NCBI GenBank assembly: GCA_963662285.2
Contig: CAXXMV010000006.1
Span: 672,001 to 736,000, forward strand
Direction: 5' to 3'
Length of the DNA stretch: 64,000 nucleotides
From: a bacterium
GTDB lineage: Bacteria > Hinthialibacterota > Hinthialibacteria > Hinthialibacterales > Hinthialibacteraceae
Shown here: piece by piece, positions 1 to 64,000 of the stretch
Position numbering within the stretch: the stretch's first letter is position 1
Layout of the letters: every line of letters starts with the position of its first letter
The notes under the pieces: generated by a model
Database searches by the model: none
What the model was told of the DNA's origin: nothing
Seen by the model: only the letters and a program-made list of their open reading frames with translations
Made by a program: the position numbers and the translations under genes

Positions 1-426
1 TTCCAGCAAGACCCGGTGGCCGAGACCTTGGCCGGAGGCTTAATTGGAGCGCATTGCACCTGCCCGACCCGTCTGGAAGGATTCGACCGCCCACCAGAGC
101 CGTTCCATATCGCCCATCATCACGGCAACCGTGATGCGGTTCCCATCCCCCGTTGGAAACCGGGACAAAGAGTTACGGTAGCCGATGTGGAGTTGAACGC
201 CGAAGAAGGTAAACCGCACCGCATGATAATATCAGCGGGTGAAGTAATGAAGAATATATCAGTCCCCCCGGCAGGTGGATGCGTGGTTTCGGTGCTGATT
301 AAACTGGATGGTGTAGAGCAATATCTGGATTACCCCGGATTTCATCAAATATTCTTCTACGGCGATTACAAGAAAGAACTACAATGGTATTGCAATCTAT
401 TCGGCATCGAACCAGTGGTTATTTGA
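1..426 (+). CDS. C-terminal part of a putative L-fucose/L-arabinose isomerase-like protein (runs in from before the window)
   Basis: Frame is open from base 1 (FQQDPVAETL...). HCTCP and GFHQIFFYGDY motifs resemble C-termini of this sugar isomerase-like family. Confidence 0.5.
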   Translation, partial: FQQDPVAETLAGGLIGAHCTCPTRLEGFDRPPEPFHIAHHHGNRDAVPIPRWKPGQRVTVADVELNAEEGKPHRMIISAGEVMKNISVPPAGGCVVSVLIKLDGVEQYLDYPGFHQIFFYGDYKKELQWYCNLFGIEPVVI

Positions 427-437
427 GGAGAAAAATC

Positions 438-1166
438 ATGAACTTACGCAATTGGTTAATAATGGGTTTAGTTATACTGGTGGGATTATTCGGAATCGCA
501 GAGGGATTATCCCAAAATACAAACCAGGAAGACTCTGTAGAAAAAGCATTAAAAATGCTTCGCGATGGAAACCATAGATTTGTCAGTGGAAACAGAACCT
601 TCCCCCATTTGGATAAAGCGCGTCTTAAAGAATTATTGAGCGGGCAGCATCCCTATGCGACAGTAATAACCTGTTCAGATTCACGCGTTGCGCCAGAACA
701 CATTTTCGATACAGGTTTAGGCGACATCTTTACTATACGAGTGGCCGGGAATGTATGCGATACCGATGAGGTTGGCTCTATTGAATATGGAGTCGATCAT
801 CTAGGTACGCCAATCCTGGTCGTGATGGGACATACATCTTGCGGGGCAGTTACGGCGGTTGCGACTAAGGCGGAATTGCATGGCAGTATCCCGGCGTTAG
901 TAGATAATATAAAACCAGCCATAGAAAAAGTTCAAAGCGAACATCCCAATTTACATGGAAATGATCTTGTCAGCGCAGCGATAAAAGCCAATGTCTGGCA
1001 ATCAATAGACGATTTACTCAAAACCAGCCACGCCACGAGAGAACGGATTAAAGACGGTCGATTGAAAGTTATCGGCGCCATCTATCATCTCGAAGATGGT
1101 AAAGTGGACTGGCTGGGTATTCACCCTCAACAAACAAAACTACTAAAACGCTCATCGGATCACTAA
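438..1166 (+). CDS. Beta-class carbonic anhydrase with signal peptide
   Basis: CSDSRV and HTSCG zinc-binding motifs, IRVAGN, GSIEY. GAGGAG RBS precedes ATG 438 and the N-terminus is hydrophobic. Confidence 0.92.
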   Translation: MNLRNWLIMGLVILVGLFGIAEGLSQNTNQEDSVEKALKMLRDGNHRFVSGNRTFPHLDKARLKELLSGQHPYATVITCSDSRVAPEHIFDTGLGDIFTIRVAGNVCDTDEVGSIEYGVDHLGTPILVVMGHTSCGAVTAVATKAELHGSIPALVDNIKPAIEKVQSEHPNLHGNDLVSAAIKANVWQSIDDLLKTSHATRERIKDGRLKVIGAIYHLEDGKVDWLGIHPQQTKLLKRSSDH

Positions 1167-1331
1167 GTCCTCTCCCCCTCCAGAAAAGGGCTAAGACAAT
1201 GTCATTAAGTTAACCGTGTTGTCCCCTCTCCCGCTGGGGTTGTAAAGGCCTGGGACATGGGTAACAGGTGTTCGGGGACATAGGTAACACATTCCCTGAG
1301 TGTATTCTAGCCTTGAAAGGAGGCGAAGAAT

Positions 1332-2498
1332 ATGCCCTGGAACGAGGTGGACCTTATGTCTCTGAGAAAAGAATTCGTATTGTTGAGCCAGCAAGAAGAA
1401 AGCAACATCAGCCAATTATGTAAACGGTTTGATATCAGCCGTAAGACGGGTTACAAATGGATCAAACGGTACAAAGAAGGAGGAGGCGAAAATCTCCAAG
1501 ACCGTTCCAAAAAACCCAATACTTGCCCTCATCAAACAGATAAGTCTATCGAGCAAGCCATTACAGAAAATCGCGAAAAAGGATGGGGAGGACGCAAAAT
1601 TCGCTCTCGTCTGATTCAATTGGGATACGAAAATGTTCCTAGCGCCAGCACTATTACTGCCGTGTTACGCCGACTGGGATTGCTGGATGAAAAGGAAAGT
1701 CACAAGCACAAAGCCTATAAGCGTTTTGAAAAAGATACGCCCAACGAATTGTGGCAAATGGATTTCAAAGGAGATTTTCCCACGCTCAAAGCACGCTGTT
1801 ATCCGCTCAGCATTCTGGATGATTGCACGCGCTTTGTTCCCGGATTATTTTCGTGCGCCAATCAGCAAAGGGAAACCGTGCAAGACTCCCTGGAAAGCGT
1901 GTTCAGGATGTATGGTATGCCTCGGGCGATGTTGATGGATAACGGAAGTCCGTGGGGAGGATGCAAAACCTGCGAATACACCAGATTGACAATATGGCTG
2001 ATACGATTGGGTATTCGCGTGTATCACGGTCGCCCCTACCATCCGCAAACCCAAGGCAAGGTCGAGCGATTTCACCGGACCTTTAAGCAAGAATTGCTGA
2101 TAAGGGAATCGTTTGTGGATTTGGAATATTGCCAAAGGCGGTTTGATGAGTGGCGTTATGAATACAATTTTGAGCGTCCTCACGAAGCCCTGGATATGGA
2201 TGTCCCGGCTAACCATTATACGTCCAGTCCTTTTGTTTATCCGGGAAGTTTGCCGGATATCGAGTACGCGCCGGGCAGCATTATCAGGAAGGTGCAACAA
2301 GGAGGTCGGGTGGCGTACCGTGGTGAAGATTACCGGGTGAGCCGCGCCCTGGTAGGATGCCCGGTTGCCTTGAAACCCGCTATGACCGATGGGATGATGG
2401 ACGTATATTTTTGCCGACAAAAAATCAAGACGCTCGATCTGCGTTTGAATGAAATCAAAGAAGATAACTTGGCAATCCAGAAAAAGGCGTCACAATAG
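1332..2498 (+). CDS. IS481-family DDE transposase
   Basis: MPW...SRKTGYKWIKRY HTH; WQMDFKG, MDNG and GKVERFHRT catalytic D-D-E; YNFERPHEAL. Confidence 0.95.
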   Translation: MPWNEVDLMSLRKEFVLLSQQEESNISQLCKRFDISRKTGYKWIKRYKEGGGENLQDRSKKPNTCPHQTDKSIEQAITENREKGWGGRKIRSRLIQLGYENVPSASTITAVLRRLGLLDEKESHKHKAYKRFEKDTPNELWQMDFKGDFPTLKARCYPLSILDDCTRFVPGLFSCANQQRETVQDSLESVFRMYGMPRAMLMDNGSPWGGCKTCEYTRLTIWLIRLGIRVYHGRPYHPQTQGKVERFHRTFKQELLIRESFVDLEYCQRRFDEWRYEYNFERPHEALDMDVPANHYTSSPFVYPGSLPDIEYAPGSIIRKVQQGGRVAYRGEDYRVSRALVGCPVALKPAMTDGMMDVYFCRQKIKTLDLRLNEIKEDNLAIQKKASQ

Positions 2499-2499
2499 A

Positions 2500-2686
2500 A
2501 ATTGGTTGGGCGAAACGGAAGCGGGCGCTGCAGGAGTGCAACCCGCCAGGGATAGCCGATCCGAGGTGCGAGGGATAATGCAGGAGGTGAAATATTCACC
2601 TCCTCCCTCTAAGCCAACCAATTATCCTGAGCATCTCTAGATGCCTAAAAAAAAACTCAAACAATAACCTGGGATAAATCCCGGTT
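2500..2686 (-). ncRNA. Candidate structured non-coding element in the 3' region of IS481 copy A
   Basis: Core 2509-2557 is homologous to 25046-25095 with compensatory changes. Stems 2500-2509/2614-2623, 2582-2591/2595-2604 and 2666-2686. Strand inferred from G-U versus A-C pairs. Confidence 0.65.
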
Positions 2687-2811
2687 TTGATAAAAAACTG
2701 TAACCCATGTCCCCGAACATGTGTTACCCATCTACCCGGTCTGTACAGGGGTTAGGGTGAGGGGGATATACAAAAACAACATAACTTAATAACATTAGAA
2801 ATAGGTGATGT

Positions 2812-3410
2812 ATGAAAAGAAATTCAGGCTTCACTCTAATCGAATTATTAATTGTTGTAGCAATCATCGGGATACTGGCGGCAATCGCCGTGCCCAATTT
2901 TCTCAACGCTCAGACGCGGGCGCGCGTGGCTCGGGTAATGGGCGATCACAAAGCCCTCGGAACCGCCTTGGAGATGTATTCACTGGATAACAATAATTTT
3001 CCATGGCCCATCGGAAACGGGCAAGGTCATTCGTCCTACTCGGTCTATATCGAATACCTTCACGAATTAACCACTCCCACTCCATATATAGCCAGCGTAT
3101 CCTACACCGATATCTTCAAACCCCAGCGTGAAAAAACCAACTGGTATCCGGATGACACGGTATTCAGTTATCAATATGTAAGTTACAACGGCAGTTGGGC
3201 GCGGTTGTCCAATGTATCTGCCGCCATGAATGGCACCCCGGTTACTGCATCTCCAGTTATGGTCCGGATCATGGCGCCAACGGGGTGGAATGGCATCCTA
3301 TCACCGGAGATTCCATCTCCCTTTACACATCCAGCAACGGCCTGGTCAGCAGCGGCGACATAGGCCGTTTTGGAGGATCAGTTAAATCACGCACCATCCT
3401 GGGTGGATAA
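2812..3410 (+). CDS. Type IV prepilin-like protein, frameshifted near 3197-3240
   Basis: G|FTLIELLIVVAIIGILAAIAVPNF methylation site. The family C-terminus (SYGPD...SNGLVSSGDI) is in the overlapping frame 3195..3410. Confidence 0.85.
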
Positions 3411-3510
3411 CCAACCAGTTCTTTCGCTAATCCAAGTAGACTCTCCCGCAATTTTTTGAGATAATCGAACTATTCGATTTATTATGCTATTTCTTATTGC
3501 AGGAGAAATC

Positions 3511-5604
3511 ATGGTCCGGCGAACATCTACTCATTTAATACTTCTGTTTTGCGGCTTCGTTGCATTCTCTTTCCTACTGGATATCCCTTGCTCAGCGCAG
3601 GAAACCGCTAATCCCATCATCTTCGGCGCCACTGTTGATTGGGGCTTGAAGCCGGAATTCGGGCCGAAGGTAGGAGAATATAAAGTTTCAGACCGAGTGA
3701 CTGTATCTGGCAGTGATGATAACCTTATTTACGATGTCTATGGGAATGGGGATAGCTTGGCCTATGCAAAAATATCAGAAGTCGAGTTCTTAACTCCAGA
3801 AACAAAAATCCTAGCAGAGCGAAAACTTGCGCCTACAGGTTATTCAGAAGATATCGATGTGTTTATAGAAGTCACGAACATATCATCATCTGCCAAAACA
3901 GTGAATATTATCGAACAACCTCCTGCTCGATATTCATTAAATAAGATCAGCCATAATGGAATAGTAGAAAACGGAAGCATTCTCTGGAATGTAAATCTTG
4001 ATCCGGGAACTACAATCTTACACTATACAGCTTATCCGTTTTCTTCTGATATTCGCAACGCAACGTTTCATGGCTCAATTGGATCTGATTCGATTTTGGG
4101 ACAAAACCAAACAATCAATTATAGAATTTACATAAGCAGTTTTAACTTCATGGTTTTTACAGGAATACCACTAGTCTTATTTCTGATTCATTTCTGTTTA
4201 TTCTTGTTTTATCCCCGCTTAAAAGAACATCTTTACTATGCTTTATTTCTCCTTTTCTCCGCAACAACTCACTATTTTTGTTTCAAATATCCCTTCATTG
4301 GTACTCATTCATACGAGGCAACCGCAAGATTTTACATTACACTTTTTTTTAACAGTCTACAATTTGTGATGCTTTTAATATTTTTTCATAAACATGTATT
4401 TCAAAAACTGACTTGGTATATCTGGATATTAATTATTCTCTTTATTTCAAAAGCATTATTCTATGCTTTAGCTCTCTGTATGCTGGTACATTTCCCCGAT
4501 CACGACTTTTCATATATAGTAAATTCTCCATTTTCTCTAGTGTTTACGAGTTATTATGCTTCTTTTCTTGTTCACATTGTGCTTGTTAGAGTACTTTTTT
4601 ATGTGTTATACAAGAAATTATCTGGAAGCCTATTTATCGCAATCGGTCTTTTTTTATGGTCCATAATAAACCTATGGGGATTTCTTAATTATTATCTAGA
4701 TTTTCCTGCTCCACCAATCAAATACCCTGAAATGGGAGGAATAGCGAACATACTGCTTCTGTTATCCATGTCAATATATTTGGCCTATCGCTTCGCCAAG
4801 ACGCAAGAAGAATTAGAAATCTTAAACGTTGAACTCGAAGACCGGGTTGAGCAGCGCACCCAGGACCTCAACACCATGAACACGGAACTTCAAGAAGCCA
4901 ACGCGCAATTAATTCAATTAGACCAAATGAAAACCCAATTCGTCTCCCAGGCTTCCCATGATCTACGCACCCCTCTTACCGCTATCAAAGGCAGCCTGGA
5001 TAACCTGCTGATGGGCATCGCAGGCGCTCTTAACGAAAAGCAGCAGAAGGTTATGACCCGCGCTACTTCATCAGTCGACCGCCTGACTAACCTGATCAAC
5101 GACGTCCTAGATCTAAACCGCATCGAGACCGGCCGCATAGTTCTAGAAAAAACCAATATCCCCTTCAAAACGCTGGTAGAAAATATTATTAATGAAAACA
5201 GTCCTGCGGCTGAGCAAAAGTGGATCACGCTTAATGCAAATCTTAGAGAAGAAATCAACCTTCACATTGATGGCGGCAAGATTGAGCGGGTGGTGGGAGA
5301 ATTGATATCTAACGCTATTAAGTACACCCCGGATGACGGTACAGTTGAAGTTGATATGTCCTGTGATGATGATATGCTTTCGCTATCGGTGAAGGATTCC
5401 GGTATTGGAATGACTCCAGAGGAATGCGCCAAAATCTGGGAGCGCTTCTACCGGACATCGGCATCACAAAAATTCGCCAAAGGTTCGGGGCTGGGGCTTT
5501 CGATTGCTAAAGAGTTGGTTGAGTTGCATGAGGGAACGCTTACAGTGGAAAGCGCGCAGGGTTTAGGAACCAAGTTTACTTTATCATTACCGCTAAATTG
5601 TTGA
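3511..5604 (+). CDS. Membrane sensor histidine kinase (7TM-type input region, HisKA, HATPase)
   Basis: SHDLRTPLT H-box, NAIKY, DSGIG, GSGLGL; about 7 TM helices; GGAG RBS before ATG 3511. Confidence 0.9.
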   Translation: MVRRTSTHLILLFCGFVAFSFLLDIPCSAQETANPIIFGATVDWGLKPEFGPKVGEYKVSDRVTVSGSDDNLIYDVYGNGDSLAYAKISEVEFLTPETKILAERKLAPTGYSEDIDVFIEVTNISSSAKTVNIIEQPPARYSLNKISHNGIVENGSILWNVNLDPGTTILHYTAYPFSSDIRNATFHGSIGSDSILGQNQTINYRIYISSFNFMVFTGIPLVLFLIHFCLFLFYPRLKEHLYYALFLLFSATTHYFCFKYPFIGTHSYEATARFYITLFFNSLQFVMLLIFFHKHVFQKLTWYIWILIILFISKALFYALALCMLVHFPDHDFSYIVNSPFSLVFTSYYASFLVHIVLVRVLFYVLYKKLSGSLFIAIGLFLWSIINLWGFLNYYLDFPAPPIKYPEMGGIANILLLLSMSIYLAYRFAKTQEELEILNVELEDRVEQRTQDLNTMNTELQEANAQLIQLDQMKTQFVSQASHDLRTPLTAIKGSLDNLLMGIAGALNEKQQKVMTRATSSVDRLTNLINDVLDLNRIETGRIVLEKTNIPFKTLVENIINENSPAAEQKWITLNANLREEINLHIDGGKIERVVGELISNAIKYTPDDGTVEVDMSCDDDMLSLSVKDSGIGMTPEECAKIWERFYRTSASQKFAKGSGLGLSIAKELVELHEGTLTVESAQGLGTKFTLSLPLNC

Positions 5605-5677
5605 CACGGTCCTGTTGTTATCTGACTTGTTCTTATGAAGTGATAAGTAAAATAAATTTTTACAGGAGGAAAGTTTC

Positions 5678-6898
5678 ATGAAAGTTGGAGTTGGATATTG
5701 TAATAAACAAGATGCTTTTGATTCTGGCAGAACAGTGGCGAGTGAAGCCATTCGTAGTGGTAATATAAATAAACCTGATATTGCCATAGCTTTTTGCAGC
5801 GGACAATTGAACCATGAAGAATTTTTGCAAGGCATCAAAGATACTGTCGAGGATACACCTGTAATTGGGGGTTCAACAATTGGAATTATTACTAATGATT
5901 ATTTATCATATGAAGACTACCCTTCAGGCGTCGCGATATTTCAATTAGATGACGTAAAATGTCAAATTGCCGTGTCTCACGGTCTAGATAAAGATGAAAA
6001 GTTAGCAGGATGTAATCTAACAAGGGAATTATCCAGAACACCAGAGGACAGACTTCTGCTTATGTTCTATGATTCAATAAAAGTTACCACATCCCCTGCA
6101 TCTCCTCCTGTTATGAATGCTTCTCCTCCACTAATTGAAGGAATTGAATCAATACTCCAATCAAATGCACCAATCATCGGCGCAGGATTAATCGGGGATT
6201 ATCAATTTAGTAATACAAAACAATTCTGTGGTTCTAATGTATTAGAGCAGAGTGTTGTTGGTGCGCTTCTTTCAGGTTCTGTTAATGTTTATCATAGTGT
6301 AATGCACGGGTGCTCTCCTATTGATGGTATATATCATAAAATAACCAAAATGCAAGACTCCGTTATCTATGAACTGGATGGAAAACCAATTGTAGAGATA
6401 ATTGATCAAATATATGGAGATCAAAGATGGAGAGAACAACGCCCTCTCAATCTTTTGACAATTGGAGTAAATTATGGTGAGAGATTTCAACATCAAGAAG
6501 ACGCTTATGTTAATAGATTGATTACAGGAATTCTTCCAGATTGCAGCGGCATTGGGATATTTGAGTCTGATCTTGAACAAGGCATGGAAATCCAGTTTAT
6601 GTTGAGAGACGGTAATCAAATGATTGAATCTGCCAGGAAAAATTCTGAAAGCTTAATGAAGAAGATTAACGATGAAGGGAAAATACCTGTTTTTGGTTTA
6701 TATATTGATTGCGCAGGAAGAGCGGCAGAGTGCTCAAATACAGAATCAGAAGAAGCAGCGGAAGTTCAACAAGTAATGAATAAATACGTAACTCCTTTGT
6801 TAGGTTTTTATTCTGGCGTTGAAGTTGCTCCTATTCTCGGAAAGAGCAAGGGGCTTGATTGGACAGGCGTCTTATTAGTTTTATCTAAGGACAAGTAA
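5678..6898 (+). CDS. FIST N/C domain signal transduction protein
   Basis: PVIGGST, IYELDGKP, DCAGR and GFYSGVEVAP motifs of the FIST_N/FIST_C domains. Confidence 0.88.
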   Translation: MKVGVGYCNKQDAFDSGRTVASEAIRSGNINKPDIAIAFCSGQLNHEEFLQGIKDTVEDTPVIGGSTIGIITNDYLSYEDYPSGVAIFQLDDVKCQIAVSHGLDKDEKLAGCNLTRELSRTPEDRLLLMFYDSIKVTTSPASPPVMNASPPLIEGIESILQSNAPIIGAGLIGDYQFSNTKQFCGSNVLEQSVVGALLSGSVNVYHSVMHGCSPIDGIYHKITKMQDSVIYELDGKPIVEIIDQIYGDQRWREQRPLNLLTIGVNYGERFQHQEDAYVNRLITGILPDCSGIGIFESDLEQGMEIQFMLRDGNQMIESARKNSESLMKKINDEGKIPVFGLYIDCAGRAAECSNTESEEAAEVQQVMNKYVTPLLGFYSGVEVAPILGKSKGLDWTGVLLVLSKDK

Positions 6899-6899
6899 A

Positions 6900-8600
6900 A
6901 TGGATGAAAAAGACGATTTAGCAAAAGAATTAAAAAAAAGATGCACAGAGTTAGAAAATAAGGCGGAATATTACCAAGGTATTGCAGAAAAAGCTGGACA
7001 AAAACGTTTAAGAGAAGTTGAACAATTAAACAGACTTATATCTGACCACAAGAAATCAGAAAAGGCGTTGCGGGAGAGTGAGCAGCATTTTAGACTTATT
7101 GCTCAATCAACCAATGACATTTTCTACGAGTGGGATATTGAGAGTGGAGAATTGAACTGGTTTGGTGAAATTGATATCGTATTGGGTTATGAGGCTGGAG
7201 AAATCCAACATACCCTGGAGGATTGGTTACGTTTAATTCATCCAGAAGATAGACCCCTACTTGATGACGCCGTTTTACTACACAAGGAATCAACAAAACC
7301 TATAGATTATATATACCGGGTAATGTGTAAAGATGGCTCAATAAGATTTTGGAACGATATTGGTTCTCCTATTTTGGATCAGGAAGGTAAACCAAAGAAA
7401 TGGATTGGCGGCATTTCTGATATCACCGAACGAAAAAGATCAGAAGAATTCTTAAGGCAAAAAACTATAATGGAAGCAGTAGGTTCCTTGGCAGGAGGAA
7501 TTGCACATGATTTCAAAAACATCCTTGCTGGGATATTAGGATATACTGAACTTCTTCAGATGGATTTAAGTAGTAGTAATTTCTCTCCTAAACGGATAGA
7601 GTCACGATTAGATAAGATTCTTACTGCAGGCAATCGTGCTAAAGAATTAACCTCTCAACTATTGGGATTTTCAAGACAGGGACAATATAGCCCCAAAAAC
7701 ATTGATCCAAATCTAATTGTTTCTGAAGCATATGGATTAGTAGAGCGGTTGGCGAATGTTGAAGGGCAACAACTGTCTTTTTCTGGAAATGCAGCATCTT
7801 ATATTTACGCTGATCAAACACAATTTTATCAAGTCATTCAAAATATTATGATCAATGCAATATATGCAGGCAGCATAGGTAATAAGGTTAGTGTTACCAC
7901 GGAAGATGTTGCTGTTAAGAAACTTATATCTACAACAATGGGAAACATTCCTGAAGGACAATATGTTAAATTGACTATCAATGACAATGGGACAGGTATT
8001 GAAGAAAAAGTTCTTCCGAGAATATTTGAACCTTTCTTTACTACAAAAGAAAAAGGCAAAGGAACAGGAATGGGGCTTGCAATGGTTTATGGAATTGTTA
8101 AAAATCATAATGGTTACATCTCTGTTGAAACAGATACATCACCAGAAAACCATGGAACTACTTTTAGTGTATATTTCCCTGCTGTAGAAAAAAGAGAAAT
8201 TGAAAAAAATGAATATAATGGAAATATTACAGGAACTGGAAAAATACTTATTATCGATGATGAACTTTCCATAAGAGAGATGGTTCAAGATGCTTTAGAA
8301 ATGAAAGGTTATGAAGTTGTTACAGCTGCTGAAGGCCAAGAGGGACTTGAAAAATTTAGAAGTGGTAGTTTTGATGTTGTAATTACTGATTTGATTATGC
8401 CGCTTGGAATGGATGGTATTGAATTATGCAGAGAAGTCAGAGAACTTGATCCCAACGTTCCTATCTATGCAATGAGTGGATATCATCAAGATAAAAGTGT
8501 TCAGCAAATGCTTAGTAAAGGCGCTACTGGTTTTATAGGAAAACCTTTTAAGTTGGAAGAATTATATCAAATAATAAGTTCTGCATTAGCCCTCAAATGA
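6900..8600 (+). CDS. Cytoplasmic hybrid sensor kinase (PAS, HisKA, HATPase, REC)
   Basis: IHPEDR PAS; LAGGIAHDFKN; FEPFFTTK...GTGMGL; REC motifs IIDDE, DLIMP, KPF. Starts 1 nt after the FIST stop. Confidence 0.93.
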   Translation: MDEKDDLAKELKKRCTELENKAEYYQGIAEKAGQKRLREVEQLNRLISDHKKSEKALRESEQHFRLIAQSTNDIFYEWDIESGELNWFGEIDIVLGYEAGEIQHTLEDWLRLIHPEDRPLLDDAVLLHKESTKPIDYIYRVMCKDGSIRFWNDIGSPILDQEGKPKKWIGGISDITERKRSEEFLRQKTIMEAVGSLAGGIAHDFKNILAGILGYTELLQMDLSSSNFSPKRIESRLDKILTAGNRAKELTSQLLGFSRQGQYSPKNIDPNLIVSEAYGLVERLANVEGQQLSFSGNAASYIYADQTQFYQVIQNIMINAIYAGSIGNKVSVTTEDVAVKKLISTTMGNIPEGQYVKLTINDNGTGIEEKVLPRIFEPFFTTKEKGKGTGMGLAMVYGIVKNHNGYISVETDTSPENHGTTFSVYFPAVEKREIEKNEYNGNITGTGKILIIDDELSIREMVQDALEMKGYEVVTAAEGQEGLEKFRSGSFDVVITDLIMPLGMDGIELCREVRELDPNVPIYAMSGYHQDKSVQQMLSKGATGFIGKPFKLEELYQIISSALALK

Positions 8601-8828
8601 TTTTGATTTAATTAAATTCTCTGTTGGTCATCCTGATGGATATCACTTGGGTAATAAAATAATTCTGGCTTTGTATAAGATACAGTAATCCAATTCAGAA
8701 GATGTAATAGGAAACAGAACGATGTCCGTTCCACTTTGATTTCGTAGAGGAGCGTTAGAAAAATCTAATTCAAATCATGTCTTGTATATTTGCATTGCTA
8801 GTGCATAATTACAAGATAGGAGATTGCG

Positions 8829-9143
8829 ATGTCAGGATATATTCAACGCTCACTGGAAGATGTGCTGAAACGTTCAATCAAAGAATTTCCCGCTGTCGTT
8901 TTAACCGGACCACGCCAATCGGGTAAAACAACACTCCTGAAACATCTTCTTCTCAAAAAATTCAAATATGTTTCTTTAGAACCGCCTGATGTGAGAAATG
9001 CTGCCATCGCGGACCCGCGAGGTTTTTTAGATTTATATCAACCGCCAGTAATCTTTGATGAAATTCAGAACGCTCCCGATTTACTTTTCTATATTAAGGA
9101 ACATATCGATAATAACCGAAATAAATGCGGGAAGGCTTCATAG
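8829..9143 (+). pseudogene. N-terminal fragment of an AAA_14/DUF4143-type ATPase
   Basis: Walker A GPRQSGKTT and Walker B FDEIQ are present; the ORF is truncated after ~100 aa. Confidence 0.8.
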
Positions 9144-9282
9144 GCTGCACCATGCTAAAAAAGACGTAATTATTTACGATTATGTTGATTCGGAGATCCC
9201 CATGTTAACCAGAATGAGTGAAAAGAGAATACGAGGTTACCGAAGCCTTGGATATGAAATAATGACTAAAACGAATTCATGA
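9125..9282 (+). pseudogene. C-terminal fragment of a DEAD/DEAH-box helicase (TOTE-type primase-helicase-like)
   Basis: AGRLHR (motif VI)...VIIYDYVD...PML.RM..KR.RGY..LGY; no N-terminus. Confidence 0.7.
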
Positions 9283-9298
9283 TAAGAATGAGCGAACA

Positions 9299-11731
9299 AT
9301 GAAATCAATAGCGAAAACAAAAAAAACAAAACAACCCAAACCAAAGAAAACGCCGCGAACCCGGAAACCAGAAAATATGTCGTTGTCCGAGTGGCAAACG
9401 GCGCTACGGAAAGAGTATGGACGCGACCAAGAGTTTCAAATAAAAAATATTGGAAACGAACCCATCTTCTCTGAATTCTTAGTGACCAATCCTCAAAGTG
9501 AAAGAACGTATCGTGTAGCAATCCGGGGGAATCAACCGGGACAGAATTATTGTTCCTGCCCGGACTTCGCCGTTAACTTGCTGGGAACCTGCAAGCATAT
9601 TGAATTCACTCTATCGAAATTAGAACGGAAGCGCGGCGCTACAAAACAATTCCGCGAGGGTTTTATTCCTACCTATTCAGAAATCTATCTGCGTTATGGT
9701 AAGAAACGAGAGGTCTGCTTCATCCCAGGCAGCGATTGTCCCGAAGATTTGCGGAAATATTCTTTCAGATTCTTCAACAAAGAAGGAAAACTTCGCCCCC
9801 ACGCGTATCTGAAATTTCATACATTCTTGAAGAACGCACCTATAAACGGACACGATTTCCGATGCTATGAAGACGCCATCCAGTTCATCGCTCAACTCCG
9901 TGATGACGATCAACGGGAAAAGCGCATTGATCGTGAATACCGTCAGGGAATAACCAGCGCAAAATTCAAGTCACTACTAAAGGTCGATTTGTATCCCTAT
10001 CAGCGAAAAGGAGCACTGTTCGCCGCCAAAGCAGGACGTTGCTTGATCGGGGATGATATGGGATTAGGCAAGACAATCCAGGCCATTGCGGCAACAGAGA
10101 TTCTCGCTCAAACATCAGGCGTTGAAAAAGTGCTCGTTATTTGCCCGACGTCCTTAAAGCACCAATGGAGGCAAGAAATCGATAGATTTACGAAGAGGTC
10201 TTTTGCCGTCGTGGAAGGCTCGATAAAAAAACGCAAAGAGATATACCAAAACGATTCGTTTTACAAAATTGTCAATTATGATGTCATTCACCGCGACCGT
10301 ATTCTTATTAAAGAATGGTCGCCGGATTTGATTGTTCTGGATGAAGCGCAACGCATTAAAAATTGGAACACGCGCAGGGCGCAGAGCGTGAAACGATTGA
10401 AATCAAAATACGCTTTTGTGTTAACCGGTACGCCTTTGGAAAACCGTTTGGAAGAACTGCATTCCATCGTGGAATTTATCGACTGTTTCCGCCTGGGGCC
10501 TCTTTACAACTATTTGGCCGAACACCAGCATACCGACGAGGTTGGGAAAGTTATCGGCTACAAAAATTTATCTAAAATCTCAGAATCCCTCCAGCCGGTA
10601 TTGATACGCCGCACCAAAGGCGAAGTCTTGAAGGAGCTTCCAGAGCGCATCGATAAACATTTCTTTGTGCCTATGACAAAACAACAAAGTGAAATCCATG
10701 AGAGCAGCCAGGAAGCCGTCGCTCAAATTGTACATAAATGGAGAAGACTTGGTTTCCTTACTGATAAAGATCAACGCCGTCTTATGGCGGCGCTGCAATG
10801 TATGCGTATGTCGTGCAACAGCACTTTTCTGATTAACCAACAATCCGATCACGGTACAAAAGCCGATGAGGCGGTTCAATTGTTCGATGAGATTTTAGAA
10901 GATCCCAAGGCAAAAATCGTCGTTTTCAGTCAATGGCTTGGCACCCATCAAATCATCATCAACCGCCTCGAATCGAAACCCTGGCAATATGCATTCTTCC
11001 ACGGATCATTGACAAGTGAGGAACGTGGCAAACTCATCAATAATTTTAAGAACGACCCGGAGTGCCGGATATTCTTTTCAACCGATGTCGGCGGCGTCGG
11101 CTTAAACCTTCAAAATGCATCGGTTGTGATCAATATGGATCAACCCTGGAATCCGGCTGTGCTCGAACAACGGATAGGACGAGTCCACCGTTTGGGGCAA
11201 AAAAGATCTGTGCAAGTTTTCAACTTCGTTGCGGAAGGAACGATTGAACATGGGATGCTGGATGTTTTGAAATTCAAGAAATCCGTTTTCGCCGGAGTTC
11301 TCGATGGCGGTGAGAACGAGGTGTTTCTCGGCGGGACAAAACTCAAAAAATTCATGGATACCGTCGATCAAGTTTCACAAAATATTCCCAGTACGCCGCC
11401 TCCGCAAGAAGAGCAATTTGATGACAGTCATGATGATTTTATATCCGATGAAGACCGCCTCGAAGAAAAGGAACAGTCCGCTCAGAAACCAGTTGGCCAA
11501 GAACAAGATATTTTGACAGATCTTCTTTCGACTGGATTGGACTTCATTAATAAACTCGGACAAACATTAGAAAACTCAAACACTGACAGAGACAATAAAT
11601 TTATTGGCAAGGATGAAAAAACTGGAGAACGTTTTATAAAATTACCCATCCCGGATCAAGACACTGTTAAAAAAATATCCGAGATAGCCGAACCGTTTCT
11701 TGATATCATTCGAAACTGGTCTAGCAAGTAA
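9299..11731 (+). CDS. SWIM zinc finger + SNF2-family helicase
   Basis: CSCPDF...CKH SWIM finger; DDMGLGKT, DEAQ, TGTPLEN, QRIGRVHR. Confidence 0.93.
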   Translation: MKSIAKTKKTKQPKPKKTPRTRKPENMSLSEWQTALRKEYGRDQEFQIKNIGNEPIFSEFLVTNPQSERTYRVAIRGNQPGQNYCSCPDFAVNLLGTCKHIEFTLSKLERKRGATKQFREGFIPTYSEIYLRYGKKREVCFIPGSDCPEDLRKYSFRFFNKEGKLRPHAYLKFHTFLKNAPINGHDFRCYEDAIQFIAQLRDDDQREKRIDREYRQGITSAKFKSLLKVDLYPYQRKGALFAAKAGRCLIGDDMGLGKTIQAIAATEILAQTSGVEKVLVICPTSLKHQWRQEIDRFTKRSFAVVEGSIKKRKEIYQNDSFYKIVNYDVIHRDRILIKEWSPDLIVLDEAQRIKNWNTRRAQSVKRLKSKYAFVLTGTPLENRLEELHSIVEFIDCFRLGPLYNYLAEHQHTDEVGKVIGYKNLSKISESLQPVLIRRTKGEVLKELPERIDKHFFVPMTKQQSEIHESSQEAVAQIVHKWRRLGFLTDKDQRRLMAALQCMRMSCNSTFLINQQSDHGTKADEAVQLFDEILEDPKAKIVVFSQWLGTHQIIINRLESKPWQYAFFHGSLTSEERGKLINNFKNDPECRIFFSTDVGGVGLNLQNASVVINMDQPWNPAVLEQRIGRVHRLGQKRSVQVFNFVAEGTIEHGMLDVLKFKKSVFAGVLDGGENEVFLGGTKLKKFMDTVDQVSQNIPSTPPPQEEQFDDSHDDFISDEDRLEEKEQSAQKPVGQEQDILTDLLSTGLDFINKLGQTLENSNTDRDNKFIGKDEKTGERFIKLPIPDQDTVKKISEIAEPFLDIIRNWSSK

Positions 11732-11781
11732 TTGATCTTAGATTAAATCAATCTCCTCATGGTATACCTCTTTTGCACAGG

Positions 11782-12195
11782 TCAGCCATTTGAAGTGATG
11801 ACAGGAGGGAATGGGGGTATTTTTTCTGTTCGAATATAATCACAGAGAGCAGACACGAGTGTACTGATAGGATTGTATCCTCGTCTTTTGAGTGTGCGAA
11901 AGATGGTCATAAGAACTGATTGAGTCAACGTGAAATGTAAGTGGAAATTGAGGGTGTCCAGAATTTGTGAAATCGTCATTCCCAAAGCGTAATGCCAATA
12001 GGCCGTCAGGCACAGCAATCGATTGCCGATAGCCGCCCTTGGCAAGGCGGTCTCGATTTTGGGTTCAACGTGATTCCGGCAGTGAGGACAATAATCCCGA
12101 TGAATGATATGTTCCGTCACTTCGGGAAAGTGGATGTCCCTAGACAGATGTTGAAATATATCATGGATTCATCTCATACTGTTTTAATTGTTTAA
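11782..12195 (-). pseudogene. Internally deleted IS66-family transposase remnant
   Basis: HRDYCPHC zinc-finger region and YWHY..G are joined directly to the C-terminal QSVLMTIFRTLKRRG.NP segment; the catalytic core is missing. Confidence 0.7.
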
Positions 12196-12421
12196 CAGTA
12201 GCAATAATCGATTTTTCTGAAATCACTCAAATATCGGTAAATATTTCCTCATCAAAAAACAGGTATTCCTGGTCAATTGAACCCGATTGTAAGGATGGTC
12301 TCATGATTCCAAATGTTATCATTTCAGATAATATTGTCAATAGAATTTTCCATCTATACAACCAGTACTCCACTAAAGCACTCTATTAAAATACTTCTTA
12401 GAAAGTTATCATAAAACCACT

Positions 12422-13087
12422 ATGCGTATATATCAGCGGCTCATCATAATACTAATAGGTTTATCTTTCATGTTCTTTTTTAAGTCCCATAATCCCCAGG
12501 AGAAAAAGCCTATTAATATTGATATTCCAAGCAAAACTATCTCTTTTGAAGGAGTTATTTATCCTGATAGGTATAATTCGCGCAAAGACCGGGCTAATGG
12601 TCACCATTTGATTGTATGGTCTGGTGGAGGAAATGCGCGTAAGGCTCTTATAAATACAGAACATCCTGATATAACAATACTTAACGCCCTCACAACAATT
12701 GGCGCCATACCAGGAAATAACCTCACTCCGGAGACATGGACTGATCGGAATGATCCGAATTCCTCTGAACCGGATAAGCGCGTCGAAGGCGATAAAATAT
12801 CCATAACAATCGTTTGGGATGGCGCCTCGCACAATCTTGAAGAATTTCTATTAGATAGCAGCGCAGATGATTTGGAGATACGCTTTGGGGGGCATGCAGA
12901 ATTGATTCCAGTATGGAAATCAGGCTGCATCACCTGTCTTTTCTCCTGTCCGGGAGGTAGAACCAGCAACGCATCATACTCAATCCGCGACCAACATCTC
13001 AATCACAAAACATTCATGGCTGATCAATCAAAACTCCCACCTGATGGAACCCCAGTCTGGATTTATATGAAAATTGCATGCGACTGA
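12422..13087 (+). CDS. YdjY-like domain protein (exported, Cys motif)
   Basis: N-terminal TM/signal; GAIPGNNL and GCITCLFSCPGG.TSN resemble YdjY. Confidence 0.65.
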   Translation: MRIYQRLIIILIGLSFMFFFKSHNPQEKKPINIDIPSKTISFEGVIYPDRYNSRKDRANGHHLIVWSGGGNARKALINTEHPDITILNALTTIGAIPGNNLTPETWTDRNDPNSSEPDKRVEGDKISITIVWDGASHNLEEFLLDSSADDLEIRFGGHAELIPVWKSGCITCLFSCPGGRTSNASYSIRDQHLNHKTFMADQSKLPPDGTPVWIYMKIACD

Positions 13088-13186
13088 TAATATTATAGGA
13101 TAATATTTATATAACTTCGAAAAATGTGATAAAATATACTATACTATTAAGAGTTTGGTATCCAATACATTCTGAATAGGATAATA

Positions 13187-14044
13187 ATGATGTTTAAATC
13201 GCTGCTGCTAGCCGTAGACGCATCACATTACAGTGAAGTTTGCACCCGATATGCGATGGAACACGCCAAACTGCTAGGCGCAAAAATCACCGGTTTGAGC
13301 GTAATTGACCGTAAGGAAATTGCGATCATTTACCCCTATTATTATCCAAGCGCCGATTTCCCACCAGTTTTTGACGAATCTATTCAGGAAAATAATGAAT
13401 TGTTTCAAGAACAAAAGGAACGGGCTGAAGAAATTCTCAGTAAAGTCGAATCAAAGTGCCTGCAGATGGATATTCCCTTTTCCAGGGAAATCCGCGAGGG
13501 TCTGGTTTCAGAAGTGATCCTGGATGAAGCGCAATCATGCGACATGCTGTTCGCTGGCCAGAGGGGGTCGGGAGCGCAATTCAGCACAGGTTTTATAGGT
13601 TCTAATCTGGAAAAAGTTATAAGGCACTCAAGCATGCCAGTTATAATAACTCCACATTCATATAGAACACTGCAAAAAATATTGGTCTGTTTTGACGGAA
13701 GCGAATATGCTTTAAGAGCGCTTCGCGCCGCCGTGCATCTTGCCGTTTCGTGTCCCAAAGGAAGCATTACTTTTAAGCTATTAGTAGTCAATAACAGCGA
13801 AGAAGAAGCACAGATAATTGCCCAAGCCGCCCTTAAATATTTAGACGCCTATCAAATGCACGATATCTTTATTCATCGCACAGGTGATACAGTCAAACAA
13901 ATAATTTCTTGCGTCAAGGAAGAAGATATTGATTTAGTCGCCATTGGCGCCTATGGACAGAGTCGCATCCGTGAATGGGTTTTGGGCAGCACAACAGAAT
14001 CTATTCTTCGTGAGATCAACCGCGCAATTCTGCTGCATCATTAG
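13187..14044 (+). CDS. Tandem-domain universal stress protein
   Basis: LLAVDAS; GQRG...GSNLE; ILVCFDGS; GAYG.SRIRE.VLGSTT. Confidence 0.9.
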   Translation: MMFKSLLLAVDASHYSEVCTRYAMEHAKLLGAKITGLSVIDRKEIAIIYPYYYPSADFPPVFDESIQENNELFQEQKERAEEILSKVESKCLQMDIPFSREIREGLVSEVILDEAQSCDMLFAGQRGSGAQFSTGFIGSNLEKVIRHSSMPVIITPHSYRTLQKILVCFDGSEYALRALRAAVHLAVSCPKGSITFKLLVVNNSEEEAQIIAQAALKYLDAYQMHDIFIHRTGDTVKQIISCVKEEDIDLVAIGAYGQSRIREWVLGSTTESILREINRAILLHH

Positions 14045-14298
14045 AGAGGTTTAATAATTACGTTCCTTATTCGCGTTTCCCAAAACCCCAGTTCTAAAAA
14101 TAAGACTATAACTAGTCTCACCTATAGTTCGGAATATGGATATCACATAAAGCCATGCGAATATCTTACTATTTATTTACAAATATATTATTTATTGCTA
14201 TTATTCATTATATGAATAATCTAGTTAATTAATTACTATATATCTTAACAAGTTAATTATAAAAATTAATAAATTAATAAAACGTAAGGAACAATCAA

Positions 14299-15403
14299 TT
14301 GCCTCCTGTTGCAAAACGCGAAGAACGCTGCCGTACAAATGAACCATGTTTGTGGTGTTCAGCTAATTCGATGAATGTGGAAACCGGTAAAATTGTAAAT
14401 GAAAGCGCCAGCGGCGTTTTACTGGAGACGCAAACAACATTAAAACTGGAAGACCGCATCTGGCTTTTATCGTTTCCCGGAGATGATCCAACCGATCAAG
14501 AATTAACGATCGAAGATATTCAATCTCATCCTTTAAGCCGACTTGGAGTAGTTGTCCGGATTGACAGACAGAGTCAAGTGGGCATTCATTTCGACCAGGA
14601 TGTTAAAGAACATCCTCAATATCAAAGATGGTACCGGGGTGAGAGTTCAATACTGACTCTCTTCGATGGCAAAAAGGCAATTTTCACTTTTTCAGGTCCA
14701 TTGCAAATCGAGACGGCTTCTCTGTTAGGATAGAATTCTTAAACGACTTAATTACCCGTTTAATGATATTATCATCTCATTTCATAATGTCTTTCAGATC
14801 AATAAAACCGCTTTGACAGTATTTCGTTCTGCGCTTCGCCGATACGATACGAACGGCGTTACATTAACCATCATAACAAGCAATGAAGAGTCGCGAATTA
14901 TTGAAAAAGGTTTGGGATTAAAGAACGGTTTCATCGTTAACATTGGTGATTACATAGAACTGGCGGATTCTGGAGATTTGGAAGAGATTGAAATTGGTGA
15001 AATAGAATCGATACAACCTGCTCAGGAAACAGAATTTGAGAAGGATACTACTGATTACCCATGGAGTTTCCGGATTACACCGCCTGACCAAACCATTGGA
15101 GCGCCTGGACATTGAAACATTGCAAACTCAAAATTTCAGAGAGGCTGCGGAATTGATCGCATACAATCCGATCAGACTGGTTGTAATAGATTTTGATATT
15201 GAACATTGTTCGTCATTAATAGAAATCAACATGATCCGAAATTGAATCCAAAAAAAATTCCCCCGGCTTTGATAATTGGTCCACAGCATTTAGGTGAATT
15301 AGTAAAAGCGGCGTTGGCTTTGCCAGTAAAAATTTATATTACCAAGCCATCCACTGATAGAGAATATACTCAAGCCCTGCAAAGTATATTAAACCAAGCT
15401 TAA
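14299..15403 (+). pseudogene. PilZ + STAS-like + receiver-like protein, broken by three frameshifts
   Basis: REERCR and NESASG PilZ motifs. Four consecutive overlapping ORFs are joinable by single-base shifts near 14729, 15040 and 15240. Confidence 0.65.
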
Positions 15404-15469
15404 AATAGAATAGTTAACATAACAACGTTCTTATTCGCGTAATAAACAAGCATTTTTTTGAGAACCGCA

Positions 15470-15589
15470 CTAGTAGTATGACAGTTTCTTTTGTCAGGTA
15501 GGGTTCTGTGATTCCCCCTCACCCTAGCCCTCTCCCGGAGGGAGAGGGGACTTTGTTAGCCCAACATTATGAGTTGGTCATAGTACTAG
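15470..15589. mobile_element. MITE-like element bounded by CTAG and enclosing a REP-like hairpin
   Basis: CTAG at 15470 and 15586; imperfect IRs TAGTATGAC.../TACTATGAC...; the right half recurs at 51621-51695. Confidence 0.55.
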
Positions 15590-15613
15590 CAACATATGAA
15601 AATTTGAAGAAAA

Positions 15614-16723
15614 ATGATAGAGACGACAACGACGGAAAGCGGAGAGTATCTGTTCTCCATGTAAGCGGCGAACCGGAAAGTGACGATTATCGAACACTGG
15701 TGCAGGAGTGGCTAAAATCGCCAGCGAAACGCCGCATCATATCGCTGTAGACTTGGGGAGTTTAATAACATTCCAATTTTTTACTATACCTCTCATACAA
15801 TTAGTAATGCCTCCAGGTCGCTCGGTAAAAGTTACTAATCGTCAATATTGAATCAAATTTTAAATTCATTCTTAAAGTCGCCAAAATCGATCACTTATTT
15901 GAGATTCACAATTCCATAGATTCCTTGAAAGAAGATTTTCCTGCCCGGAATAAAGAAGCAATAGATAACTATGGTGAATTGCCGGTAATTTTCCGACGTA
16001 TTGCAGAAAGAAAACGCCAAACATGAATAGCCCGAAACTAATATTATCTTTTCAGAAAAATCTGATACCGGATTTGAACAATGGTTTGATACTGCGTTGG
16101 CATCATTAGAAGAGATTCGCAAAACAGAAGCGAACTCCTTCATTGAACTACCCATTGAGAGACATGGACGGAACGGGATATTTTCTGACAATCCTCCCAT
16201 AGATGACCTGGATGTAGTATTACAACGGCTTATAAAATCAGATTCACCTCTGGGTTCCGTCCTCATTCCTGTCAGTATGGATCAACCAGAGGAGAATATA
16301 GGAATAGAAATTTCCGCAATTGATGGGTGGGCCGATCTGGCTTCTTATGCAGGCATTGAATTGGCGCGGTTCACTATTATCTCTCTGGATACATTGGATA
16401 AAGAGTATGTTCAGGAAGCTCTATCAGTCACAATCGGATATATGAATGAACAAGAGATTACTGTTACGCTCTCTTCATCAGGTGATGACAGCATATTGTC
16501 AAGCATTGTTGAACAACAGAGAAAGATACCTGATCGCAAATGCGGCTTGAATAGAACCATAGGTTTACAGGATGTGGATTCGTTCAATTCCCTGCCTATC
16601 ACTGAAACTGTATCGATCCGTCTGCCCGGATCATTTTCCGCTCAAACTGTGCTGGATAATTTCAGCAAAATTCGTGCTATCCTGAAAAATCCTGTTCATG
16701 CAATTGTGTATGAAATTGAATAG
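15614..16723 (+). pseudogene. Multiply frameshifted gene, N-terminal part STAS (anti-anti-sigma)-like
   Basis: Fragments VSVLHVSGE and LLIVNIESNFKFILKVAKIDHLFEI lie in different frames; intact C-terminal ORF 16097..16723. Confidence 0.45.
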
Positions 16724-16838
16724 GCAACTCAATCAAGGGCAGAAAATACACTGCCCTTGGCACCCGCCTTGATTATACAACATGCGATTTTATATGAGCG
16801 TCTCTGGGATTACTCAATTACCTTTATTGTGTTTTATA

Positions 16839-17981
16839 TCAAGTAGAGACTGCCTGGAGTATTACTTGCAACGCGTTTTCGATGCGGTGCGGGTAGGTGT
16901 GATCTCTCAAAACTCTGGCGCGTCCTTGCTTGATAATCTGACGGCGCTCGTTGGGGAATTCTAAATAATAGGCAATCTTGTTTCTCAAATCCTCTATAGA
17001 ACTCAAAAAATAGCCTCCTTACCCGGATCGAAGAACCGTCCCGCAGCAGGAACCCAGTCGGATAGCAGAAAACCATCCGCCACTGGTGCATTGAAATCAC
17101 GCTGATTTAAGCTACCCCGGCATTGTATGCTATGAATATTCAAGTTGACCTTGGAAGAGGCAAACACTGAAGGCAGTTCATTAATGGGATCAACCGGACC
17201 ATAAAAACGCTCCAGTAGTGGGGAACCTTGCAGCAGAAATTGCCCAATCCTGATTACCGTAAATCCGTAAATCAAAATCCTGCAACGCTTCCAATACTTG
17301 AATCCGACGGCGATTATTGGCTTCCCAATAAAGGTAATGGGCGACGGTCGCATTGATGTTAATCTGTTTGCCCGGTTCGATAGGATTCTCTTCAGCGATT
17401 TGAAAGAAATTTTTGTCACGATTTTCCAATTGCAAATCAACTAACCGGTCGATATAAGACTGCATTTGCGTCGGTAATTGCGCTCTACGTTTGGATTGAT
17501 CAATCACTCCACCGACGAAAGATACATCACAAGCAAAACGTGCATCAAACGATCCTGCTGAATTTATATCACAGGCTAAAGGCAGGCAACCGCAGGCATG
17601 AGGATTATGCTTTGTGATAAAATCCAGATAGGTATCATCAAAACTGAAAACAAATTCATTCGCTTCAAAAGGCCGGTCAATATAAAAATGGGGATCATCC
17701 AGATACCAGACCCATTTTTTCGCGTCATGAGGACATTGGTTATCGGGGATTTCAAGATATTCGTATAATTGTGAAGCGGATTGATTAATCAATAGTATCC
17801 AATCAGGCTTATTTTCCAACAGGTGGCGGCGTAGTAGTGGTTTAGATGCCGGCTCCAATAGCGGAGCGCTGGCCATCCAGGTTTGCCAGCCATGAGTTTG
17901 CAGTTGCTGGAAGACGCGTCTTTTGAAAAGCCCGAATCCCCGGTCTTCACCATCGGAATATGTCCAAATTGATTTCGCCAT
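16839..17981 (-). CDS. CgeB-family glycosyltransferase, two single-base frameshifts
   Basis: WYLDDPH, DVSFVG, NLNIHS...LNQRDF, DHTY. Removing one base at 17243-17245 and adding one to the run at 17005-17010 restores a continuous paralogue of 30799..32637. Confidence 0.82.
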
Positions 17982-18096
17982 GTCGCACTTTCTGATATTT
18001 ATTCGATTCTGACTTGGTTATCAGCCGGGATTTGTTATACTTAAATTCTGAATTACTTTAATGAATGACGCCAAACATTAAACCTAGGGGCAATCT

Positions 18097-21000
18097 GTGA
18101 CCAAGTATATTCTCTCTACTATCCGTTTTTTATCCTCTACTAAACTAGCTGTTGTTCTTCTTGTCGGTTTAACCATTATATTAAGCATCGCTACTTTTTA
18201 TGAATCAAGCACCAGCGCATCCGACGCCCAACGCTTATTCTATAAATCTTTCTGGTTTAATATCCTTTTATTTCTACTCGGATTAAACGTATTATGCTCT
18301 GCTTTAATCCGTTGGCCATGGAAGAAACAGCAGATTGGATTTGTTATAACCCATTTAGGGATTATTCTAATTCTAATCGGTGCAGTGATTACCAGCACTA
18401 CCGGCATCGAAGGCCAACTAGCGCTGATTGAAGGCCAAACTGGCGATTCGATAACCATTCCTGAATCCGTTTTTACTGTAAAAGCGCCACGTTTGAAAGT
18501 CCAACAGGATTTTGATCCCTGGTTTTTAGAGTCACCTATTCCCGACGGGAAAGAGATTTTATTTAACGTCGATCAAACTGCTATCAACTGTTACATCACC
18601 AGATTACTGTTTAATCCAAGAGTAATCGAGCATGTCACCGAAAATGGCCATGTCGATAATCCGGCCGTTCAAATCAAGTTTCACCATTCAGGACAATCAA
18701 TGTCAGAGGCGCATGAGTGGCTATTGGCCAATTCAGCGCAACGCAACCAGTTGAATTTAGGAGCGGGTTCTATAGTATTCAAACGCATCCAATCTCAAGC
18801 AGAGATGCAATCCATACTTGATTCAACCAAGGCGCCGACCAACCAGTTTACCATTCTGCTCAATGAATCCAATCAACTATCTTACATATCATTCGATTCA
18901 TCGGGTAATGCCAAAAACAATCAAATAACTCTTGAAAAGATTATTGAAACGCCCTGGCCATCACTTAAAATTTCAGTGGAGAAGTTATATCCCAAAGCGC
19001 AAATAAGTCAGGAACTGATAGACGCCGATGATCAGATGGGGGGTGGGCATCCTCTTCCTTTAGCGCAAGCCCGAATTGAATACCAAGGACAATCGCAACA
19101 ACTGAACATTTTCTATAACAGGCCAGAGACAATTACTATCGCCGGTGAAACAGTAGAAATTGAGTTTGGCCAAAAACAGGTTCCACTAGGTTTTTCTATT
19201 CAGCTGATTGACTTCCAAGCGCCCCGGTATCCGGGAACCAACCGCCCTTCGCGTTTTCAAAGCCAGGTCAAGCTGATAGATAAATCTCAAGGAATTAATG
19301 AAGAACGTTTGATATATATGAATAATCCTTTGGCATACAATGGCTTTCTGGTATATCAATCCAGTTATGAGGAAGGTGTTAATGGCAGGCCGGATACTTC
19401 TATATTCAGCGTAGCGCTGGCGCCGGGAACGCCATTGGTTTACCTGGGTTCCTTTGTACTATGCTGCGGAATGGCTTTTATGTTCTTTAGAAAAATGAAG
19501 AGAAAACAAGAAAATATATTAACCAACCAAGGGCAAGGAGTAGGCTCTATCGTGAGACGCAGTCTTCTGCTCTTAGGATTGATGGCAATTATCATTCCTA
19601 CGGTTCAAGCAGTTGAAGTTCCCAAGAACCTTAATTACGACATTGTCCGCAGCATCCCCATTCTCGAAGGCGGACGCTATAAACCGCTCGGTACATTCGC
19701 TGGCGAATCGATGCAGGAGATCACCGGACGTTGGAAATTCAATAAGACTGATCCCATGGCGTATCTATGCGCCATGATGATTTCGCAGGAATGGTATAAC
19801 GAACCACTTATCAAGATTAATTATCATGCGCTCAAAGAGATGTTGGGCTACAAACCTGAGCGAACCCATTTCTCATATAAAGAGTTGGTATCCAATCAGC
19901 AATTCATGGATTTGGTCGAACGGATTCGGCAGCGCATGATGATGCATACTGAACTGACCCGTTTGGAAACTGAACTGACCATAGTTTATAACAAACTGGA
20001 ACTGTTTGATCAGATTCAAACCGGCGAAGCCTTAACAATCGTACCAGCGACAGGCGATGATGAAGAAAAGCCCTGGCTGCCAATTATTAAACCGTCGGAT
20101 TACCCGCAAGAGACGCAGCAGGAATTACATACAGTTTTTGTACATCTACTGGATGCCGCCAAAGCTGATGACGCGGCCATGTTCAATAAGTATGGATTAG
20201 AATTAAAGAATATCCTGGCTGGATTGAACAACGAACTTTACCCTCCAATCATAGATATAGAGCGTGAAGTGGTTTATAACAGTTCCCGGCCTTTTCTTAA
20301 ATCATGGATTTTTTATCTGCTCTCATTTCTAATGTTCCTGGCGTCGTTTTATTTTATGAAATCCAGGCCGCTTTATTGGGGCGCTATGGCCGTCTGCCTG
20401 ATCGGCTTCAGTTATAACACCTGGGGACTGATATTCCGGGGTATGATTGCGCACCGGGCGCCGGTCTCTAATATGTATGAATCGGTGATATTCGTCGGTT
20501 GGGGGATATTGCTGTTCGCTTTGATCTATGAATTGATATACCGCGCCAGATGGTTCGGCGCCCCGGCGTCGTTGCTGGGAGTATGCACCTTGATCCTGGC
20601 CGATATCCTGCCCTTTGATCCTAATATCGAACCACTGCAACCAGTGCTGCGCAGCAACTACTGGCTGATAACCCATGTTCTGACTATCACCCTGAGTTAC
20701 AGCGCCTTCTTGCTGGCTATGGGATTAGCGCACATAAATCTCGCCGTCTATTTCTACATTCCCAACCGTAAGGATTTACTCAATAATTTGAGTTTGTTCC
20801 TATACCGCATCCTGCAAGCGGGAGTAATTCTACTCGCCGCAGGGACGCTGCTGGGCGGGGTATGGGCGGCTGAATCCTGGGGGCGCTTTTGGGGTTGGGA
20901 CCCTAAAGAGACCTGGGCATTGATATCACTATTAGGATATATGGCAATCCTGCACGCCCGCTTTACTGACTGGATCGCGGATTATGGAACCGCGGTTTGC

Positions 21001-21216
21001 TCAATCATCGGCTTCTGGCTTATCCTGATGACCTGGTATGGGGTTAATTTTATATTGGCTTCGGGTTTGCATAGCTATGGATTCGGCGCGGGTGGAACCA
21101 TTTATATCATTATCTTTATGATTGTTGAAACCCTGTTCCTGATTATTGTTGGCGTTAAATATCTCATCGCTATATTTAAGGGTGGTTATTGTCTGAATCA
21201 GGATGACCAGGATTAA
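18097..21216 (+). CDS. ccsA: System II cytochrome c biogenesis ResB-like + CcsA (single ORF as assembled)
   Basis: THLGIILILIG, MNNPL.YNG...YQSSY (ResB); WAAESWGRFWGWDPKETW (WWD motif) and GLHSY. Confidence 0.9.
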   Translation: MTKYILSTIRFLSSTKLAVVLLVGLTIILSIATFYESSTSASDAQRLFYKSFWFNILLFLLGLNVLCSALIRWPWKKQQIGFVITHLGIILILIGAVITSTTGIEGQLALIEGQTGDSITIPESVFTVKAPRLKVQQDFDPWFLESPIPDGKEILFNVDQTAINCYITRLLFNPRVIEHVTENGHVDNPAVQIKFHHSGQSMSEAHEWLLANSAQRNQLNLGAGSIVFKRIQSQAEMQSILDSTKAPTNQFTILLNESNQLSYISFDSSGNAKNNQITLEKIIETPWPSLKISVEKLYPKAQISQELIDADDQMGGGHPLPLAQARIEYQGQSQQLNIFYNRPETITIAGETVEIEFGQKQVPLGFSIQLIDFQAPRYPGTNRPSRFQSQVKLIDKSQGINEERLIYMNNPLAYNGFLVYQSSYEEGVNGRPDTSIFSVALAPGTPLVYLGSFVLCCGMAFMFFRKMKRKQENILTNQGQGVGSIVRRSLLLLGLMAIIIPTVQAVEVPKNLNYDIVRSIPILEGGRYKPLGTFAGESMQEITGRWKFNKTDPMAYLCAMMISQEWYNEPLIKINYHALKEMLGYKPERTHFSYKELVSNQQFMDLVERIRQRMMMHTELTRLETELTIVYNKLELFDQIQTGEALTIVPATGDDEEKPWLPIIKPSDYPQETQQELHTVFVHLLDAAKADDAAMFNKYGLELKNILAGLNNELYPPIIDIEREVVYNSSRPFLKSWIFYLLSFLMFLASFYFMKSRPLYWGAMAVCLIGFSYNTWGLIFRGMIAHRAPVSNMYESVIFVGWGILLFALIYELIYRARWFGAPASLLGVCTLILADILPFDPNIEPLQPVLRSNYWLITHVLTITLSYSAFLLAMGLAHINLAVYFYIPNRKDLLNNLSLFLYRILQAGVILLAAGTLLGGVWAAESWGRFWGWDPKETWALISLLGYMAILHARFTDWIADYGTAVCSIIGFWLILMTWYGVNFILASGLHSYGFGAGGTIYIIIFMIVETLFLIIVGVKYLIAIFKGGYCLNQDDQD

Positions 21217-21237
21217 AGGATATGCAGGATTTCCGTT

Positions 21238-21317
21238 TAGGGCAACCATGAAGGATTGCCCCTACTTGTTATCGTTGGTGGATTTTTGATGGGTCGGTGA
21301 AGCGTGACCCATCCTAC
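21238..21317. repeat. Pair of GTAG-type REP-like palindromes
   Basis: GGGCAACC..GATTGCCCCTAC and GATGGGTC..GACCCATCCTAC hairpins ending in CTAC. Confidence 0.7.
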
Positions 21318-21413
21318 GCATTGGTGGATTTTTGGTTAAGGTATCTTATAGTGGTTATCATGAATAAACCTATTCATGATAACCACTTTTTTCGTCATTT
21401 CTTCCCTATTCAA

Positions 21414-23270
21414 TCAAAACATCTTCTTCAAGACGCCAACTTCTATGTTGCTGGGGTATTTTGCAGAGCGATATATGCTGTTAGTTACTTTGATGAAATC
21501 ATCTTGATCCGCTTCAAAAATATTGGGGACGTATTTCTGTGGATTGCGGTCGATAAACGGGAACCAGGTGCTTTGTACGTGAACCATGATCCGGTGTCCG
21601 CGCTTGAAGTTGTGTAAGACATCCCACAACTCAAATGATACTTCGGTAATTTCATTTGGGTTAAATGGCTTGGGTTTCTCGTAACTTTCGCGGAAGCGGC
21701 CCCGGAAGGCTTCAGCGCGAATTAAGGCTTGTTGAGCCGACTTTTCTTCCAAATCATCTGGATATACATCAATCAATTTTACGATCCAATCCGAATCGGT
21801 TCCGGTGGTGGAAACGAATAGATTGGCTTGGATGGTTCCAGCCAGCGTTACGTCTTCTTCGAGAATGTCTGTTTGATACACCAATACATCCGGCCTGCGG
21901 GATGCGAAGCGTTGGTCTTCTGTGTAAAAGGTGTTGTTTATAAACTGCGAATTATCCTTGGTATGGGGAACAGGTTTGGCGGGATCGCTGATATAAGAAT
22001 CAAGAGCCTTGGAACCTTCTTTGGGTTTGTTAAATGACAACGCCCCGTTTTTGTTGAAATAGAATTTGGTTCTCTCAGCCGATTTGGGCGGCCATTGATC
22101 GAAATGCCGCCAACGATTGGCGCCGGTTTCAAACATTAAGGCTTCGGGAAGGTTGAGTTCGCCTGCTTCATCTTTTAAGTAATGCTTAAAGAATTGTAAG
22201 TCGACGTTGTTCTTGAAATACTCAGAGGTGGGGAATCCAAAATCTGCATCGCCCAACTCGCTTCCCTGGTCGCCAAGCCATCCACCATGGCGCCACGGCC
22301 CCATGACCAGCATGTTAAAGATATCTGGATTCTCCTGCTCAATCTTCTCATAGGTTTTTAATGGCCCGAATAGGTCTTCGCGGTCGTACCATCCGCCGAC
22401 CACCATAACCGCCGCTTTGATGTTTTTGAGATGAGGCCGGATATTGCGTTTCTGCCAGAACGAGTCGTAATTGGGATGTTGCGTTACATTAGTCCATAAT
22501 TTGGATTTCTTTTCAAAATAGGATTTATCAACATTTTTCAATGGCCCTACATCCATAAAGAATTTGTATGCATCGGTTGTTTCGATTTCATAGATGGGAT
22601 CAGACCATTCATCAACAAGCCCTTCCCGTTTTTGCGGAACTCTATTGAGAAAGCCAAACCAATGATTAAGTAAATAGGCGCCGTGATGGTAAACATCATC
22701 CCAACAAAAATCCGTAACCGGCGCTTGCGGGGAGACCGCTTTTAAGGCGGGGTGAGAATCTATAGAACCGGCTGACGCGTAAAAACCGGGATAGGATATT
22801 CCCCATTGCCCGACTTTTTCATTATGATTGGGGATATTATTCAGGAGCCATTCAATCGTATCATAAGTATCAGTACTTTCATCGATATCTTTATTGCTTT
22901 TCTTGTCAGCGATATGCGGAGTCATGTGAACAAACTCACCCTCCGACATAAAACGCCCCCTTACATCCTGATAGACGAATATAAAGCCTTCTTTCTCGAA
23001 CGCGCCATGCGGACTGATAGCGCCCCGGTATTGATCGGGTCCATAGGGGCCAACGCTATATGGGGTGCGTAACAGTAATATTGGATATTTTTTATAGACA
23101 TCGTTGGGAGTATAAATTGAGGTGAATAGTTTCACCCCGTCACGCATGGGGATGCGGCATTCATACTTAGTGTAATTAGCGCGGATATAATCCGCCCGTT
23201 CATCCGCTTGAACTAAACCAAATTGCATACAAAACAAGAAGAGACAAACATACAAAACTTGTTTTTTCAT
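21414..23270 (-). CDS. CocE/NonD family hydrolase (alpha-amino acid ester hydrolase-like), secreted
   Basis: IPMRDGVKL, RTPY, QDVRG, GISYPG nucleophile, GPWRHG; signal peptide. Confidence 0.92.
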   Translation of the reverse strand: MKKQVLYVCLFLFCMQFGLVQADERADYIRANYTKYECRIPMRDGVKLFTSIYTPNDVYKKYPILLLRTPYSVGPYGPDQYRGAISPHGAFEKEGFIFVYQDVRGRFMSEGEFVHMTPHIADKKSNKDIDESTDTYDTIEWLLNNIPNHNEKVGQWGISYPGFYASAGSIDSHPALKAVSPQAPVTDFCWDDVYHHGAYLLNHWFGFLNRVPQKREGLVDEWSDPIYEIETTDAYKFFMDVGPLKNVDKSYFEKKSKLWTNVTQHPNYDSFWQKRNIRPHLKNIKAAVMVVGGWYDREDLFGPLKTYEKIEQENPDIFNMLVMGPWRHGGWLGDQGSELGDADFGFPTSEYFKNNVDLQFFKHYLKDEAGELNLPEALMFETGANRWRHFDQWPPKSAERTKFYFNKNGALSFNKPKEGSKALDSYISDPAKPVPHTKDNSQFINNTFYTEDQRFASRRPDVLVYQTDILEEDVTLAGTIQANLFVSTTGTDSDWIVKLIDVYPDDLEEKSAQQALIRAEAFRGRFRESYEKPKPFNPNEITEVSFELWDVLHNFKRGHRIMVHVQSTWFPFIDRNPQKYVPNIFEADQDDFIKVTNSIYRSAKYPSNIEVGVLKKMF

Positions 23271-23351
23271 GATACGGTTCCTCCTTTAATGTAATTATCC
23301 ATACTTTATTATGGTTCCATGCTGCATTTTCTTTTACAAGAGTGGTCATTA

Positions 23352-23484
23352 TCAACCCTCTCCTAACCTCTCCCAATCTTGGGAGAGGGATGTATGATTA
23401 AAGTGTTTTCAAGAACTAAGTCTAAACGATCTAAATGTCTATGTATCATAACCCCTCTCCCCCAAGCCTGGGGGAGAATTCAAG
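23352..23484. repeat. CCCTCTCCC/GGGAGAGGG REP-like hairpins (second copy split by IS481 B)
   Basis: Copy at 23352-23390 and an inverted copy from 23452 that continues at 25305-25317. Confidence 0.75.
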
Positions 23485-23578
23485 TGTATGAACCGGGCAC
23501 ATCCTTTACAGAATAAACCGGGCACATGGTTTACACAAGTCGATACTAAGAACCGACCAGAAGAAAGGAGTCGGTTCG

Positions 23579-24790
23579 ATGACTTGGAAGGAAAACAGTG
23601 CCATGGATGCAAGAATGAAATTTATTGCGGATGTCCTCCGCAAAGAAGACACACTAAGCGCCTTATGCCAAGCATATGGCATTAGTAGACCAACCGGATA
23701 TAAATGGATCAAGCGCTATCAGGAAGACGGTCCTGGTGGATTGGAGGAGCGATCCCGGGCGCCCCATACCCAAGCACTAGCCGTTTCTAAAGAGACCGAA
23801 AAAGAAGTGAAGGCTATGCGAAAAAAGTTTCCGCACTACGGTCCTAAAAAATTACGGGTGGAACTGAAAAAAAAGGATGCGACGAAGCACTGGTCGGCAA
23901 CCAGTACGATTGGCGAGATACTAAAACGCAAAAATCTGATTGTCAGCCGCAAGCAAAAAGATCGCGCCAAACCAAGTGGTGAAGCGTTAACCGAATTCGA
24001 CCAAGTGAACCGCGTATGGTGCGCGGATTTCAAAGGAGATTTTCTAACGGGAGACGAACATCGATGTTTCCCTTTAACCGTATCGGAAGGGGCTAGCCGC
24101 TATTTACTCTGCTGCCAAGGCATGCAAGAAACCAATGGCGCATTGGTACGCGTAATTTTCGAGCAGATTTTTCGCGAGTATGGTTTACCAGAAGTCATTC
24201 GAACGGATAACGGGGCGCCCTTTGCGTCGACCGGAATCGGAGGGTTAACCAAATTATCCGTGTGGTGGATAAAACTGAGAATTTATCCAGAACGAATCCA
24301 GCCGGGTCGGCCTCAACAAAATGGCCGTCATGAGCGAATTCACCGGACCTTGAAAGCAGAGGCCATTTCTCCACCAGCGCCAACGCTGCGTGAACAACAA
24401 AAACGTTTTGATCAATTTCAAAAAGTGTACAACGAAGAGCGGCCTCATGAGAGTTTGGGACAACGACCTCCCGCGCAGTTGTATCAACCCTCGCCGCGCG
24501 TCTATTCAGGTAAAGCGCCGAATTGGGAGTATCCAGAGACCATGCAGGTGCGCCAAGTGAAAACCCATGGTGAAATCAGTTGGCGAAGCAAGCATTGGTA
24601 TTTGGGGGAAGCTTTGGGAGGTGAATTGGTGGGACTAGAGGAATTGGAAGAGAATAATTGGCGCATTAGTTTGGGTAACGTGATTCTCGGTTGGTTGAAT
24701 ATGTCAAAAGGTGAGGTGGTGCGTGAATTGTCTTTGAGACGCATCAATCATCCAAAAGCAATCAGTCACCCGGCAGTATGTCCCAGGTAA
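23579..24790 (+). CDS. IS481-family DDE transposase
   Basis: SRPTGYKWIKRY; WCADFKG, TDNG, NGRHERIHRTLK; YNEERPHESL. Confidence 0.95.
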   Translation: MTWKENSAMDARMKFIADVLRKEDTLSALCQAYGISRPTGYKWIKRYQEDGPGGLEERSRAPHTQALAVSKETEKEVKAMRKKFPHYGPKKLRVELKKKDATKHWSATSTIGEILKRKNLIVSRKQKDRAKPSGEALTEFDQVNRVWCADFKGDFLTGDEHRCFPLTVSEGASRYLLCCQGMQETNGALVRVIFEQIFREYGLPEVIRTDNGAPFASTGIGGLTKLSVWWIKLRIYPERIQPGRPQQNGRHERIHRTLKAEAISPPAPTLREQQKRFDQFQKVYNEERPHESLGQRPPAQLYQPSPRVYSGKAPNWEYPETMQVRQVKTHGEISWRSKHWYLGEALGGELVGLEELEENNWRISLGNVILGWLNMSKGEVVRELSLRRINHPKAISHPAVCPR

Positions 24791-24916
24791 AAAATGAGCT
24801 AGGGAAGTATCAAGATGATGAATAATTCAGGTATTAATTTTCCTGAGATTGAATCCAGATCGTCTCTTTTTCGAGAAAATCAAAGAGCGCACGGGTGAAA
24901 AAAAAGGTGGCAATAT

Positions 24917-25100
24917 CGGGGGCGCCGCCCCCGTACCCCCGGAGTTTTTTTAGGCATTAGCACAAACTCCAGATAGTATGCAAAAAAAAGCAAAGGGACG
25001 GTTCTAAATCCGTCCCTTTAGCGACTATCCGTCGCCCGTGCACCAGGATATCCCTTGACAGGTTGCTCTCCAGCAGAGCCTGTCTCCGTTTCTCCTGGTG
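24917..25100 (+). ncRNA. Candidate structured non-coding element in the 3' region of IS481 copy B
   Basis: Stems 24917-24933, 24941-24947/24964-24970, 24972-24977/25024-25029, 24992-25001/25010-25019 and 25041-25048/25093-25100. Core covaries with copy A. Confidence 0.68.
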
Positions 25101-25304
25101 ATAATAACTATCGGATAGCTCGAAATAATCTGTAGAAAAAGAAGTAAAAAAACAGTTCTAGCAAGTAAGCAATTCAGAATACGTTGATATACCTGAAAAC
25201 GGATTATCTCTTTAAAAAAACAGATAAGTTGCCATAATTTGCGAGACAAAAGTGTAAACCATGTGCCCGGTCTAAAGTGTAAACTATGTGCCCGGTCATT
25301 CACA

Positions 25305-25368
25305 AGGAGGGGGTTGATTGGTCTAAACGCAACCCCCCTCTAACTCCCCCCAGGCTTGGGGGGAGAAT
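25305..25368. repeat. REP-like hairpin remainder plus an additional copy
   Basis: AGGAGGGGGTTGA completes the split copy; CTCCCCCCAGGCTTGGGGGGAG hairpin at 25344-25365. Confidence 0.7.
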
Positions 25369-25412
25369 TCTATGTTTCAAGACTTAATAGGATGCCTATT
25401 TTATATGTCGAA

Positions 25413-27332
25413 CTACTCTAGTTCTTTATCTGCCATTTCCGGGAAAATAAGGGTGAATGCCGTGCCTTCTCCCAGTTCGCTTTCAACTTTGATATCTCCG
25501 CCGTGGCTTTGTAGGATGCCGTAACTGACGCTTAAGCCCAGGCCGGTTCCCTTGCCAACCGGTTTGGTGGTGAAGAAGGGATCAAAAACCTTGGCGATAT
25601 TTTCCTCAGACACGCCGCAGCCGGAATCGGCGACAGTTAGCATTATATTTTGAGACTCGGCGTCATGGGAGGAGGTGATTGATAAGCGCCCTCCTTTCGG
25701 CATTGCTTCGCAGGCGTTGAGGAATAGATTGAGCAGCACTTGTTGAATCTGGTTTTTATCCGCATTGACCGCTGGCAGAGAATCGTCCAGGTCTAGTTCA
25801 GTGATGATATCGCGGAACTCTTTTTGATTGCGCAGCAAATTAAGGGTCTGTTTTACAACCTCATTGAGATTGAGCGACTCACGGGTGGAGGGCGACTCGC
25901 GGGCGAAATCCAACAAGCCCCGGATTATTTCCCGCACCCTGGTGGTCTCTTTGATGATAACATCTACGTCTTCTTTATCCTGCTGGTTCAGGTTTTCATT
26001 TTGGTGCAGCAAGTGGGCGAAGGTGAGGACGCCGGTGAGTGGATTGTTGATCTCGTGGGCGATGCCCGCCGCCAGGCGTCCGATAGAAGCCAATTTTTCG
26101 CTTTGGCCGATCTGTCTTTGAGTGGTCTGTTTCAGTTGGTTCTCTCTATCGCTGACGGCGTCGGCCATTTTATTGATGACATCGCACAGTTGCCCCATCT
26201 CGCCCGATGGTTTGATATTAATGCGCGCCGACAGGTCGCCTTTGATCAATTTTTTAGACATTTGGATTATTAATCCAATCGGTTTCAAAATATGCCTGGC
26301 GGTTAATCCCAGAAGCAGGAGGCTGACTGTAGTGGTAATGATTACCATGATCAGGAAGAAAATGATGATTATATTGCGCGTACTTTGGAAAGGTTTTTCC
26401 GGGATGCCGACATATAATGCGCCGATGATTTTATTATCAGGGTCTTTGATGGGTTCGTAGGCGGTAATATACCAATCGTTGACCACGAAAGCCCGGTTAG
26501 CCCAGATTTCACCTTTTTCAATAACCTTCCGGTAAACTTCAGCGCTTAGCCGCGTGCCGATGGCTCTCGAGCCATCAGTGTTGAGGACATTGGTGGATAT
26601 GCGAAGGTCTCCCATGAAGATAGTGGCCATGCCGTTCTGTTTGTTTTGGCGGAGATCGTTTTGAAAGAATTCGTCTTGGATGGCGTCGACGATCTCATTG
26701 CGGCGGTTGAGTAGATTGGCGCCATAGAGAATTCCGGTTAACCGGTGATTTTGAGGGTCTATGATGGGAACCGCTGCGGCGGAAATCATTCCATTTTGTT
26801 CAGTTGTCTTGTCCGACGGCAGCGCGGCAGGGGTGTCTTTAATCTGTATGAAGGCGCGCCGGGCGAGGTCTTCACTTTCACGTTGCAACTCTTGCCGGGA
26901 AAGGATTATAGTTCCAGAGGCTGGTTTTTGATTTTGTAAAACACGGGCTAAGATGAGATTGGTAGATAAATCATCTCCCGAAGAAGTGGGATTATGAGCG
27001 CGAAAGATGACTTGACCGTCATTACCAATATATGTAAGAATGTCGAATGGTTCTTCCATATTATGGAATGCGGTATCGATGATTTTATGGAAATTAACTG
27101 GAGATAACGGTTCGCTCTCTTGATGAATAGACAGGATATGAAGGATGCGTTCCATTTCAGCCAGCCGGTTGTCGTAGGATCGACGGGCGGAATTCAAGTC
27201 GAGCCGGATGCGGGTTTGCACTTCATTAATCAGGACATCCCCTACCCGCATGATGGTGATTAAGGCAAAGAGCGAATTGGCGACCAGAATGATGGATATT
27301 ATCCAGAGCGTGAGACGGAAACGTATTGTCAT
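25413..27332 (-). CDS. Cache-domain/HAMP sensor histidine kinase
   Basis: RISTNV...[13 protein letters not shown] (Cache); HAMP; AHEINNPL; DPFFTTK...GTGLGL. Confidence 0.93.
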
Positions 27333-27662
27333 AATTATGGTTTAGATCTTATGGTTTAGAATTCTAGTACTGTTTAAGCATAGCATTTATATTATTACAT
27401 CCTGAGGCGCCGGTTTTTAATAATGACGGATTTTATGGATTTTTGCTTCTGAATCAATCATGAATCCGGCGTAACAGTTGAGGAGATGAAAAACAAAGGC
27501 GCGGAAAATCAAAACTGCTCTAACCAAGTCATAATAATTATGTATTATAGTCATATAGAGTGAGTTTTGAAGAAATTGTTGGTTCAAATGTATAAATCGG
27601 GACATGCAATCGGTATAGTTTTATCAATTTTTCTAAAAGTATGAAATAGGAGTTTATATTCG

Positions 27663-28228
27663 ATGAGAAACAATGGCTCAAATGGTTTTACTTTGATTGA
27701 ACTATTGATAGTTGTGGCGATTATAGGCATTTTGGCGGCTATTGCGGTGCCCAATTTCTTGAATGCGCAGGTAAGAGCCAAAGTCAGCAGAGTTTTCGCC
27801 GACCTTCGGTCTTTGGGGAACGCCATCGAGATGTATACCATCGATAATAATACTCAACCAGGGGAGAATTGTGGAATAGCGGAACCAAATGGTGGCAGAA
27901 GCATTCATACCGATTCCATGTCCTTACTACGCCCGTATCTTATATGTCATCCATACCCATCGATCCGTTTCAGACCGCAACGCCGCAAAGCATCATGCCA
28001 TCTTTGGGCGATATCTGGGATGGGGCATACGTCTATGATGATGTCAGTCGAACCGGGCAAACCATGAATGTTTATGGACGATCCTATAAATATACCATCC
28101 GCAGCCCGGGACCGGCTTTGGATTGGAGTCTGGCCCATGCCTCATACGTTAACTATTTTTGTATGTCCAACGGCTTGAGGAGCCAAGGCGTTATTGCATG
28201 GCTCGGACCGGGGGGGACGATATTTTAG
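27663..28228 (+). CDS. Type IV prepilin-like protein, frameshifted near 27855-27870
   Basis: G|FTLIELLIVVAIIGILAAIAVPNF. LTTPVSY...DPF, SPGP and SNGLRSQG are in the overlapping frame 27869..28228. Confidence 0.85.
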
Positions 28229-28236
28229 GTGGTTTT

Positions 28237-28392
28237 GGTGGGCTACGCTTCGCTTTTAGCCCACCATACTTTCGGGGGGACTACGGTTGAAAATAGGTGG
28301 TTTTGGTGGGTCGGTGAGGCGTGACCCACCCTACTTTCTTTTGTGACAGAAGTGGCTTTGGTGGGCTACGCTTCGCTTTTAGCCCACCCTAC
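28237..28392. repeat. Cluster of three GTAG-type REP-like palindromes
   Basis: GGTGGGCTACGCTTCGCTTTTAGCCCACC twice (28237, 28360) flanking GGTGGGTCGGTGAGGCGTGACCCACCCTAC (28305). Confidence 0.8.
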
Positions 28393-28585
28393 ATTGTTGT
28401 AACCGCTTGGTGATAACCTGCGATTAGATGTATATTGCCTCGAAATTAAAAATAAGCAGAAAACAATAGAAAATAATAGAAAAGTCTTTGTGGAAGTTGA
28501 AAAGGTTTTGAGACGATCTCCTTGTGGACGACCGAACAAACATATAACTCAACTGACTATGACAGTAATTCAAGGGGAGAAACTC

Positions 28586-30774
28586 ATGCGTAAAAAATTT
28601 GTATTTTATTTATTCTTGTTCTCAATAAGCTTGGTCATACTAGAGACCAATAGTTATGCCAACGACAACGCAATAAATCCAAACGCCCCGATAGGCCAAC
28701 CGGGACTCTCAGTCCAATACCGTATTGATTCATCTGGAGACATCCCTGTATCGATGGTTGAGACTTTCATCCTAAGCCTCGGCGTAGTAGAACAAATAGA
28801 TAAACAACCTTTCCAATGGATTCAACTCAGCGCTACTAAAGCTAACCATGAAAAATTCGCGCTATCGATTCTCGCAAAAAATTATCCATCGGCGAATATT
28901 GAAGAAGCCCAAACCTCCATCGCCCGTTATCTCCTCAAAGAAGGCGACAGGGAAACCATAGAGTTTCGTCATGAATTCACCGGACAGGTTGTCCTGCCAA
29001 TCCTGGGCGCCTGGGAATATCTTATCCCGCAACCAATCAAGCAACTTTCATCTAATAATCCATTCCCCAAAACTCTACGCTATTTGGGACATCAATACCT
29101 GCTCGATAATCAACAAAAATCCCGAACTTTCACGCCTCCCGCTCAAACTAAAGTTATTGCGCTTCTGCCGGATGCGTTGATCGGCGTTCCCCATAATACC
29201 AAGCAAAAAGATACTACACGGCTTTATGATGATTCTGATTATGAATTGATCCGACTCACCCAAGACGATTTCAACGAAATGATCGAAGCGGGTATGAATT
29301 GCTTTCGAGCGGATAAAGATGATATAGCATGGCTTGAATACCGCAACGTATATTACTGGGGAATCAGCGCCGCTGATATGCCCTATCCCGAATACCTTTA
29401 CCGCAGCAACTACCTTGGTCCGATACTGTTTTTGGATGAACCGGGAGTCTGCACCAGGGATCATGTAATCCGCCCGCGGTTACGTAAAGACCAGCAATTC
29501 CGCAAGTCAATTACGCCGCAAACCTGCTATGAAGATTTTCAAAATTCTTTGACGAAGCCAAAAACCAGAAGAATCCGACCTTACTGCTTAAGCAATTAAC
29601 CTCGCGCCCTGATGTAAATATCGGCGATATGGATTTCCTACAGCAAAATCTTTACAGTTGGGAAACCATTGTCAGCACAGCCTTACATCAGCTGGGCGCT
29701 GATAAACGAGGACCGCCTTCATCAATCGTCTTCGAACCTCCCGGACGCGTTGGAACCACCAGGACGTTGCCGGAATTCAATATGGCGTATCAATGTCAAA
29801 TCCCAATCGACAGCCCCAAAAATCTGCTCGATATCATTTATGGATTTCTACGCGGCGCCGCCCGGTCAACCGACAAGGGTTGGGGAACCAGCATCTATGG
29901 TTCAGTCAACCGTGATGACGCTTTCTGGTTTTTTACCCACGCCTACGACCTGGGCGCTGAGAAATTCTTCTTCTGGGATTCACACCGTCTGGCCTGTGTA
30001 CCCTATGACGACTGTCTGGCCGTCACCAGAAACCTGCGCAACCATATCAACCATTATCCCCGCAGAGATTCCGCTAAATTAAAACACGCAGCTGAGGTCG
30101 CCATATTACTACCAGCTGGTTATAACCTGGGGCACGTCCACCTGGGCCGGGGAAACCTATGGGGTCTGGGAGAACTGAACCTGGAGCGCCTTAACCAAAA
30201 AGGCGTGAAATACCGCACCGTCATGCATAATTTCTTCACCGAAATTGAACGCTGCATCCGCATGGGAATTGCATTCGATCTGCTGTGGGATATCGAATCA
30301 TTCAATCCATCCGGCTACCGGGAAATTGTACGCGTTCATGAAGACGGCAAGGTAGAAGTCAAAACAAATGGTCAATCCGCCATCCACCAAGGCGCCAGAA
30401 TTCCCGCTCGTCCACGAGGCGACGCCCCGCAGATTGCGGTTGAAATTACATCCAGTGGCAAGGCGCCGCTGGAAATTACCGCTCAAGCCCGCTTAACCGA
30501 AGGCTCATCGCTGATTTATTATACTCCGGGTTCTAATGCCAAAGGCGTCTATATCAACACCAAGGTTCTGTGGGAATTATATGGACCACAAGATGAAGAT
30601 TACCAAACCTTATCTCATGCATTCAACAAAGTTGATATCAAAGACGATGGCGATCAAAGCCTCGTCGAGGTAAAATTCAAAATCGAACAACCTGGGAAAT
30701 ACCGCTTGCGGGCAGCTGCCTGCGACATGGCGGGACGTACAACCGTAGTATGGAAAGAGATTACGATCAATTGA
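28586..30774 (+). CDS. Secreted hypothetical protein, frameshifted near 29545
   Basis: Signal peptide after GGGGAG RBS; two adjacent ORFs with coding-like sequence continuing across the junction. Confidence 0.6.
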
Positions 30775-30798
30775 TGATATTTCCTAAGAGGTTTCTGT

Positions 30799-32637
30799 AT
30801 GTCTGATTGGACGCCAATGCGCAGTTTTGCTCCCGATGTATTGGAAGCCAATCTACGTCTGCTTAGAGAGCATCATCCCGGTTTATTGGATAGACTCATT
30901 GCACTGATTGATGATGACAGCGTCCTACTACGAACTACAGAAGATGGTTATGCAGAATGCGCGGTTCTTGAAAATAATGAACTGTGCATTCTGATAAATA
31001 ACTCCGCCATTCAAAAATCGCTGCCGAATATTAGAAAATCGCTGCCGCCTAAATCCGCCCGATCAGAAGCCAGCCTGATCTTCGTTATGGGATGGGATTT
31101 AGGCTATGCATTCAAAATGATGTTCGATGAGTATCTGGATGGTTCATTATTAAAAGTCGCTGTTATTGTCGAACCCGATATCCGGCTCTTCGCCGCTTCA
31201 CTGGCGGTGCATTCATTTCAAAAAGAACTCGCATCAGACAACATCTTCTTTGCTATTGGCGCCAACTGGGCTGATGACTTACACTGTCTCGCCCAAGATG
31301 AACACCTGTTTTCCATCTCGCGCATCGAGGCTTTTTCTTCCTGCCCATCGGCAACTGTATATAATCCTCCCCTACAGATTCAGGTTCGGCGTATCGCGCA
31401 ACAGGCATTAGCCAGCGCTCAAAAGAAATTCGAAAATGATTTAACTCAAACCCAACATTATTACAATAACAAACCGCCCGAAGATATCAAAAAACTGTTA
31501 GCTATTGATTTCACCGGCGGCATGGCGGTCTATTATATCTACAAGCGCTTCCTGGATGAATGCGCCGCACAGGGAACCGAAGTGGTTTACCACAAACCAT
31601 CAGCCATCGGCGGCATCAGCCTGATCCAGGCTATTATCAAAGATAAGCCCGACGCCCTGGTATTCGTAAATCTCGCGCCGGAAATTTATGCGCCATTGGT
31701 TATATTGAATAAGTTGCGCTTGCCGCGCATGGTATGGTTTCTTGACGACCCGCATAATTTCATTGAAGAAGAAATCCGCTTTGGTCAGCATGATTTTATT
31801 TTCAGCTGGGATGATTCATACCAACAGTTCTTTCGTGCGCACAACGCCCAATCGGTGGATCATTTTCCTTACGTCGCCGACCTGGATAAAGCAACTGCGG
31901 TTGAACGCGCTGAATTTAAGTCACCCATTAGTTATATCGGCCAAGTGGGAAAACTCGTTCCAAAGTATCACAATCTGGATTCAACTACCGCTAAACTTGT
32001 GCAAAAAGCGGGCGAGCAAAAAGCGCTTGAGCCGCATCGCACCTATCATTCGCTGGTCAAACAGTATCAGGAAGATTATGGATTGAAAATTATTCTGAAT
32101 GATGATGACGAGGTTCCCAGGCGCATCTGCTACGCCATTTATATTGTGGGCAACGCCTTACGCCGTATCCATGTATTAGAGCGCGTCATGCCATACGGAC
32201 TCAAACTATACGGTAATCATGAGTGGCTCGATGTCCTGGGCGATCACCCGTTGCGTGAGTGCTATATGGGGCCGGCTGATCCACAAAAGGATGTACCGGA
32301 TATTTTTGTCTCCAGCATTATCAACCTGAACATCCATAGCCTCCACGCTTTAACCAGCCTCAACCAGCGCGATTTTAACTGTCCGCTGCTGGGGGCTTTT
32401 CTCTTAACCGATTGGGTAGAGGGCGCCGATGCATTTTTTGAACCGGATCGGGAAATGGCGTTCTATCATGACCTCGATGAGTTGGATGACAAAGTACGCT
32501 TCTATCTGGATAACGCCGACGCCCGCCAGCAGATCATCAACTGCGGCAGAGAGCGCGTGCTCCGTCAACACACCTACGCCGCACGCGTCCCCAAAGTTCT
32601 GGATACGCTTAGAGACCGTATTAGAGAACGGTATTAG
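30799..32637 (+). CDS. Maf/DUF115-like N-terminus + CgeB-family glycosyltransferase
   Basis: MGWDLGY...IVEPD N-terminal region; WFLDDPH, NLNIHS...LNQRDFN, QHTY. Confidence 0.8.
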   Translation: MSDWTPMRSFAPDVLEANLRLLREHHPGLLDRLIALIDDDSVLLRTTEDGYAECAVLENNELCILINNSAIQKSLPNIRKSLPPKSARSEASLIFVMGWDLGYAFKMMFDEYLDGSLLKVAVIVEPDIRLFAASLAVHSFQKELASDNIFFAIGANWADDLHCLAQDEHLFSISRIEAFSSCPSATVYNPPLQIQVRRIAQQALASAQKKFENDLTQTQHYYNNKPPEDIKKLLAIDFTGGMAVYYIYKRFLDECAAQGTEVVYHKPSAIGGISLIQAIIKDKPDALVFVNLAPEIYAPLVILNKLRLPRMVWFLDDPHNFIEEEIRFGQHDFIFSWDDSYQQFFRAHNAQSVDHFPYVADLDKATAVERAEFKSPISYIGQVGKLVPKYHNLDSTTAKLVQKAGEQKALEPHRTYHSLVKQYQEDYGLKIILNDDDEVPRRICYAIYIVGNALRRIHVLERVMPYGLKLYGNHEWLDVLGDHPLRECYMGPADPQKDVPDIFVSSIINLNIHSLHALTSLNQRDFNCPLLGAFLLTDWVEGADAFFEPDREMAFYHDLDELDDKVRFYLDNADARQQIINCGRERVLRQHTYAARVPKVLDTLRDRIRERY

Positions 32638-32641
32638 ACAT

Positions 32642-32742
32642 GTAGGGTAGGTCACGCCTTATCGACCCACCGTAAGCCAGTTCAGTCAACCAGGGTGGCT
32701 TGATCAAGGGCTGAGCGCATTGCGCTCTTGCCCTTGGCACCC
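32642..32742. repeat. GTAG-type REP plus TCAAGGG...GCCCTTGGCACCC repeat
   Basis: Hairpin 32642-32671; 50-bp unit 32693-32742 recurs at 34047, 50459 and, shortened, at 16732. Confidence 0.8.
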
Positions 32743-32863
32743 TGCCCCTACCCATGCAAATAAATCACCTGGATGCATAATATATTTATCAATATTGTTA
32801 GCTCAACACAATCCTCAGACGTTTATTATATAGAAGCGTGAATCATGAACGGGGAGACCGCCT

Positions 32864-33439
32864 TTGGATGACAACTTGCTGATTGAACGGGCTTTGCAAG
32901 GAGATCAATCCTGTTTCACCGCTTTGATCGAACGGCATCGCCGTTATATCTATTGCATCGCCTATAAGATCACGCTTCATGAAGAAGATGCGCTGGACGT
33001 TTGTCAATTGGTTTATATCAAACTGATGAACCGGCTTGATTCATACCAGCCCGGTGGCTCATTCAAATCATGGCTGGCGGTTATGACCGCTAACACCGCC
33101 ATCGACTTTCTGCGCAGGTCGTGTAGAAAAGAACATGCCACCGATCCCGTGGTTTTATGCGGGATAGTCGAATCATCCGTCGAAGGCGAAATGGCAAGCA
33201 TCCGCCTGGATATTGATCAACAACGGCGTATGGAGCAAGTGCAACATGCCATGGTGCAGCTCTCTCCCCAGCAACGCGCCATATTCTCGCTGCGCTTTTA
33301 TGAAGATATGGCAACCCGCGATATCGCTAATGAATTGGGCGTCACCAATAAACAGATACGGGTTCAACTTTGCCGCGCCGTCCAAAAACTGCGCGACGCG
33401 TTGAACACGGTTGACGAGTATGAAAAACAGACAGGATAA
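32864..33439 (+). CDS. ECF RNA polymerase sigma factor
   Basis: GDQSCFTALIERH, DALDVCQ, FKSWL, LSPQQRAIFSLR, IANELG. Confidence 0.9.
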   Translation: MDDNLLIERALQGDQSCFTALIERHRRYIYCIAYKITLHEEDALDVCQLVYIKLMNRLDSYQPGGSFKSWLAVMTANTAIDFLRRSCRKEHATDPVVLCGIVESSVEGEMASIRLDIDQQRRMEQVQHAMVQLSPQQRAIFSLRFYEDMATRDIANELGVTNKQIRVQLCRAVQKLRDALNTVDEYEKQTG

Positions 33440-33443
33440 GAAG

Positions 33444-34022
33444 ATGGACGAATCACGAAAGAATAACAATGTTCAATGGGATGCAATCGCGTCATACATG
33501 GATGGCGACATGGGCAATGACGAGCGCACCGCGTTCGAGCGGCGCCTGGCGGAGGATGCGGCATTACGCCATGATCTCCAATCATGGCGTGACGCGATGG
33601 AGGCGGCGCAGCAGTGGTTTGATGACGATGCGCCCGGAGTGGAGCGCGTTGCAGCGCTGGCTGTTCCGACTATGCCCCGGTTGGATAAGCCATTCCGGTT
33701 TGCGTCATGGCGCAAGTACGCTGCGGCGGCTTTGTTTATCGTCGGTTTCGGCTTGGGCATGTTGACCCAGAAAGAGATCAACTTCGTAGAGCCTCCAAGG
33801 CAGTTGAACCATGACTCCAACCAGACCACCATCAAACAACCATCGCCCATCGCAACGCCCCGCGTACAGCCGCCGCATCAATCACAACCGGAATTAGCTC
33901 TGAATGATGAACCGACCTTCACCCGCCAGGAAGACGGCAAGGTAATAATCGAAACCACCCTGCACGATTCAGGCGCACGGGCTACCTGGATTGTGGATGG
34001 TTCTTTTCAACCGGTTCGTTAA
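33444..34022 (+). CDS. Putative anti-sigma factor (single TM)
   Basis: IASYMDGDM...ERTAFERRL N-terminus, TM segment, directly follows the ECF gene. Confidence 0.78.
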   Translation: MDESRKNNNVQWDAIASYMDGDMGNDERTAFERRLAEDAALRHDLQSWRDAMEAAQQWFDDDAPGVERVAALAVPTMPRLDKPFRFASWRKYAAAALFIVGFGLGMLTQKEINFVEPPRQLNHDSNQTTIKQPSPIATPRVQPPHQSQPELALNDEPTFTRQEDGKVIIETTLHDSGARATWIVDGSFQPVR

Positions 34023-34046
34023 TATGAGGGGTTTTTACCTTAGAAT

Positions 34047-34096
34047 GGGTGGCTTGATCAAGGGTTGGACGCGATGCGGTCTTGCCCTTGGCACCC
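34047..34096 (+). repeat. TCAAGGG...GCCCTTGGCACCC repeat copy
   Basis: Near-identical to 32693-32742. Confidence 0.8.
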
Positions 34097-34203
34097 AGTG
34101 TACCGGCTAGAAGCCGATGCTCCCCTGTTTAATGCTCCCCTGTTTGATGCTTTCTTGGGGGGAGAATTTGAGAATAAATCACTAAACCAATGGAGAGAAT
34201 ATC

Positions 34204-36141
34204 ATGTTAAAACAGACTGCCAAAAATCTCTTTTACATCTTTTTGTTAACGATATCAATCAGCCTAGCCTATGCTGATAATCAGGATGAGCAGGCGGAAT
34301 TATTAGATAACCTTGAGTATGATCAGATAATCCATAGCCCGAACCTGGGCAGCGGGACGCTTGCTCCCGGTGAAACAAAAAATGTCAATGGTTTTGAGTT
34401 GAAATGGATTCCAACAGAGATTGATAGAAAAGAATCATGGGGAAAAATAATTATTAGCGGCCCCAAAAACGGGTATGTTGCGTATGACATTCAAAATGTT
34501 TATGCTGAATTTTCCAGAAGCGAACCATATCAACATTACTTCTCTAATTATGGTTTTTTTTATATCGATAATGTTTATTTTTATTTTAATTTCAAATGCA
34601 AAACTCGCGTAAGCCTTGGAGAGATACGTGATTCTGAATATCCCGAAGGATTGCTGCTAGATTTCTATATGCATCGCCAATCAGATAAACTCCGTACTTC
34701 CGCATGTCCAATGAAATGTCCGCTTTACGTATCGACATTAATCCCGGTTCAATTGGATGATTTGCATATCGTATTATTCAAGGAGGAATTTGAAAATCCA
34801 GACGGAAAGAAGCAATACAAATTTGAAATCACCGACAGTAATAGCAAGGAAAAATGGACTCTGTCAGTTGTCCCGGGAGGACAAATCAATATCGGGCGCT
34901 ACCTTTTTAAGATCAATGAACTCCACCTTTTCCATATAACTAAAACTGTACCATTATCTGTTGATGTCAAGGAAGACCTTTCTGTTAAAGGGAAAAACGC
35001 GTATGTGAAACATTTGGATGTTGAGCGATATACCAAATATATTACTTTCTTTGAAAGTCTTTCTAGAGATTATGGCATGCAAGTAAAGTGGGTAGCATTT
35101 AATAAAAATCATCCCGAATCGATTGAAAGCGCTAAAAATTTTACATTTAAAGAAGGCTACTTACTATCTAGTGAAAATATGGTTGAAAAAAAGGATAAAT
35201 ACGTTGAAAAATTGCTGAACAAACTATTCAACAAGATCAATGAAGAATTTCCAGAAAACGCTCTGGAGTTGCAATGGGAAAATCCCACAACCCTAGTGGT
35301 TCGGCCAAAAAACTACGATATCCTATTAGCGAAGCAGGAGGAAGCAAAGAAACAAAAAGCGCTTAAAGAAGAATTTATTAATCAACATCAACTGACAACC
35401 AAGGTATATGAAATTGGTTTATTAAGTCCAAAAGCAACCGCCGAACTTATATCCCAAAAATTGAAGACCTATAACATTTATCATTCAACAACAACAACGC
35501 CTATATGCATCATTCGCCCTGAAGAAGAAGCGCCGTATACTAATTATAATAAGATAAAGACCCTTAAAGAATACGCCGCAGCTGATGAGAAATCCGGTAT
35601 GCTTTTCGTCACCGCTTTACCTCAAACCCATGAAGCCATCGGGGAGACGCTGGCTAAGCTTAACGCCTATGTTGAAAATTTCCAGCGGCATAGCATCCCA
35701 AAATCATACCCCATCGACATCATTCTGCTATCTGGCGAGAAACTGGATAAAAAGAAGGGTGATGAATCATCTCAAATCACGTCTGACCAATTGAGAGAAT
35801 ACAATATTTCCATCAATGACCTGGAAATATTCGGGCTGAACTCCATCACCGAATTGGCTAGAACCAAAGTGCAGTTAATCGGTGAGCGAGGCGAAATCGG
35901 CAGTTTGCAAGCGGCGTTATCCGATAATTACCATTGTAAGATAAATTTCCTGGATACCCGCAAGCCATATATCATGGTCAAAGGCGGCCTTTACAAGAAG
36001 GACGCTGAGACGCCCATCGTCGAAAACACCATCTTCCTAGAAGAAGCCAAACCGGCCCTGCTGGGGGTAACCAATATGAAAGAAGCCTTGATTTTGATTG
36101 TGAAGATTCCGGGGCAAAAGCGAATGCAGAAAAACGATTAG
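34204..36141 (+). CDS. Secreted protein with a secretin-N/NolW-like module near the C-terminus
   Basis: Signal peptide; TKVYEI....PK...ELI and ADEKSGMLFVTA.P..H..I...L..L pattern. Confidence 0.55.
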   Translation: MLKQTAKNLFYIFLLTISISLAYADNQDEQAELLDNLEYDQIIHSPNLGSGTLAPGETKNVNGFELKWIPTEIDRKESWGKIIISGPKNGYVAYDIQNVYAEFSRSEPYQHYFSNYGFFYIDNVYFYFNFKCKTRVSLGEIRDSEYPEGLLLDFYMHRQSDKLRTSACPMKCPLYVSTLIPVQLDDLHIVLFKEEFENPDGKKQYKFEITDSNSKEKWTLSVVPGGQINIGRYLFKINELHLFHITKTVPLSVDVKEDLSVKGKNAYVKHLDVERYTKYITFFESLSRDYGMQVKWVAFNKNHPESIESAKNFTFKEGYLLSSENMVEKKDKYVEKLLNKLFNKINEEFPENALELQWENPTTLVVRPKNYDILLAKQEEAKKQKALKEEFINQHQLTTKVYEIGLLSPKATAELISQKLKTYNIYHSTTTTPICIIRPEEEAPYTNYNKIKTLKEYAAADEKSGMLFVTALPQTHEAIGETLAKLNAYVENFQRHSIPKSYPIDIILLSGEKLDKKKGDESSQITSDQLREYNISINDLEIFGLNSITELARTKVQLIGERGEIGSLQAALSDNYHCKINFLDTRKPYIMVKGGLYKKDAETPIVENTIFLEEAKPALLGVTNMKEALILIVKIPGQKRMQKND

Positions 36142-36224
36142 GGGGGGGGGAAGCGCCATTATTATACGTAGGTGGTTTTGGTGGGTCATAAAACGCGACC
36201 CACTCTACGCGAAATACTCAAAAC

Positions 36225-37745
36225 TCATCGTCGTTTGGCCATAACCATGCGGCTGATTTTTTTCTTTTTCGTAGACCCCACATTGCGGACTTTATCTGGA
36301 TCAATTGAGTTGCGGGAGGCCAGGTCTTCATCAAGTTTTTGCTGAAGACCTTCCTGCTTGTTATAACGCTTGATGGCGTCGTTGCACATTTTATGCTGCA
36401 CATCGACCAGTTTCTCCTGGCTGCGTACCACATCTAATTTACGTCGGTGCATTTCAAGCTTTTGTTGAATCTGGATTTTCTTCGCCATCATTTCTTCATA
36501 TTCAGGAGAATTAGGATCAAGAGTTTCAGACGATGATTCAATTTCACTCATCATCTGCTTTAGTTCATCCTGTACGCAACGGAATTCCTGTTCAAACATT
36601 TCTCCAGTATATTCCAGAACATCCTTATGAAGATTCAATATTATGCTTTGGCGCAAGCGCACGCCATGTTGATATGATGGCAATCTATTAAAATCAAAAG
36701 CCACAGCGCTTCTGGCGCGGGCGTATTGTCCCAGATTATTCTTTATCATCTGAATAATTTGCTGAGTATGCTTGGCATGTAAAAGCCCTAGTTTGATCTG
36801 GATTAAAGCGCGCAGATATTTGGGAAACTCAACCAGTATAGGCCGATCCTGTAAATGATAATTAATCAGCATTTCGATCTCACGCAGATCATCAATCGCT
36901 TTGCCTAAAGATAATTTGGCGCGTTCATGCCGTTCCTTGAATTCAACGGTCTTGGTTGTGTCTCCATATCCATTATTAACCAGTTTTTGAATAAAATATT
37001 TCGACATTTCCAACAACAAGTTGCCAGTCATCTCGTTGTATTGAACAACGTCGTATGCTTGATCCAAAGCGGTTGTAAAGAATGCTTTCAGGGGGTCTTC
37101 ATCAGACATGTCGGCGAACCGCATACGCATGGCTTTCACTTCTTCCGGAGAGAATATCAGCGTAATCTCCTGCCGAAGCGAATTATCTCCCTTCTTCTTC
37201 AATGAAGGGAAGAAATGCATCATACGAGTTCGGATTGCTATAACTCCATCCGTCTTTTGTAGGCAAAGCTGGCTTTGAATATCCAACAGAGAGACGAAAA
37301 ACGCCGATACTTCCTTGGTGCTTTTACCGGCTAATTCTCCATCTATATTCTCCATTATCTCGTAAATCTCTTTTTGCTTGCCTTTGATAATGGCGACGCT
37401 GTCTACTGCACCATCTACACCATCAGAAAAAGCGTCCTCATCTTTATAGGAATCTTTGACAGTATTATGGATCACATCGCGAAGAGCTTCCTGTATATTA
37501 CCCCCTTTTTCAATTTGCGAAATCAGCGTATTTGTAAGACGATCAGTATCATCTGCTTGATCATCATCTAATATTTCATCATCTTCAAATTCATCTTCAA
37601 ATTCATCTTCAGCTTCTTGAAATATCTTCTCAACTTTCATTAATTCTTCAACCTGGAGAGAATTCACCTGATTAGTACTCTTTTTACCCTGTGCAGAAGA
37701 TTTCTTTAGCATATCAATATCGCCTTTACGCGTCTTAATCATCAA
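36225..37745 (-). CDS. Hypothetical coiled-coil protein with acidic N-terminal tract
   Basis: 506-aa ORF, helical; no family recognised. Confidence 0.7.
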   Translation of the reverse strand: MMIKTRKGDIDMLKKSSAQGKKSTNQVNSLQVEELMKVEKIFQEAEDEFEDEFEDDEILDDDQADDTDRLTNTLISQIEKGGNIQEALRDVIHNTVKDSYKDEDAFSDGVDGAVDSVAIIKGKQKEIYEIMENIDGELAGKSTKEVSAFFVSLLDIQSQLCLQKTDGVIAIRTRMMHFFPSLKKKGDNSLRQEITLIFSPEEVKAMRMRFADMSDEDPLKAFFTTALDQAYDVVQYNEMTGNLLLEMSKYFIQKLVNNGYGDTTKTVEFKERHERAKLSLGKAIDDLREIEMLINYHLQDRPILVEFPKYLRALIQIKLGLLHAKHTQQIIQMIKNNLGQYARARSAVAFDFNRLPSYQHGVRLRQSIILNLHKDVLEYTGEMFEQEFRCVQDELKQMMSEIESSSETLDPNSPEYEEMMAKKIQIQQKLEMHRRKLDVVRSQEKLVDVQHKMCNDAIKRYNKQEGLQQKLDEDLASRNSIDPDKVRNVGSTKKKKISRMVMAKRR

Positions 37746-37875
37746 TATTTTGTATATATATAGTTTATTATACTTGAAACTGCAAAAAAAATCGAACTAT
37801 TAGAGCGAGAAATCTTCAAAAAAAAACTTGAACGGCTATTCGAACAAAATCAAAAGTTAAAATAGACGAAAAACG

Positions 37876-37913
37876 TGCAATATTAATAGCATCAAGATGC
37901 TATTAATATTGCA
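37876..37913. promoter_or_regulatory. Perfect 18-bp inverted repeat in a divergent intergenic region
   Basis: TGCAATATTAATAGCATC-AA-GATGCTATTAATATTGCA; function inferred from position only. Confidence 0.45.
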
Positions 37914-38144
37914 AATATATACTTAAATAAGGAATAGCCTATTTCTCCACTATTCCTTATCTCACGAATTTTGTGCTGCTTACCGATTCAATCAAGCCGG
38001 AATTCGCTTCCTGATAATTATAACAAGGCTTTTTTACTTGAGTTAAATGACATAAACTTTTTTTTACAGATTGATGATATAATTTGCGCAGATATCTATT
38101 ATTCCTAACTTAATCTTTTCACCTGTAAATTTTGGAGTTCAGTA

Positions 38145-38726
38145 ATGGAAGAGAATAAGATTAAAAACCGTATTCTGCTTTGTGAAGACGATCTGACCAG
38201 CCGTCTTCTTCTTTCAACCGTTCTTAAAAAACGCGGTTACGTTATTGTCGGCGAAGCAGAGACTGGAATTGAAGCTATTAACCTTTATGACCAGATGAAG
38301 CCCGATATCGTCTTACTGGATATCCAAATGCCCAAAGGCGGCGGAATTACCACGCTCCGTTTTATGCGCGAATTAAACAAAGAACCTTATATAATAATGT
38401 TAACCGGCGACGATACGCCGCATTCAGTTAACACGACCAAGAGTCTTGGCGCCAACGAGTACGTCTTAAAAACATCGGTCAATGATGCTTCATTTCTCGA
38501 CCGATTAGCTGTTGCCAGCGGATTATACCGGATCGAACCTCTAAAAGAACCTTCTGAAAATAAAGATCATGATGATAATAATGATAACGAGATTAAAGAT
38601 GAAGAAATGAAAAGTTCTGAATCTAAGCCGGAAGGCAATGAAAAAGATATTGCAAAACCTCCTGATTTCGAACCGATAGAAAAGTCAAAAACACCTCGTA
38701 GAATGGTGCGCTACAAACGCCAATAA
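38145..38726 (+). CDS. Response regulator (receiver domain + low-complexity tail)
   Basis: LLCEDD, LLDIQMP, MLTG, YVLK. Confidence 0.88.
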   Translation: MEENKIKNRILLCEDDLTSRLLLSTVLKKRGYVIVGEAETGIEAINLYDQMKPDIVLLDIQMPKGGGITTLRFMRELNKEPYIIMLTGDDTPHSVNTTKSLGANEYVLKTSVNDASFLDRLAVASGLYRIEPLKEPSENKDHDDNNDNEIKDEEMKSSESKPEGNEKDIAKPPDFEPIEKSKTPRRMVRYKRQ

Positions 38727-38745
38727 TCAAAGGAATATTACAAAT

Positions 38746-41700
38746 ATGAGACGCACTTATTTAACTAATCCATCATCTTTCCATATAATTATTTTATTTA
38801 CCTTATCCTCATTTTTTTTTGGCATCAATCAGACCAGCGCAAGCCAAATGGGCTGGTCAATTCATTGCTCTAATTCAGATGAATGGAAACTCGTATCCGG
38901 CGATGGATCTTTCACCAAAAGCCAAGACCGATTCACGGCCTTCGCTATCTCCAACACTACCGCAACATGGCGCCTAACCACCGAACCAATCTGGATTTAT
39001 AAATTTTCTGAACTTAAACTGCGCTATCGCTTCAATGGCGCATCAAATCTAAACCAACCAGTCTTATGGTTGCAACCCGGATCAATTGGCCCGGTTACTC
39101 CTGGCGCCAATAACCTGGAAAATCCACTAGCCCGGTCCGGCGCCATGCCGTTATCAATCCCACCCGGCCAGATCAATGGCCAGATCCATGAGTTTAGCGT
39201 CAAAGTGCATCCCACCATAAAGACTGATCAGATAGACCAAATCACTGTGACTCTACAGTCGCTCAACCAACCAGTCTCATTAGAAATTTTTGAACTTTCA
39301 TTCATCAATCCCGATCTGCAATCGGACGCAATAATTTCCTTAGACAACTTAACACCTCTGCCAGATTCCCGGTTTGATCAGGTTATTTCTCCATTAATCC
39401 TCGATCACGCCGATACGCCGCTCAGTCTTCTGACCGACAATCATTCATCTCCACCGGAGAGGGTGCAATGCGCCGCGATTCCTTTTCAAATGCCGCAATC
39501 CAACACAATCCATGCCACAGACCTTAGCCAACGGGGCGCCATTGAACTGGATATCAACCAATCGTGCAGCGAGATATTCCTATTGATGAGTTGCGATCTG
39601 GTGGGAACCGATGACGGATTTGGTTTCTCTCCGCGCACTAAAATAATCGAGCCTGAACGCTTGATAGTACAGTTGGAATATGATGACGGCGCTATAGACC
39701 ATGCTTTTCCCTACAATCTGAATTATTCCGGTTTCGTGGTTAATGCCAGCCAGGTTTGTTCCTACGTCATACCATGCCATGCTCAAAAAACGCTCCAACA
39801 ACTTCGCATCGTTGATATGATGTCTTATGGAAGAGTGATTCTACTTGCGGCCTCAATAAACGCGGGAGCCAAACAACTAGCGACTATTCCTCATGTGCGC
39901 TACCCCAAGAGTCTGCCATCACCAGCCATAAGCCAAATCCCCATTTCCGCGTCCATCGTAGTTCAGGATAACCGCTATATCAAAATCGATAACCACGCTT
40001 ATCGAATGGAGATCGACGCCCGCAGTGGATGCCGTATTACATCTCTGTATCATAAAATCGCTCAAAAAGAGATGCTCTCCCAACCTAGCGCCTTATTCGC
40101 CCTGCAAGCCGGAGGTCTTACAATTTCACCGGATCAATTGCATTTTGAAACCTTCAACGCTTCTTCCGACAACCTGGAACTGGTCTATTCCATCAAGACT
40201 GAGGGCGGCCAACTCGGCGCCAGAGTTAACCTGAAATCCATCACCGCTTCCGAGAGCGCTTTATCCTGCATCATCGAAAACCATAGTTATAACGCCCAGT
40301 CAATCCGCCTGCGGTTCCCCGATCTTCAAGGACTCAAAATCAGCCCTGATCCTGATGATGATTTCTATTTATACCCCCGTAAACGGGCGGCCTGGAGTAA
40401 TCAGCCAGTTAAACTGGGCAGCGAGCATTCCGGTGAGTTCCCGCTTCAGTTTATGGATTTATATTCAGAATCACTGGCCTGCGGAATAGCCCTGCATTCA
40501 CGCGACCAGCATTTGATCGTTAAAAAATACCTCTTCGAAAAAGATCAATCAGGCGTGCGTATGGCCATAGAATACGGCGCCAACCAACCCATCACCATCA
40601 AACCCAAACAAGGTTTTGCCACCCCGCCCTCAGTTCTCCAATTTCACTCCGGCGATTGGCATGCCGCTTTTCAATCATACAAAACTTGGTGCAATACATG
40701 GTATCAACCAAATCCGGCAACCCGGTCTATCCTCAAGGATGTATTCATCTGCCGCAGAGATTACCCCATCGGAGGCACAGGATATCTTTTCGATTTAAAA
40801 AATAACCACTACACACTACCCGACCTGATCGAAGAATCAAATCAAGACTTGGGCGGAATCGATATGATCGATATCTCCAGCTGGGCTTATTCAGAAAAAT
40901 TTGGCCGGGTGGGAGAATATGAAAAATACGAACTGGGAGGCAAAGAAGATTTCCGCCAGAGCATCCAGCAGAGCCATGACCTCAATATCCCGGTTGGACT
41001 CTATTTCGAAAGTTATCTGCTCGATCCCCGCTCGACTGCCGGAAGCCAGTACGGTAAGGACTGGCAGGTAATCGACAAAAACTATAAACCAAAAACATGG
41101 CAGGGCAATGAGGAGATGTATATGTGCGCCTTCGCCCCGGGTTGGAGAAATTTCCTCAGCCAATCCATGTTGAGCGTTGCCAATGATACTGGAGTAGATG
41201 CGGTGTATATGGATCAATACGGTTATGGAAATAGAAACAATACCTGCTTCGCTCCTAACCATAACCATCCCCTGGGAGAACACCCCATCCTGGGAGAGCA
41301 TGGCATGCTTCGTCAGGTGCGGCAGACGCTTAATAAATCAGAACGTCCTGTGGCCCTGTATACCGAACAGGTTCCCAACGATATTTCATCGCAATACGTA
41401 GATGCCGCGTTCGACTATAGTTTTTGGGGCGGTCGCCATTACCAGAGCCAGGCCAAATTACACTTATTCCGCTTCGCTTTCCCTTCTTTCAAAGTAGTGC
41501 AGCTGTTCCACCCCGGAATTGATCCCCGCGCCGCCAGCGCTGAAGACGCCAAATTATGCTTCTTCTATGGTGAAGCTATGTGGTTGAAAGGCCGCGCCAA
41601 ATCATGGTTCAGCAGTGAATGCCGCCAATTCATCAGCAAATCACACCGCATTTTTCAGGATCATATCGGCGCCTTTACCGCACCGGATGTGGAACCAATG

Positions 41701-41949
41701 ATCCCCACCCACCAGCCGGGATTATACGCCAACCGCTTCACCGACAAAAACGAAACCATAATCACTCTATACAACGCAACCCCATTTACCATCCGTGGAT
41801 TATGGTTAACCGAAAAAACAACCAACAGCAATATCACAAACCTATGGGATATATCAGGATTCAGCGTCGAATCATCAGAGGATAATCAACAAATAAGCGG
41901 AACAATCCACCCCCATCAGGTATCATGTCTCTTGATAAAAAAAATGTAG
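38746..41949 (+). CDS. Large secreted glycoside hydrolase-like protein (DUF6259-like TIM barrel)
   Basis: Signal peptide; GDWH.AF..Y, GVDAVYMDQYG, C....H.HP, LYTE motifs. Confidence 0.6.
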   Translation: MRRTYLTNPSSFHIIILFTLSSFFFGINQTSASQMGWSIHCSNSDEWKLVSGDGSFTKSQDRFTAFAISNTTATWRLTTEPIWIYKFSELKLRYRFNGASNLNQPVLWLQPGSIGPVTPGANNLENPLARSGAMPLSIPPGQINGQIHEFSVKVHPTIKTDQIDQITVTLQSLNQPVSLEIFELSFINPDLQSDAIISLDNLTPLPDSRFDQVISPLILDHADTPLSLLTDNHSSPPERVQCAAIPFQMPQSNTIHATDLSQRGAIELDINQSCSEIFLLMSCDLVGTDDGFGFSPRTKIIEPERLIVQLEYDDGAIDHAFPYNLNYSGFVVNASQVCSYVIPCHAQKTLQQLRIVDMMSYGRVILLAASINAGAKQLATIPHVRYPKSLPSPAISQIPISASIVVQDNRYIKIDNHAYRMEIDARSGCRITSLYHKIAQKEMLSQPSALFALQAGGLTISPDQLHFETFNASSDNLELVYSIKTEGGQLGARVNLKSITASESALSCIIENHSYNAQSIRLRFPDLQGLKISPDPDDDFYLYPRKRAAWSNQPVKLGSEHSGEFPLQFMDLYSESLACGIALHSRDQHLIVKKYLFEKDQSGVRMAIEYGANQPITIKPKQGFATPPSVLQFHSGDWHAAFQSYKTWCNTWYQPNPATRSILKDVFICRRDYPIGGTGYLFDLKNNHYTLPDLIEESNQDLGGIDMIDISSWAYSEKFGRVGEYEKYELGGKEDFRQSIQQSHDLNIPVGLYFESYLLDPRSTAGSQYGKDWQVIDKNYKPKTWQGNEEMYMCAFAPGWRNFLSQSMLSVANDTGVDAVYMDQYGYGNRNNTCFAPNHNHPLGEHPILGEHGMLRQVRQTLNKSERPVALYTEQVPNDISSQYVDAAFDYSFWGGRHYQSQAKLHLFRFAFPSFKVVQLFHPGIDPRAASAEDAKLCFFYGEAMWLKGRAKSWFSSECRQFISKSHRIFQDHIGAFTAPDVEPMIPTHQPGLYANRFTDKNETIITLYNATPFTIRGLWLTEKTTNSNITNLWDISGFSVESSEDNQQISGTIHPHQVSCLLIKKM

Positions 41950-42104
41950 GATGGATCAGCTTCACCGATCCATCAAAACCACCTTTGTCTAATCCATTCC
42001 CTCGTGGGCGCCCGAATATCCAAAGTAGGGTGCGCCCCTTGTGGGCGCCCGAACCTATCAACAACCAAAGTGTGGGTCGCGCCTTACCGACTTACCAAAG
42101 CCAC
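41946..42104. repeat. Cluster of GTAG-type REP-like palindromes
   Basis: GTAGGATGGATC..GATCCATC, GTAGGGTGCGCCCCTTGTGGGCGCCCG, GGGTCGCGCCTTACCGAC (the last also at 44981-45016). Confidence 0.75.
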
Positions 42105-42229
42105 TCAAAAATACCAAATAATCTATGAATTATTCAATTATAGTCTGGTAACAAAATCACTATTTGCTATACTTTTGTTATAAAAAGATTGATATCATAA
42201 TCATTCCATATACGGAAAAAGGAGAAATC

Positions 42230-44902
42230 ATGATACCCTCTAAAGTATATTTTTATCTCCCGTTTATCTTATTGATTGTCGCTCAAACAGGTTTTGCCAT
42301 CACCGAAATAAGCGGAGATATTTATGATGGTAATGGCGGCCCGTTAATCGCGGGAACCTATGATGTCTCTGGTGAAGTCACCATTCCCGAAGGCCAAACC
42401 CTGACTATCGAAGGCGGCGCCATACTCAAATTCCGCCCCGGGAAAAATTTCAATATTGACGGCGCATTAAATGTCCAGGGTCTTGCCAATGACCGCGTTT
42501 TTTTCACCAGTCAAGACGATAATGATATCGGTGAAAATCATCCTAACTCAAGCGGGAATCCCGAACCGGGCGATTGGCCCAAAATAGAATTCAACCAAAA
42601 CAGTTCAGGAACAGTTAAATTCGCGGTTTTCCGCTATGGAGGGCGTTGGGCCGGGGGAACCAATACCAATGTTTTAACAATCAGAGGAAAAGTCGATATC
42701 TTTGACTGCTTCTTCACCCTCAACCTCAACTCAAATATTCTTATCAGCGACAATATTTCTCAGATCGACATAGAACGCACGAAAATACGCGGGGCGGTTA
42801 ATGGTGCAGGAATTGCAATTGAAGGCATCGCCAATACGGCAATACGGGACTGCGTTATCGAACAATGCGAAGATGAAGCCATTCACCTGGACGATCCAAC
42901 CAACCTCATCACCTGTACTTTTGAAAACATCCAGGCGGTTGATAACGATGTAAACGCCATAGAGACATCAGGCATGATTACCAAATCCGGCGCCATTTCA
43001 GTGACTACATTACCAATCTTTCTATCATGGGATATCGAAATCGGATCCAATGAGCCCGCTGAACTGGACATTACAGTTAACGTGGCGCCGGGAGTGGTAT
43101 TCAAATCGCCTAATAGATCAATCCAGGTATTTGATAAACTTAACTTTAATGGAACTGCCGACAATCCAATTTTCATGACCTCAGAAGAAGACGATTCGGT
43201 CGGAGGCGACGTGCGCTCTGATGGCGTCGAAAGTCAACCCGAGCCGGGGCAATGGTCTAAACTTGAATATAATGAGGGCAGCAGCGGTTCCATCAACCAC
43301 ACCATTTTCCGCTATGGCGGACGCTGGGGCGGCGGAACTAATACTAATGTTCTCGTTACGAATGGAACAATAACCGTCAACAACTGCCTGTTTGAATCCA
43401 ATCAAAATTCCGCCATTTTCATTGATGGAAAAACCGTCCTGGATAATGTAAAAATCAAAAACACCATCAGTGGTCATGGTATCCAGATAGGCGATGTAAT
43501 TTCATCAAGCGTTATTCGCAATTGTGAAATTGACCACTGTGAGGATTCCGCCATTTACATGAATAATCCATCAAATTTACTTACCTGTTCTTTTGACAAC
43601 ATTACGGCAACCAACAACGATGTTAACGCCATTGAAACCAATGGAACTATTTCCATATCCGGCGATATAACCACAACCGCATTGCCTATTTTCATTTATC
43701 AAGATATTGAAATCGGATACAGCGATCCAGATGAACCGGATGTGGTCGTCAATGTCAAACCGGGAGTTATTTTCAAAATGAGAAACCGAGCTTTTCGCGT
43801 TCATGATACCCTGAACATCCAGGGAACCGCTTCAAATCCGGTATTCTTCACCTCTGACCGGGATGATTCAGTTGGAGGCGACACCCGGAGCGATGGCGCT
43901 GAAAACATTGCAGAACCGGGTCAATGGCCTAAATTGGAATACAACGATGAAAGCCGGGGAACCATTTCACATGCTATTTTAAGGTATGGCGGTCAATGGG
44001 GCGGCGGAACAGCTGTTTCGATGCTGGATATCACCAGTCCCGAATTAAAGATAAGTGATGTCTTACTTGAATACTCTAGAAATGACGCCATCCGGCTGGG
44101 GGATGGTCATTATACTTTAGACCGCGTAATAGCGCGCAATAATAGCGGCGGTTTATGGCTCAATGATTCAGGAAACACAAATATCACCTCATCTCAATTC
44201 ACCCATAATGGAAGAGATGGCATCTTAATCGAAGATAACCATTCACTTAAAGCCACAGGATTGCTGCTCGCCAATAATGAACGCAACGGCGTCTATGTCA
44301 GATCAGGGGGATCAGTTCAAGTCAATCAAAGTGATATTGTTGACAATCAAGATTGGGCGGTTGAAATGAGAGAACCCATTGTCGCAGATTTCTTAGGCAA
44401 CTACTGGGGAGAAAGCAACGGACCTTTCGATGACAATAGCAGCGTGCAATCTGAAAACGACCAATTAAATCTGCTCAACGATTCCAACGCCGCCAACCGG
44501 GTAACGGATTTTGTCAATTGGGGAAATCCTTCTCCAAACTCATTCCTCACACCACCAGTTACCGGCTCTTTCCCCATATTACTAGAAGGATTTGATGCCA
44601 TTCTTTTACATCAATTCCAAGCATCAATTCCGGTATTCGGCAACAATCTAATCGCATGTTCCAATAGAGAAAGCATCATCGTTGACCGCCGCGGCGATGG
44701 AGATTACCTAATCTGGCTTACGGCTGACGGTCAACAAGACATCGCCCGGACGCCTTCATCACTCCAGATAATTCAGGGAATTGTTCCCGCAGGCGGCAAT
44801 GCAATTCAAGTGCTTGTGGAAAACCTGACAGAAAATTCCTGGTCCATTTACCAAATATCAGGCCCGATCTACACCGCCATCAAAGATTTCATGCAGTATT
44901 GA
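42230..44902 (+). CDS. Secreted right-handed beta-helix repeat protein with three internal repeats
   Basis: Three copies of F.TS..DD..G...P.PG.W.K.E.N...RYGG.W.GGT; AAGGAG RBS. Confidence 0.82.
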   Translation: MIPSKVYFYLPFILLIVAQTGFAITEISGDIYDGNGGPLIAGTYDVSGEVTIPEGQTLTIEGGAILKFRPGKNFNIDGALNVQGLANDRVFFTSQDDNDIGENHPNSSGNPEPGDWPKIEFNQNSSGTVKFAVFRYGGRWAGGTNTNVLTIRGKVDIFDCFFTLNLNSNILISDNISQIDIERTKIRGAVNGAGIAIEGIANTAIRDCVIEQCEDEAIHLDDPTNLITCTFENIQAVDNDVNAIETSGMITKSGAISVTTLPIFLSWDIEIGSNEPAELDITVNVAPGVVFKSPNRSIQVFDKLNFNGTADNPIFMTSEEDDSVGGDVRSDGVESQPEPGQWSKLEYNEGSSGSINHTIFRYGGRWGGGTNTNVLVTNGTITVNNCLFESNQNSAIFIDGKTVLDNVKIKNTISGHGIQIGDVISSSVIRNCEIDHCEDSAIYMNNPSNLLTCSFDNITATNNDVNAIETNGTISISGDITTTALPIFIYQDIEIGYSDPDEPDVVVNVKPGVIFKMRNRAFRVHDTLNIQGTASNPVFFTSDRDDSVGGDTRSDGAENIAEPGQWPKLEYNDESRGTISHAILRYGGQWGGGTAVSMLDITSPELKISDVLLEYSRNDAIRLGDGHYTLDRVIARNNSGGLWLNDSGNTNITSSQFTHNGRDGILIEDNHSLKATGLLLANNERNGVYVRSGGSVQVNQSDIVDNQDWAVEMREPIVADFLGNYWGESNGPFDDNSSVQSENDQLNLLNDSNAANRVTDFVNWGNPSPNSFLTPPVTGSFPILLEGFDAILLHQFQASIPVFGNNLIACSNRESIIVDRRGDGDYLIWLTADGQQDIARTPSSLQIIQGIVPAGGNAIQVLVENLTENSWSIYQISGPIYTAIKDFMQY

Positions 44903-44919
44903 TTCTTCAGTAAAACAAA

Positions 44920-44963
44920 AGGCCATACAGAATCATTCAAAAACAATGCATTCTGTATGGCCT
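44920..44963. terminator. Hairpin between convergent genes, probable terminator
   Basis: 14-bp stem AGGCCATACAGAAT/ATTCTGTATGGCCT. Confidence 0.55.
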
Positions 44964-46492
44964 AAACTATTAATCAAAACAGGGTAGGTCGCGCCTTACC
45001 GACCTACCAAAGCCACCTATGATTTATTCTTATCCACAACATCACCTCCACTGTTATCCGAAATGGTGTTATTTGACAGTGTGGCTTTTCCGCCTTTATA
45101 TATTAATAAACCGCTTTTTTGGTTGTTTTTTGATTGGTTATTTGTCAGCGTGACATTACTCCCGATATCGACCACAATACCCTCGCCCTGGTTTTTTTCC
45201 ACTATATTACCATCAGCAATACCGGAAGCCCCTTTCACAAATGCAATGCCATCGATGTTATTCGATTTGCAGCGATTATTTTTCACCGTAACGTTAGTAG
45301 AGGATTCAAAAATTAGGATGCCGGATTCTTTGTTTTTCTCACAATGATTGTCTTCAATCGTGCCTTTGGCGCCTTCATTAAATATGATTCCGCTACGATA
45401 ATTATCCCGGCATATATTCTTGGTCAGAGTTGCCTGCGTGCCAGTATGCATAATAACGATTCCCGCCTCTTCGTTGAATTTACAGGTGTTTGAGGTCAGG
45501 ACGCCCTTGGCGCCTTCGACAAACACGATTCCGCTCATTTTGTTTTTGATGCATTGATTGTACTTAAGAAATGGCGAAGTTCCTTTGTGGTATACGCCGA
45601 TACCGAATTGGGTGTTTTCTGAACAGATATTATGTTCTGCTGTACCACTGGCTCCATCCATATAGCGTATACCATCGATATTCCACATGCATTTGTTATT
45701 ACGCAGGACTGGTGAAGTGTTTATATTAGTTAAGCCAATACCAAAGCATCTGTTTTCCGTGCATATATTACTGCTGGCTGATCCCTTGGCGCCCTTGTCA
45801 TAATAGATTCCACTTTCACAATTATAAATGGAGTTTTTGAGAATCGCAGGAGACGTCCCCTGACCTGAAACATAAATTCCTGCCCCTCTCACCATATTGT
45901 TTAACGAATTATTTTCAATCACGCCCTTGGCTTGATCAAGCATATAGACGCCATAGCACAACTGATGTGCTATAAAATTATTCTTGATAACCGGAGCGCA
46001 GCCCGCCCCTTGCGCAAAAATACCATATTTGCAGTTTCCCATTGTGCAATCATTAATAACAGGTTTACAAGCGCCCCATAAACCAATCGCATAATAATTA
46101 AAATCCTGTATTATGCAATTCGATATTTCAATGGAACTACCAACGACGCCAATTCCGTTCAAGGTATCTTTTATTGTGGTGGGATTTTTGTTTTTCAAGG
46201 TTTTCGCATTAAACAACATTTTAACCGTAAAATTAGATATCTGCCCGGTAGAGCATTTTTCTGCAAAAATTGCATGCATTTCATCGCTTTGAATTATAGT
46301 TTTTTCGACGCTTTCACCAATTAAATTGATGCCATCCTTGAATATAAGACTCTCCTTATAGACTCCGTTTTTGACGCGCACCGTCTCACCTTTCTTACAG
46401 GCGGTTATGGCGGCTTTAATAGTTGGATACTTATCAGGAACGATAATATCCGCTCTGGAGCCTTTAGTAATGAAGGAAACAATAAAGATAAC

Positions 46493-47883
46493 GGTTCTAT
46501 AAAGAAATCTGTGGGTGAATGATAGCAAAAATACTTCGAATAGTAGAGGTATAAAAAAGACATCCGGTCTCTTATCCTGAAAGAATGAAATCAGCGAAAA
46601 ATCATCAACCAGGAGGAAACCGGATGGATGTCATTAGAATCCTCAATCGTGTTCATAAAATCAAGGGGTATGTATATGCTTCTAGCAAATTTGGTGAATG
46701 GAATGGTAAAACATCCATAGAGGTAAAAGTCCGTGCTCATGTCAAAAGCCGCCCGATATGTTCATGCTGCGGAGAAAAAGGATCAGGTTATGACAGATTA
46801 GATGCGCGCCGATTTGAGTTTATCCCGATATGGGGATTAACCGTATTCCTGATCTATGCCATGCGCCGCGTGAATTGTCACCGCTGTGGAGTGAAAGTTG
46901 AAAAGGTACCTTGGGCCGATGGTAAACATGAATTAACGCATATCTATCAATGGTTCTTGGCGAGCTGGGCCAAGCGGATGAGTTGGAGCCAAGTGGCGGA
47001 AGCATTTCAAACAAGTTGGTACAATGTTTTTCATTCGGTTGAACGGGCGGTAGAATGGGGCCGCCAGCATGTGAACCTGGAAGGAATCACCGCCATTGGA
47101 ATCGATGAAATGCAATGGGGCGGCGGCCATCAGTATGTGACAGTGGTATATCAAATCAATGAGAATTGCAAACGGCTGCTGTGGATCGGGGAAAAAAGAA
47201 AGATCAAAACACTGTTGAAATTCTTCAGATGGTTCGGGGAAGAGCGTTCAAAAAAATTGGAATTTGTGTGCAGTGATATGTGGAAAGCTTATCTCAAAGT
47301 CATTCGCAAAAAAGCCAAAAGCGCGCTGAATGTATTGGATCGGTTTCACATCATGGCTCATATGAACAAAGCCATAGATCAAGTCCGCGCTGGAGAATCC
47401 CGTGAATTGAAGGCCAAGGGATTAGAACCGGTATTAAAAGGAAGTCGCTGGTGGTTTCTGAAACGCCCGGATAATTTGACAGTCAAGCAGGTCGATAAAT
47501 TAGCCAACGTGGTTCGATATAATCTGCGCACGGTGAGAAGTTATCTTCTCAAAGAGGAATTTCAATTTTTCTGGGAATATAAATCAGCATGGTGGGCTGG
47601 ACGCTTCATGGATCAGTGGTGTACTAAAACCATGCGCTCGCGAATCGAACCAATGAAGAAAGTGGCCAAGATGCTGCGCAACCATCGCGAACTGATTTTG
47701 AACTGGTTTCGGGCGAAAAAGGAGTTTTCTTCTGGAGTGGTGGAAGGCTTAAACAACAAGGCCAAAGTGACTACCAAAATGGCGTACGGTTTTCGAACCT
47801 ACAAAGCGCTGGAAATCGCCTTATATCATACACTTGGCGATTTACCAGAACCAAATTTCACCCACAGATTTTTTTGAAGAGGC
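46493..47883 (+). mobile_element. ISL3-family insertion sequence
   Basis: TIR GGTTCTATAAAGAAATCTGTGGGTGAA / GCCTCTTCAAAAAAATCTGTGGGTGAA; 8-bp TSD AAGATAAC (46485-46492, 47884-47891). Confidence 0.95.
46585..47877 (+). CDS. ISL3-family transposase
   Basis: CxxC zinc finger, IGIDE, CSDMW, DRFH, EGLNNKAK...YGFR; the stop lies inside the right IR. Confidence 0.95.
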   Translation: MKSAKNHQPGGNRMDVIRILNRVHKIKGYVYASSKFGEWNGKTSIEVKVRAHVKSRPICSCCGEKGSGYDRLDARRFEFIPIWGLTVFLIYAMRRVNCHRCGVKVEKVPWADGKHELTHIYQWFLASWAKRMSWSQVAEAFQTSWYNVFHSVERAVEWGRQHVNLEGITAIGIDEMQWGGGHQYVTVVYQINENCKRLLWIGEKRKIKTLLKFFRWFGEERSKKLEFVCSDMWKAYLKVIRKKAKSALNVLDRFHIMAHMNKAIDQVRAGESRELKAKGLEPVLKGSRWWFLKRPDNLTVKQVDKLANVVRYNLRTVRSYLLKEEFQFFWEYKSAWWAGRFMDQWCTKTMRSRIEPMKKVAKMLRNHRELILNWFRAKKEFSSGVVEGLNNKAKVTTKMAYGFRTYKALEIALYHTLGDLPEPNFTHRFF

Positions 47884-47990
47884 AAGATAACAATAAGTGA
47901 TTTTATGATGAAAGACGTATGGTGGAGCATATTTTCCCTTTCTCTACATTATTATCCAAAGTTTGGTGCAAGAATTTTATTTTCAATGTT

Positions 47991-49502
47991 TTAATCTTTT
48001 AATGATAGTATCTGACATTTTCCTTTGATTGCCGGCACGGCTATGGTTTTTCCGTTTATGGTGATTTGCTCGATGGATGAGTTATCAGTGAAATCAGTGC
48101 GGCGGATCAACACTTTATCCTTCAAGCGCAATCCGGATATTACGCAGCCGGGTTTTTGGGGGACGCTGAAGTTGACCGGGACGCCGTTATCCAGGAACTC
48201 ACCATACTGCTGAGCAGCGCTCCAAACCGGATGCAAGAGACTGACCTCTTTGGCCTGTTCTTTCTGGGCGCACCACAGAAAGAAAGTATCCGTCCCCCGC
48301 AGCAGCATGTGCCACAGTAGTTCCTGATAGGCCCATTCACTCATTTGCTGAGGCTTGGTCAGACCTTGGGATGGCTTGTTGTATGCTTCGCTTAATCCTA
48401 CATCGACTGTATGCCAGTGTACGAAAGCGATAATAGGGACTTCGCTTGGCGTGTGACTTCCTGCGTTGCTTGCAACTAGAAGACCATTATAGAACCAGCG
48501 GTAGTCGCCCGGTTCGAAATCATACCAGTTCCAGGTCCATGACCAGGGGTAGACCACCGGCATGGAGAAGGTGTATCCGGTAGTTTCAAAGTCATTAGCC
48601 CAATGTCTATAACCAGCCTTCTGGTCGACCAGAACGGGTTGGCCTTCAACGGAATGTTCAAAATAGTCGTACCAGTATCGCCAACCGTCATGGGGATAAA
48701 CGGCGTAGTTGCCTACTAGCGCTTTAGGGAACATGTCAAGAACCGGTTCGGCGTAAGCCAGACGTTGCAAGCGGCTGCGGATAAGGCGCAGTTCGTGTTG
48801 ATAAGAGAGGAAATCGTCGGGTCGGGGGATGTTTTCACGGCATATACGGCAGCGTTTGGAGGCTTGATGCGCCCGGTTCCATTCCAGGGGGCCGTCGATT
48901 TCCCAATCGGCGAAGATGAAATCTACTGGAGTCTGTTCTTTCTTGTAAGCGTTCAGGAATGGAGTGAAGCGGTCTTTGATGGCTGGGATGCGGTGTTCCA
49001 GGCGGAAAGGGCAGCCCATTGTTTTTTTGCCGAATGTATCATCAAAGAACGGGGCGCCTTCTGAATCTATATGAGCGGTTTCAGGTGAGCCATCAAAGAA
49101 ACTGTAGAGCAGCGAATTGGCGTTGACGTTTACCCGAAGACCTTGTTTCTTTTGAGCGCGGGCTATGGGAAGGCATTCGGCAAGATTATCTTCCGGGCTT
49201 TTATGGTTCCAGGAACAAACCAGACCGACGCCTCTTTGATCGAGTAGTTTAACCAGTTCTTCGGCCTGTTGGTCGTTGAGTTTTCCCGGATTCATGGCAG
49301 GCCATAGATATAACGGCAAGCGGTTATTGCGTTCGAACTTAAGTGGTTTAGTCTGGTCGAGAACCAGTTGGATATGTTTGGCCCATTTTGTTTGATCGTC
49401 TTTTGCGCCAGCCAGATTGCCTGTATTGAGACTGGTTGCCAAAATTAAAAGCAAACCAAGCGTAACTAGTATTCTGCGATTCATTTTATCTGATACCCCC
49501 AT
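47991..49502 (-). CDS. Secreted hypothetical protein (possible TIM-barrel hydrolase)
   Basis: Signal peptide; FADWEIDGP; no family recognised. Confidence 0.65.
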   Translation of the reverse strand: MGVSDKMNRRILVTLGLLLILATSLNTGNLAGAKDDQTKWAKHIQLVLDQTKPLKFERNNRLPLYLWPAMNPGKLNDQQAEELVKLLDQRGVGLVCSWNHKSPEDNLAECLPIARAQKKQGLRVNVNANSLLYSFFDGSPETAHIDSEGAPFFDDTFGKKTMGCPFRLEHRIPAIKDRFTPFLNAYKKEQTPVDFIFADWEIDGPLEWNRAHQASKRCRICRENIPRPDDFLSYQHELRLIRSRLQRLAYAEPVLDMFPKALVGNYAVYPHDGWRYWYDYFEHSVEGQPVLVDQKAGYRHWANDFETTGYTFSMPVVYPWSWTWNWYDFEPGDYRWFYNGLLVASNAGSHTPSEVPIIAFVHWHTVDVGLSEAYNKPSQGLTKPQQMSEWAYQELLWHMLLRGTDTFFLWCAQKEQAKEVSLLHPVWSAAQQYGEFLDNGVPVNFSVPQKPGCVISGLRLKDKVLIRRTDFTDNSSIEQITINGKTIAVPAIKGKCQILSLKD

Positions 49503-49740
49503 TTATTATTTAAAGAGTAATGGATGAAACGTTTTTAATATACTGGAAAGAAATTAGATCATATAATATGTGGATTTAACTCTCAAGCGTAGAATGAGAA
49601 ATTGTTGAGTATTGTTTTAGAAAATTGCTCAAGCCTAGAAAAAAAAACGTTATATATTTAAGTGTTCATCTTGAATAGTAGTTATACTGGATGTTAAGAT
49701 CAGAAATATCTTTTGCGTTGTTTTTAATGGGAGACGAATA

Positions 49741-50379
49741 ATGAAAAAAGGTTTTACGTTAATTGAATTATTGATAGTAGTGGCCATTATCGGAATTTTG
49801 GCGGCTATCGCTGTGCCCAATTTTCTTAATGCGCAGATTCGCGCGAAAGTGGCGCGTTGCGTTGCTGATATGAAATCAGTTACTACTTCGGTGCAGATGC
49901 TGCAAGCTGACCGGGGAGTGTTATTAGTGGATTGGTGGGATGATGATGCAGAGTGGGGTCATGAGCGGTTGCGTGAAAAGTTTAATATGGTTGGCGCAGG
50001 CGATTATGAGAATCGCTCAACCAATATGGTGCTGGGGCCATTGACCAGTCCAATCAGTTATATGAGCGCGATTCCTCTTGATCCATTTTTACCTAGTGAA
50101 GAGAAATGGCATACCTCTTATAGGTATGGAGATAATGACGTCGCTGATCCTGGAGAGGATCATGGATATGGCGCTATCTTCGCTGCTAATGTAAAAAACA
50201 CAGGTTTGAGACCATTGAACACCAATAATTTTATCCTGGTCGGCATCGGGCCTGACGGCATCTTCGGATTGGGCGCCGGGTTTGGCGACGCTAACCGGGC
50301 GCTGCCTTATGAGGGCAGCAACGGATTGGTCAGCGCTGGCGATATTTCGTTGCGCGGCGGCGGTGGGATTAATCAGTAA
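49741..50379 (+). CDS. Type IV prepilin-like protein (intact)
   Basis: MKKG|FTLIELLIVVAIIGILAAIAVPNF; LTSPISY...DPF; GPDG; SNGLVSAGDI. Confidence 0.9.
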   Translation: MKKGFTLIELLIVVAIIGILAAIAVPNFLNAQIRAKVARCVADMKSVTTSVQMLQADRGVLLVDWWDDDAEWGHERLREKFNMVGAGDYENRSTNMVLGPLTSPISYMSAIPLDPFLPSEEKWHTSYRYGDNDVADPGEDHGYGAIFAANVKNTGLRPLNTNNFILVGIGPDGIFGLGAGFGDANRALPYEGSNGLVSAGDISLRGGGGINQ

Positions 50380-50422
50380 GCGGCGTATGGGGGTAGGGGT
50401 GGTTTTGGGCGCCCATGAAAGG

Positions 50423-50507
50423 CAATGTCATTAAGTTAAGGAATTTCACCCTATTGTTGGTGGTTTGATCAAGGGCTGACCGCATTGCGGTCTTGCCCTT
50501 GGCGCCC
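50423..50507. repeat. Orphan IS4-like terminus plus TCAAGGG repeat copy
   Basis: CAATGTCATTAAGTTAAG is identical to 1197-1213 over 17 nt; repeat unit at 50459-50507. Confidence 0.65.
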
Positions 50508-50543
50508 ATCTTCTTTCTTTATTGGTATACAGTTGTTTCTTGA

Positions 50544-51374
50544 TTATTTTCTATTTTCCAAAACATATTGGGCTATTGTAGCGACGGCGTCGATCCAGAT
50601 TCCGTTGGCCGGGTCTTTGGCGTATTGACATAGTTTTTCCAGGCTGGGGATCAGGGTGGTCTGGTTGCCTGATGGGGCGATTTCGTGTCCAGCCAGAATT
50701 AGCCAGCGTCCTTCTTTGGCTGCGCTATCTACCAGTTTCTTTAACTCTTCGAATGATTTGCCATCGCTCTCCATACCTTCAAGATGAGAAAAATCGCAGA
50801 ACCAGGGATCATTGGATGATTCACCCAGCCACCCGCGTCCGGTCAAGAACTTTTTGGATACCAGGGCGGCGTAGGTCTTCTGATTTTGACCGCGTCCCAC
50901 GAATTTTTGACCGCAGGGATAGGCGAAACTAACGGGGGTGATTTTCAAGTGGTCGAAGGTGAATTGGTTGGCTTTGTCCATTTCCTGTTCGATTTTGTCG
51001 AGAGTGTAGTTTTCCAGTGCGTTTTGGCGGGAGAATGCGTAGTTGCCGGTGCAGGGATGAGTCATGGTGTGGTTGCCGATTTCGTGACCTGCTTTTATTG
51101 CTGCAATCCAGCCATCTTTTCTTTGGAGTAAACTGTTGGGTGAAATATAGAAAGTTGCTTTTACGGCATATTTATTAAGCAGAGGGATTCCCGCGTCGAT
51201 CTGGCTTAGACGGGCGTCGTCGAAGGTTAAACTTACCGCGCAACGTTTGCCTTCGGGCCATGGAAACGGTTTGTCCCTGGGTTGATCGGGGATTTTATAT
51301 TGCGCCATAATAATACTCACATTTAAGAATGAAAAACATACAAAGAGAATGGTGGTTTTGGTTAGATGCTTCAT
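50544..51374 (-). CDS. Polysaccharide deacetylase family protein
   Basis: SLTFDD, HEIGNHTMTH, FAYPCG. Confidence 0.9.
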   Translation of the reverse strand: MKHLTKTTILFVCFSFLNVSIIMAQYKIPDQPRDKPFPWPEGKRCAVSLTFDDARLSQIDAGIPLLNKYAVKATFYISPNSLLQRKDGWIAAIKAGHEIGNHTMTHPCTGNYAFSRQNALENYTLDKIEQEMDKANQFTFDHLKITPVSFAYPCGQKFVGRGQNQKTYAALVSKKFLTGRGWLGESSNDPWFCDFSHLEGMESDGKSFEELKKLVDSAAKEGRWLILAGHEIAPSGNQTTLIPSLEKLCQYAKDPANGIWIDAVATIAQYVLENRK

Positions 51375-51576
51375 GGTAGTCTCCCTAAGATTATGAAAAA
51401 TTCAGGTGCGGTTCAAATTACATTACAATACAATAACTGGTATGTCTAGCTGGCTTTGGTGACTGCAAACATTAACTTATGGATGGTTTGTCTTTATTCT
51501 TAGAATCGTTGTTATAGTAGTAGTGTGAGCAATTTCTTTTGATTGGTGGAGTTTTTCTATGGGTACTGCGTTTTAC

Positions 51577-51695
51577 CGGGCGCCCACGAGGGGCGCGCCC
51601 TACATTAGGTGATTATTAATCCCTCTCACCCTAACCCTCTCCCGGCGGGAGAGGGGACTTGGTTACCTGACATTATGAGTTGAACGGAGTACTAG
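51577..51695. repeat. GTAG REP plus CCCTCTCCC/GGGAGAGGG hairpin with MITE-like right end
   Basis: 51621-51695 aligns with 15514-15589, including ACATTATGAGTTG...AGTACTAG. Confidence 0.72.
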
Positions 51696-51743
51696 ACGAA
51701 CTTTGACGAAATTTGAAAATAGTTGTTGTTTATGGAGAAATCA

Positions 51744-52685
51744 ATGAATGATCAAATTATTCTTTCTTATGGCGAGGCCTTGTGGGATTTGTTGCCGACG
51801 GGTGAGGCGCTGGGGGGCGCTCCATTTAATTTTGCTTACCGGGCGCATTCACTGGGTAGCAAGTCGTTGATGATAACACGGTTGGGGCGTGATGATTATG
51901 GTCGGCGGGCGATGGATAAAATCATCGAACTGGGGATGGATAGCCGTTTGGTGCAATGGGATGAAGAGCGCCCGACCGGAACAGTTCAGATTCAGTTGGA
52001 TGAGCATAATCAACCTGATTATTATATTGTTCCCCATGCGGCCTATGACCGGATCGCGTTGACCGATGAGATGCTGGCTTGGGCGGCGCAGGCGAAATGC
52101 ATCTGTTTTGGAACGTTGGCGCAGCGGGAAGAAGGATCGCGCGCCACGCTGTTGAGATTACTGGAGGAGATGCAGGGGAAAATGAAACTGCTGGATATCA
52201 ACCTGCGCAAGGATTGTTTCAGTACTGATGTTATCACCCGGTCGTTGGATGAGGCCACGATGTTGAAATTGAACGAAGACGAGGCGCCGTATTTAAGCGA
52301 CCTGTTTTCTTTGCCGGATAATATACCCGATTTTTGTTATGCTGCGATTGAGCGCTGGTCGTTGTCGCATTGCATGATAACCCTGGGAGACAAAGGCGTG
52401 TTCGCCGGTTCAGCGGATGGCGGGGCTGTTTATGCTCCAGGTTTTAAGGTTGAACTGGCTGATCCATGCGGCGCCGGGGATGCATTTACCGCCGGTTTTA
52501 TTGATCGATTGTTTCGCGGTAAGGCATTGGGTGAATGCTGCCGATTTGGTAATGCGCTGGGGGCGCTGGTCGCTGCTCAACCGGGCGCCACTGTTCCTGT
52601 CTCGATTGATAAGATACAAAATTTTCTTGATTGTAAACCTGTAGAAATGATTGATGATAGTTTGCAAGATTTCATGACGGGTTGA
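51744..52685 (+). CDS. PfkB-family carbohydrate kinase (fructokinase-like)
   Basis: GGAPFN, DINLR, KLNEDE, DPCGAGDAF. Confidence 0.92.
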   Translation: MNDQIILSYGEALWDLLPTGEALGGAPFNFAYRAHSLGSKSLMITRLGRDDYGRRAMDKIIELGMDSRLVQWDEERPTGTVQIQLDEHNQPDYYIVPHAAYDRIALTDEMLAWAAQAKCICFGTLAQREEGSRATLLRLLEEMQGKMKLLDINLRKDCFSTDVITRSLDEATMLKLNEDEAPYLSDLFSLPDNIPDFCYAAIERWSLSHCMITLGDKGVFAGSADGGAVYAPGFKVELADPCGAGDAFTAGFIDRLFRGKALGECCRFGNALGALVAAQPGATVPVSIDKIQNFLDCKPVEMIDDSLQDFMTG

Positions 52686-52777
52686 ATTTTCGGGAATTTT
52701 CTTGCTCGACTGGTGATTAGACCTATAATCTATATAAAATCGGTCAAGATTTTTAAACCAAGGAGCGAGGCGCCATT

Positions 52778-53251
52778 ATGAAGAAAAAAACTAATATTAT
52801 AGTGCTATGTCTTATAGTCGCATCAATGTCAATTTATTCGTTGCAGACATATTCACATTGTCAGATTCCATGCGGCATCTATGACGATGAGATGCGGTTT
52901 ACTATGTTGCTGGAGCATATAACCACTATCGAAAAAAGTATGAAATTGATTGATGAGTTGAGCGCTGATGATGCAGCTGCGCATACCAATCAGATTGTGC
53001 GTTGGGTTAATAATAAAGAGAACCACGCCGATGCATTCACCGAAATTGTAACGCAGTATTTTCTGGCGCAGCGCATTAAACCAGTGGATGCCGCAGACAA
53101 AGCCGACTATGGAGATTATACCAAGAAACTGGTATTGCTTCATAAAATGATGGTGTCGGCTATGAAATCGAAGCAGACCACGGATGTTAAGCACACGGAA
53201 GATTTGAAAAAACTGGTCAAGGATTTTCATGACCTATATGGTCATAAATAA
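52778..53251 (+). CDS. sodN: Nickel superoxide dismutase precursor
   Basis: Ni-hook HCQIPCGIYD directly after a cleavable leader; RWV..KE.HA. Confidence 0.93.
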   Translation: MKKKTNIIVLCLIVASMSIYSLQTYSHCQIPCGIYDDEMRFTMLLEHITTIEKSMKLIDELSADDAAAHTNQIVRWVNNKENHADAFTEIVTQYFLAQRIKPVDAADKADYGDYTKKLVLLHKMMVSAMKSKQTTDVKHTEDLKKLVKDFHDLYGHK

Positions 53252-53303
53252 AAGCGGTTATAGTTGAATTATCAGATTAACTTAAGTGGTATTAACGTTC
53301 CCC

Positions 53304-54446
53304 TCACCCTAGCCCTCTCCCGGCGGGAGAGGGGATTGTTTTTAAAGAGGGGACTATTTTAATCATGGTCATTTCGGGGGGGCAGAATAATCTTATGGGG
53401 GGGATGCCGCGGGCGTGTTCGCTGCCTACTCCTGCCGATACATTGATGGTGGTTTGGCCGACTTTGCGGTATCCGCGTCCCCATTGGCGGGGGAATTCGC
53501 ATAACACTGATAGCGGACCAATGCCCGGGATGCGGATTTGCCCGCCGTGAGTGTGACCAGCCAGACACAGGTCGATGGGCATATCGGAAACATGGAGTAT
53601 GAAGGTGGGCATGTGACCCAGCAGAATGGTGAGTTCATTGGCTTGGCAGGTATCAAGCCAGGCGCGGGTGGCGCTAGAGTCGAATCTTTTGTGACGCGAT
53701 TGCCGCAGGTGCAGCCCGAAGATTCGGATGTTGGTTCCATAGTAAGGGATGATGGCTTCGGTTGCGTATAGGATTTTCATGGGGCCAATGCCGTTATGTA
53801 AATCATGGGGAAGAAAGTCATCGGTGTTGCCTTCGATAGTGTACATTCCCAGGGGCGGGGATAACTGCTCGAATAGCGCTGAGATTTTGGGGATTTCTGA
53901 ATCCCAGGTTGCGGGAGGTCGGGGCTGCAGCAAGTCGCCGGTGTGGAGAATTAAATCGGGATTGAGCTGTTTGATCTTCTCGAAAACTGACGCTTCATAA
54001 TCGCTTACCGCGGCTGATTGAATATCGGAGATGTGCAGTACATTGAGGGGCTGCGAAATTTTATCTGTGGCGTAAGTCACTGTGCGAACCTTGAGTTGAT
54101 AAGGTTCGATATGGGACGCGTAGTAATGCAGCATTAATAATGCAAACCCGGCCAGCGCTGAACCCAACGCATAGCGGTTCACGGCGATGCATTTGCGGTG
54201 TTTATAGGTCGCCTGGTAAGCGGCGGTTCCAGTGATTAACAGGAAAACGGGGAAGAGGATAGTATTAAAAAAGTAAGCCTTGCCCACGAACTCGAAAAAC
54301 CTGACGAATTGCAGCAATAATTCCAGACCAAAATATAGATTGATAATGATAAAGCAGGTCGGCTGCAACCATAGGAGCACTGCAATAGAACGCAAACGTC
54401 TATCTGTTATGGGATGATCAGGGGTGATGGTGTTTATTTTTTGCAT
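53304..54446 (-). CDS. Membrane-anchored metallophosphoesterase (YkuE-like)
   Basis: HISDIQ, TGD, GNTD, LGH.P, AGHTHGGQ. Confidence 0.88.
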   Translation of the reverse strand: MQKINTITPDHPITDRRLRSIAVLLWLQPTCFIIINLYFGLELLLQFVRFFEFVGKAYFFNTILFPVFLLITGTAAYQATYKHRKCIAVNRYALGSALAGFALLMLHYYASHIEPYQLKVRTVTYATDKISQPLNVLHISDIQSAAVSDYEASVFEKIKQLNPDLILHTGDLLQPRPPATWDSEIPKISALFEQLSPPLGMYTIEGNTDDFLPHDLHNGIGPMKILYATEAIIPYYGTNIRIFGLHLRQSRHKRFDSSATRAWLDTCQANELTILLGHMPTFILHVSDMPIDLCLAGHTHGGQIRIPGIGPLSVLCEFPRQWGRGYRKVGQTTINVSAGVGSEHARGIPPIRLFCPPEMTMIKIVPSLKTIPSPAGRGLG

Positions 54447-54974
54447 GAAATATATTTTGTATCCTGAATATTAGACCTATAGCAAAACCAACTCATTCAA
54501 ATGTAAATGACTTGTTAAAAAAACTTGAGCGCCAATGAAAGTATATTTTCTGTACTTGTTTGAGTTTACCTCTTTTTTTCCAGAATTCCCACCAACGATC
54601 CACATGGAAGACAGAATCATCATTCAGTTCATAGTTCCTATAGCGGGATTTTACGCCTCAAAATGATGCGCCCACAGATATCAACATTACCAATTTGACC
54701 ATCCAGGAAAACTCAGGCAATAGCGTAGTAGGCGATCTGTCTACAACTGATCCAGATAATTGATGGATTTTTTTTTATCTTCGATGCTATACTTCAATGT
54801 AGTCGTGTGAATAACACTATAATTTTCGTCCATATAATCTACCTTTAGCCTCCATGCGTTGCACTGGTAAGGTTCGTTGAGGTTTTCATCTATTATGATT
54901 TTCCATCTTCGTCAGAATTTCGAAGGTGGTCGATTTTATAGGAATAGACATCTGCACCGTTTGAGGTCTGCATA

Positions 54975-57900
54975 ATGCAAGAGAGATTACCGCATCACCT
55001 TAGGCATGGTTTAAGATATTTAACTCTTCTATTAAATAACTTGTTATTTATTTGTGTTTTTTTATCTGGAAGCGCGTGGTCGCAGAAATCGCCATATTGG
55101 CGATTCTGGACGGCTGAGGATGGCCTGGGTGAATCATTTTCTTCATCAGTAACCATTAGTCATAATGGGAATATTTGGGTAAACCATGGAGATATAGAAC
55201 ATATAACCAGGCTCGATGGCTATATAGTGCACAATATCTTAAGTCCAGGTACAGATGTTAAGGTTTTTGAAAACCGATTCGGGCAGATCTGGTCAATCAA
55301 TAAGGATGGATTTATAGAATTTAAGGATGGAGAGTGGATTAGTTATCCAATAAATGAATTCTCTGAAATTTACGAAATTGATGGAATTGATTATGAAGCG
55401 CTTCCATTTTTCCCAATCAATCGCGACCAAATAATTTTTCTTCTACCCAATCGCCTGATGTTGTACAATGCTTCAACCAAAGAAAAAATTTTAATAAAAC
55501 ATGTTGATGATACCCATATGGAGTCATTCATAAATATGACTGTTTCCTGCTTGGGGGAAATCTGTATCACTGGAAAAAAAGGCATCACGATAATTCACCA
55601 AATAGAAGGCCAATCTGTTATTGCCGCCAAGTGGAATGAGTATGCTGTAGGCAGTTCCTTGGGTTTGGTTGATTTTCAAGAGCCAGTTGATACAGTTGAT
55701 GGCGGCTTTCTTATTATTGCTTCGGATATGCAAAAAGGGAAAAAAGTTTTGGTAAAGTTTACTGCTGATACTTTGAATATTTTATCCCAAAACATAGGAG
55801 ACATGATCTGTTGCTGGCCAGATAATGATAATGGCTTTTGGGCTTCTGAATTTCCTTCTCAACATCTAGCGCGTATTTTAGCAAACGGAGATCGTTTTAC
55901 AGTTGAAAATGATTCATTATCAGGTTCAATAAATGATGTCGCACTAGATGTAAATGGAGTGTTTTGGCTTGGTACTTCTCAAAATTTGGCAAGATACGCG
56001 CCCCCACTTTGGTCTACTCCTGTAAGCATTGACCATATAAAAAGCATAGTACATGCTATACGTGAAGATGAAAAAGGGCGCTTGTGGTTTGCCGCAACGG
56101 ACAGACTGGTTCTGTTGCAAGACGAAATTTGGAAAGTATATCCATTGCCGGATGCTATGCGTTCAGATTTTACAACAACGCAATGTTTATGTATTTTACC
56201 CGATGGACGAATAGTAATACAAACTCGAAAAAACAGTAAAGATATACTTGTTTTCAATCCACAAACTGAACAATTCGAGATTGAAAAGCAACCGGAGAGG
56301 AGAAAAGTTCGCTTCATTTCTCAATCCAGAGGAGATGATCTGTGGCTTCAAACAGGTTCTTCAAGTGATTATCGGCTCGAATTGTTTGACGGAGTGAATT
56401 TTCGTTCTGTGTTAGACCTTGGGGATCAATGGAATATTGATAATCTTCGATATCTCCATGAAACCAATGACGGCGATCTTTGGATAGGGGGTACAGGAGG
56501 TCTGGCGCTTTACAGTGATGGTAAATATAGCATTTTCGATAATAGTAAGGGCTTTTCAGGCGATGGTGCGTTCATTATTGAGCAAATCGGGGAGGGGAAA
56601 ATATGGATTGGAGACCGGAGCAAAATATACGAATTCGATGGTGAGCATTTTACTGAAATTTGGGACGGTTTGGACAAGGGACGTTCCATGATCGCAAGCA
56701 GTAATGGAAATGTTTGGGTAGCAGCAGGAAATGGGCTGCATCGCCAAATGGATAATTCATGGATTACCTATACGGTTGAAGACGGCCTTCCATCCACAAT
56801 AACATATACCGTATTTGAAGATAGCAAAGGACGTATTTGGTCGGGAACGGCGCGGGGTATCGGGCTTTTCAATCCAAATGCAGATAATGACCCTCCTGAA
56901 ACCATTATGGATTTTGACAAAAGTATTGATGAAGTCCCACCCATAGGAGACGCTCTTATTTTTTATTCCGGGATTGATAAATGGAAATTTACTGAAGAAC
57001 ACAGACTTTTGTTCTCATATCGTTTAGATAATAGTCCCTGGAGCCTTTTTTCCGAGAAAAAATTCACATTTTTCAAAGGTTTATCTTATGGAGATCACTT
57101 TTTTGAAGTGCGTGTGATGGATCGCAACGGGAATATAGATCCAACACCAGCTAATTTTAACTTTACGGTTTTATTGCCGTGGTATAGAGAGGCCGGTTTT
57201 ATTATATTCTCTTCAATTGGAATGATCATTATCTTCCTCTTATTAGGATATGCAATTACGCGATATCTTTGGCTGGAAAAATTGATTGAACTTCACACTG
57301 CTGAGTTAACAGCGCTCAACCTATCCATGGAACAGGAAATAACCGAAAGCGAGGAACGATATCGCGTGATATTGGAAGATTCGCCGGTGTTGATCTGTCG
57401 TTTTCTGCCAAACGGCAAAATCGTGTTTGTTAACAAAGCTTTCTGCAAATACTTCGGCAAGACGCCTGAGGTATTGATCGGTTCAAATTTTATGTTAATG
57501 ATTCCCGATGAGGTTCGGGAAGAAGTGATGGCCAAAGTTACAGCGCTTAAGGCTGAGTCGCCGACGCAGTCGTATGAGTACCAGGTGATCGCGCCGGGCG
57601 TCGATATCCGCTGGCAACGATGGACTTACCGTGCGCTTTTCGATTCCAAGGGACAAACTCTCGCTTATCAGTCCATCGGCGAAGACATCACTGAACATAA
57701 ACGGGCGGAGGAAGAATTATTTAAAGCCCGTAAACTGGAATCAATTGGCATCCTTGCAGGTGGAATTGCCCATGATTTTAATAATCTTCTAACGGCTATC
57801 ATTGGCAACAACTCATTAGTAAAAATGTTATGCAAATCATCAAGTAAAGTTACCATGTGTTTGAATGAAGTTGAAAAAGCAGCGTTCCGGGCGCAAGGCC

Positions 57901-58850
57901 TGACTCAACAATTGCTTACTTTTTCCAAAGGCGGAGCCCCTGTAAAAGAAAGCGCAAATGTCATTGACCTTATAAAAGATACAGCAACATTTTCCTTGCG
58001 TGGTTCGAATGTTTCCTGCGTCTTTCGTTTTCAAGAGGATCTTTGGCTGGTCAATGTAGATAAAGGGCAGTTTAGCCAGGTTATTCAAAATCTGGTGATT
58101 AATGCAAATCAGGCAATGCCGGATGGTGGAACCATTGAAATAATCGGGGAGAATATAAGACTTTCAGATGATGACGTAAAGAATGATTCGAATCTCCGAG
58201 AGGGAGATTATGTAAAACTTTCGATTAAGGATCAGGGTACTGGCATATTAAAAGAACATCTGCAAAAATTATTTGATCCCTATTTTACCACAAAACCAAA
58301 AGGCAATGGATTGGGATTAGCCACAACGTATTCCATCATGAAAAATCATGATGGAATAATAACGGTTGAATCGCAAATAGGAACAGGAACCACCTTTACT
58401 CTTTATCTTCCTATCGCAACGGTAAAAACTTTGAAAGAACAAGTTACCGTCCAGAAAAAAAATATAACATGCAAGGGGCGGATTTTGATCATGGATGATG
58501 AAAAAATGATCAGAGATGTCGCTGGTAATATACTTAGTCAAATGGGTTATGAAGTTTATTTTGCCAAGGAAGGAAATGAAACTATCAAAAAGTACCTTGA
58601 TGCCAGGGATTCGGGGAATCCAATTAACATCCTAATTATGGATTTGACAATACCGGGAGGTATGGGCGGCGAGGAAACCTTGAAAAGATTGTTAGACATT
58701 GATCCGCTAGTCAAAGCTGTTGTTTCAAGCGGATATTCAGGCGATCCTATAATGGCTGAATATAAAAAATATGGATTTGTTGGAGTAATCAGCAAACCAT
58801 ACAACATTGAAGAGTTGGGTATAGTATTACAGAATGTGTTGAGTGAGTAG
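54975..58850 (+). CDS. Hybrid sensor kinase (beta-propeller repeats, Y_Y_Y, PAS, HisKA, HATPase, REC)
   Basis: EDSKGRIW-type propeller repeats, FSYRLD...D.TPA, AHDFNN, GLGLA, MDDE...DLTIP...KPY. Confidence 0.93.
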   Translation: MQERLPHHLRHGLRYLTLLLNNLLFICVFLSGSAWSQKSPYWRFWTAEDGLGESFSSSVTISHNGNIWVNHGDIEHITRLDGYIVHNILSPGTDVKVFENRFGQIWSINKDGFIEFKDGEWISYPINEFSEIYEIDGIDYEALPFFPINRDQIIFLLPNRLMLYNASTKEKILIKHVDDTHMESFINMTVSCLGEICITGKKGITIIHQIEGQSVIAAKWNEYAVGSSLGLVDFQEPVDTVDGGFLIIASDMQKGKKVLVKFTADTLNILSQNIGDMICCWPDNDNGFWASEFPSQHLARILANGDRFTVENDSLSGSINDVALDVNGVFWLGTSQNLARYAPPLWSTPVSIDHIKSIVHAIREDEKGRLWFAATDRLVLLQDEIWKVYPLPDAMRSDFTTTQCLCILPDGRIVIQTRKNSKDILVFNPQTEQFEIEKQPERRKVRFISQSRGDDLWLQTGSSSDYRLELFDGVNFRSVLDLGDQWNIDNLRYLHETNDGDLWIGGTGGLALYSDGKYSIFDNSKGFSGDGAFIIEQIGEGKIWIGDRSKIYEFDGEHFTEIWDGLDKGRSMIASSNGNVWVAAGNGLHRQMDNSWITYTVEDGLPSTITYTVFEDSKGRIWSGTARGIGLFNPNADNDPPETIMDFDKSIDEVPPIGDALIFYSGIDKWKFTEEHRLLFSYRLDNSPWSLFSEKKFTFFKGLSYGDHFFEVRVMDRNGNIDPTPANFNFTVLLPWYREAGFIIFSSIGMIIIFLLLGYAITRYLWLEKLIELHTAELTALNLSMEQEITESEERYRVILEDSPVLICRFLPNGKIVFVNKAFCKYFGKTPEVLIGSNFMLMIPDEVREEVMAKVTALKAESPTQSYEYQVIAPGVDIRWQRWTYRALFDSKGQTLAYQSIGEDITEHKRAEEELFKARKLESIGILAGGIAHDFNNLLTAIIGNNSLVKMLCKSSSKVTMCLNEVEKAAFRAQGLTQQLLTFSKGGAPVKESANVIDLIKDTATFSLRGSNVSCVFRFQEDLWLVNVDKGQFSQVIQNLVINANQAMPDGGTIEIIGENIRLSDDDVKNDSNLREGDYVKLSIKDQGTGILKEHLQKLFDPYFTTKPKGNGLGLATTYSIMKNHDGIITVESQIGTGTTFTLYLPIATVKTLKEQVTVQKKNITCKGRILIMDDEKMIRDVAGNILSQMGYEVYFAKEGNETIKKYLDARDSGNPINILIMDLTIPGGMGGEETLKRLLDIDPLVKAVVSSGYSGDPIMAEYKKYGFVGVISKPYNIEELGIVLQNVLSE

Positions 58851-59009
58851 TTTACTGTAATCAACATATCTTCCGCTAAGAGAGTATTTATCCGTCTGAT
58901 TTATCTTGGTAACAAACTAAAAATGAGAATTTACTTGACATCTGGGGTATAGGTATTAGCTTATATAAAATAATGTTGAATTTTAACAATAATAAGGAAG
59001 GGTATTAAC

Positions 59010-59513
59010 ATGGAACGTACTGGAGTTATTACATTCAAAGGAAACGCTTTGACTTTGTTGGGAGCAGAACCGAAAATTGGAGACGCTGCACCAGATTTCA
59101 CCGTAACGGATAATGGTTTGGGCGCTGTCAAACTATCGGATTTCAAAGGCAGCACCGTGATTATTTCCGCAGTACCATCGCTGGATACGCCGGTCTGTGA
59201 ATTGCAAACCAAGCGTTTTAATGAAGAAGCCGCTAAATTGGACGCCAAAGTCCTGACTATCAGCATGGATCTTCCCTTCGCCCAGGCCCGGTTTTGCGAA
59301 GCGCATAAAGTTGAAGGCGTTTCATGTCTGTCGGATTACAAAGACCGTTCGTTCGCCGAGGCTTATGGCTTGATGATTAAAGAACTGGCATTGATTACCA
59401 GAGCCGTATTTGTCATCGATAAAGAAGGCAAACTGATTTACCAACAAATCGTGCCCGAAGTGACCGATGAACCTAATTATGCTGAAGTTCTTGAAGTTGC
59501 TAAAAATGCCTGA
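59010..59513 (+). CDS. tpx: Thiol peroxidase (atypical 2-Cys peroxiredoxin)
   Basis: VPSLDTPVC, SMDLPFAQARFC, EP.Y. Confidence 0.95.
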   Translation: MERTGVITFKGNALTLLGAEPKIGDAAPDFTVTDNGLGAVKLSDFKGSTVIISAVPSLDTPVCELQTKRFNEEAAKLDAKVLTISMDLPFAQARFCEAHKVEGVSCLSDYKDRSFAEAYGLMIKELALITRAVFVIDKEGKLIYQQIVPEVTDEPNYAEVLEVAKNA

Positions 59514-59551
59514 TCTTCAGGCTAGGTTTTAAGCAAATATATTAATAATAA

Positions 59552-59580
59552 GAAAGGGGACAAGATGATTGTCCCCTTTC
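59552..59580. terminator. Bidirectional terminator hairpin between convergent genes
   Basis: 12-bp stem GAAAGGGGACAA/TTGTCCCCTTTC. Confidence 0.7.
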
Positions 59581-59581
59581 G

Positions 59582-61564
59582 TTATTCAACTGTTATGGCG
59601 ACAAGGAACGGGGCGCAGTTGGTCATTTTGGAGATGTAATCAATGCTTTTAACTTGTACATCAGGCCGTGGATTTTTCCAGGTGGTTTTGAATAACCTGA
59701 TGGGATTTGAGGCCGCATTGATGTCATCCTCTTGTTTAGTAGTATCCATGCCGACAATGGTCTTGATAACTGATTCTATACGCGCTCTTTTGGGATTGCG
59801 TTGGTATTTTATGATAGTCCTCGACAAATCATTGGCGCCCTGCCATGCAATAACCGTGTTTTCCGGTTCCAGGGTTTCATATCGATAACGCCACCAGTCC
59901 AATAGATGATTGCCGTAGATGATTTTGCATTCATGGGTAGTGTCATCTGAGTAATTGAAAATGTATGAACCGATATGCATTCCATACTGCGTTTGCCAAC
60001 TGGTGGCATGTAATACGTGAAACTTTTCAAAAGTTTTATCCACTTTGATGTCTCTTACCTGTTCGGGAAATAGAGCGCCTTCACTCTTCATCACCCTTCC
60101 CAATAGCTGAACTACGCCGCGGATGTCAAACTGAACATCGTCGAATTCCTGAATCCCCGATGGAATATCAGCCAGATCGTTAACAAGCGACTTGAGAGAT
60201 GCAGGTGTTACGCTATCCACGGTTTGCCAGGTTCCAATCAGTCCAGCATTGTAATAATCTGTCAGATCAATCAGATTACCGCCCGCTTTTGGATCACGGT
60301 CTGGAATATATTGGCGGTCGATGCCTTTACCCGGGTGATTGATATATTTGGGAATATGTTTCGAGTCTGATGTCGCGATCAGTTTAAGTTTAGCATTCCA
60401 GCCTGATGGTTCTTTCTGTTCAACAACAATTTGTTCTTCATCATTGCCTTGGTTGGCATAGGCGAAATCCAGTACGCTGAGTGAGGCGACTACAATCCCC
60501 CAGAACATCAAGAAACAGACGATCCACTCCAAGGAAAGAGGAAAATAGGGGATGCCGTTGGCCAGTCGTCTCAGACGGGAATTGATTTTGCTGGAACGCA
60601 CCATAGGCGCCGCGTTGAGCGCATAGGCCTGGTTGGATATCTCCAAAGCAATTTTTGCTAAACTACCAGCATAATGATCTGTATTACCCAAGACTTGGGC
60701 CGCTCTTAGATCGCACGAATATTCACAAGCTTTTTCATGTGATCTACGAATACCCCAGACCAGGGGGTGAATCCATAAAAAGGCATGTAAAAACCGGAAA
60801 CAAGCCATCCAGAAAAGATCATGGTTACAGATATGAGATAATTCGTGAGCGAATATAGAGGCTAAATCGTTTAGATAATCAGCCTGAGACATTCGTTGGG
60901 GAAGAATAATCATGGGATTAAAACAACCATAGATATAGGGAACATCAGTTTTTGATGAGATGCGAACTTTTACATTATGACGGCATCCTAATTGCGACGC
61001 ATATTGGCCGCATAAATTTTGCATCTTTTCATCGACCGGCGTGGAATCCGAGATTTCATGGACCAGTTTGTATTGGTGATAGAGAATGCGGATCAATAAA
61101 ATGGTAATCCCTATGCACCAGGCCAATAAAATCGCAATTAATACTTGCCTTATGATTGCCTCGTTTGGCAAATATTGTTCTTTAGATATATCAGAAATAG
61201 TATTTGAAACTATAGGCGTTGTGAGGTTGTCAGTTTTTTTGTTGATTGCATCTATTGAATTAGAACTCTTACTTGCTTCGATGGGAATAGATTTGTTTGA
61301 ATCCACGAGATCGGTATCAGCGGCGATCCTTGGCTGATTATCAACGTGAAAGAGTGATACGGAATATTTCGGGCTGAACAAAGTCATGATGGGCAGGCAA
61401 ATCAAACTAAGTGCAAAGACGCGCCAGGCGGCGACGCGCCATTGCGCTCGACTCGCCGGAATCAAAAAATGAACCAGCCACGCCGCGCTCAGTAATAAAG
61501 TTACTTTTAATAGAACATTGATCCAGAAAATATCGGTTGTTAATTCGCTGTGTATAGGAAACAT
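59582..61564 (-). CDS. BlaR1/MecR1-like M56 peptidase with a non-penicillin-binding C-terminal domain
   Basis: AHELSH, W.HPL.W, E.SCD; AAGGAG RBS before ATG 61564. Confidence 0.88.
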   Translation of the reverse strand: MFPIHSELTTDIFWINVLLKVTLLLSAAWLVHFLIPASRAQWRVAAWRVFALSLICLPIMTLFSPKYSVSLFHVDNQPRIAADTDLVDSNKSIPIEASKSSNSIDAINKKTDNLTTPIVSNTISDISKEQYLPNEAIIRQVLIAILLAWCIGITILLIRILYHQYKLVHEISDSTPVDEKMQNLCGQYASQLGCRHNVKVRISSKTDVPYIYGCFNPMIILPQRMSQADYLNDLASIFAHELSHICNHDLFWMACFRFLHAFLWIHPLVWGIRRSHEKACEYSCDLRAAQVLGNTDHYAGSLAKIALEISNQAYALNAAPMVRSSKINSRLRRLANGIPYFPLSLEWIVCFLMFWGIVVASLSVLDFAYANQGNDEEQIVVEQKEPSGWNAKLKLIATSDSKHIPKYINHPGKGIDRQYIPDRDPKAGGNLIDLTDYYNAGLIGTWQTVDSVTPASLKSLVNDLADIPSGIQEFDDVQFDIRGVVQLLGRVMKSEGALFPEQVRDIKVDKTFEKFHVLHATSWQTQYGMHIGSYIFNYSDDTTHECKIIYGNHLLDWWRYRYETLEPENTVIAWQGANDLSRTIIKYQRNPKRARIESVIKTIVGMDTTKQEDDINAASNPIRLFKTTWKNPRPDVQVKSIDYISKMTNCAPFLVAITVE

Positions 61565-61575
61565 GATTGCACTCC

Positions 61576-61956
61576 TTAGTCGGGAGATTTTTGGTCTAAT
61601 CGCTTCTTGGCAATTATCTGTAATTCTTTGATATCCTGTTCTGACAGTTTTTCGGTTTCCATTAAATGGGCGATCAAAGCTGCTGATGAACCGCCGCAAA
61701 ATGCGTTCTTTACTTTCTGAACCATTTTATGCATCGCATTTTGCTGAGGCGTTTTGGCTTCATAGAAATATGCTTTGCCGTTTTTAGTACGAGTAACATG
61801 GCCTTTTTCTACCAGTACGCGCAGCGCCGCCCGTACGGCGGCGTTTTTGATGGAGCGGGGATGCAATTCCTGAACCGCACCCGGTTTCAAAGCGCCATGC
61901 TTCCATAAGATTTGCATAATTTCCAATTCACCGAGGGTAAACTGAGCCATAATCAT
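61576..61956 (-). CDS. BlaI/MecI/CopY family transcriptional repressor
   Basis: ELEIMQILW, LVEKG.V.R.K.GKAY.Y, F.GGS...LI.HL. Confidence 0.92.
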   Translation of the reverse strand: MIMAQFTLGELEIMQILWKHGALKPGAVQELHPRSIKNAAVRAALRVLVEKGHVTRTKNGKAYFYEAKTPQQNAMHKMVQKVKNAFCGGSSAALIAHLMETEKLSEQDIKELQIIAKKRLDQKSPD

Positions 61957-61984
61957 TTCTCCGTTGTATGTGTAGCGAAACCTT

Positions 61985-62027
61985 CACTTGCAAGTGTAGA
62001 TAATACTACAGTACGAAGCTTTGTCAA
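61985..62027 (-). promoter_or_regulatory. Sigma70-type promoter with an overlapping palindromic operator for the BlaI-like repressor
   Basis: Minus strand TTGACA (62027-62022), 16 bp, TATTAT (62005-62000); TGTAG-N6-CTACA 61995-62010 and CACTTGCAAGTG 61985-61996. Confidence 0.65.
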
Positions 62028-62207
62028 TTAATATTCAATATTTTTTTATTTTTATAAAATAAAACTAATATCAAGGGTGAGATGAAGCCATGGAATAATC
62101 GTAAGCTGAGTTATATCAAATTATTGATAGATGAGTCAATGTATAGAAAATAATTGAACAAGCTTTGTATTCGCCTCATCTAATGATTATGTTCATGTTT
62201 TTTACAC

Positions 62208-62245
62208 ATTATGACAAGGATGCAAACATGCATCCTTGTCATAAT
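62208..62245 (-). terminator. Hairpin downstream of the FG-GAP gene, probable terminator
   Basis: 17-bp stem ATTATGACAAGGATGCA/TGCATCCTTGTCATAAT. Confidence 0.6.
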
Positions 62246-62295
62246 GATTGAATATTTCAAAAAGATGTTCATCCAGAATAGGATAATTATTATTT

Positions 62296-64000
62296 CTATT
62301 TTTTCCCTTTCCCTTTATCATGAGGGACGGTTACGGTTACATTGGCGGTTAATGCATTATCTGAATCATCCACGCATTCCACAGTGATGGTGTAAATCCG
62401 GTCGTCTCCTGAACCTGAGCGTTCCGCTCGAAGATTGGCGGTCAAGTCTCCGGTGATTTCCCAATCCGGTTCGGTATTGCTATCACCGGATTCATTGATC
62501 GGTTCGTTACTGGTGATCGAAATAATCCGGCATTCAACATTCGCATCACACGTATCGACCGCACTTAGACTGATTGTTACCGGAGTCATTTTATGGTTGG
62601 GCGGCCACAGCGTATTCTTATCTACAGCAATAGAAATAACTTCAGGTGGAGTCGTATCCCGGATATGAATTAGTGTTGAATCAGTATTGTCCAATTCTCC
62701 ATCGTTGACTGTCAATGTCACTGTATATATCCCCAAATCAATATTCACGGTTGCCGTTACACCCGTAACGATTCCAAATGGACCGCTCCATGTGAAGTCG
62801 AGTGAATCGCCGTCAGGATCACTCGAACCGCTTCCATCCAACATAATCCCATCAGCGCCGTCCATCCGGTTGGCTTCGATGACCTGATTGTCTCCTGCAT
62901 CAGCGACCGGGGGTGAATTAACATCGGAGGAGTATATTCTTAAAGACAGATCATGTGCGAATAAAAGCAATTCATTGGTTCCATCCTGGTTAACATCATA
63001 AAAAGCGGGGATACCCGATCCCCCGTACATGCCTTCAAAACCGGTGAACTCTTCCAGCATGATCGGTTCGTCATCGAATTCTCCCTGGTCTGATACGCCC
63101 ACTACATATAAATATTTTATCAAATCGGGATTGGGTAAAATCGAAGTCATCACCGCAACTTGTTTGGCACTAGAAGCATACAGCGATTGCCCCACCGCTA
63201 GATTGAGCGCATCTTTCCGATCGGAGAGAGCAGCTAATTCAATAGGTGCATCGCTGGTATCCAACGACGTATATTGACCATTGCGATACCCATAGGCTTG
63301 TATAATATATGAGGGGCCGGGATCGGAGCAGTAATAGCCATCAGTCGAATGCCCGGTCACGATTTCTTTTATATCGTCTCCGTCTAGATCTATCAATTCA
63401 AAGGCGATGGGATGGCTTTTGTCGCTCCAGGTTGTGCTATATGTTCCGTCTATGTGTTCCAGTATGGCAATCCGATATTGCGACCAGCAGGATGCGGCAA
63501 GAATAATTTCGTTCTCTAGATCGCCATCAACATCGTCTACTAAAACCGCATTACAGTCTGTCCCGTTATAGCCCACCCAACTCTGAGTGAACGTTTTTTG
63601 AATAGAGTCATATTCATAAATTAATAATTTCCGTTCGCTCCAAGAACAGGCGACTAATAGTTCGTTCTCTCCATCATTATCACAATCGGCTACGGCAAAT
63701 TGATTTTCGGGAAATCGCATAGATCGGTAAAATTGTTCCCATAACAAGTTCCAACCATTTTGATTCTGTTGGAATATTTGTAAGTATCCACCGCCATCAA
63801 GATAGCAACCCGCTCGCGAATCCTGAAAAGCGTAAATGCCAATCTCCTTTACTCCGTCATTTTCCAAATCAAAAACCTTAATTCCGTTAGTAAAGGAACC
63901 TGTTATTTCAAATAATGGCGTAATACTTAGATCGCCATTTGTAGACAGGTTCCAAATCGATACGATTTTATCAGCGCAAAAATTGATCCCCGTGCGATCA
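62296..64000 (-). CDS. FG-GAP/VCBS repeat protein with PKD-like and LWPPNHK C-terminal domains (starts beyond the window)
   Basis: D.D.DG..E repeats; PVADAG...LDGSGSSDPDGD; LWPPNHKM...LRAERSG; frame is open to the window end. Confidence 0.85.
   Translation of the reverse strand, partial: DRTGINFCADKIVSIWNLSTNGDLSITPLFEITGSFTNGIKVFDLENDGVKEIGIYAFQDSRAGCYLDGGGYLQIFQQNQNGWNLLWEQFYRSMRFPENQFAVADCDNDGENELLVACSWSERKLLIYEYDSIQKTFTQSWVGYNGTDCNAVLVDDVDGDLENEIILAASCWSQYRIAILEHIDGTYSTTWSDKSHPIAFELIDLDGDDIKEIVTGHSTDGYYCSDPGPSYIIQAYGYRNGQYTSLDTSDAPIELAALSDRKDALNLAVGQSLYASSAKQVAVMTSILPNPDLIKYLYVVGVSDQGEFDDEPIMLEEFTGFEGMYGGSGIPAFYDVNQDGTNELLLFAHDLSLRIYSSDVNSPPVADAGDNQVIEANRMDGADGIMLDGSGSSDPDGDSLDFTWSGPFGIVTGVTATVNIDLGIYTVTLTVNDGELDNTDSTLIHIRDTTPPEVISIAVDKNTLWPPNHKMTPVTISLSAVDTCDANVECRIISITSNEPINESGDSNTEPDWEITGDLTANLRAERSGSGDDRIYTITVECVDDSDNALTANVTVTVPHDKGKGKK

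Follow-up and report, generated by a model that had tools for sequence, protein, structure and literature searches.

Two insertion sequences of the IS481 family, here called IS-A and IS-B, lie on the plus strand of the window, that is, the whole 64-kb stretch of DNA analysed. IS-A (1241..2747; 1,507 bp) has the ends TGTAAAGG...CTGTACA, its imperfect terminal inverted repeats start with TGTA, and each end has a pair of subterminal ACATGGGTAACA-like repeats; its transposase (388 aa; 1332..2498, plus strand) is composed of an HTH, an IS481 leucine zipper and an rve DDE core. IS-B (23485..25302; 1,818 bp) encodes a transposase of 403 aa (23579..24790, plus strand), which is intact in this copy. 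Each transposase is one single open reading frame matching rve and rve_3, with HTH_28/HTH_32 and LZ_Tnp_IS481 above their cut-offs; the two proteins are 35% identical and both of the IS481 type, as had been predicted from the DNA sequence. Against the NCBIfam model for IS481 (NF033577) the IS-A transposase scores 266.8 bits, above the cut-off of 224, and that of IS-B, whose best NCBIfam match it is, 217.3 bits, just below it. Terminal inverted repeats together with a short target duplication, which characterize the IS481 family, are found in both elements, the duplication being 5 bp for IS-A and 4 bp for IS-B. With the IS-A transposase, ISEc19 (yagA) shares 46% identity and ISRm20 44%. Both elements also carry an RNA-like passenger element; in IS-A it is about 165 nt long (2503..2666, plus strand), lies in sense, and has a 5′ domain corresponding to model R1, and in IS-B (24935..25105, minus strand) it is antisense to the transposase.

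The flanks of IS-A are the two halves of a hairpin (repeats and their parts are given without strand): the left half (1222..1240) consists of a C-rich arm and the loop, including the duplicated GGGGT at 1236-1240, and the right half (2748..2765) begins with the second GGGGT (2748-2752), followed by the G-rich arm, which is of the third-arm type GGGTGAGGGG. At the IS-B target, the left part (23450..23484) comprises an outer arm, then the inner hairpin CTCCCCC / GGGGGAG, and lastly a spacer of 8 nt with CAAG (23481-23484) at its end, while the right part (25303..25317) starts with the second CAAG (25303-25306) and continues with the outer G-rich arm GAGGGGGTTG. The middle arm of the IS-A site is degenerate, which is the reason why this site resembles that of IS-B. 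Intact three-arm repeats occur elsewhere in the window, and the flanks, repeats and coordinates quoted in the original prediction proved real. Those of type 1 (15514..15549, made of CCCCTCACCC, a spacer, CCCTCTCCC, a loop and GGGAGAGGG; 51621..51657; 53300..53334) correspond to the IS-A site in reverse orientation; those of type 2 (23352..23390 and, directly after the IS-B site, 25330..25368) correspond to the site of IS-B. Hairpin loci of these types number six in the window, of which they cover well under 1%, as stated before.

In the genome about 530 such loci are present, consisting of a C-rich 5′ arm, a G-rich 3′ arm and usually a third arm on one side; hairpins free of an IS, themselves about 530, exceed the occupied ones roughly 30-fold. 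The centres of 439 of the 530 (83%) fall outside frames of at least 150 codons, although such frames make up 86% of the genome, and within the DNA not in long frames the hairpins account for about 1.2%. Being short, imperfect and extragenic palindromes in more than 100 copies, these repeats share properties by which REPs are recognized. Two REP super-families are defined by a conserved terminal tetranucleotide, GTAG or CGTC (PMC3733652); the repeats inspected begin with C-rich arms and have no such head, and they are therefore called “REP-like”.

IS-A is present in 18 copies, which are 99.8-100% identical. The flanks of the genomic copies are not random, as they would be without targeting. An exact 5-bp duplication borders 17 of the 18 IS-A copies (after reading through a nested IS-B), and at least 12 distinct duplication sequences are found among them. 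In a strict automatic test, the duplication overlaps a C-rich-left/G-rich-right hairpin in 14 of the 18 copies, where 0.03 copies are expected (binomial P = 4.4e-36, for a hairpin class of 12,252 bp that makes up 0.17% of the genome), and a 15th copy (C2:919146) was placed in a C-rich hairpin by eye; if only the 13.7% of the genome not taken up by long frames is allowed as a target, P is about 1e-24 by hand estimate. The proposal that an IS481 subgroup targets REP-like hairpins is supported. IS-A splits the hairpin at or next to its loop, at an offset of −1.5 to +4 nt from the axis, so that the arms end on opposite sides of the element. Its orientation relative to the third arm is free: by eye, this asymmetric arm lies to the left in nine copies and to the right in five, and it is absent in four. 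Three to four of the 18 copies lie outside a clean loop, in an arm or in a truncated or degenerate repeat (C8:566204, C6:993229, C1:582792). The safe-harbour outcome anticipated earlier is likewise observed, since no frame of at least 150 codons runs across a reconstructed junction, save one artefact caused by the nested IS-B. An empty allele was seen for neither site in the window; the one joint found is a paralogous repeat.

IS-B is represented by five copies and one 89-bp right-end remnant; four of the five have the 4-bp duplication, one is without duplication, and one copy is nested inside IS-A. Three of the five complete sites, and two more right junctions, are in repeats. The right junction falls at the identical point of the repeat unit at four different loci, and one more copy occupies the equivalent position in a unit of type 2, so that in five of six junctions the insertion point is 7-8 nt 3′ of the inner hairpin, with the left end towards it; 43 instances of the unit used are unoccupied in the genome. 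The site rule for IS-B rests on few independent events. The original prediction had both elements at an equivalent position and in the same orientation just 3′ of the hairpin, which describes IS-B only; IS-A, by contrast, lies at the loop and in either orientation.

The same habit is seen in relatives of IS-A from other genomes. Among 51 relatives with confidently placed ends, from 28 assemblies labelled with at least eight phyla, 36 have a stem of at least 8/9 bp around the junction, compared with 87 of 2,100 positions drawn at random from these loci (4%), and a perfect 9/9 stem is found at 23 of the 51 as against 15 of the 2,100 control positions; the remaining 15 relatives score below 8/9. 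These figures leave aside 38 of 89 relative loci, 19 of which had no ends that could be found and 19 of which were set apart for weak repeats, length, short flanks or N. In 13 of 23 cases the midpoint of the duplication coincides with the dyad, and there are instances in which one IS has several copies in a genome, in hairpins with differing stems. Two of these genomes are rich in intact empty hairpins (46 and 115; controls 0). One copy of ISRm20 splits a 7-bp hairpin and duplicates its 5-nt loop, and in E. coli K-12 the left end of the one copy of ISEc19 (yagA), which has no recognizable right terminus, abuts a C-rich arm and a loop, followed by the first bases of a G arm. From these sequence comparisons, site choice by IS-A and its relatives is apparently an inherited trait, not a matter of chance. 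In the IS-B clade, a perfect 7-bp hairpin lies 0-12 nt before the end in five of 38 distinct left flanks (control 19 of 2,080); no such hairpin was found in the right flanks tested, and most of the wider clade is without an adjacent hairpin.

The explanation considered probable is that IS-A and IS-B are recently active IS481 elements whose DDE transposases choose sites within the extragenic C-rich/G-rich hairpin repeats. The ends of IS-A are joined to the target strands with a stagger of 5 bp, at the hairpin apex or no more than a few bases from it; this leaves the loop duplicated and the arms on opposite sides, in either orientation of the element. For IS-B the stagger is 4 bp, and the point of joining lies 7-8 nt from the base of the inner hairpin on its 3′ side, just before the outer G-rich arm; its left end always faces the hairpin. 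The palindrome is presumably read by a target-capture surface of the transposase complex itself; in the clade of IS-A this could be a two-fold symmetric contact to both arms, in duplex or extruded-cruciform form, and such a contact would account for the dyad-centred duplications. Transposition may proceed by copy-out-paste-in, which is established for the related IS3 family, and the benefit to the elements would be a harmless and abundant landing pad.

What exactly is recognized is a further matter. Targeting had been called “structure-directed”, and in favour of this the geometry is kept across differing stems; however, IS-A is confined in this genome to the C-rich class, that is, to 517 of 25,306 hairpin-capable loci (approximately 2%), which means that recognition of shape alone is not enough and that sequence or composition also matters. 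The real signal could be a sequence motif common to the arms. It is only tentatively suggested that the clade comprising IS-A, ISEc19, ISRm20 and relatives in at least eight phyla may read the hairpin or cruciform shape, with strand transfers symmetric about the dyad whatever the stem, and that the sister clade of IS-B may measure a fixed 7-8 nt from the hairpin base. If this were true, DNA structure would set target choice, and the elements could be redirected by supplying a hairpin.

Recognition need not lie with the transposase. A host protein on the repeats (a nucleoid protein, gyrase or a REP-associated Y1 transposase), or a tendency of the repeats to become single-stranded or extruded, might recruit or admit the complex. 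Like REPs, to which host proteins are known to bind (PMC1525189, PMC3733652), the repeats are extragenic and occur in large numbers, one compositional class of hairpin is used, and there are six Y1_Tnp matches in the genome; yet among the five of the six that were checked none is directly flanked by a C-rich hairpin, two having one within 1.5 kb, and the recurrence of the geometry in at least eight phyla with differing stems is more easily explained by a conserved property of the transposase, so this possibility is regarded as unlikely. Attack on a hairpin folded in single-stranded DNA at the replication fork, on the lagging-strand template as for IS200/IS605, would be expected to give insertion at the apex, but exact 4-5-bp duplications and terminal inverted repeats mark staggered double-strand integration by a DDE enzyme. 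Orientation is moreover unrelated to the local GC skew (IS-A 10 of 18, IS-B 3 of 5; a weak test in an eight-contig assembly), and a fork target is judged very unlikely. It is also extremely improbable that the shared structured non-coding element guides or aids target choice, as had been suggested. Both elements contain it and both target the same repeat family, and its structure is strongly covarying and RNA-like (it has no match in Rfam); however, it is in opposite orientation in the two, occurs inside IS3, IS21 and IS110 elements as well as solo, and showed no complementarity to the repeats in an informal look. The suggested link is not supported, since no passenger turned up in 92 loci from IS481 relatives, although 36 of the 51 relatives tested are in hairpins.

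That the pattern is merely what survives of random insertion, with copies persisting in harmless places, would agree with every insertion being extragenic and with most hairpins lying outside long frames. It would have to account, though, for 14-15 of 18 copies in the small fraction of such DNA that the hairpins represent, positioned no more than a few bases from the loop, and for copies so nearly identical that there was little time for purging; the centring of duplications on the dyad in relatives follows a rule of position that selection cannot produce, and this account can hardly be credited. Finally, the hairpin halves might belong to the element, either as longer inverted repeats or with the IS in a MITE moving as a unit, or the IS might have moved between repeats by homologous recombination through its flanks. 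The halves do form inverted repeats directly outside the ends, and in some genomes they are near-identical between copies, so that BLAST alignments extend into them. In this genome these possibilities are already contradicted, and their overall probability is negligible: arms, loops, side of the third arm and duplications vary among the 18 IS-A copies, each duplication being that of the local loop; a direct repeat stands between IS terminus and arms; and intact IS-free repeats prevail here and are numerous in two other genomes. The halves are thus not carried by the IS, and recombination would have carried along one duplication sequence, whereas at least 12 differ.

Targeting of site by the transposase, the reading preferred here, has several implications. 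If the whole IS481 clade had this habit, its high copy number without killing of genes would be explained, and annotators would gain a rule for locating IS ends and empty sites. The REP-like repeats would be landing pads common to two elements of one genome, used in two different registers. For enzymology, the habit offers a simple single-protein DDE system for dissecting the recognition of palindromes or hairpins, in which integration centred on the dyad can be set against the offset integration that also occurs in nature.

Some elements of the IS3, IS110, IS4, IS5 and IS256 families are known to target REP-type hairpins (PMC1525189); IS481 has no mention in that survey, and no paper describing hairpin or REP targeting by the IS481 family was found in a full-text literature search. 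IS-A and IS-B show the “type 1 association” of REP-specific insertion sequences as that survey outlines it (Tobes and Pareja 2006, PMC1525189). All five copies of ISPsy8 (IS3 family, Pseudomonas syringae) are at the REP axis with a 3-bp repeat, and all or nearly all copies of ISPpu9, ISPpu10, ISPa11, ISRm19 and IS621 (IS110 family) and of ISRm22 (IS4 family) split a REP at a fixed point (PMC1525189). ISPpu9 has, downstream of its transposase, a gene for a small RNA that is also found in additional solo copies (PMC12288879), and IS110 enzymes are DEDD recombinases guided by bridge RNA (PMC11208160). IS110 elements are without typical inverted repeats or duplications, in contrast to IS-A and IS-B with their DDE integration and staggered cuts. 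Among named elements, ISRm20 of Sinorhizobium meliloti and ISEc19/yagA of E. coli K-12 have the transposases closest to that of IS-A; they share with IS-A the TGT... ends and ACATGG-type subterminal repeats, but are without the passenger RNA element and about 1.27 kb long; no paper on their target choice was found in the literature search. IS481 proper and IS1002 of Bordetella belong to the same NF033577 family model and have the same single-frame HTH-LZ-rve layout as IS-A and IS-B; they prefer a short NCTAGN-like sequence, are not known to prefer a hairpin, and make a 6-bp duplication. IS1397 and ISKpn1 of the IS3 family insert into the palindromic units or REPs of enterobacteria, at the axis or loop. 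With these two and ISPsy8, the elements described here have in common a DDE (rve) transposase with N-terminal HTH and leucine zipper, a location of nearly all copies in repeats and a short duplication; they differ in family, in having a single frame instead of two frames and a frameshift, in the length of the duplication (5 bp for IS-A, 4 bp for IS-B) and in the position of IS-B, which lies beside the hairpin and not in it, and the habit of IS-A, unlike theirs, is common to a clade spanning many phyla.

IS-A, the first of the two IS481-family insertion sequences in the window, occupies 1241-2747 (1,507 bp), starts with TGTAAAGG, ends with CTGTACA and has GGGGT duplicated on both sides; the second, IS-B, lies at 23485-25302 (1,818 bp) with CAAG duplicated. 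One long frame is present per element (388 aa in IS-A, 403 aa in IS-B), and both proteins, which are 35% identical to one another, contain an HTH, an IS481-type leucine zipper and an rve core. The top match of both is the NCBIfam IS481 model, with 266.8 bits for IS-A and 217.3 bits for IS-B at a model cut-off of 224 bits. Both elements are intergenic; the neighbours of IS-A are a carbonic anhydrase gene and a pilin-like gene, those of IS-B an S15 peptidase gene and a Cache histidine kinase gene. The flanks read as quoted in the original prediction, which had both copies inserted beside the same family of hairpins, and the intact repeats it listed are present, those at 15514, 51621 and 53300 being of one type and that at 23352, together with a further intact one at 25330, of a second.

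Public reads contain the window stretch in two runs, probably from the source sample, with a depth of about 113 over the IS versus about 7-8 over the flanks, as is expected of a multi-copy element. The sole read joint that might have represented an empty allele of IS-A has a shorter side of 22 letters and extra letters between the sides, and is therefore assigned to another repeat copy. A search of 40 related genomes detected neither IS, the one match being 38% identical, so that sister strains offer no empty sites for comparison. A solo left end of IS-A (53 bp, 100% identical) is located at C2:869209-869261 of this genome (C-numbers denote its contigs).

A scan for 8-bp stems with a C-rich 5' arm, allowing one mismatch and a loop of 2-10 nt, yields 530 hairpin loci; together they span 12,252 bp of the 7.29-Mb genome (0.17%), and the mirror-image class is represented at 106 loci. 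A third arm, that is, a near copy of one arm on one side of the unit, accompanies about 400 of the 530 (left side in 205, right side in 194). The centres of 439 of the 530 lie outside frames of at least 150 codons, and such frames make up 86% of the genome. In a third sub-type, of which 43 copies are unoccupied, the inner hairpin is followed by 8 nt of spacer, with CAAG as its last bases, and then by the outer G-rich arm. We call the repeats REP-like; a link to a Y1 transposase (RAYT association) was looked for in the genome and none was seen.

IS-A is present in 18 full genomic copies of 99.8-100% identity, 17 of which have an exact 5-bp duplication, including the copy at C1:607710 whose left end is broken by a nested IS-B. 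By a strict automatic test, the duplications of 14 of the 18 overlap with hairpins of the C-rich class (binomial P = 4.4e-36, given the share of the genome that these cover); a fifteenth case, C2:919146, with an irregular, imperfect duplication of 9 bp, was recognized by eye, and the remaining three copies are within this repeat family too, lying in an arm or in members that are truncated or degenerate. The association with hairpins is thus, once all genomic copies and their flanks are collected, far stronger than the two copies of the window had suggested. Measured from the hairpin axis, the duplications are centred at -1.5 to +4 nt, and the offset, read in IS orientation, is positive in 11 of the 14 cases. 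By eye, the third arm is to the left of IS-A in nine copies, to the right in five and absent in four, which shows that IS-A is not bound to one orientation with respect to the repeat. Insertion just 3' of the hairpin in a constant direction, as originally proposed for both elements, consequently holds for IS-B, which lies beside its hairpin in fixed orientation, but not for IS-A, which enters the loop in either orientation; the IS-A site of the window resembles an IS-B site only because its middle arm is degenerate.

IS-B has five genomic copies and one 89-bp right-end remnant. Four copies have a 4-bp duplication (CAAG, CAAG, GGTG and GTCC), and at four loci, namely the window copy, C1:1154600, C6:136575 and the remnant at C1:1212869, the right junction reads CAAG and continues into the outer G-rich arm. 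In a type-2 unit at C2:75739, IS-B lies 7 nt past the inner hairpin, and all complete cases have the left end of IS-B directed towards the inner hairpin. The copy at C6:136575-138391 is without a duplication, its left flank being a hairpin half that ends in the loop and its right flank the standard CAAG with outer arm; it probably arose by recombination or by an adjacent deletion. In a nested pair (C1:606204-609516), IS-B has inserted into the left part of an IS-A, 12-16 bp from the terminus; this IS-A in turn occupies a hairpin loop, with the duplication ATCTT. Three of the five IS-B transposase genes have a premature stop (C1:1154693, C2:75832 and C6:136668), at codon 358 by an identical change in two and at codon 326 in one; the gene is intact in the window copy and at C1:607793.

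Relatives of the IS-A transposase with 38-54% identity were found at 80 loci in many phyla; by record titles the organisms include Bacteroidota/Ignavibacteriales, Alpha-, Beta- and Gammaproteobacteria, Acidobacteriota, Planctomycetota, Zixiibacteriota, Binatia, Chloroflexota and an Acidimicrobiaceae. Genomes with several copies have TGTAYRGAC-type ends with the hairpin halves outside, and the stems differ between genomes, for example ACCCTCCCCGCC-type in an alphaproteobacterial MAG, both GGCAAGC and GGCAGGC in a single MAG of Planctomycetaceae, and CTTTTCTTTGC in Paraburkholderia. An automatic search on 89 loci left 19 without ends; 19 more were excluded because of weak inverted repeats, a length not within 1.2-1.5 kb, a flank that was too short, N, or internal repeats that had been set wrongly, and 51 were kept. 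At least eight of nine bases around the junction are paired in 36 of these 51 relatives, which come from 28 assemblies, and all nine in 23, compared to 87 and 15, respectively, of 2,100 positions drawn at random from these loci. At 23 loci with a duplication of at least 4 bp and a good stem, its centre coincides exactly with the dyad in 13, lying to the right in seven and to the left in three. Empty intact hairpins number 46 and 115 in the genomes of two relatives (controls, 0); for the Planctomycetaceae hairpins a loose pattern gave 86 matches versus 64 in the control, a count not used as evidence, and the exact repeat recurs among those matches. On a freshwater metagenome contig (depth 3, hence weak), a 95-99% relative of IS-A has the C-rich arm and loop in its left flank. 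Hairpins of nearly the same sequence, CCCTCTCCC / GGGAGAGGG, in many cases joined by a third arm of GGGTGAGGG-type, are found beside relatives across distant phyla (loci L003, L008, L045, L048, L049, L051, L217 and others, in Bacteroidota, Hyphomicrobiales, Chloroflexota and Acidobacteriota).

Relatives of IS-B (31-60% identity) were collected from 11 genome and 67 metagenome loci and their ends set by the subterminal ACATGGGTNACA-type repeat, which is common to the whole IS-B group and IS-A. A perfect 7-bp hairpin precedes the end by 6-10 nt in five of 38 distinct left flanks and in none of the right flanks (control, 19 of 2,080); by eye, two more relatives, L086 and L212, have one. A sub-group with GGTAAAATCCGG-like ends (L082-L084, L088, L185, L192, L195, L200, L204, L207, L208, L210, L219, L223 and L226) has arrays of direct repeats of about 22 nt on both flanks; these repeats end in TTCCG(G) and resemble the element's own terminus. 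In L182, a relative with perfect inverted repeats on a metagenome contig, CTAGC-like bases stand on both sides (the left flank ends with CTAGC and the right flank starts with CCTAGC), which recalls the short sequence target of classical IS481.

The 3'-noncoding parts of both ISs fold better than shuffled sequences (z = -4.1 and -4.9) and have in common, in opposite orientations, a 50-nt match (E = 5e-7), which is the 5' domain of an element of about 165 nt located at 2503-2666 (+) in IS-A and 24935-25105 (-) in IS-B. A 62-nt model of this domain, R1, finds 25 copies in the genome, 18 in IS-A, five in IS-B and two elsewhere, and copies in 18 of the 35 genomes of this small phylum; besides its places in the window, the element is located at C8:756403-756464, C8:769335-769397 and L147-L173. 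Covariation is seen in 16 of the 18 R1 pairs (29 distinct sequences), a value equalled by none of 500 shuffles, and 20 of the 30 pairs in the full-length alignment show compensatory changes. That the element is an RNA is suggested by G-U pairs on the modelled strand and by TTGAC boxes that resemble promoter elements and precede solo copies. It stands alone or follows the transposase genes of IS3, IS21 and IS110 elements, mostly in antisense, and has a sharply conserved 3' tail ending in ...AAAAAACTCA; an Rfam search of the noncoding parts returned no family and one chance-level match (E = 0.09). A link between this element and targeting had been proposed, but the element was not found in 92 loci of IS481 relatives that still target hairpins; it is therefore a passenger and not the cause.

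Could the hairpin halves move with the IS as part of it, a possibility the original prediction itself had named as fatal? The arms, loops and duplications, the last in at least 12 different sequences, and also the side of the third arm vary among the 18 copies of IS-A, so the halves are target DNA; the same differences exclude that IS-A has spread by recombination through its flanks. Survivorship, by which insertions would be seen mainly where they do little damage, could draw on the longest open frame over reconstituted junctions being 136 codons, barring one artefact of the nested IS-B, and the outcome of insertion is harmless; alone, it cannot explain the hairpin sites, as it cannot give single-base register and the IS copies are nearly identical. 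A single-strand, replication-coupled route to the hairpins is without support: IS orientation is unrelated to GC skew (10 of 18 for IS-A, three of five for IS-B, a weak test in an assembly of eight contigs).

Site choice, register, duplications and conservation in relatives are matters of observation; as to mechanism, the transposase complex itself would read the palindrome. For the IS-A clade this might be a two-fold symmetric complex touching both arms, of duplex DNA or an extruded cruciform, with which dyad-centred duplications and insertion in either orientation are consistent, while the fixed side and distance of IS-B fit an asymmetric contact with one hairpin. Transposition would proceed by copy-out-paste-in, as is established for the related IS3 family. 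Symmetry is not all that counts: the genome has 25,306 hairpin-capable loci of 8 bp under the same rule, 517 of which are of the C-rich class, and IS-A is confined to these 2%; not every hairpin serves, and arm composition or sequence must also matter. The notion of structure-directed targeting stands in part, in that a palindrome is needed, but this palindrome has to be of particular composition. Targeting is independent of the passenger RNA and is shared at the level of clades by part of the IS481 family.

Elements of the IS3, IS110, IS4, IS256 and IS5 families have been associated with REPs (Tobes and Pareja, PMC1525189), and the name IS481 does not occur in the text of that article; a preprint (10.1101/2025.07.22.666184) describes terminator-like hairpins that lie upstream of ISs in general. 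Targeting of hairpins, REPs, stem-loops or palindromes by IS481 was not found described in the full-text literature, a scope outside which lie subscription journals and ISfinder/TnPedia; searches by name gave one unrelated paper for ISRm20 and a mere listing of ISEc19. These two are the best annotated matches of IS-A in plasmid records, ISEc19 (yagA of E. coli K-12) with 46% and ISRm20 of S. meliloti with 44% identity. In ISEc19 (CP4-6 region; L174, an F' plasmid record), a three-arm repeat of the same kind lies just upstream and the right terminus is unrecognisable, being missing or degenerate; the left end is preceded by C-rich arm, loop and start of the G-arm, as here. In the one copy of ISRm20 examined, CTCGT is duplicated between the arms CCCTGTG and CACAGGG. 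The targeting of hairpins and REPs, a known behaviour of ISs, is here encountered in the IS481 family.

Follow-up and report, generated by a model that had tools for sequence, protein, structure and literature searches.

Insertion sequences (IS) have recently been shown to encode RNAs which act as guides (omega RNA) or as recombination bridges (IS110). The loops of bridge RNAs are programmable guides which match the target and the donor of each element, with a DEDD recombinase as partner, and HEARO sets the precedent of an orphan motif to which a function was assigned later. Other IS-encoded RNAs are IS10 RNA-OUT and IS200 art200/5'tnpA, which sit at the transposase gene's 5' end, each being specific to one IS family (see also PMC12594629). 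A further one is Ssr9 (MITEPpu9) of Pseudomonas putida KT2440, a small RNA (sRNA) gene behind the transposase gene of ISPpu9 (IS110 family); it is reported from three P. putida strains only, is flanked by IS-end copies, is mobilised by the ISPpu9 transposase and is complementary to ISPpu9's own Asr9 RNA (PMC12288879).

We analysed a stretch of 64,000 nucleotides (the window) which contains two IS elements, IS-A and IS-B, with the following features:

1241..2747, + strand: IS-A, IS481-type element, 1507 bp, with inverted repeats of 49 nt (1241-1289/2699-2747)
1236..1240 (left) and 2748..2752 (right), no strand: target duplication of IS-A, GGGGT, 5 bp, read directly
1332..2498, + strand: IS-A transposase, 388 aa (Pfam rve, rve_3, HTH_32, LZ_Tnp_IS481)
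23485..25304, + strand: IS-B, IS481-type element, ~1.8 kb, ends set by eye, with inverted repeats of 45 nt (23492-23536/25252-25296)
23579..24790, + strand: IS-B transposase, 403 aa (Pfam domains and likeness to the IS-A transposase)

Both elements belong to the IS481 family, having a DDE rve core, an N-terminal HTH/leucine zipper and terminal inverted repeats, and both transposase ORFs scored above the curated Pfam cut-offs for rve, rve_3, HTH_32, HTH_28 and LZ_Tnp_IS481. A target duplication was found at IS-A only, the flanks of IS-B showing no clear one when read by eye. The two transposases are divergent (35% identity, 122/349), as a preliminary description of this DNA had stated. IS-A has 18 near-identical copies in the genome (100% rounded identity), one of which spans only positions 13-1507 of the element, and IS-B has 5 full-length matches. 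In each element a shared module lies in the interval that separates the transposase stop from the right inverted repeat, in opposite orientations in the two, and because the inverted repeats enclose it in both cases we place the modules inside the elements. A search of the genomes of the family for close relatives of IS-A and IS-B without the module gave fragments only, in which no insertion boundaries were definable.

The preliminary description aligned the reverse complement of 2509-2557 with 25046-25095 at 39/50 identity, and our recount gave the same 39 identical columns with one gap. Eight of the 10 substitutions form four two-sided compensatory pairs (one in helix P1, two in P2 and one in P3), the remaining ones being a G-U to G-C change and a bulge change. 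The homology does extend to ~190 nt and takes in a short helix that encloses a variable hairpin, the motif GAG-T(n)-AGGCAT (2641-2658 on the reverse complement; 24942-24957) and an outer hairpin. The segments UAUCCC, CUCC and UCCGUUUC had been called invariant, which is true of IS-A and IS-B, where they are identical, but not of distant members, where they vary and partly covary. The match between the two modules is far beyond chance, because a covariance model found 25 copies in the genome of the window (G000), none of 20 genomes had a hit to a reversed control pattern, and covariation is strong in 83-112 distinct homologues.

Transcription of the RNA most likely uses the other strand than the one given in the preliminary description, since promoters suited to the hosts were found at a fixed distance upstream and G.U pairs outnumber A.C pairs on this strand. 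The orientations proposed before (sense to the transposase in IS-B and antisense in IS-A) are thereby reversed: the RNA would be co-directional with the transposase in IS-A, running on the + strand from 2503 to ~2690, and convergent with it in IS-B, running on the - strand from ~25100 to ~24938. The predicted transcript of ~165-190 nt would consist of three domains followed by a hairpin: domain 1 would comprise P1, P2 and P3 with purine-rich unpaired segments, domain 2 the helix P4 with a variable hairpin, P5, at its tip, and domain 3 the hairpin P6 with AUGCCU and an A-run in its loop. The corresponding features of IS-A are:

2469..2496, + strand: predicted RNA promoter (TTGGCA, 16 nt, CACAAT), 9/12 matches, overlapping the end of the transposase ORF
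2502..2565, + strand: RNA domain 1, with P1, internal loop GAAACGGA/AGGGAUA, P2, CGC bulge and P3 with a GGAG loop (model R1, covariation)
2573..2627, + strand: P4 (GGAUAAU with AUUAUCC) around the variable hairpin P5 (2582-2604), from the fold and family-wide P4 covariation
2628..2659, + strand: P6 (UGAG with CUCA), loop with AUGCCU and A-run, from reading and compensatory variants
2669..2688, + strand: terminator-like hairpin and U-run directly before the right inverted repeat (terminator scan)

Those of IS-B are:

25107..25136, - strand: predicted RNA promoter (TCTACA, 18 nt, GATAGT), 8/12 matches, -10 end 15 nt before AAAC
25038..25102, - strand: RNA domain 1 (model R1; fold)
24971..25030, - strand: P4 (GGAUA with UAUCU) around P5 (25020-24991), then U8 (fold, P4 covariation)
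24939..24972, - strand: P6 (CUGGAGUUU with AAACUCCGG), loop with AUGCCU (24957-24952) and A-run (fold)
24898..24935, - strand: G+C-rich hairpin and distant U8 run, read by eye and not called by the terminator scan

Model R1 matched domain 1 of IS-A with 70.9 bits (G000:C6:674502-674565, + strand) and that of IS-B with 81.3 bits (G000:C6:697038-697102, - strand). By reading, 6 of the 8 pairs of P1 are formed in IS-A, whose CGC bulge is CUC in most homologues, and P6 of IS-A corresponds to the GAG-T(n)-AGGCAT which had been noted on the other strand. A K-turn reading of the internal loop was rejected, as the required G and A vary in distant members, in which an A.G to G.A swap between the strands is also seen. 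We also rejected a small ORF at AUGCCU: in 71 of 114 copies the frame that starts at the AUG is shorter than 10 codons and the longer frames are unrelated, the spacing from AUG to CUC varies, and the AUG itself varies in distant members.

The 3' ends differ in clarity, with a clear terminator in IS-A and ambiguous ones in other copies; in IS-B the hairpin at 24898..24935 is a possible 3' end. P5 followed by a U-run resembles a terminator in the Bacteroidota copies and in IS-B, and if it were one the RNA would stop ahead of the 3' strand of P4 and of P6. P5 as a simple terminator was rejected, because P4 covariation shows that the RNA continues past P5. An A-run precedes P5 in 37/108 copies and a T-run follows it in 7/108, counts which are affected by a hairpin picker that often chose the wrong hairpin.

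Sigma-70-like promoters with the -10 end 13-16 nt before the AAAC motif were present in 24 of 112 distinct upstream regions (17 of them at 14 nt), compared with at most 4 sequences at any other distance. In 38 of the 112 a TTTG ends 11-13 nt before AAAC, with a second peak 27-28 nt further upstream. The -10 end of the IS-A promoter is 16 nt upstream of AAAC, within the family-wide peak; the IS-B promoter points inward from the right end, and its CTnnAG-17-GATAnT arrangement also occurs in IS3-borne copies. Promoter type tracks host lineage. The wobble pairs of domain 1 favour the proposed strand (117 G.U vs 49 A.C) when the terminal P2 pair is excluded, which itself opposes that strand (42 A.C vs 4 G.U). 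P4 likewise has a mean of 8.60 bp when G.U is allowed vs 7.34 bp when A.C is allowed instead, and 72 of its 628 pairs are G.U. Of the marks of an independent sRNA gene, a promoter of either type was placed as described in 59/112 upstream regions (the other 53/112 having none by the criteria applied) and the structure covaries, but the terminator is clear in IS-A and ambiguous elsewhere. We regard a self-transcribed structured RNA gene on the proposed strand as probable. The promoters also make the single-stranded DNA structure, which had been offered as an alternative, unlikely.

The three RNA domains covary, domain 1 and P4 strongly. Among 83 distinct sequences of domain 1, 84.5% of cells were paired vs 68.9% in shuffles (0/500 shuffles reached this value) and there were 272 two-sided changes vs 98 in shuffles (0/500), although kinship among the sequences means that such shuffle statistics overstate the signal. 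The covariation score of domain 1 was 0.491, compared with a maximum of 0.135 with the partners slid. For P4 (73 non-redundant sequences) the longest helix averaged 8.60 bp with the sequence's own partner vs 5.97 bp with other partners (0/5000 permutations), and pairing was kept across dozens of differing helix sequences. The support for P6 consists of compensatory variants found by eye, with exceptions in L079, L098, L156 and L138, the mean of its permutation test being distorted by failed duplexes. Folding of the two copies was also far more stable than that of shuffled sequences (z = -6.49 and -4.48). Alignment A4 left out 11 of 94 full-length references, namely the near-duplicates L068, L149 and L183, seven which exceeded 200 nt (L070, L097, L104, L107, L111, L135 and L181) and the mis-anchored L162. 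Four loci which on visual inspection looked like chance or aberrant matches (L049, L101, L108 and L160) were excluded from later counts, and one step dropped 25 loci which had no AUGCC tail by regular expression or lay at a contig edge. Further homologues and covariation in a larger alignment had been named beforehand as the test of the element, and both were found (83-112 distinct homologues), which supports a selected, structured non-coding element of ~190 nt that is an autonomous module and not a terminator of the transposase.

The module is not a feature of the IS481 family, as had been supposed: it adjoins IS3, IS481, Mutator/IS256-like, IS110 and IS21 genes in more than 10 phyla. In a pattern scan, which itself imposed four conserved blocks, the stretches recovered from named genomes across many phyla numbered at least 111. 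The covariance model matched in 18 of the 35 genomes searched in the phylum of the window (the same set as in the class-level search) and, in another class, in 24 of 151 genomes sampled, so that roughly half of the former and one sixth of the latter have the RNA. Neighbouring genes encoded rve, Mutator-like, IS110 and IstB domains, with rve and Mutator-like domains at 12/51 each in one set and rve at 5/32 and IS110 at 2/32 in a second. The module always lies just 3' of the last IS gene, and both orientations are common. In the Mutator-like elements of Bacteroidota the complement of the P6 loop forms the last transposase codons and the stop. Carriers include culturable, harmless bacteria, such as Oligosphaera ethanolica DSM 24202 (locus L105) and Acidisarcina polymorpha SBC82 (plasmid pACPOL3), in which this abundant predicted RNA could be studied. 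The RNA marks those ends of IS elements at which assemblies break, many hits in the 151-genome sample lying at a distance of 17-80 nt from the end of a contig.

Rfam 15 gave 0 matches at the gathering threshold across the whole window, and the matches at a further 18 loci were confined to tRNA and a domain of group II introns, elsewhere in the loci. With E values up to 10, the rows returned for four copies were at chance level. The published main texts searched contained no description of the RNA, and its 15- and 17-base core was absent from them on both strands and in both alphabets. The novelty claimed for the element is upheld in these catalogues, in that no Rfam 15 family covers it and no catalogued equivalent was found.

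We propose that each of these IS481-type elements would carry a complete small RNA gene with a host-type promoter, and that this gene would be a passenger module which has passed between five or more IS families and through many phyla. Beyond what the analysis shows, namely anatomy, covariation, distribution and promoter placement, we infer that the RNA would act in trans as a folded RNA, its conserved unpaired nucleotides binding a cellular partner common to the hosts, and that this binding would favour the upkeep or spread of the carrier element. We lean towards this account as a whole, from passenger gene and three-domain transcript to trans action; the partner-binding mechanism taken by itself is doubtful. 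Tentatively, the module may represent a new class of folded RNA, carried by at least five unrelated IS families as a passenger which expresses itself (in FCB, PVC, Acidobacteriota, Proteobacteria and other diderm phyla) which would act on a conserved host process and not on one transposase. One possibility for this process is a step common to elements with circular copy-out intermediates, the IS families found here being, we presume, circle formers. If this is true, the RNA would be a parasite or a helper of parasites with a mechanism unlike those of guide, bridge or antisense RNAs. The occurrence of the module in several IS families also means that IS elements swap non-coding cargo far more widely than has been appreciated.

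A regulator of the element's own transposase, acting in cis or as antisense, is an unlikely explanation, although the constant position immediately 3' of the last IS gene and the P6-loop complement in the Mutator-like Bacteroidota elements are both consistent with it. Convergent copies would produce antisense RNA or interference and co-directional ones a 3'-UTR element for mRNA stability, and no single mechanism fits both of the common orientations. A plain antisense RNA would need neither the structure, nor the non-canonical covariation in the loop, nor the conservation of sequence across families. Complementarity to the 5' regions of the transposase genes was also no greater than in shuffles, 37/300 and 233/300 of which equalled the RNA in a crude duplex energy calculated over long stretches.

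The unpaired nucleotides kept across phyla, the A.G to G.A swap and the arrangements of hairpin and U-run 3' of the core would also suit a riboswitch-like or catalytic RNA, whose core controls read-through at P5 or the downstream hairpins or which cleaves itself. We consider this improbable because there is no conserved downstream gene (the frames being the short or unrelated ones described above), the downstream context flips with orientation, and no Rfam 15 riboswitch or ribozyme matched. Somewhat less probable again is a transcription insulator, that is, a stable two-way terminator block shielding the IS end or the transposase gene against transcription from outside; P5 does often lie between an A-run and a U-run and the module is beside the right end, but the covariation of domain 1, P4 and P6 and the fixed-distance promoter would be left unexplained.

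An element acting as DNA (a folded single strand, a site for a transposition protein or a MITE-like hitchhiker such as ssr9/MITEPpu9) is very improbable. Folded DNA also tolerates G.T, and Ssr9 provides a precedent for an sRNA-gene hitchhiker behind an IS110 transposase gene (PMC12288879). Against this, the module accompanies transposases which differ in mechanism (DDE rve, DDE Mutator-like, DEDD IS110 and IS21), its promoters follow the host lineage, and no second IS-end copy flanks it in IS-A or IS-B. A CsrB/RsmZ-like sponge titrating CsrA through GGA motifs can be dismissed as next to impossible, since the unpaired ACGGA, GGAG and AGGGA present on the proposed strand in close members give way to varying GGA motifs in distant ones, and CsrA (PF02599) was found in 1/5 carrier genomes, with none in three Bacteroidota genomes or the Oligosphaera genome, while control genomes gave hits.

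Among known systems, the passenger RNA gene proposed here is similar in arrangement to Ssr9: the likeness lies in an own promoter (predicted here), a position 3' of the transposase gene and, on the Ssr9 side, dispensable cargo with solo copies. The present RNA differs in being found in many phyla and IS families, in having no flanking end boxes and in showing no excess complementarity to the host element. IS-A and IS-B have one inverted-repeat pair each and no flanking IS-end copies of the MITEPpu9 type, and there is no room for an internal end in IS-A because the RNA promoter overlaps the transposase stop. Ssr9 is an analogue and not the same RNA.

The omega RNAs or reRNAs (TnpB and IscB; IS200/IS605 and IS607; among them the motif once named HEARO) are likewise transposon-borne, lie at the 3' end of a gene and sometimes overlap its last codons. 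This identity was rejected, as there was no TnpB or IscB among the scanned neighbour ORFs, no variable guide at the boundary and no Rfam match. The bridge RNAs or seekRNAs of IS110 and IS1111 are similar in being structured non-coding RNAs of ~150-200 nt with internal loops at the non-coding end of an IS; they were rejected because the loops of the present RNA are almost the same in elements whose ends and transposases differ, which is not guide-like, and because most of its neighbours are DDE transposases. The RNAs of IS10 and IS200 are also IS-encoded, structured and transcribed from an own or shared promoter. In contrast to these, the present RNA is encoded beyond the transposase gene's 3' end and is common to several families, a predicted self-promoted folded RNA carried by DDE and DEDD elements alike.

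Realignment of the two copies of the structured non-coding element in the window gave 39 identical columns out of 50, and our recount of the substitutions gave four compensatory pairs changed on both sides, one G-U/G-C change and a single change in a bulge, as stated in the preliminary description. Its account of homology beyond the core was also borne out, as this extends over ~190 nt and takes in a short helix enclosing a variable hairpin, GAG-T(n)-AGGCAT and an outer hairpin. The observation holds, and its extent is considerably greater than was seen there; the interpretation given was right in spirit, wrong on strand and scope. The copies lie in opposite orientations inside two IS481-type elements, IS-A and IS-B, past the stop codon of the transposase and before the right inverted repeat.

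Features of IS-A and IS-B (window coordinates)
1241-1289/2699-2747: inverted repeats of IS-A
1332-2498, + strand: IS481-type transposase ORF of IS-A (rve, rve_3, HTH_32, LZ_Tnp_IS481)
2469-2496, + strand: predicted RNA promoter of IS-A, TTGGCA-16-CACAAT, overlapping the transposase stop
23492-23536/25252-25296: inverted repeats of IS-B
23579-24790, + strand: IS481-type transposase ORF of IS-B (rve, rve_3, HTH_32, LZ_Tnp_IS481)
25136-25107, - strand: predicted RNA promoter of IS-B, TCTACA-18-GATAGT

Each inverted repeat is made up of two tandem sub-repeats of ~24 nt, which are 75-96% alike between IS-A and IS-B (family D5) despite the transposases being only 35% identical (122/349). IS-A has a 5-bp duplication, GGGGT, on both flanks. 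The genome contains 18 copies of IS-A and 5 of IS-B, and also two more diverged solo copies of the RNA adjoining remnants of other transposase genes. IS-A is inserted within a REP-like palindromic repeat, CCCCTCTCCC...GGGGTTAGGGTGAGGGGGA (1225-1240, 2748-2775), which has more copies at 15513-15558, 51620-51665 and 53298-53343 (family D3). Because CCCTCTCCC also flanks several other IS-A copies (loci L044, L054, L063, L067 and L069), the sequences suggest that this repeat is a preferred insertion target of IS-A.

Other repeats of the window
32679-32743, 34033-34097, 50444-50508: 65-nt repeat with internal complementarity (GGGTGGCTTGATCAAGGGC...GCCCTTGGCACCC), three copies 74-80% alike (family D2)
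21284-21317, 28229-28272, 28301-28334, 28352-28395: short hairpin repeats of two types, GGTGGGCTACGCTTCGCTTTTAGCCCACC (or similar) and GGTGGGTCGGTGAGGCGTGACCCACC (or similar), in families D11 and D14, which look like another REP-like family
2823-2927, 27680-27784, 49746-49850: 105-nt repeat, 66-83% alike (family D1), probably paralogous pilin-like genes; the first copy overlaps the start of an ORF (2812-3363) with an N-terminal prepilin-type methylation motif

We searched for the RNA with a degenerate form of its conserved blocks. Within the family, 10 of 20 genomes had matches, against 0 matches for the reversed pattern used as a control. With one genome per species searched, at least 111 stretches were matched, and the named records among the matches listed belong to Bacteroidota, Verrucomicrobiota, Planctomycetota, Acidobacteriota, Cloacimonadota, Nitrospira, Zetaproteobacteria, Lentisphaerae, Spirochaetota, Armatimonadota and others. 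Four pattern matches (L049, L101, L108 and L160) were excluded as chance or aberrant. R1, a covariance model of domain 1 (P1-P2-P3; 64 positions, 18 pairs) built on 112 distinct sequences, found 25 RNA copies in the genome of the window. Within the window's class, which is the whole phylum in the genome collection searched, it was positive in 18 of 35 genomes, and in the class to which locus L074 belongs, in 24 of 151 evenly drawn genomes, counting the seed genome; many matches in the latter class are only 17-80 nt from contig ends, as for multi-copy elements. Four diverged copies (L256, L257, L253 and L258) have a common upstream block, GGGA(G/A)TGTAAA...ACTGTG, ~25 nt before the promoter box, which probably marks the end of a further type of IS.

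The element had been taken for IS481 cargo, but the RNA is also found beside IS3, Mutator/IS256-like, IS110 and IS21 (IstB) genes in many phyla. Using the two window transposases as tblastn queries, we found rve genes beside some RNA copies, on either side, and clustering of neighbouring ORFs gave one group of 34 Mutator-like and one of 31 rve. The 51 distinct ORFs convergent with the RNA included rve (n = 12), Transposase_mut (n = 12, weak matches) and HTH_21 (n = 4); the 32 ORFs upstream and co-directional with it were rve (n = 5), IS110 (n = 2), IstB (n = 1), AAA_25 (n = 2) and, for the remainder, host genes. On the Acidisarcina polymorpha plasmid pACPOL3 the domain, itself unannotated, starts 15 nt past a gene annotated as an IS110 transposase. 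At 38 of 108 loci neither position had an ORF of ≥ 150 aa, in many cases because the locus sits at a contig end. Read by eye, a promoter arrangement, CTnnAG-17-GATAnT, is common to IS-B and IS3-borne copies in related genomes. At L150 a ~17-codon fragment of the 3' end of a Mutator-like transposase lies downstream of the RNA gene in inverted arrangement, and at L165 the promoter is preceded by a copy of the tail motif; these are rearranged modules and a possible clue to how the cargo moves. A group II intron domain (RF02001, 115 bits; L127:7777-7949) ~3.8 kb from the RNA gene of a Sphingobacteriales locus is probably unrelated to it.

In domain 1, P1 (~8 bp) and P2 (5-6 bp) are joined by an internal loop whose 5' side reads GAAACGGA and whose 3' side reads AGGGAUA; a 3-nt bulge, which is CGC in IS-A and CUC in IS-B and the majority of homologues, then leads to P3 (UGCN/N'GCA), capped by a GGAG loop. 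The covariation seen between two copies held in a larger alignment of 83 sequences: 84.5% of cells form a standard pair vs 68.9% in shuffles, and 272 cells are changed on both sides vs 98 in shuffles (each reached by 0 of 500 shuffles). Two-sided change affects 15 of the 18 pairs, and the covariation score is 0.491, compared with ≤ 0.135 when partners are slid. The fourth pair of P3 is U-A in 74 sequences, G-C in 5, A-U in 2 and C-G in 1. In domain 2 the segment after P1 and the segment just before P6 form a long-range helix, P4, enclosing the variable hairpin P5. Among 73 non-redundant sequences the longest P4 helix had a mean of 8.60 bp with its own partner and of 5.97 bp when partners were exchanged among sequences (0 of 5000 permutations as good), and the helix sequences are diverse, e.g. 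AAAAUGUC/GAUAUUUU, AAAACGUC/GAUGUUUU, GGAUUGUC/GAUAAUCC, GGUGAAUGUC/GACAUUCAUC and GAAUAUCGUC/GAUGAUAUUC. A duplex-energy test, whose windows include the P5 arms, agrees (-14.7 vs -8.3 kcal/mol; 0 of 2000 permutations). In P6, which is domain 3, (U/G)GAG pairs with CUC(A/C), and AUGCCU and an A-run lie in the loop; read from the opposite strand, it corresponds to the GAG-T(n)-AGGCAT of the preliminary description. A regular expression found the motif in 91 of 108 sequences, with 6 more variants found by eye. Compensatory forms, also read by eye, are UGAG/CUCA, GGAG/CUCC (IS-B, L096, L124, L178), UCAG/CUGA (L176) and CCGGA/UCCGG (L105), and the pairing is absent in a few copies (L079, L098, L156, L138). 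Compared with shuffles, the folds of the two window copies are much better (z = -6.49 and -4.48).

The unpaired segments had been described as invariant. As the search pattern held four blocks fixed, their invariance in the pattern-search set is partly built in, and we judged variation on 14 loci from lower-scoring R1 matches. Here variants were found on both sides of the internal loop (5': AAACGGA, AAGCAUA, AAACUUA, AAGAUGA and others; 3': AGGGAUA, AGGAAUA, AGCAAUA) and in the P3 loop (GGAG, GAGG, GGGG, GGCG), and AUGCCU was replaced by AUGGCU or UUGGCU in some loci. A-to-G on one strand of the internal loop accompanies G-to-A on the other, and this coupling suggests a non-canonical pair. The position of the promoter box was kept in these copies. 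Conserved though outside the pattern are the GGC-UCU-GCUG...AGC core, AUGCCU, the A-run, CUC, P4 and P5.

The strand first folded was that reading UAUCCC...CUCC...UCCGUUUC. On the opposite strand, we examined 112 distinct regions, each the 75 nt that precede AAAC, for sigma-70-like promoters (≥ 8/12 matches, -35 ≥ 4/6). The -10 ended 13-16 nt before AAAC in 24 of the 112 sequences, 17 of them exactly at 14 nt, with ≤ 4 sequences at each other distance. TTTG ended 11-13 nt before AAAC in 38 of 112 (25 at 12 nt), with a second peak 27-28 nt further upstream (21 sequences); this double pattern, found in the AT-rich, Bacteroidota-type copies, fits the promoter boxes of Bacteroidetes at -7 and -33. 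Either promoter type was in place in 59 of 112 regions, and the predicted RNA start is the foot of P1. On the proposed strand, domain 1 had G.U in 117 cases vs A.C in 49, excluding the terminal P2 pair, where G.U 4 vs A.C 42 counts against the proposed strand; we read this position as an unpaired A and C. P4 helices had a mean of 8.60 bp with G.U allowed vs 7.34 bp with A.C allowed instead, and 72 of their 628 pairs are G.U. Promoters, domain 1 wobble and P4 wobble thus point to the opposite strand, on which the RNA would run with the transposase gene in IS-A (sense) and towards it in IS-B (convergent), the reverse of the proposed sense in copy B and antisense in copy A.

Judged from the loci compared, the RNA is probably the product of a passenger gene that sits between the last gene and the right end of the IS, the only site of such an element at which cargo is harmless. 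This gene has a host-suited predicted promoter, a three-domain fold under selection and, on the same comparison, a history of transfer between IS families. Since one and the same RNA serves elements whose transposases are unrelated, the partner would be something common to the hosts, or the RNA itself, which is why we tentatively favour a folded RNA acting in trans that would bind a conserved cellular component and thereby benefit its carrier element. Cis or antisense control of transposase expression seems to us less likely than this; no complementarity of the RNA to its own transposase leader was detectable. That the fold serves as a sensor or ribozyme is improbable, and that the module is an insulator is more improbable again. 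A DNA-level element or MITE-like hitchhiker is the most doubtful of these readings.

Several specific roles were also rejected. Against a coding role, the reading frame that begins at the AUG is shorter than 10 codons in 71 of 114 copies, and the distance from the AUG to CUC is variable; against a bridge or guide RNA, the loops are independent of the elements' ends and most partner genes encode DDE enzymes; and against a general CsrA sponge, CsrA was found in 1 of 5 carrier genomes. No Rfam 15 family matched the RNA, and it is not described in the literature searched, so that the family is undescribed as far as these searches reach. Its nearest precedent is ssr9/MITEPpu9 of ISPpu9, which is reported to be strain-restricted, flanked by IS-end boxes and complementary to ISPpu9's own antisense RNA (PMC12288879).
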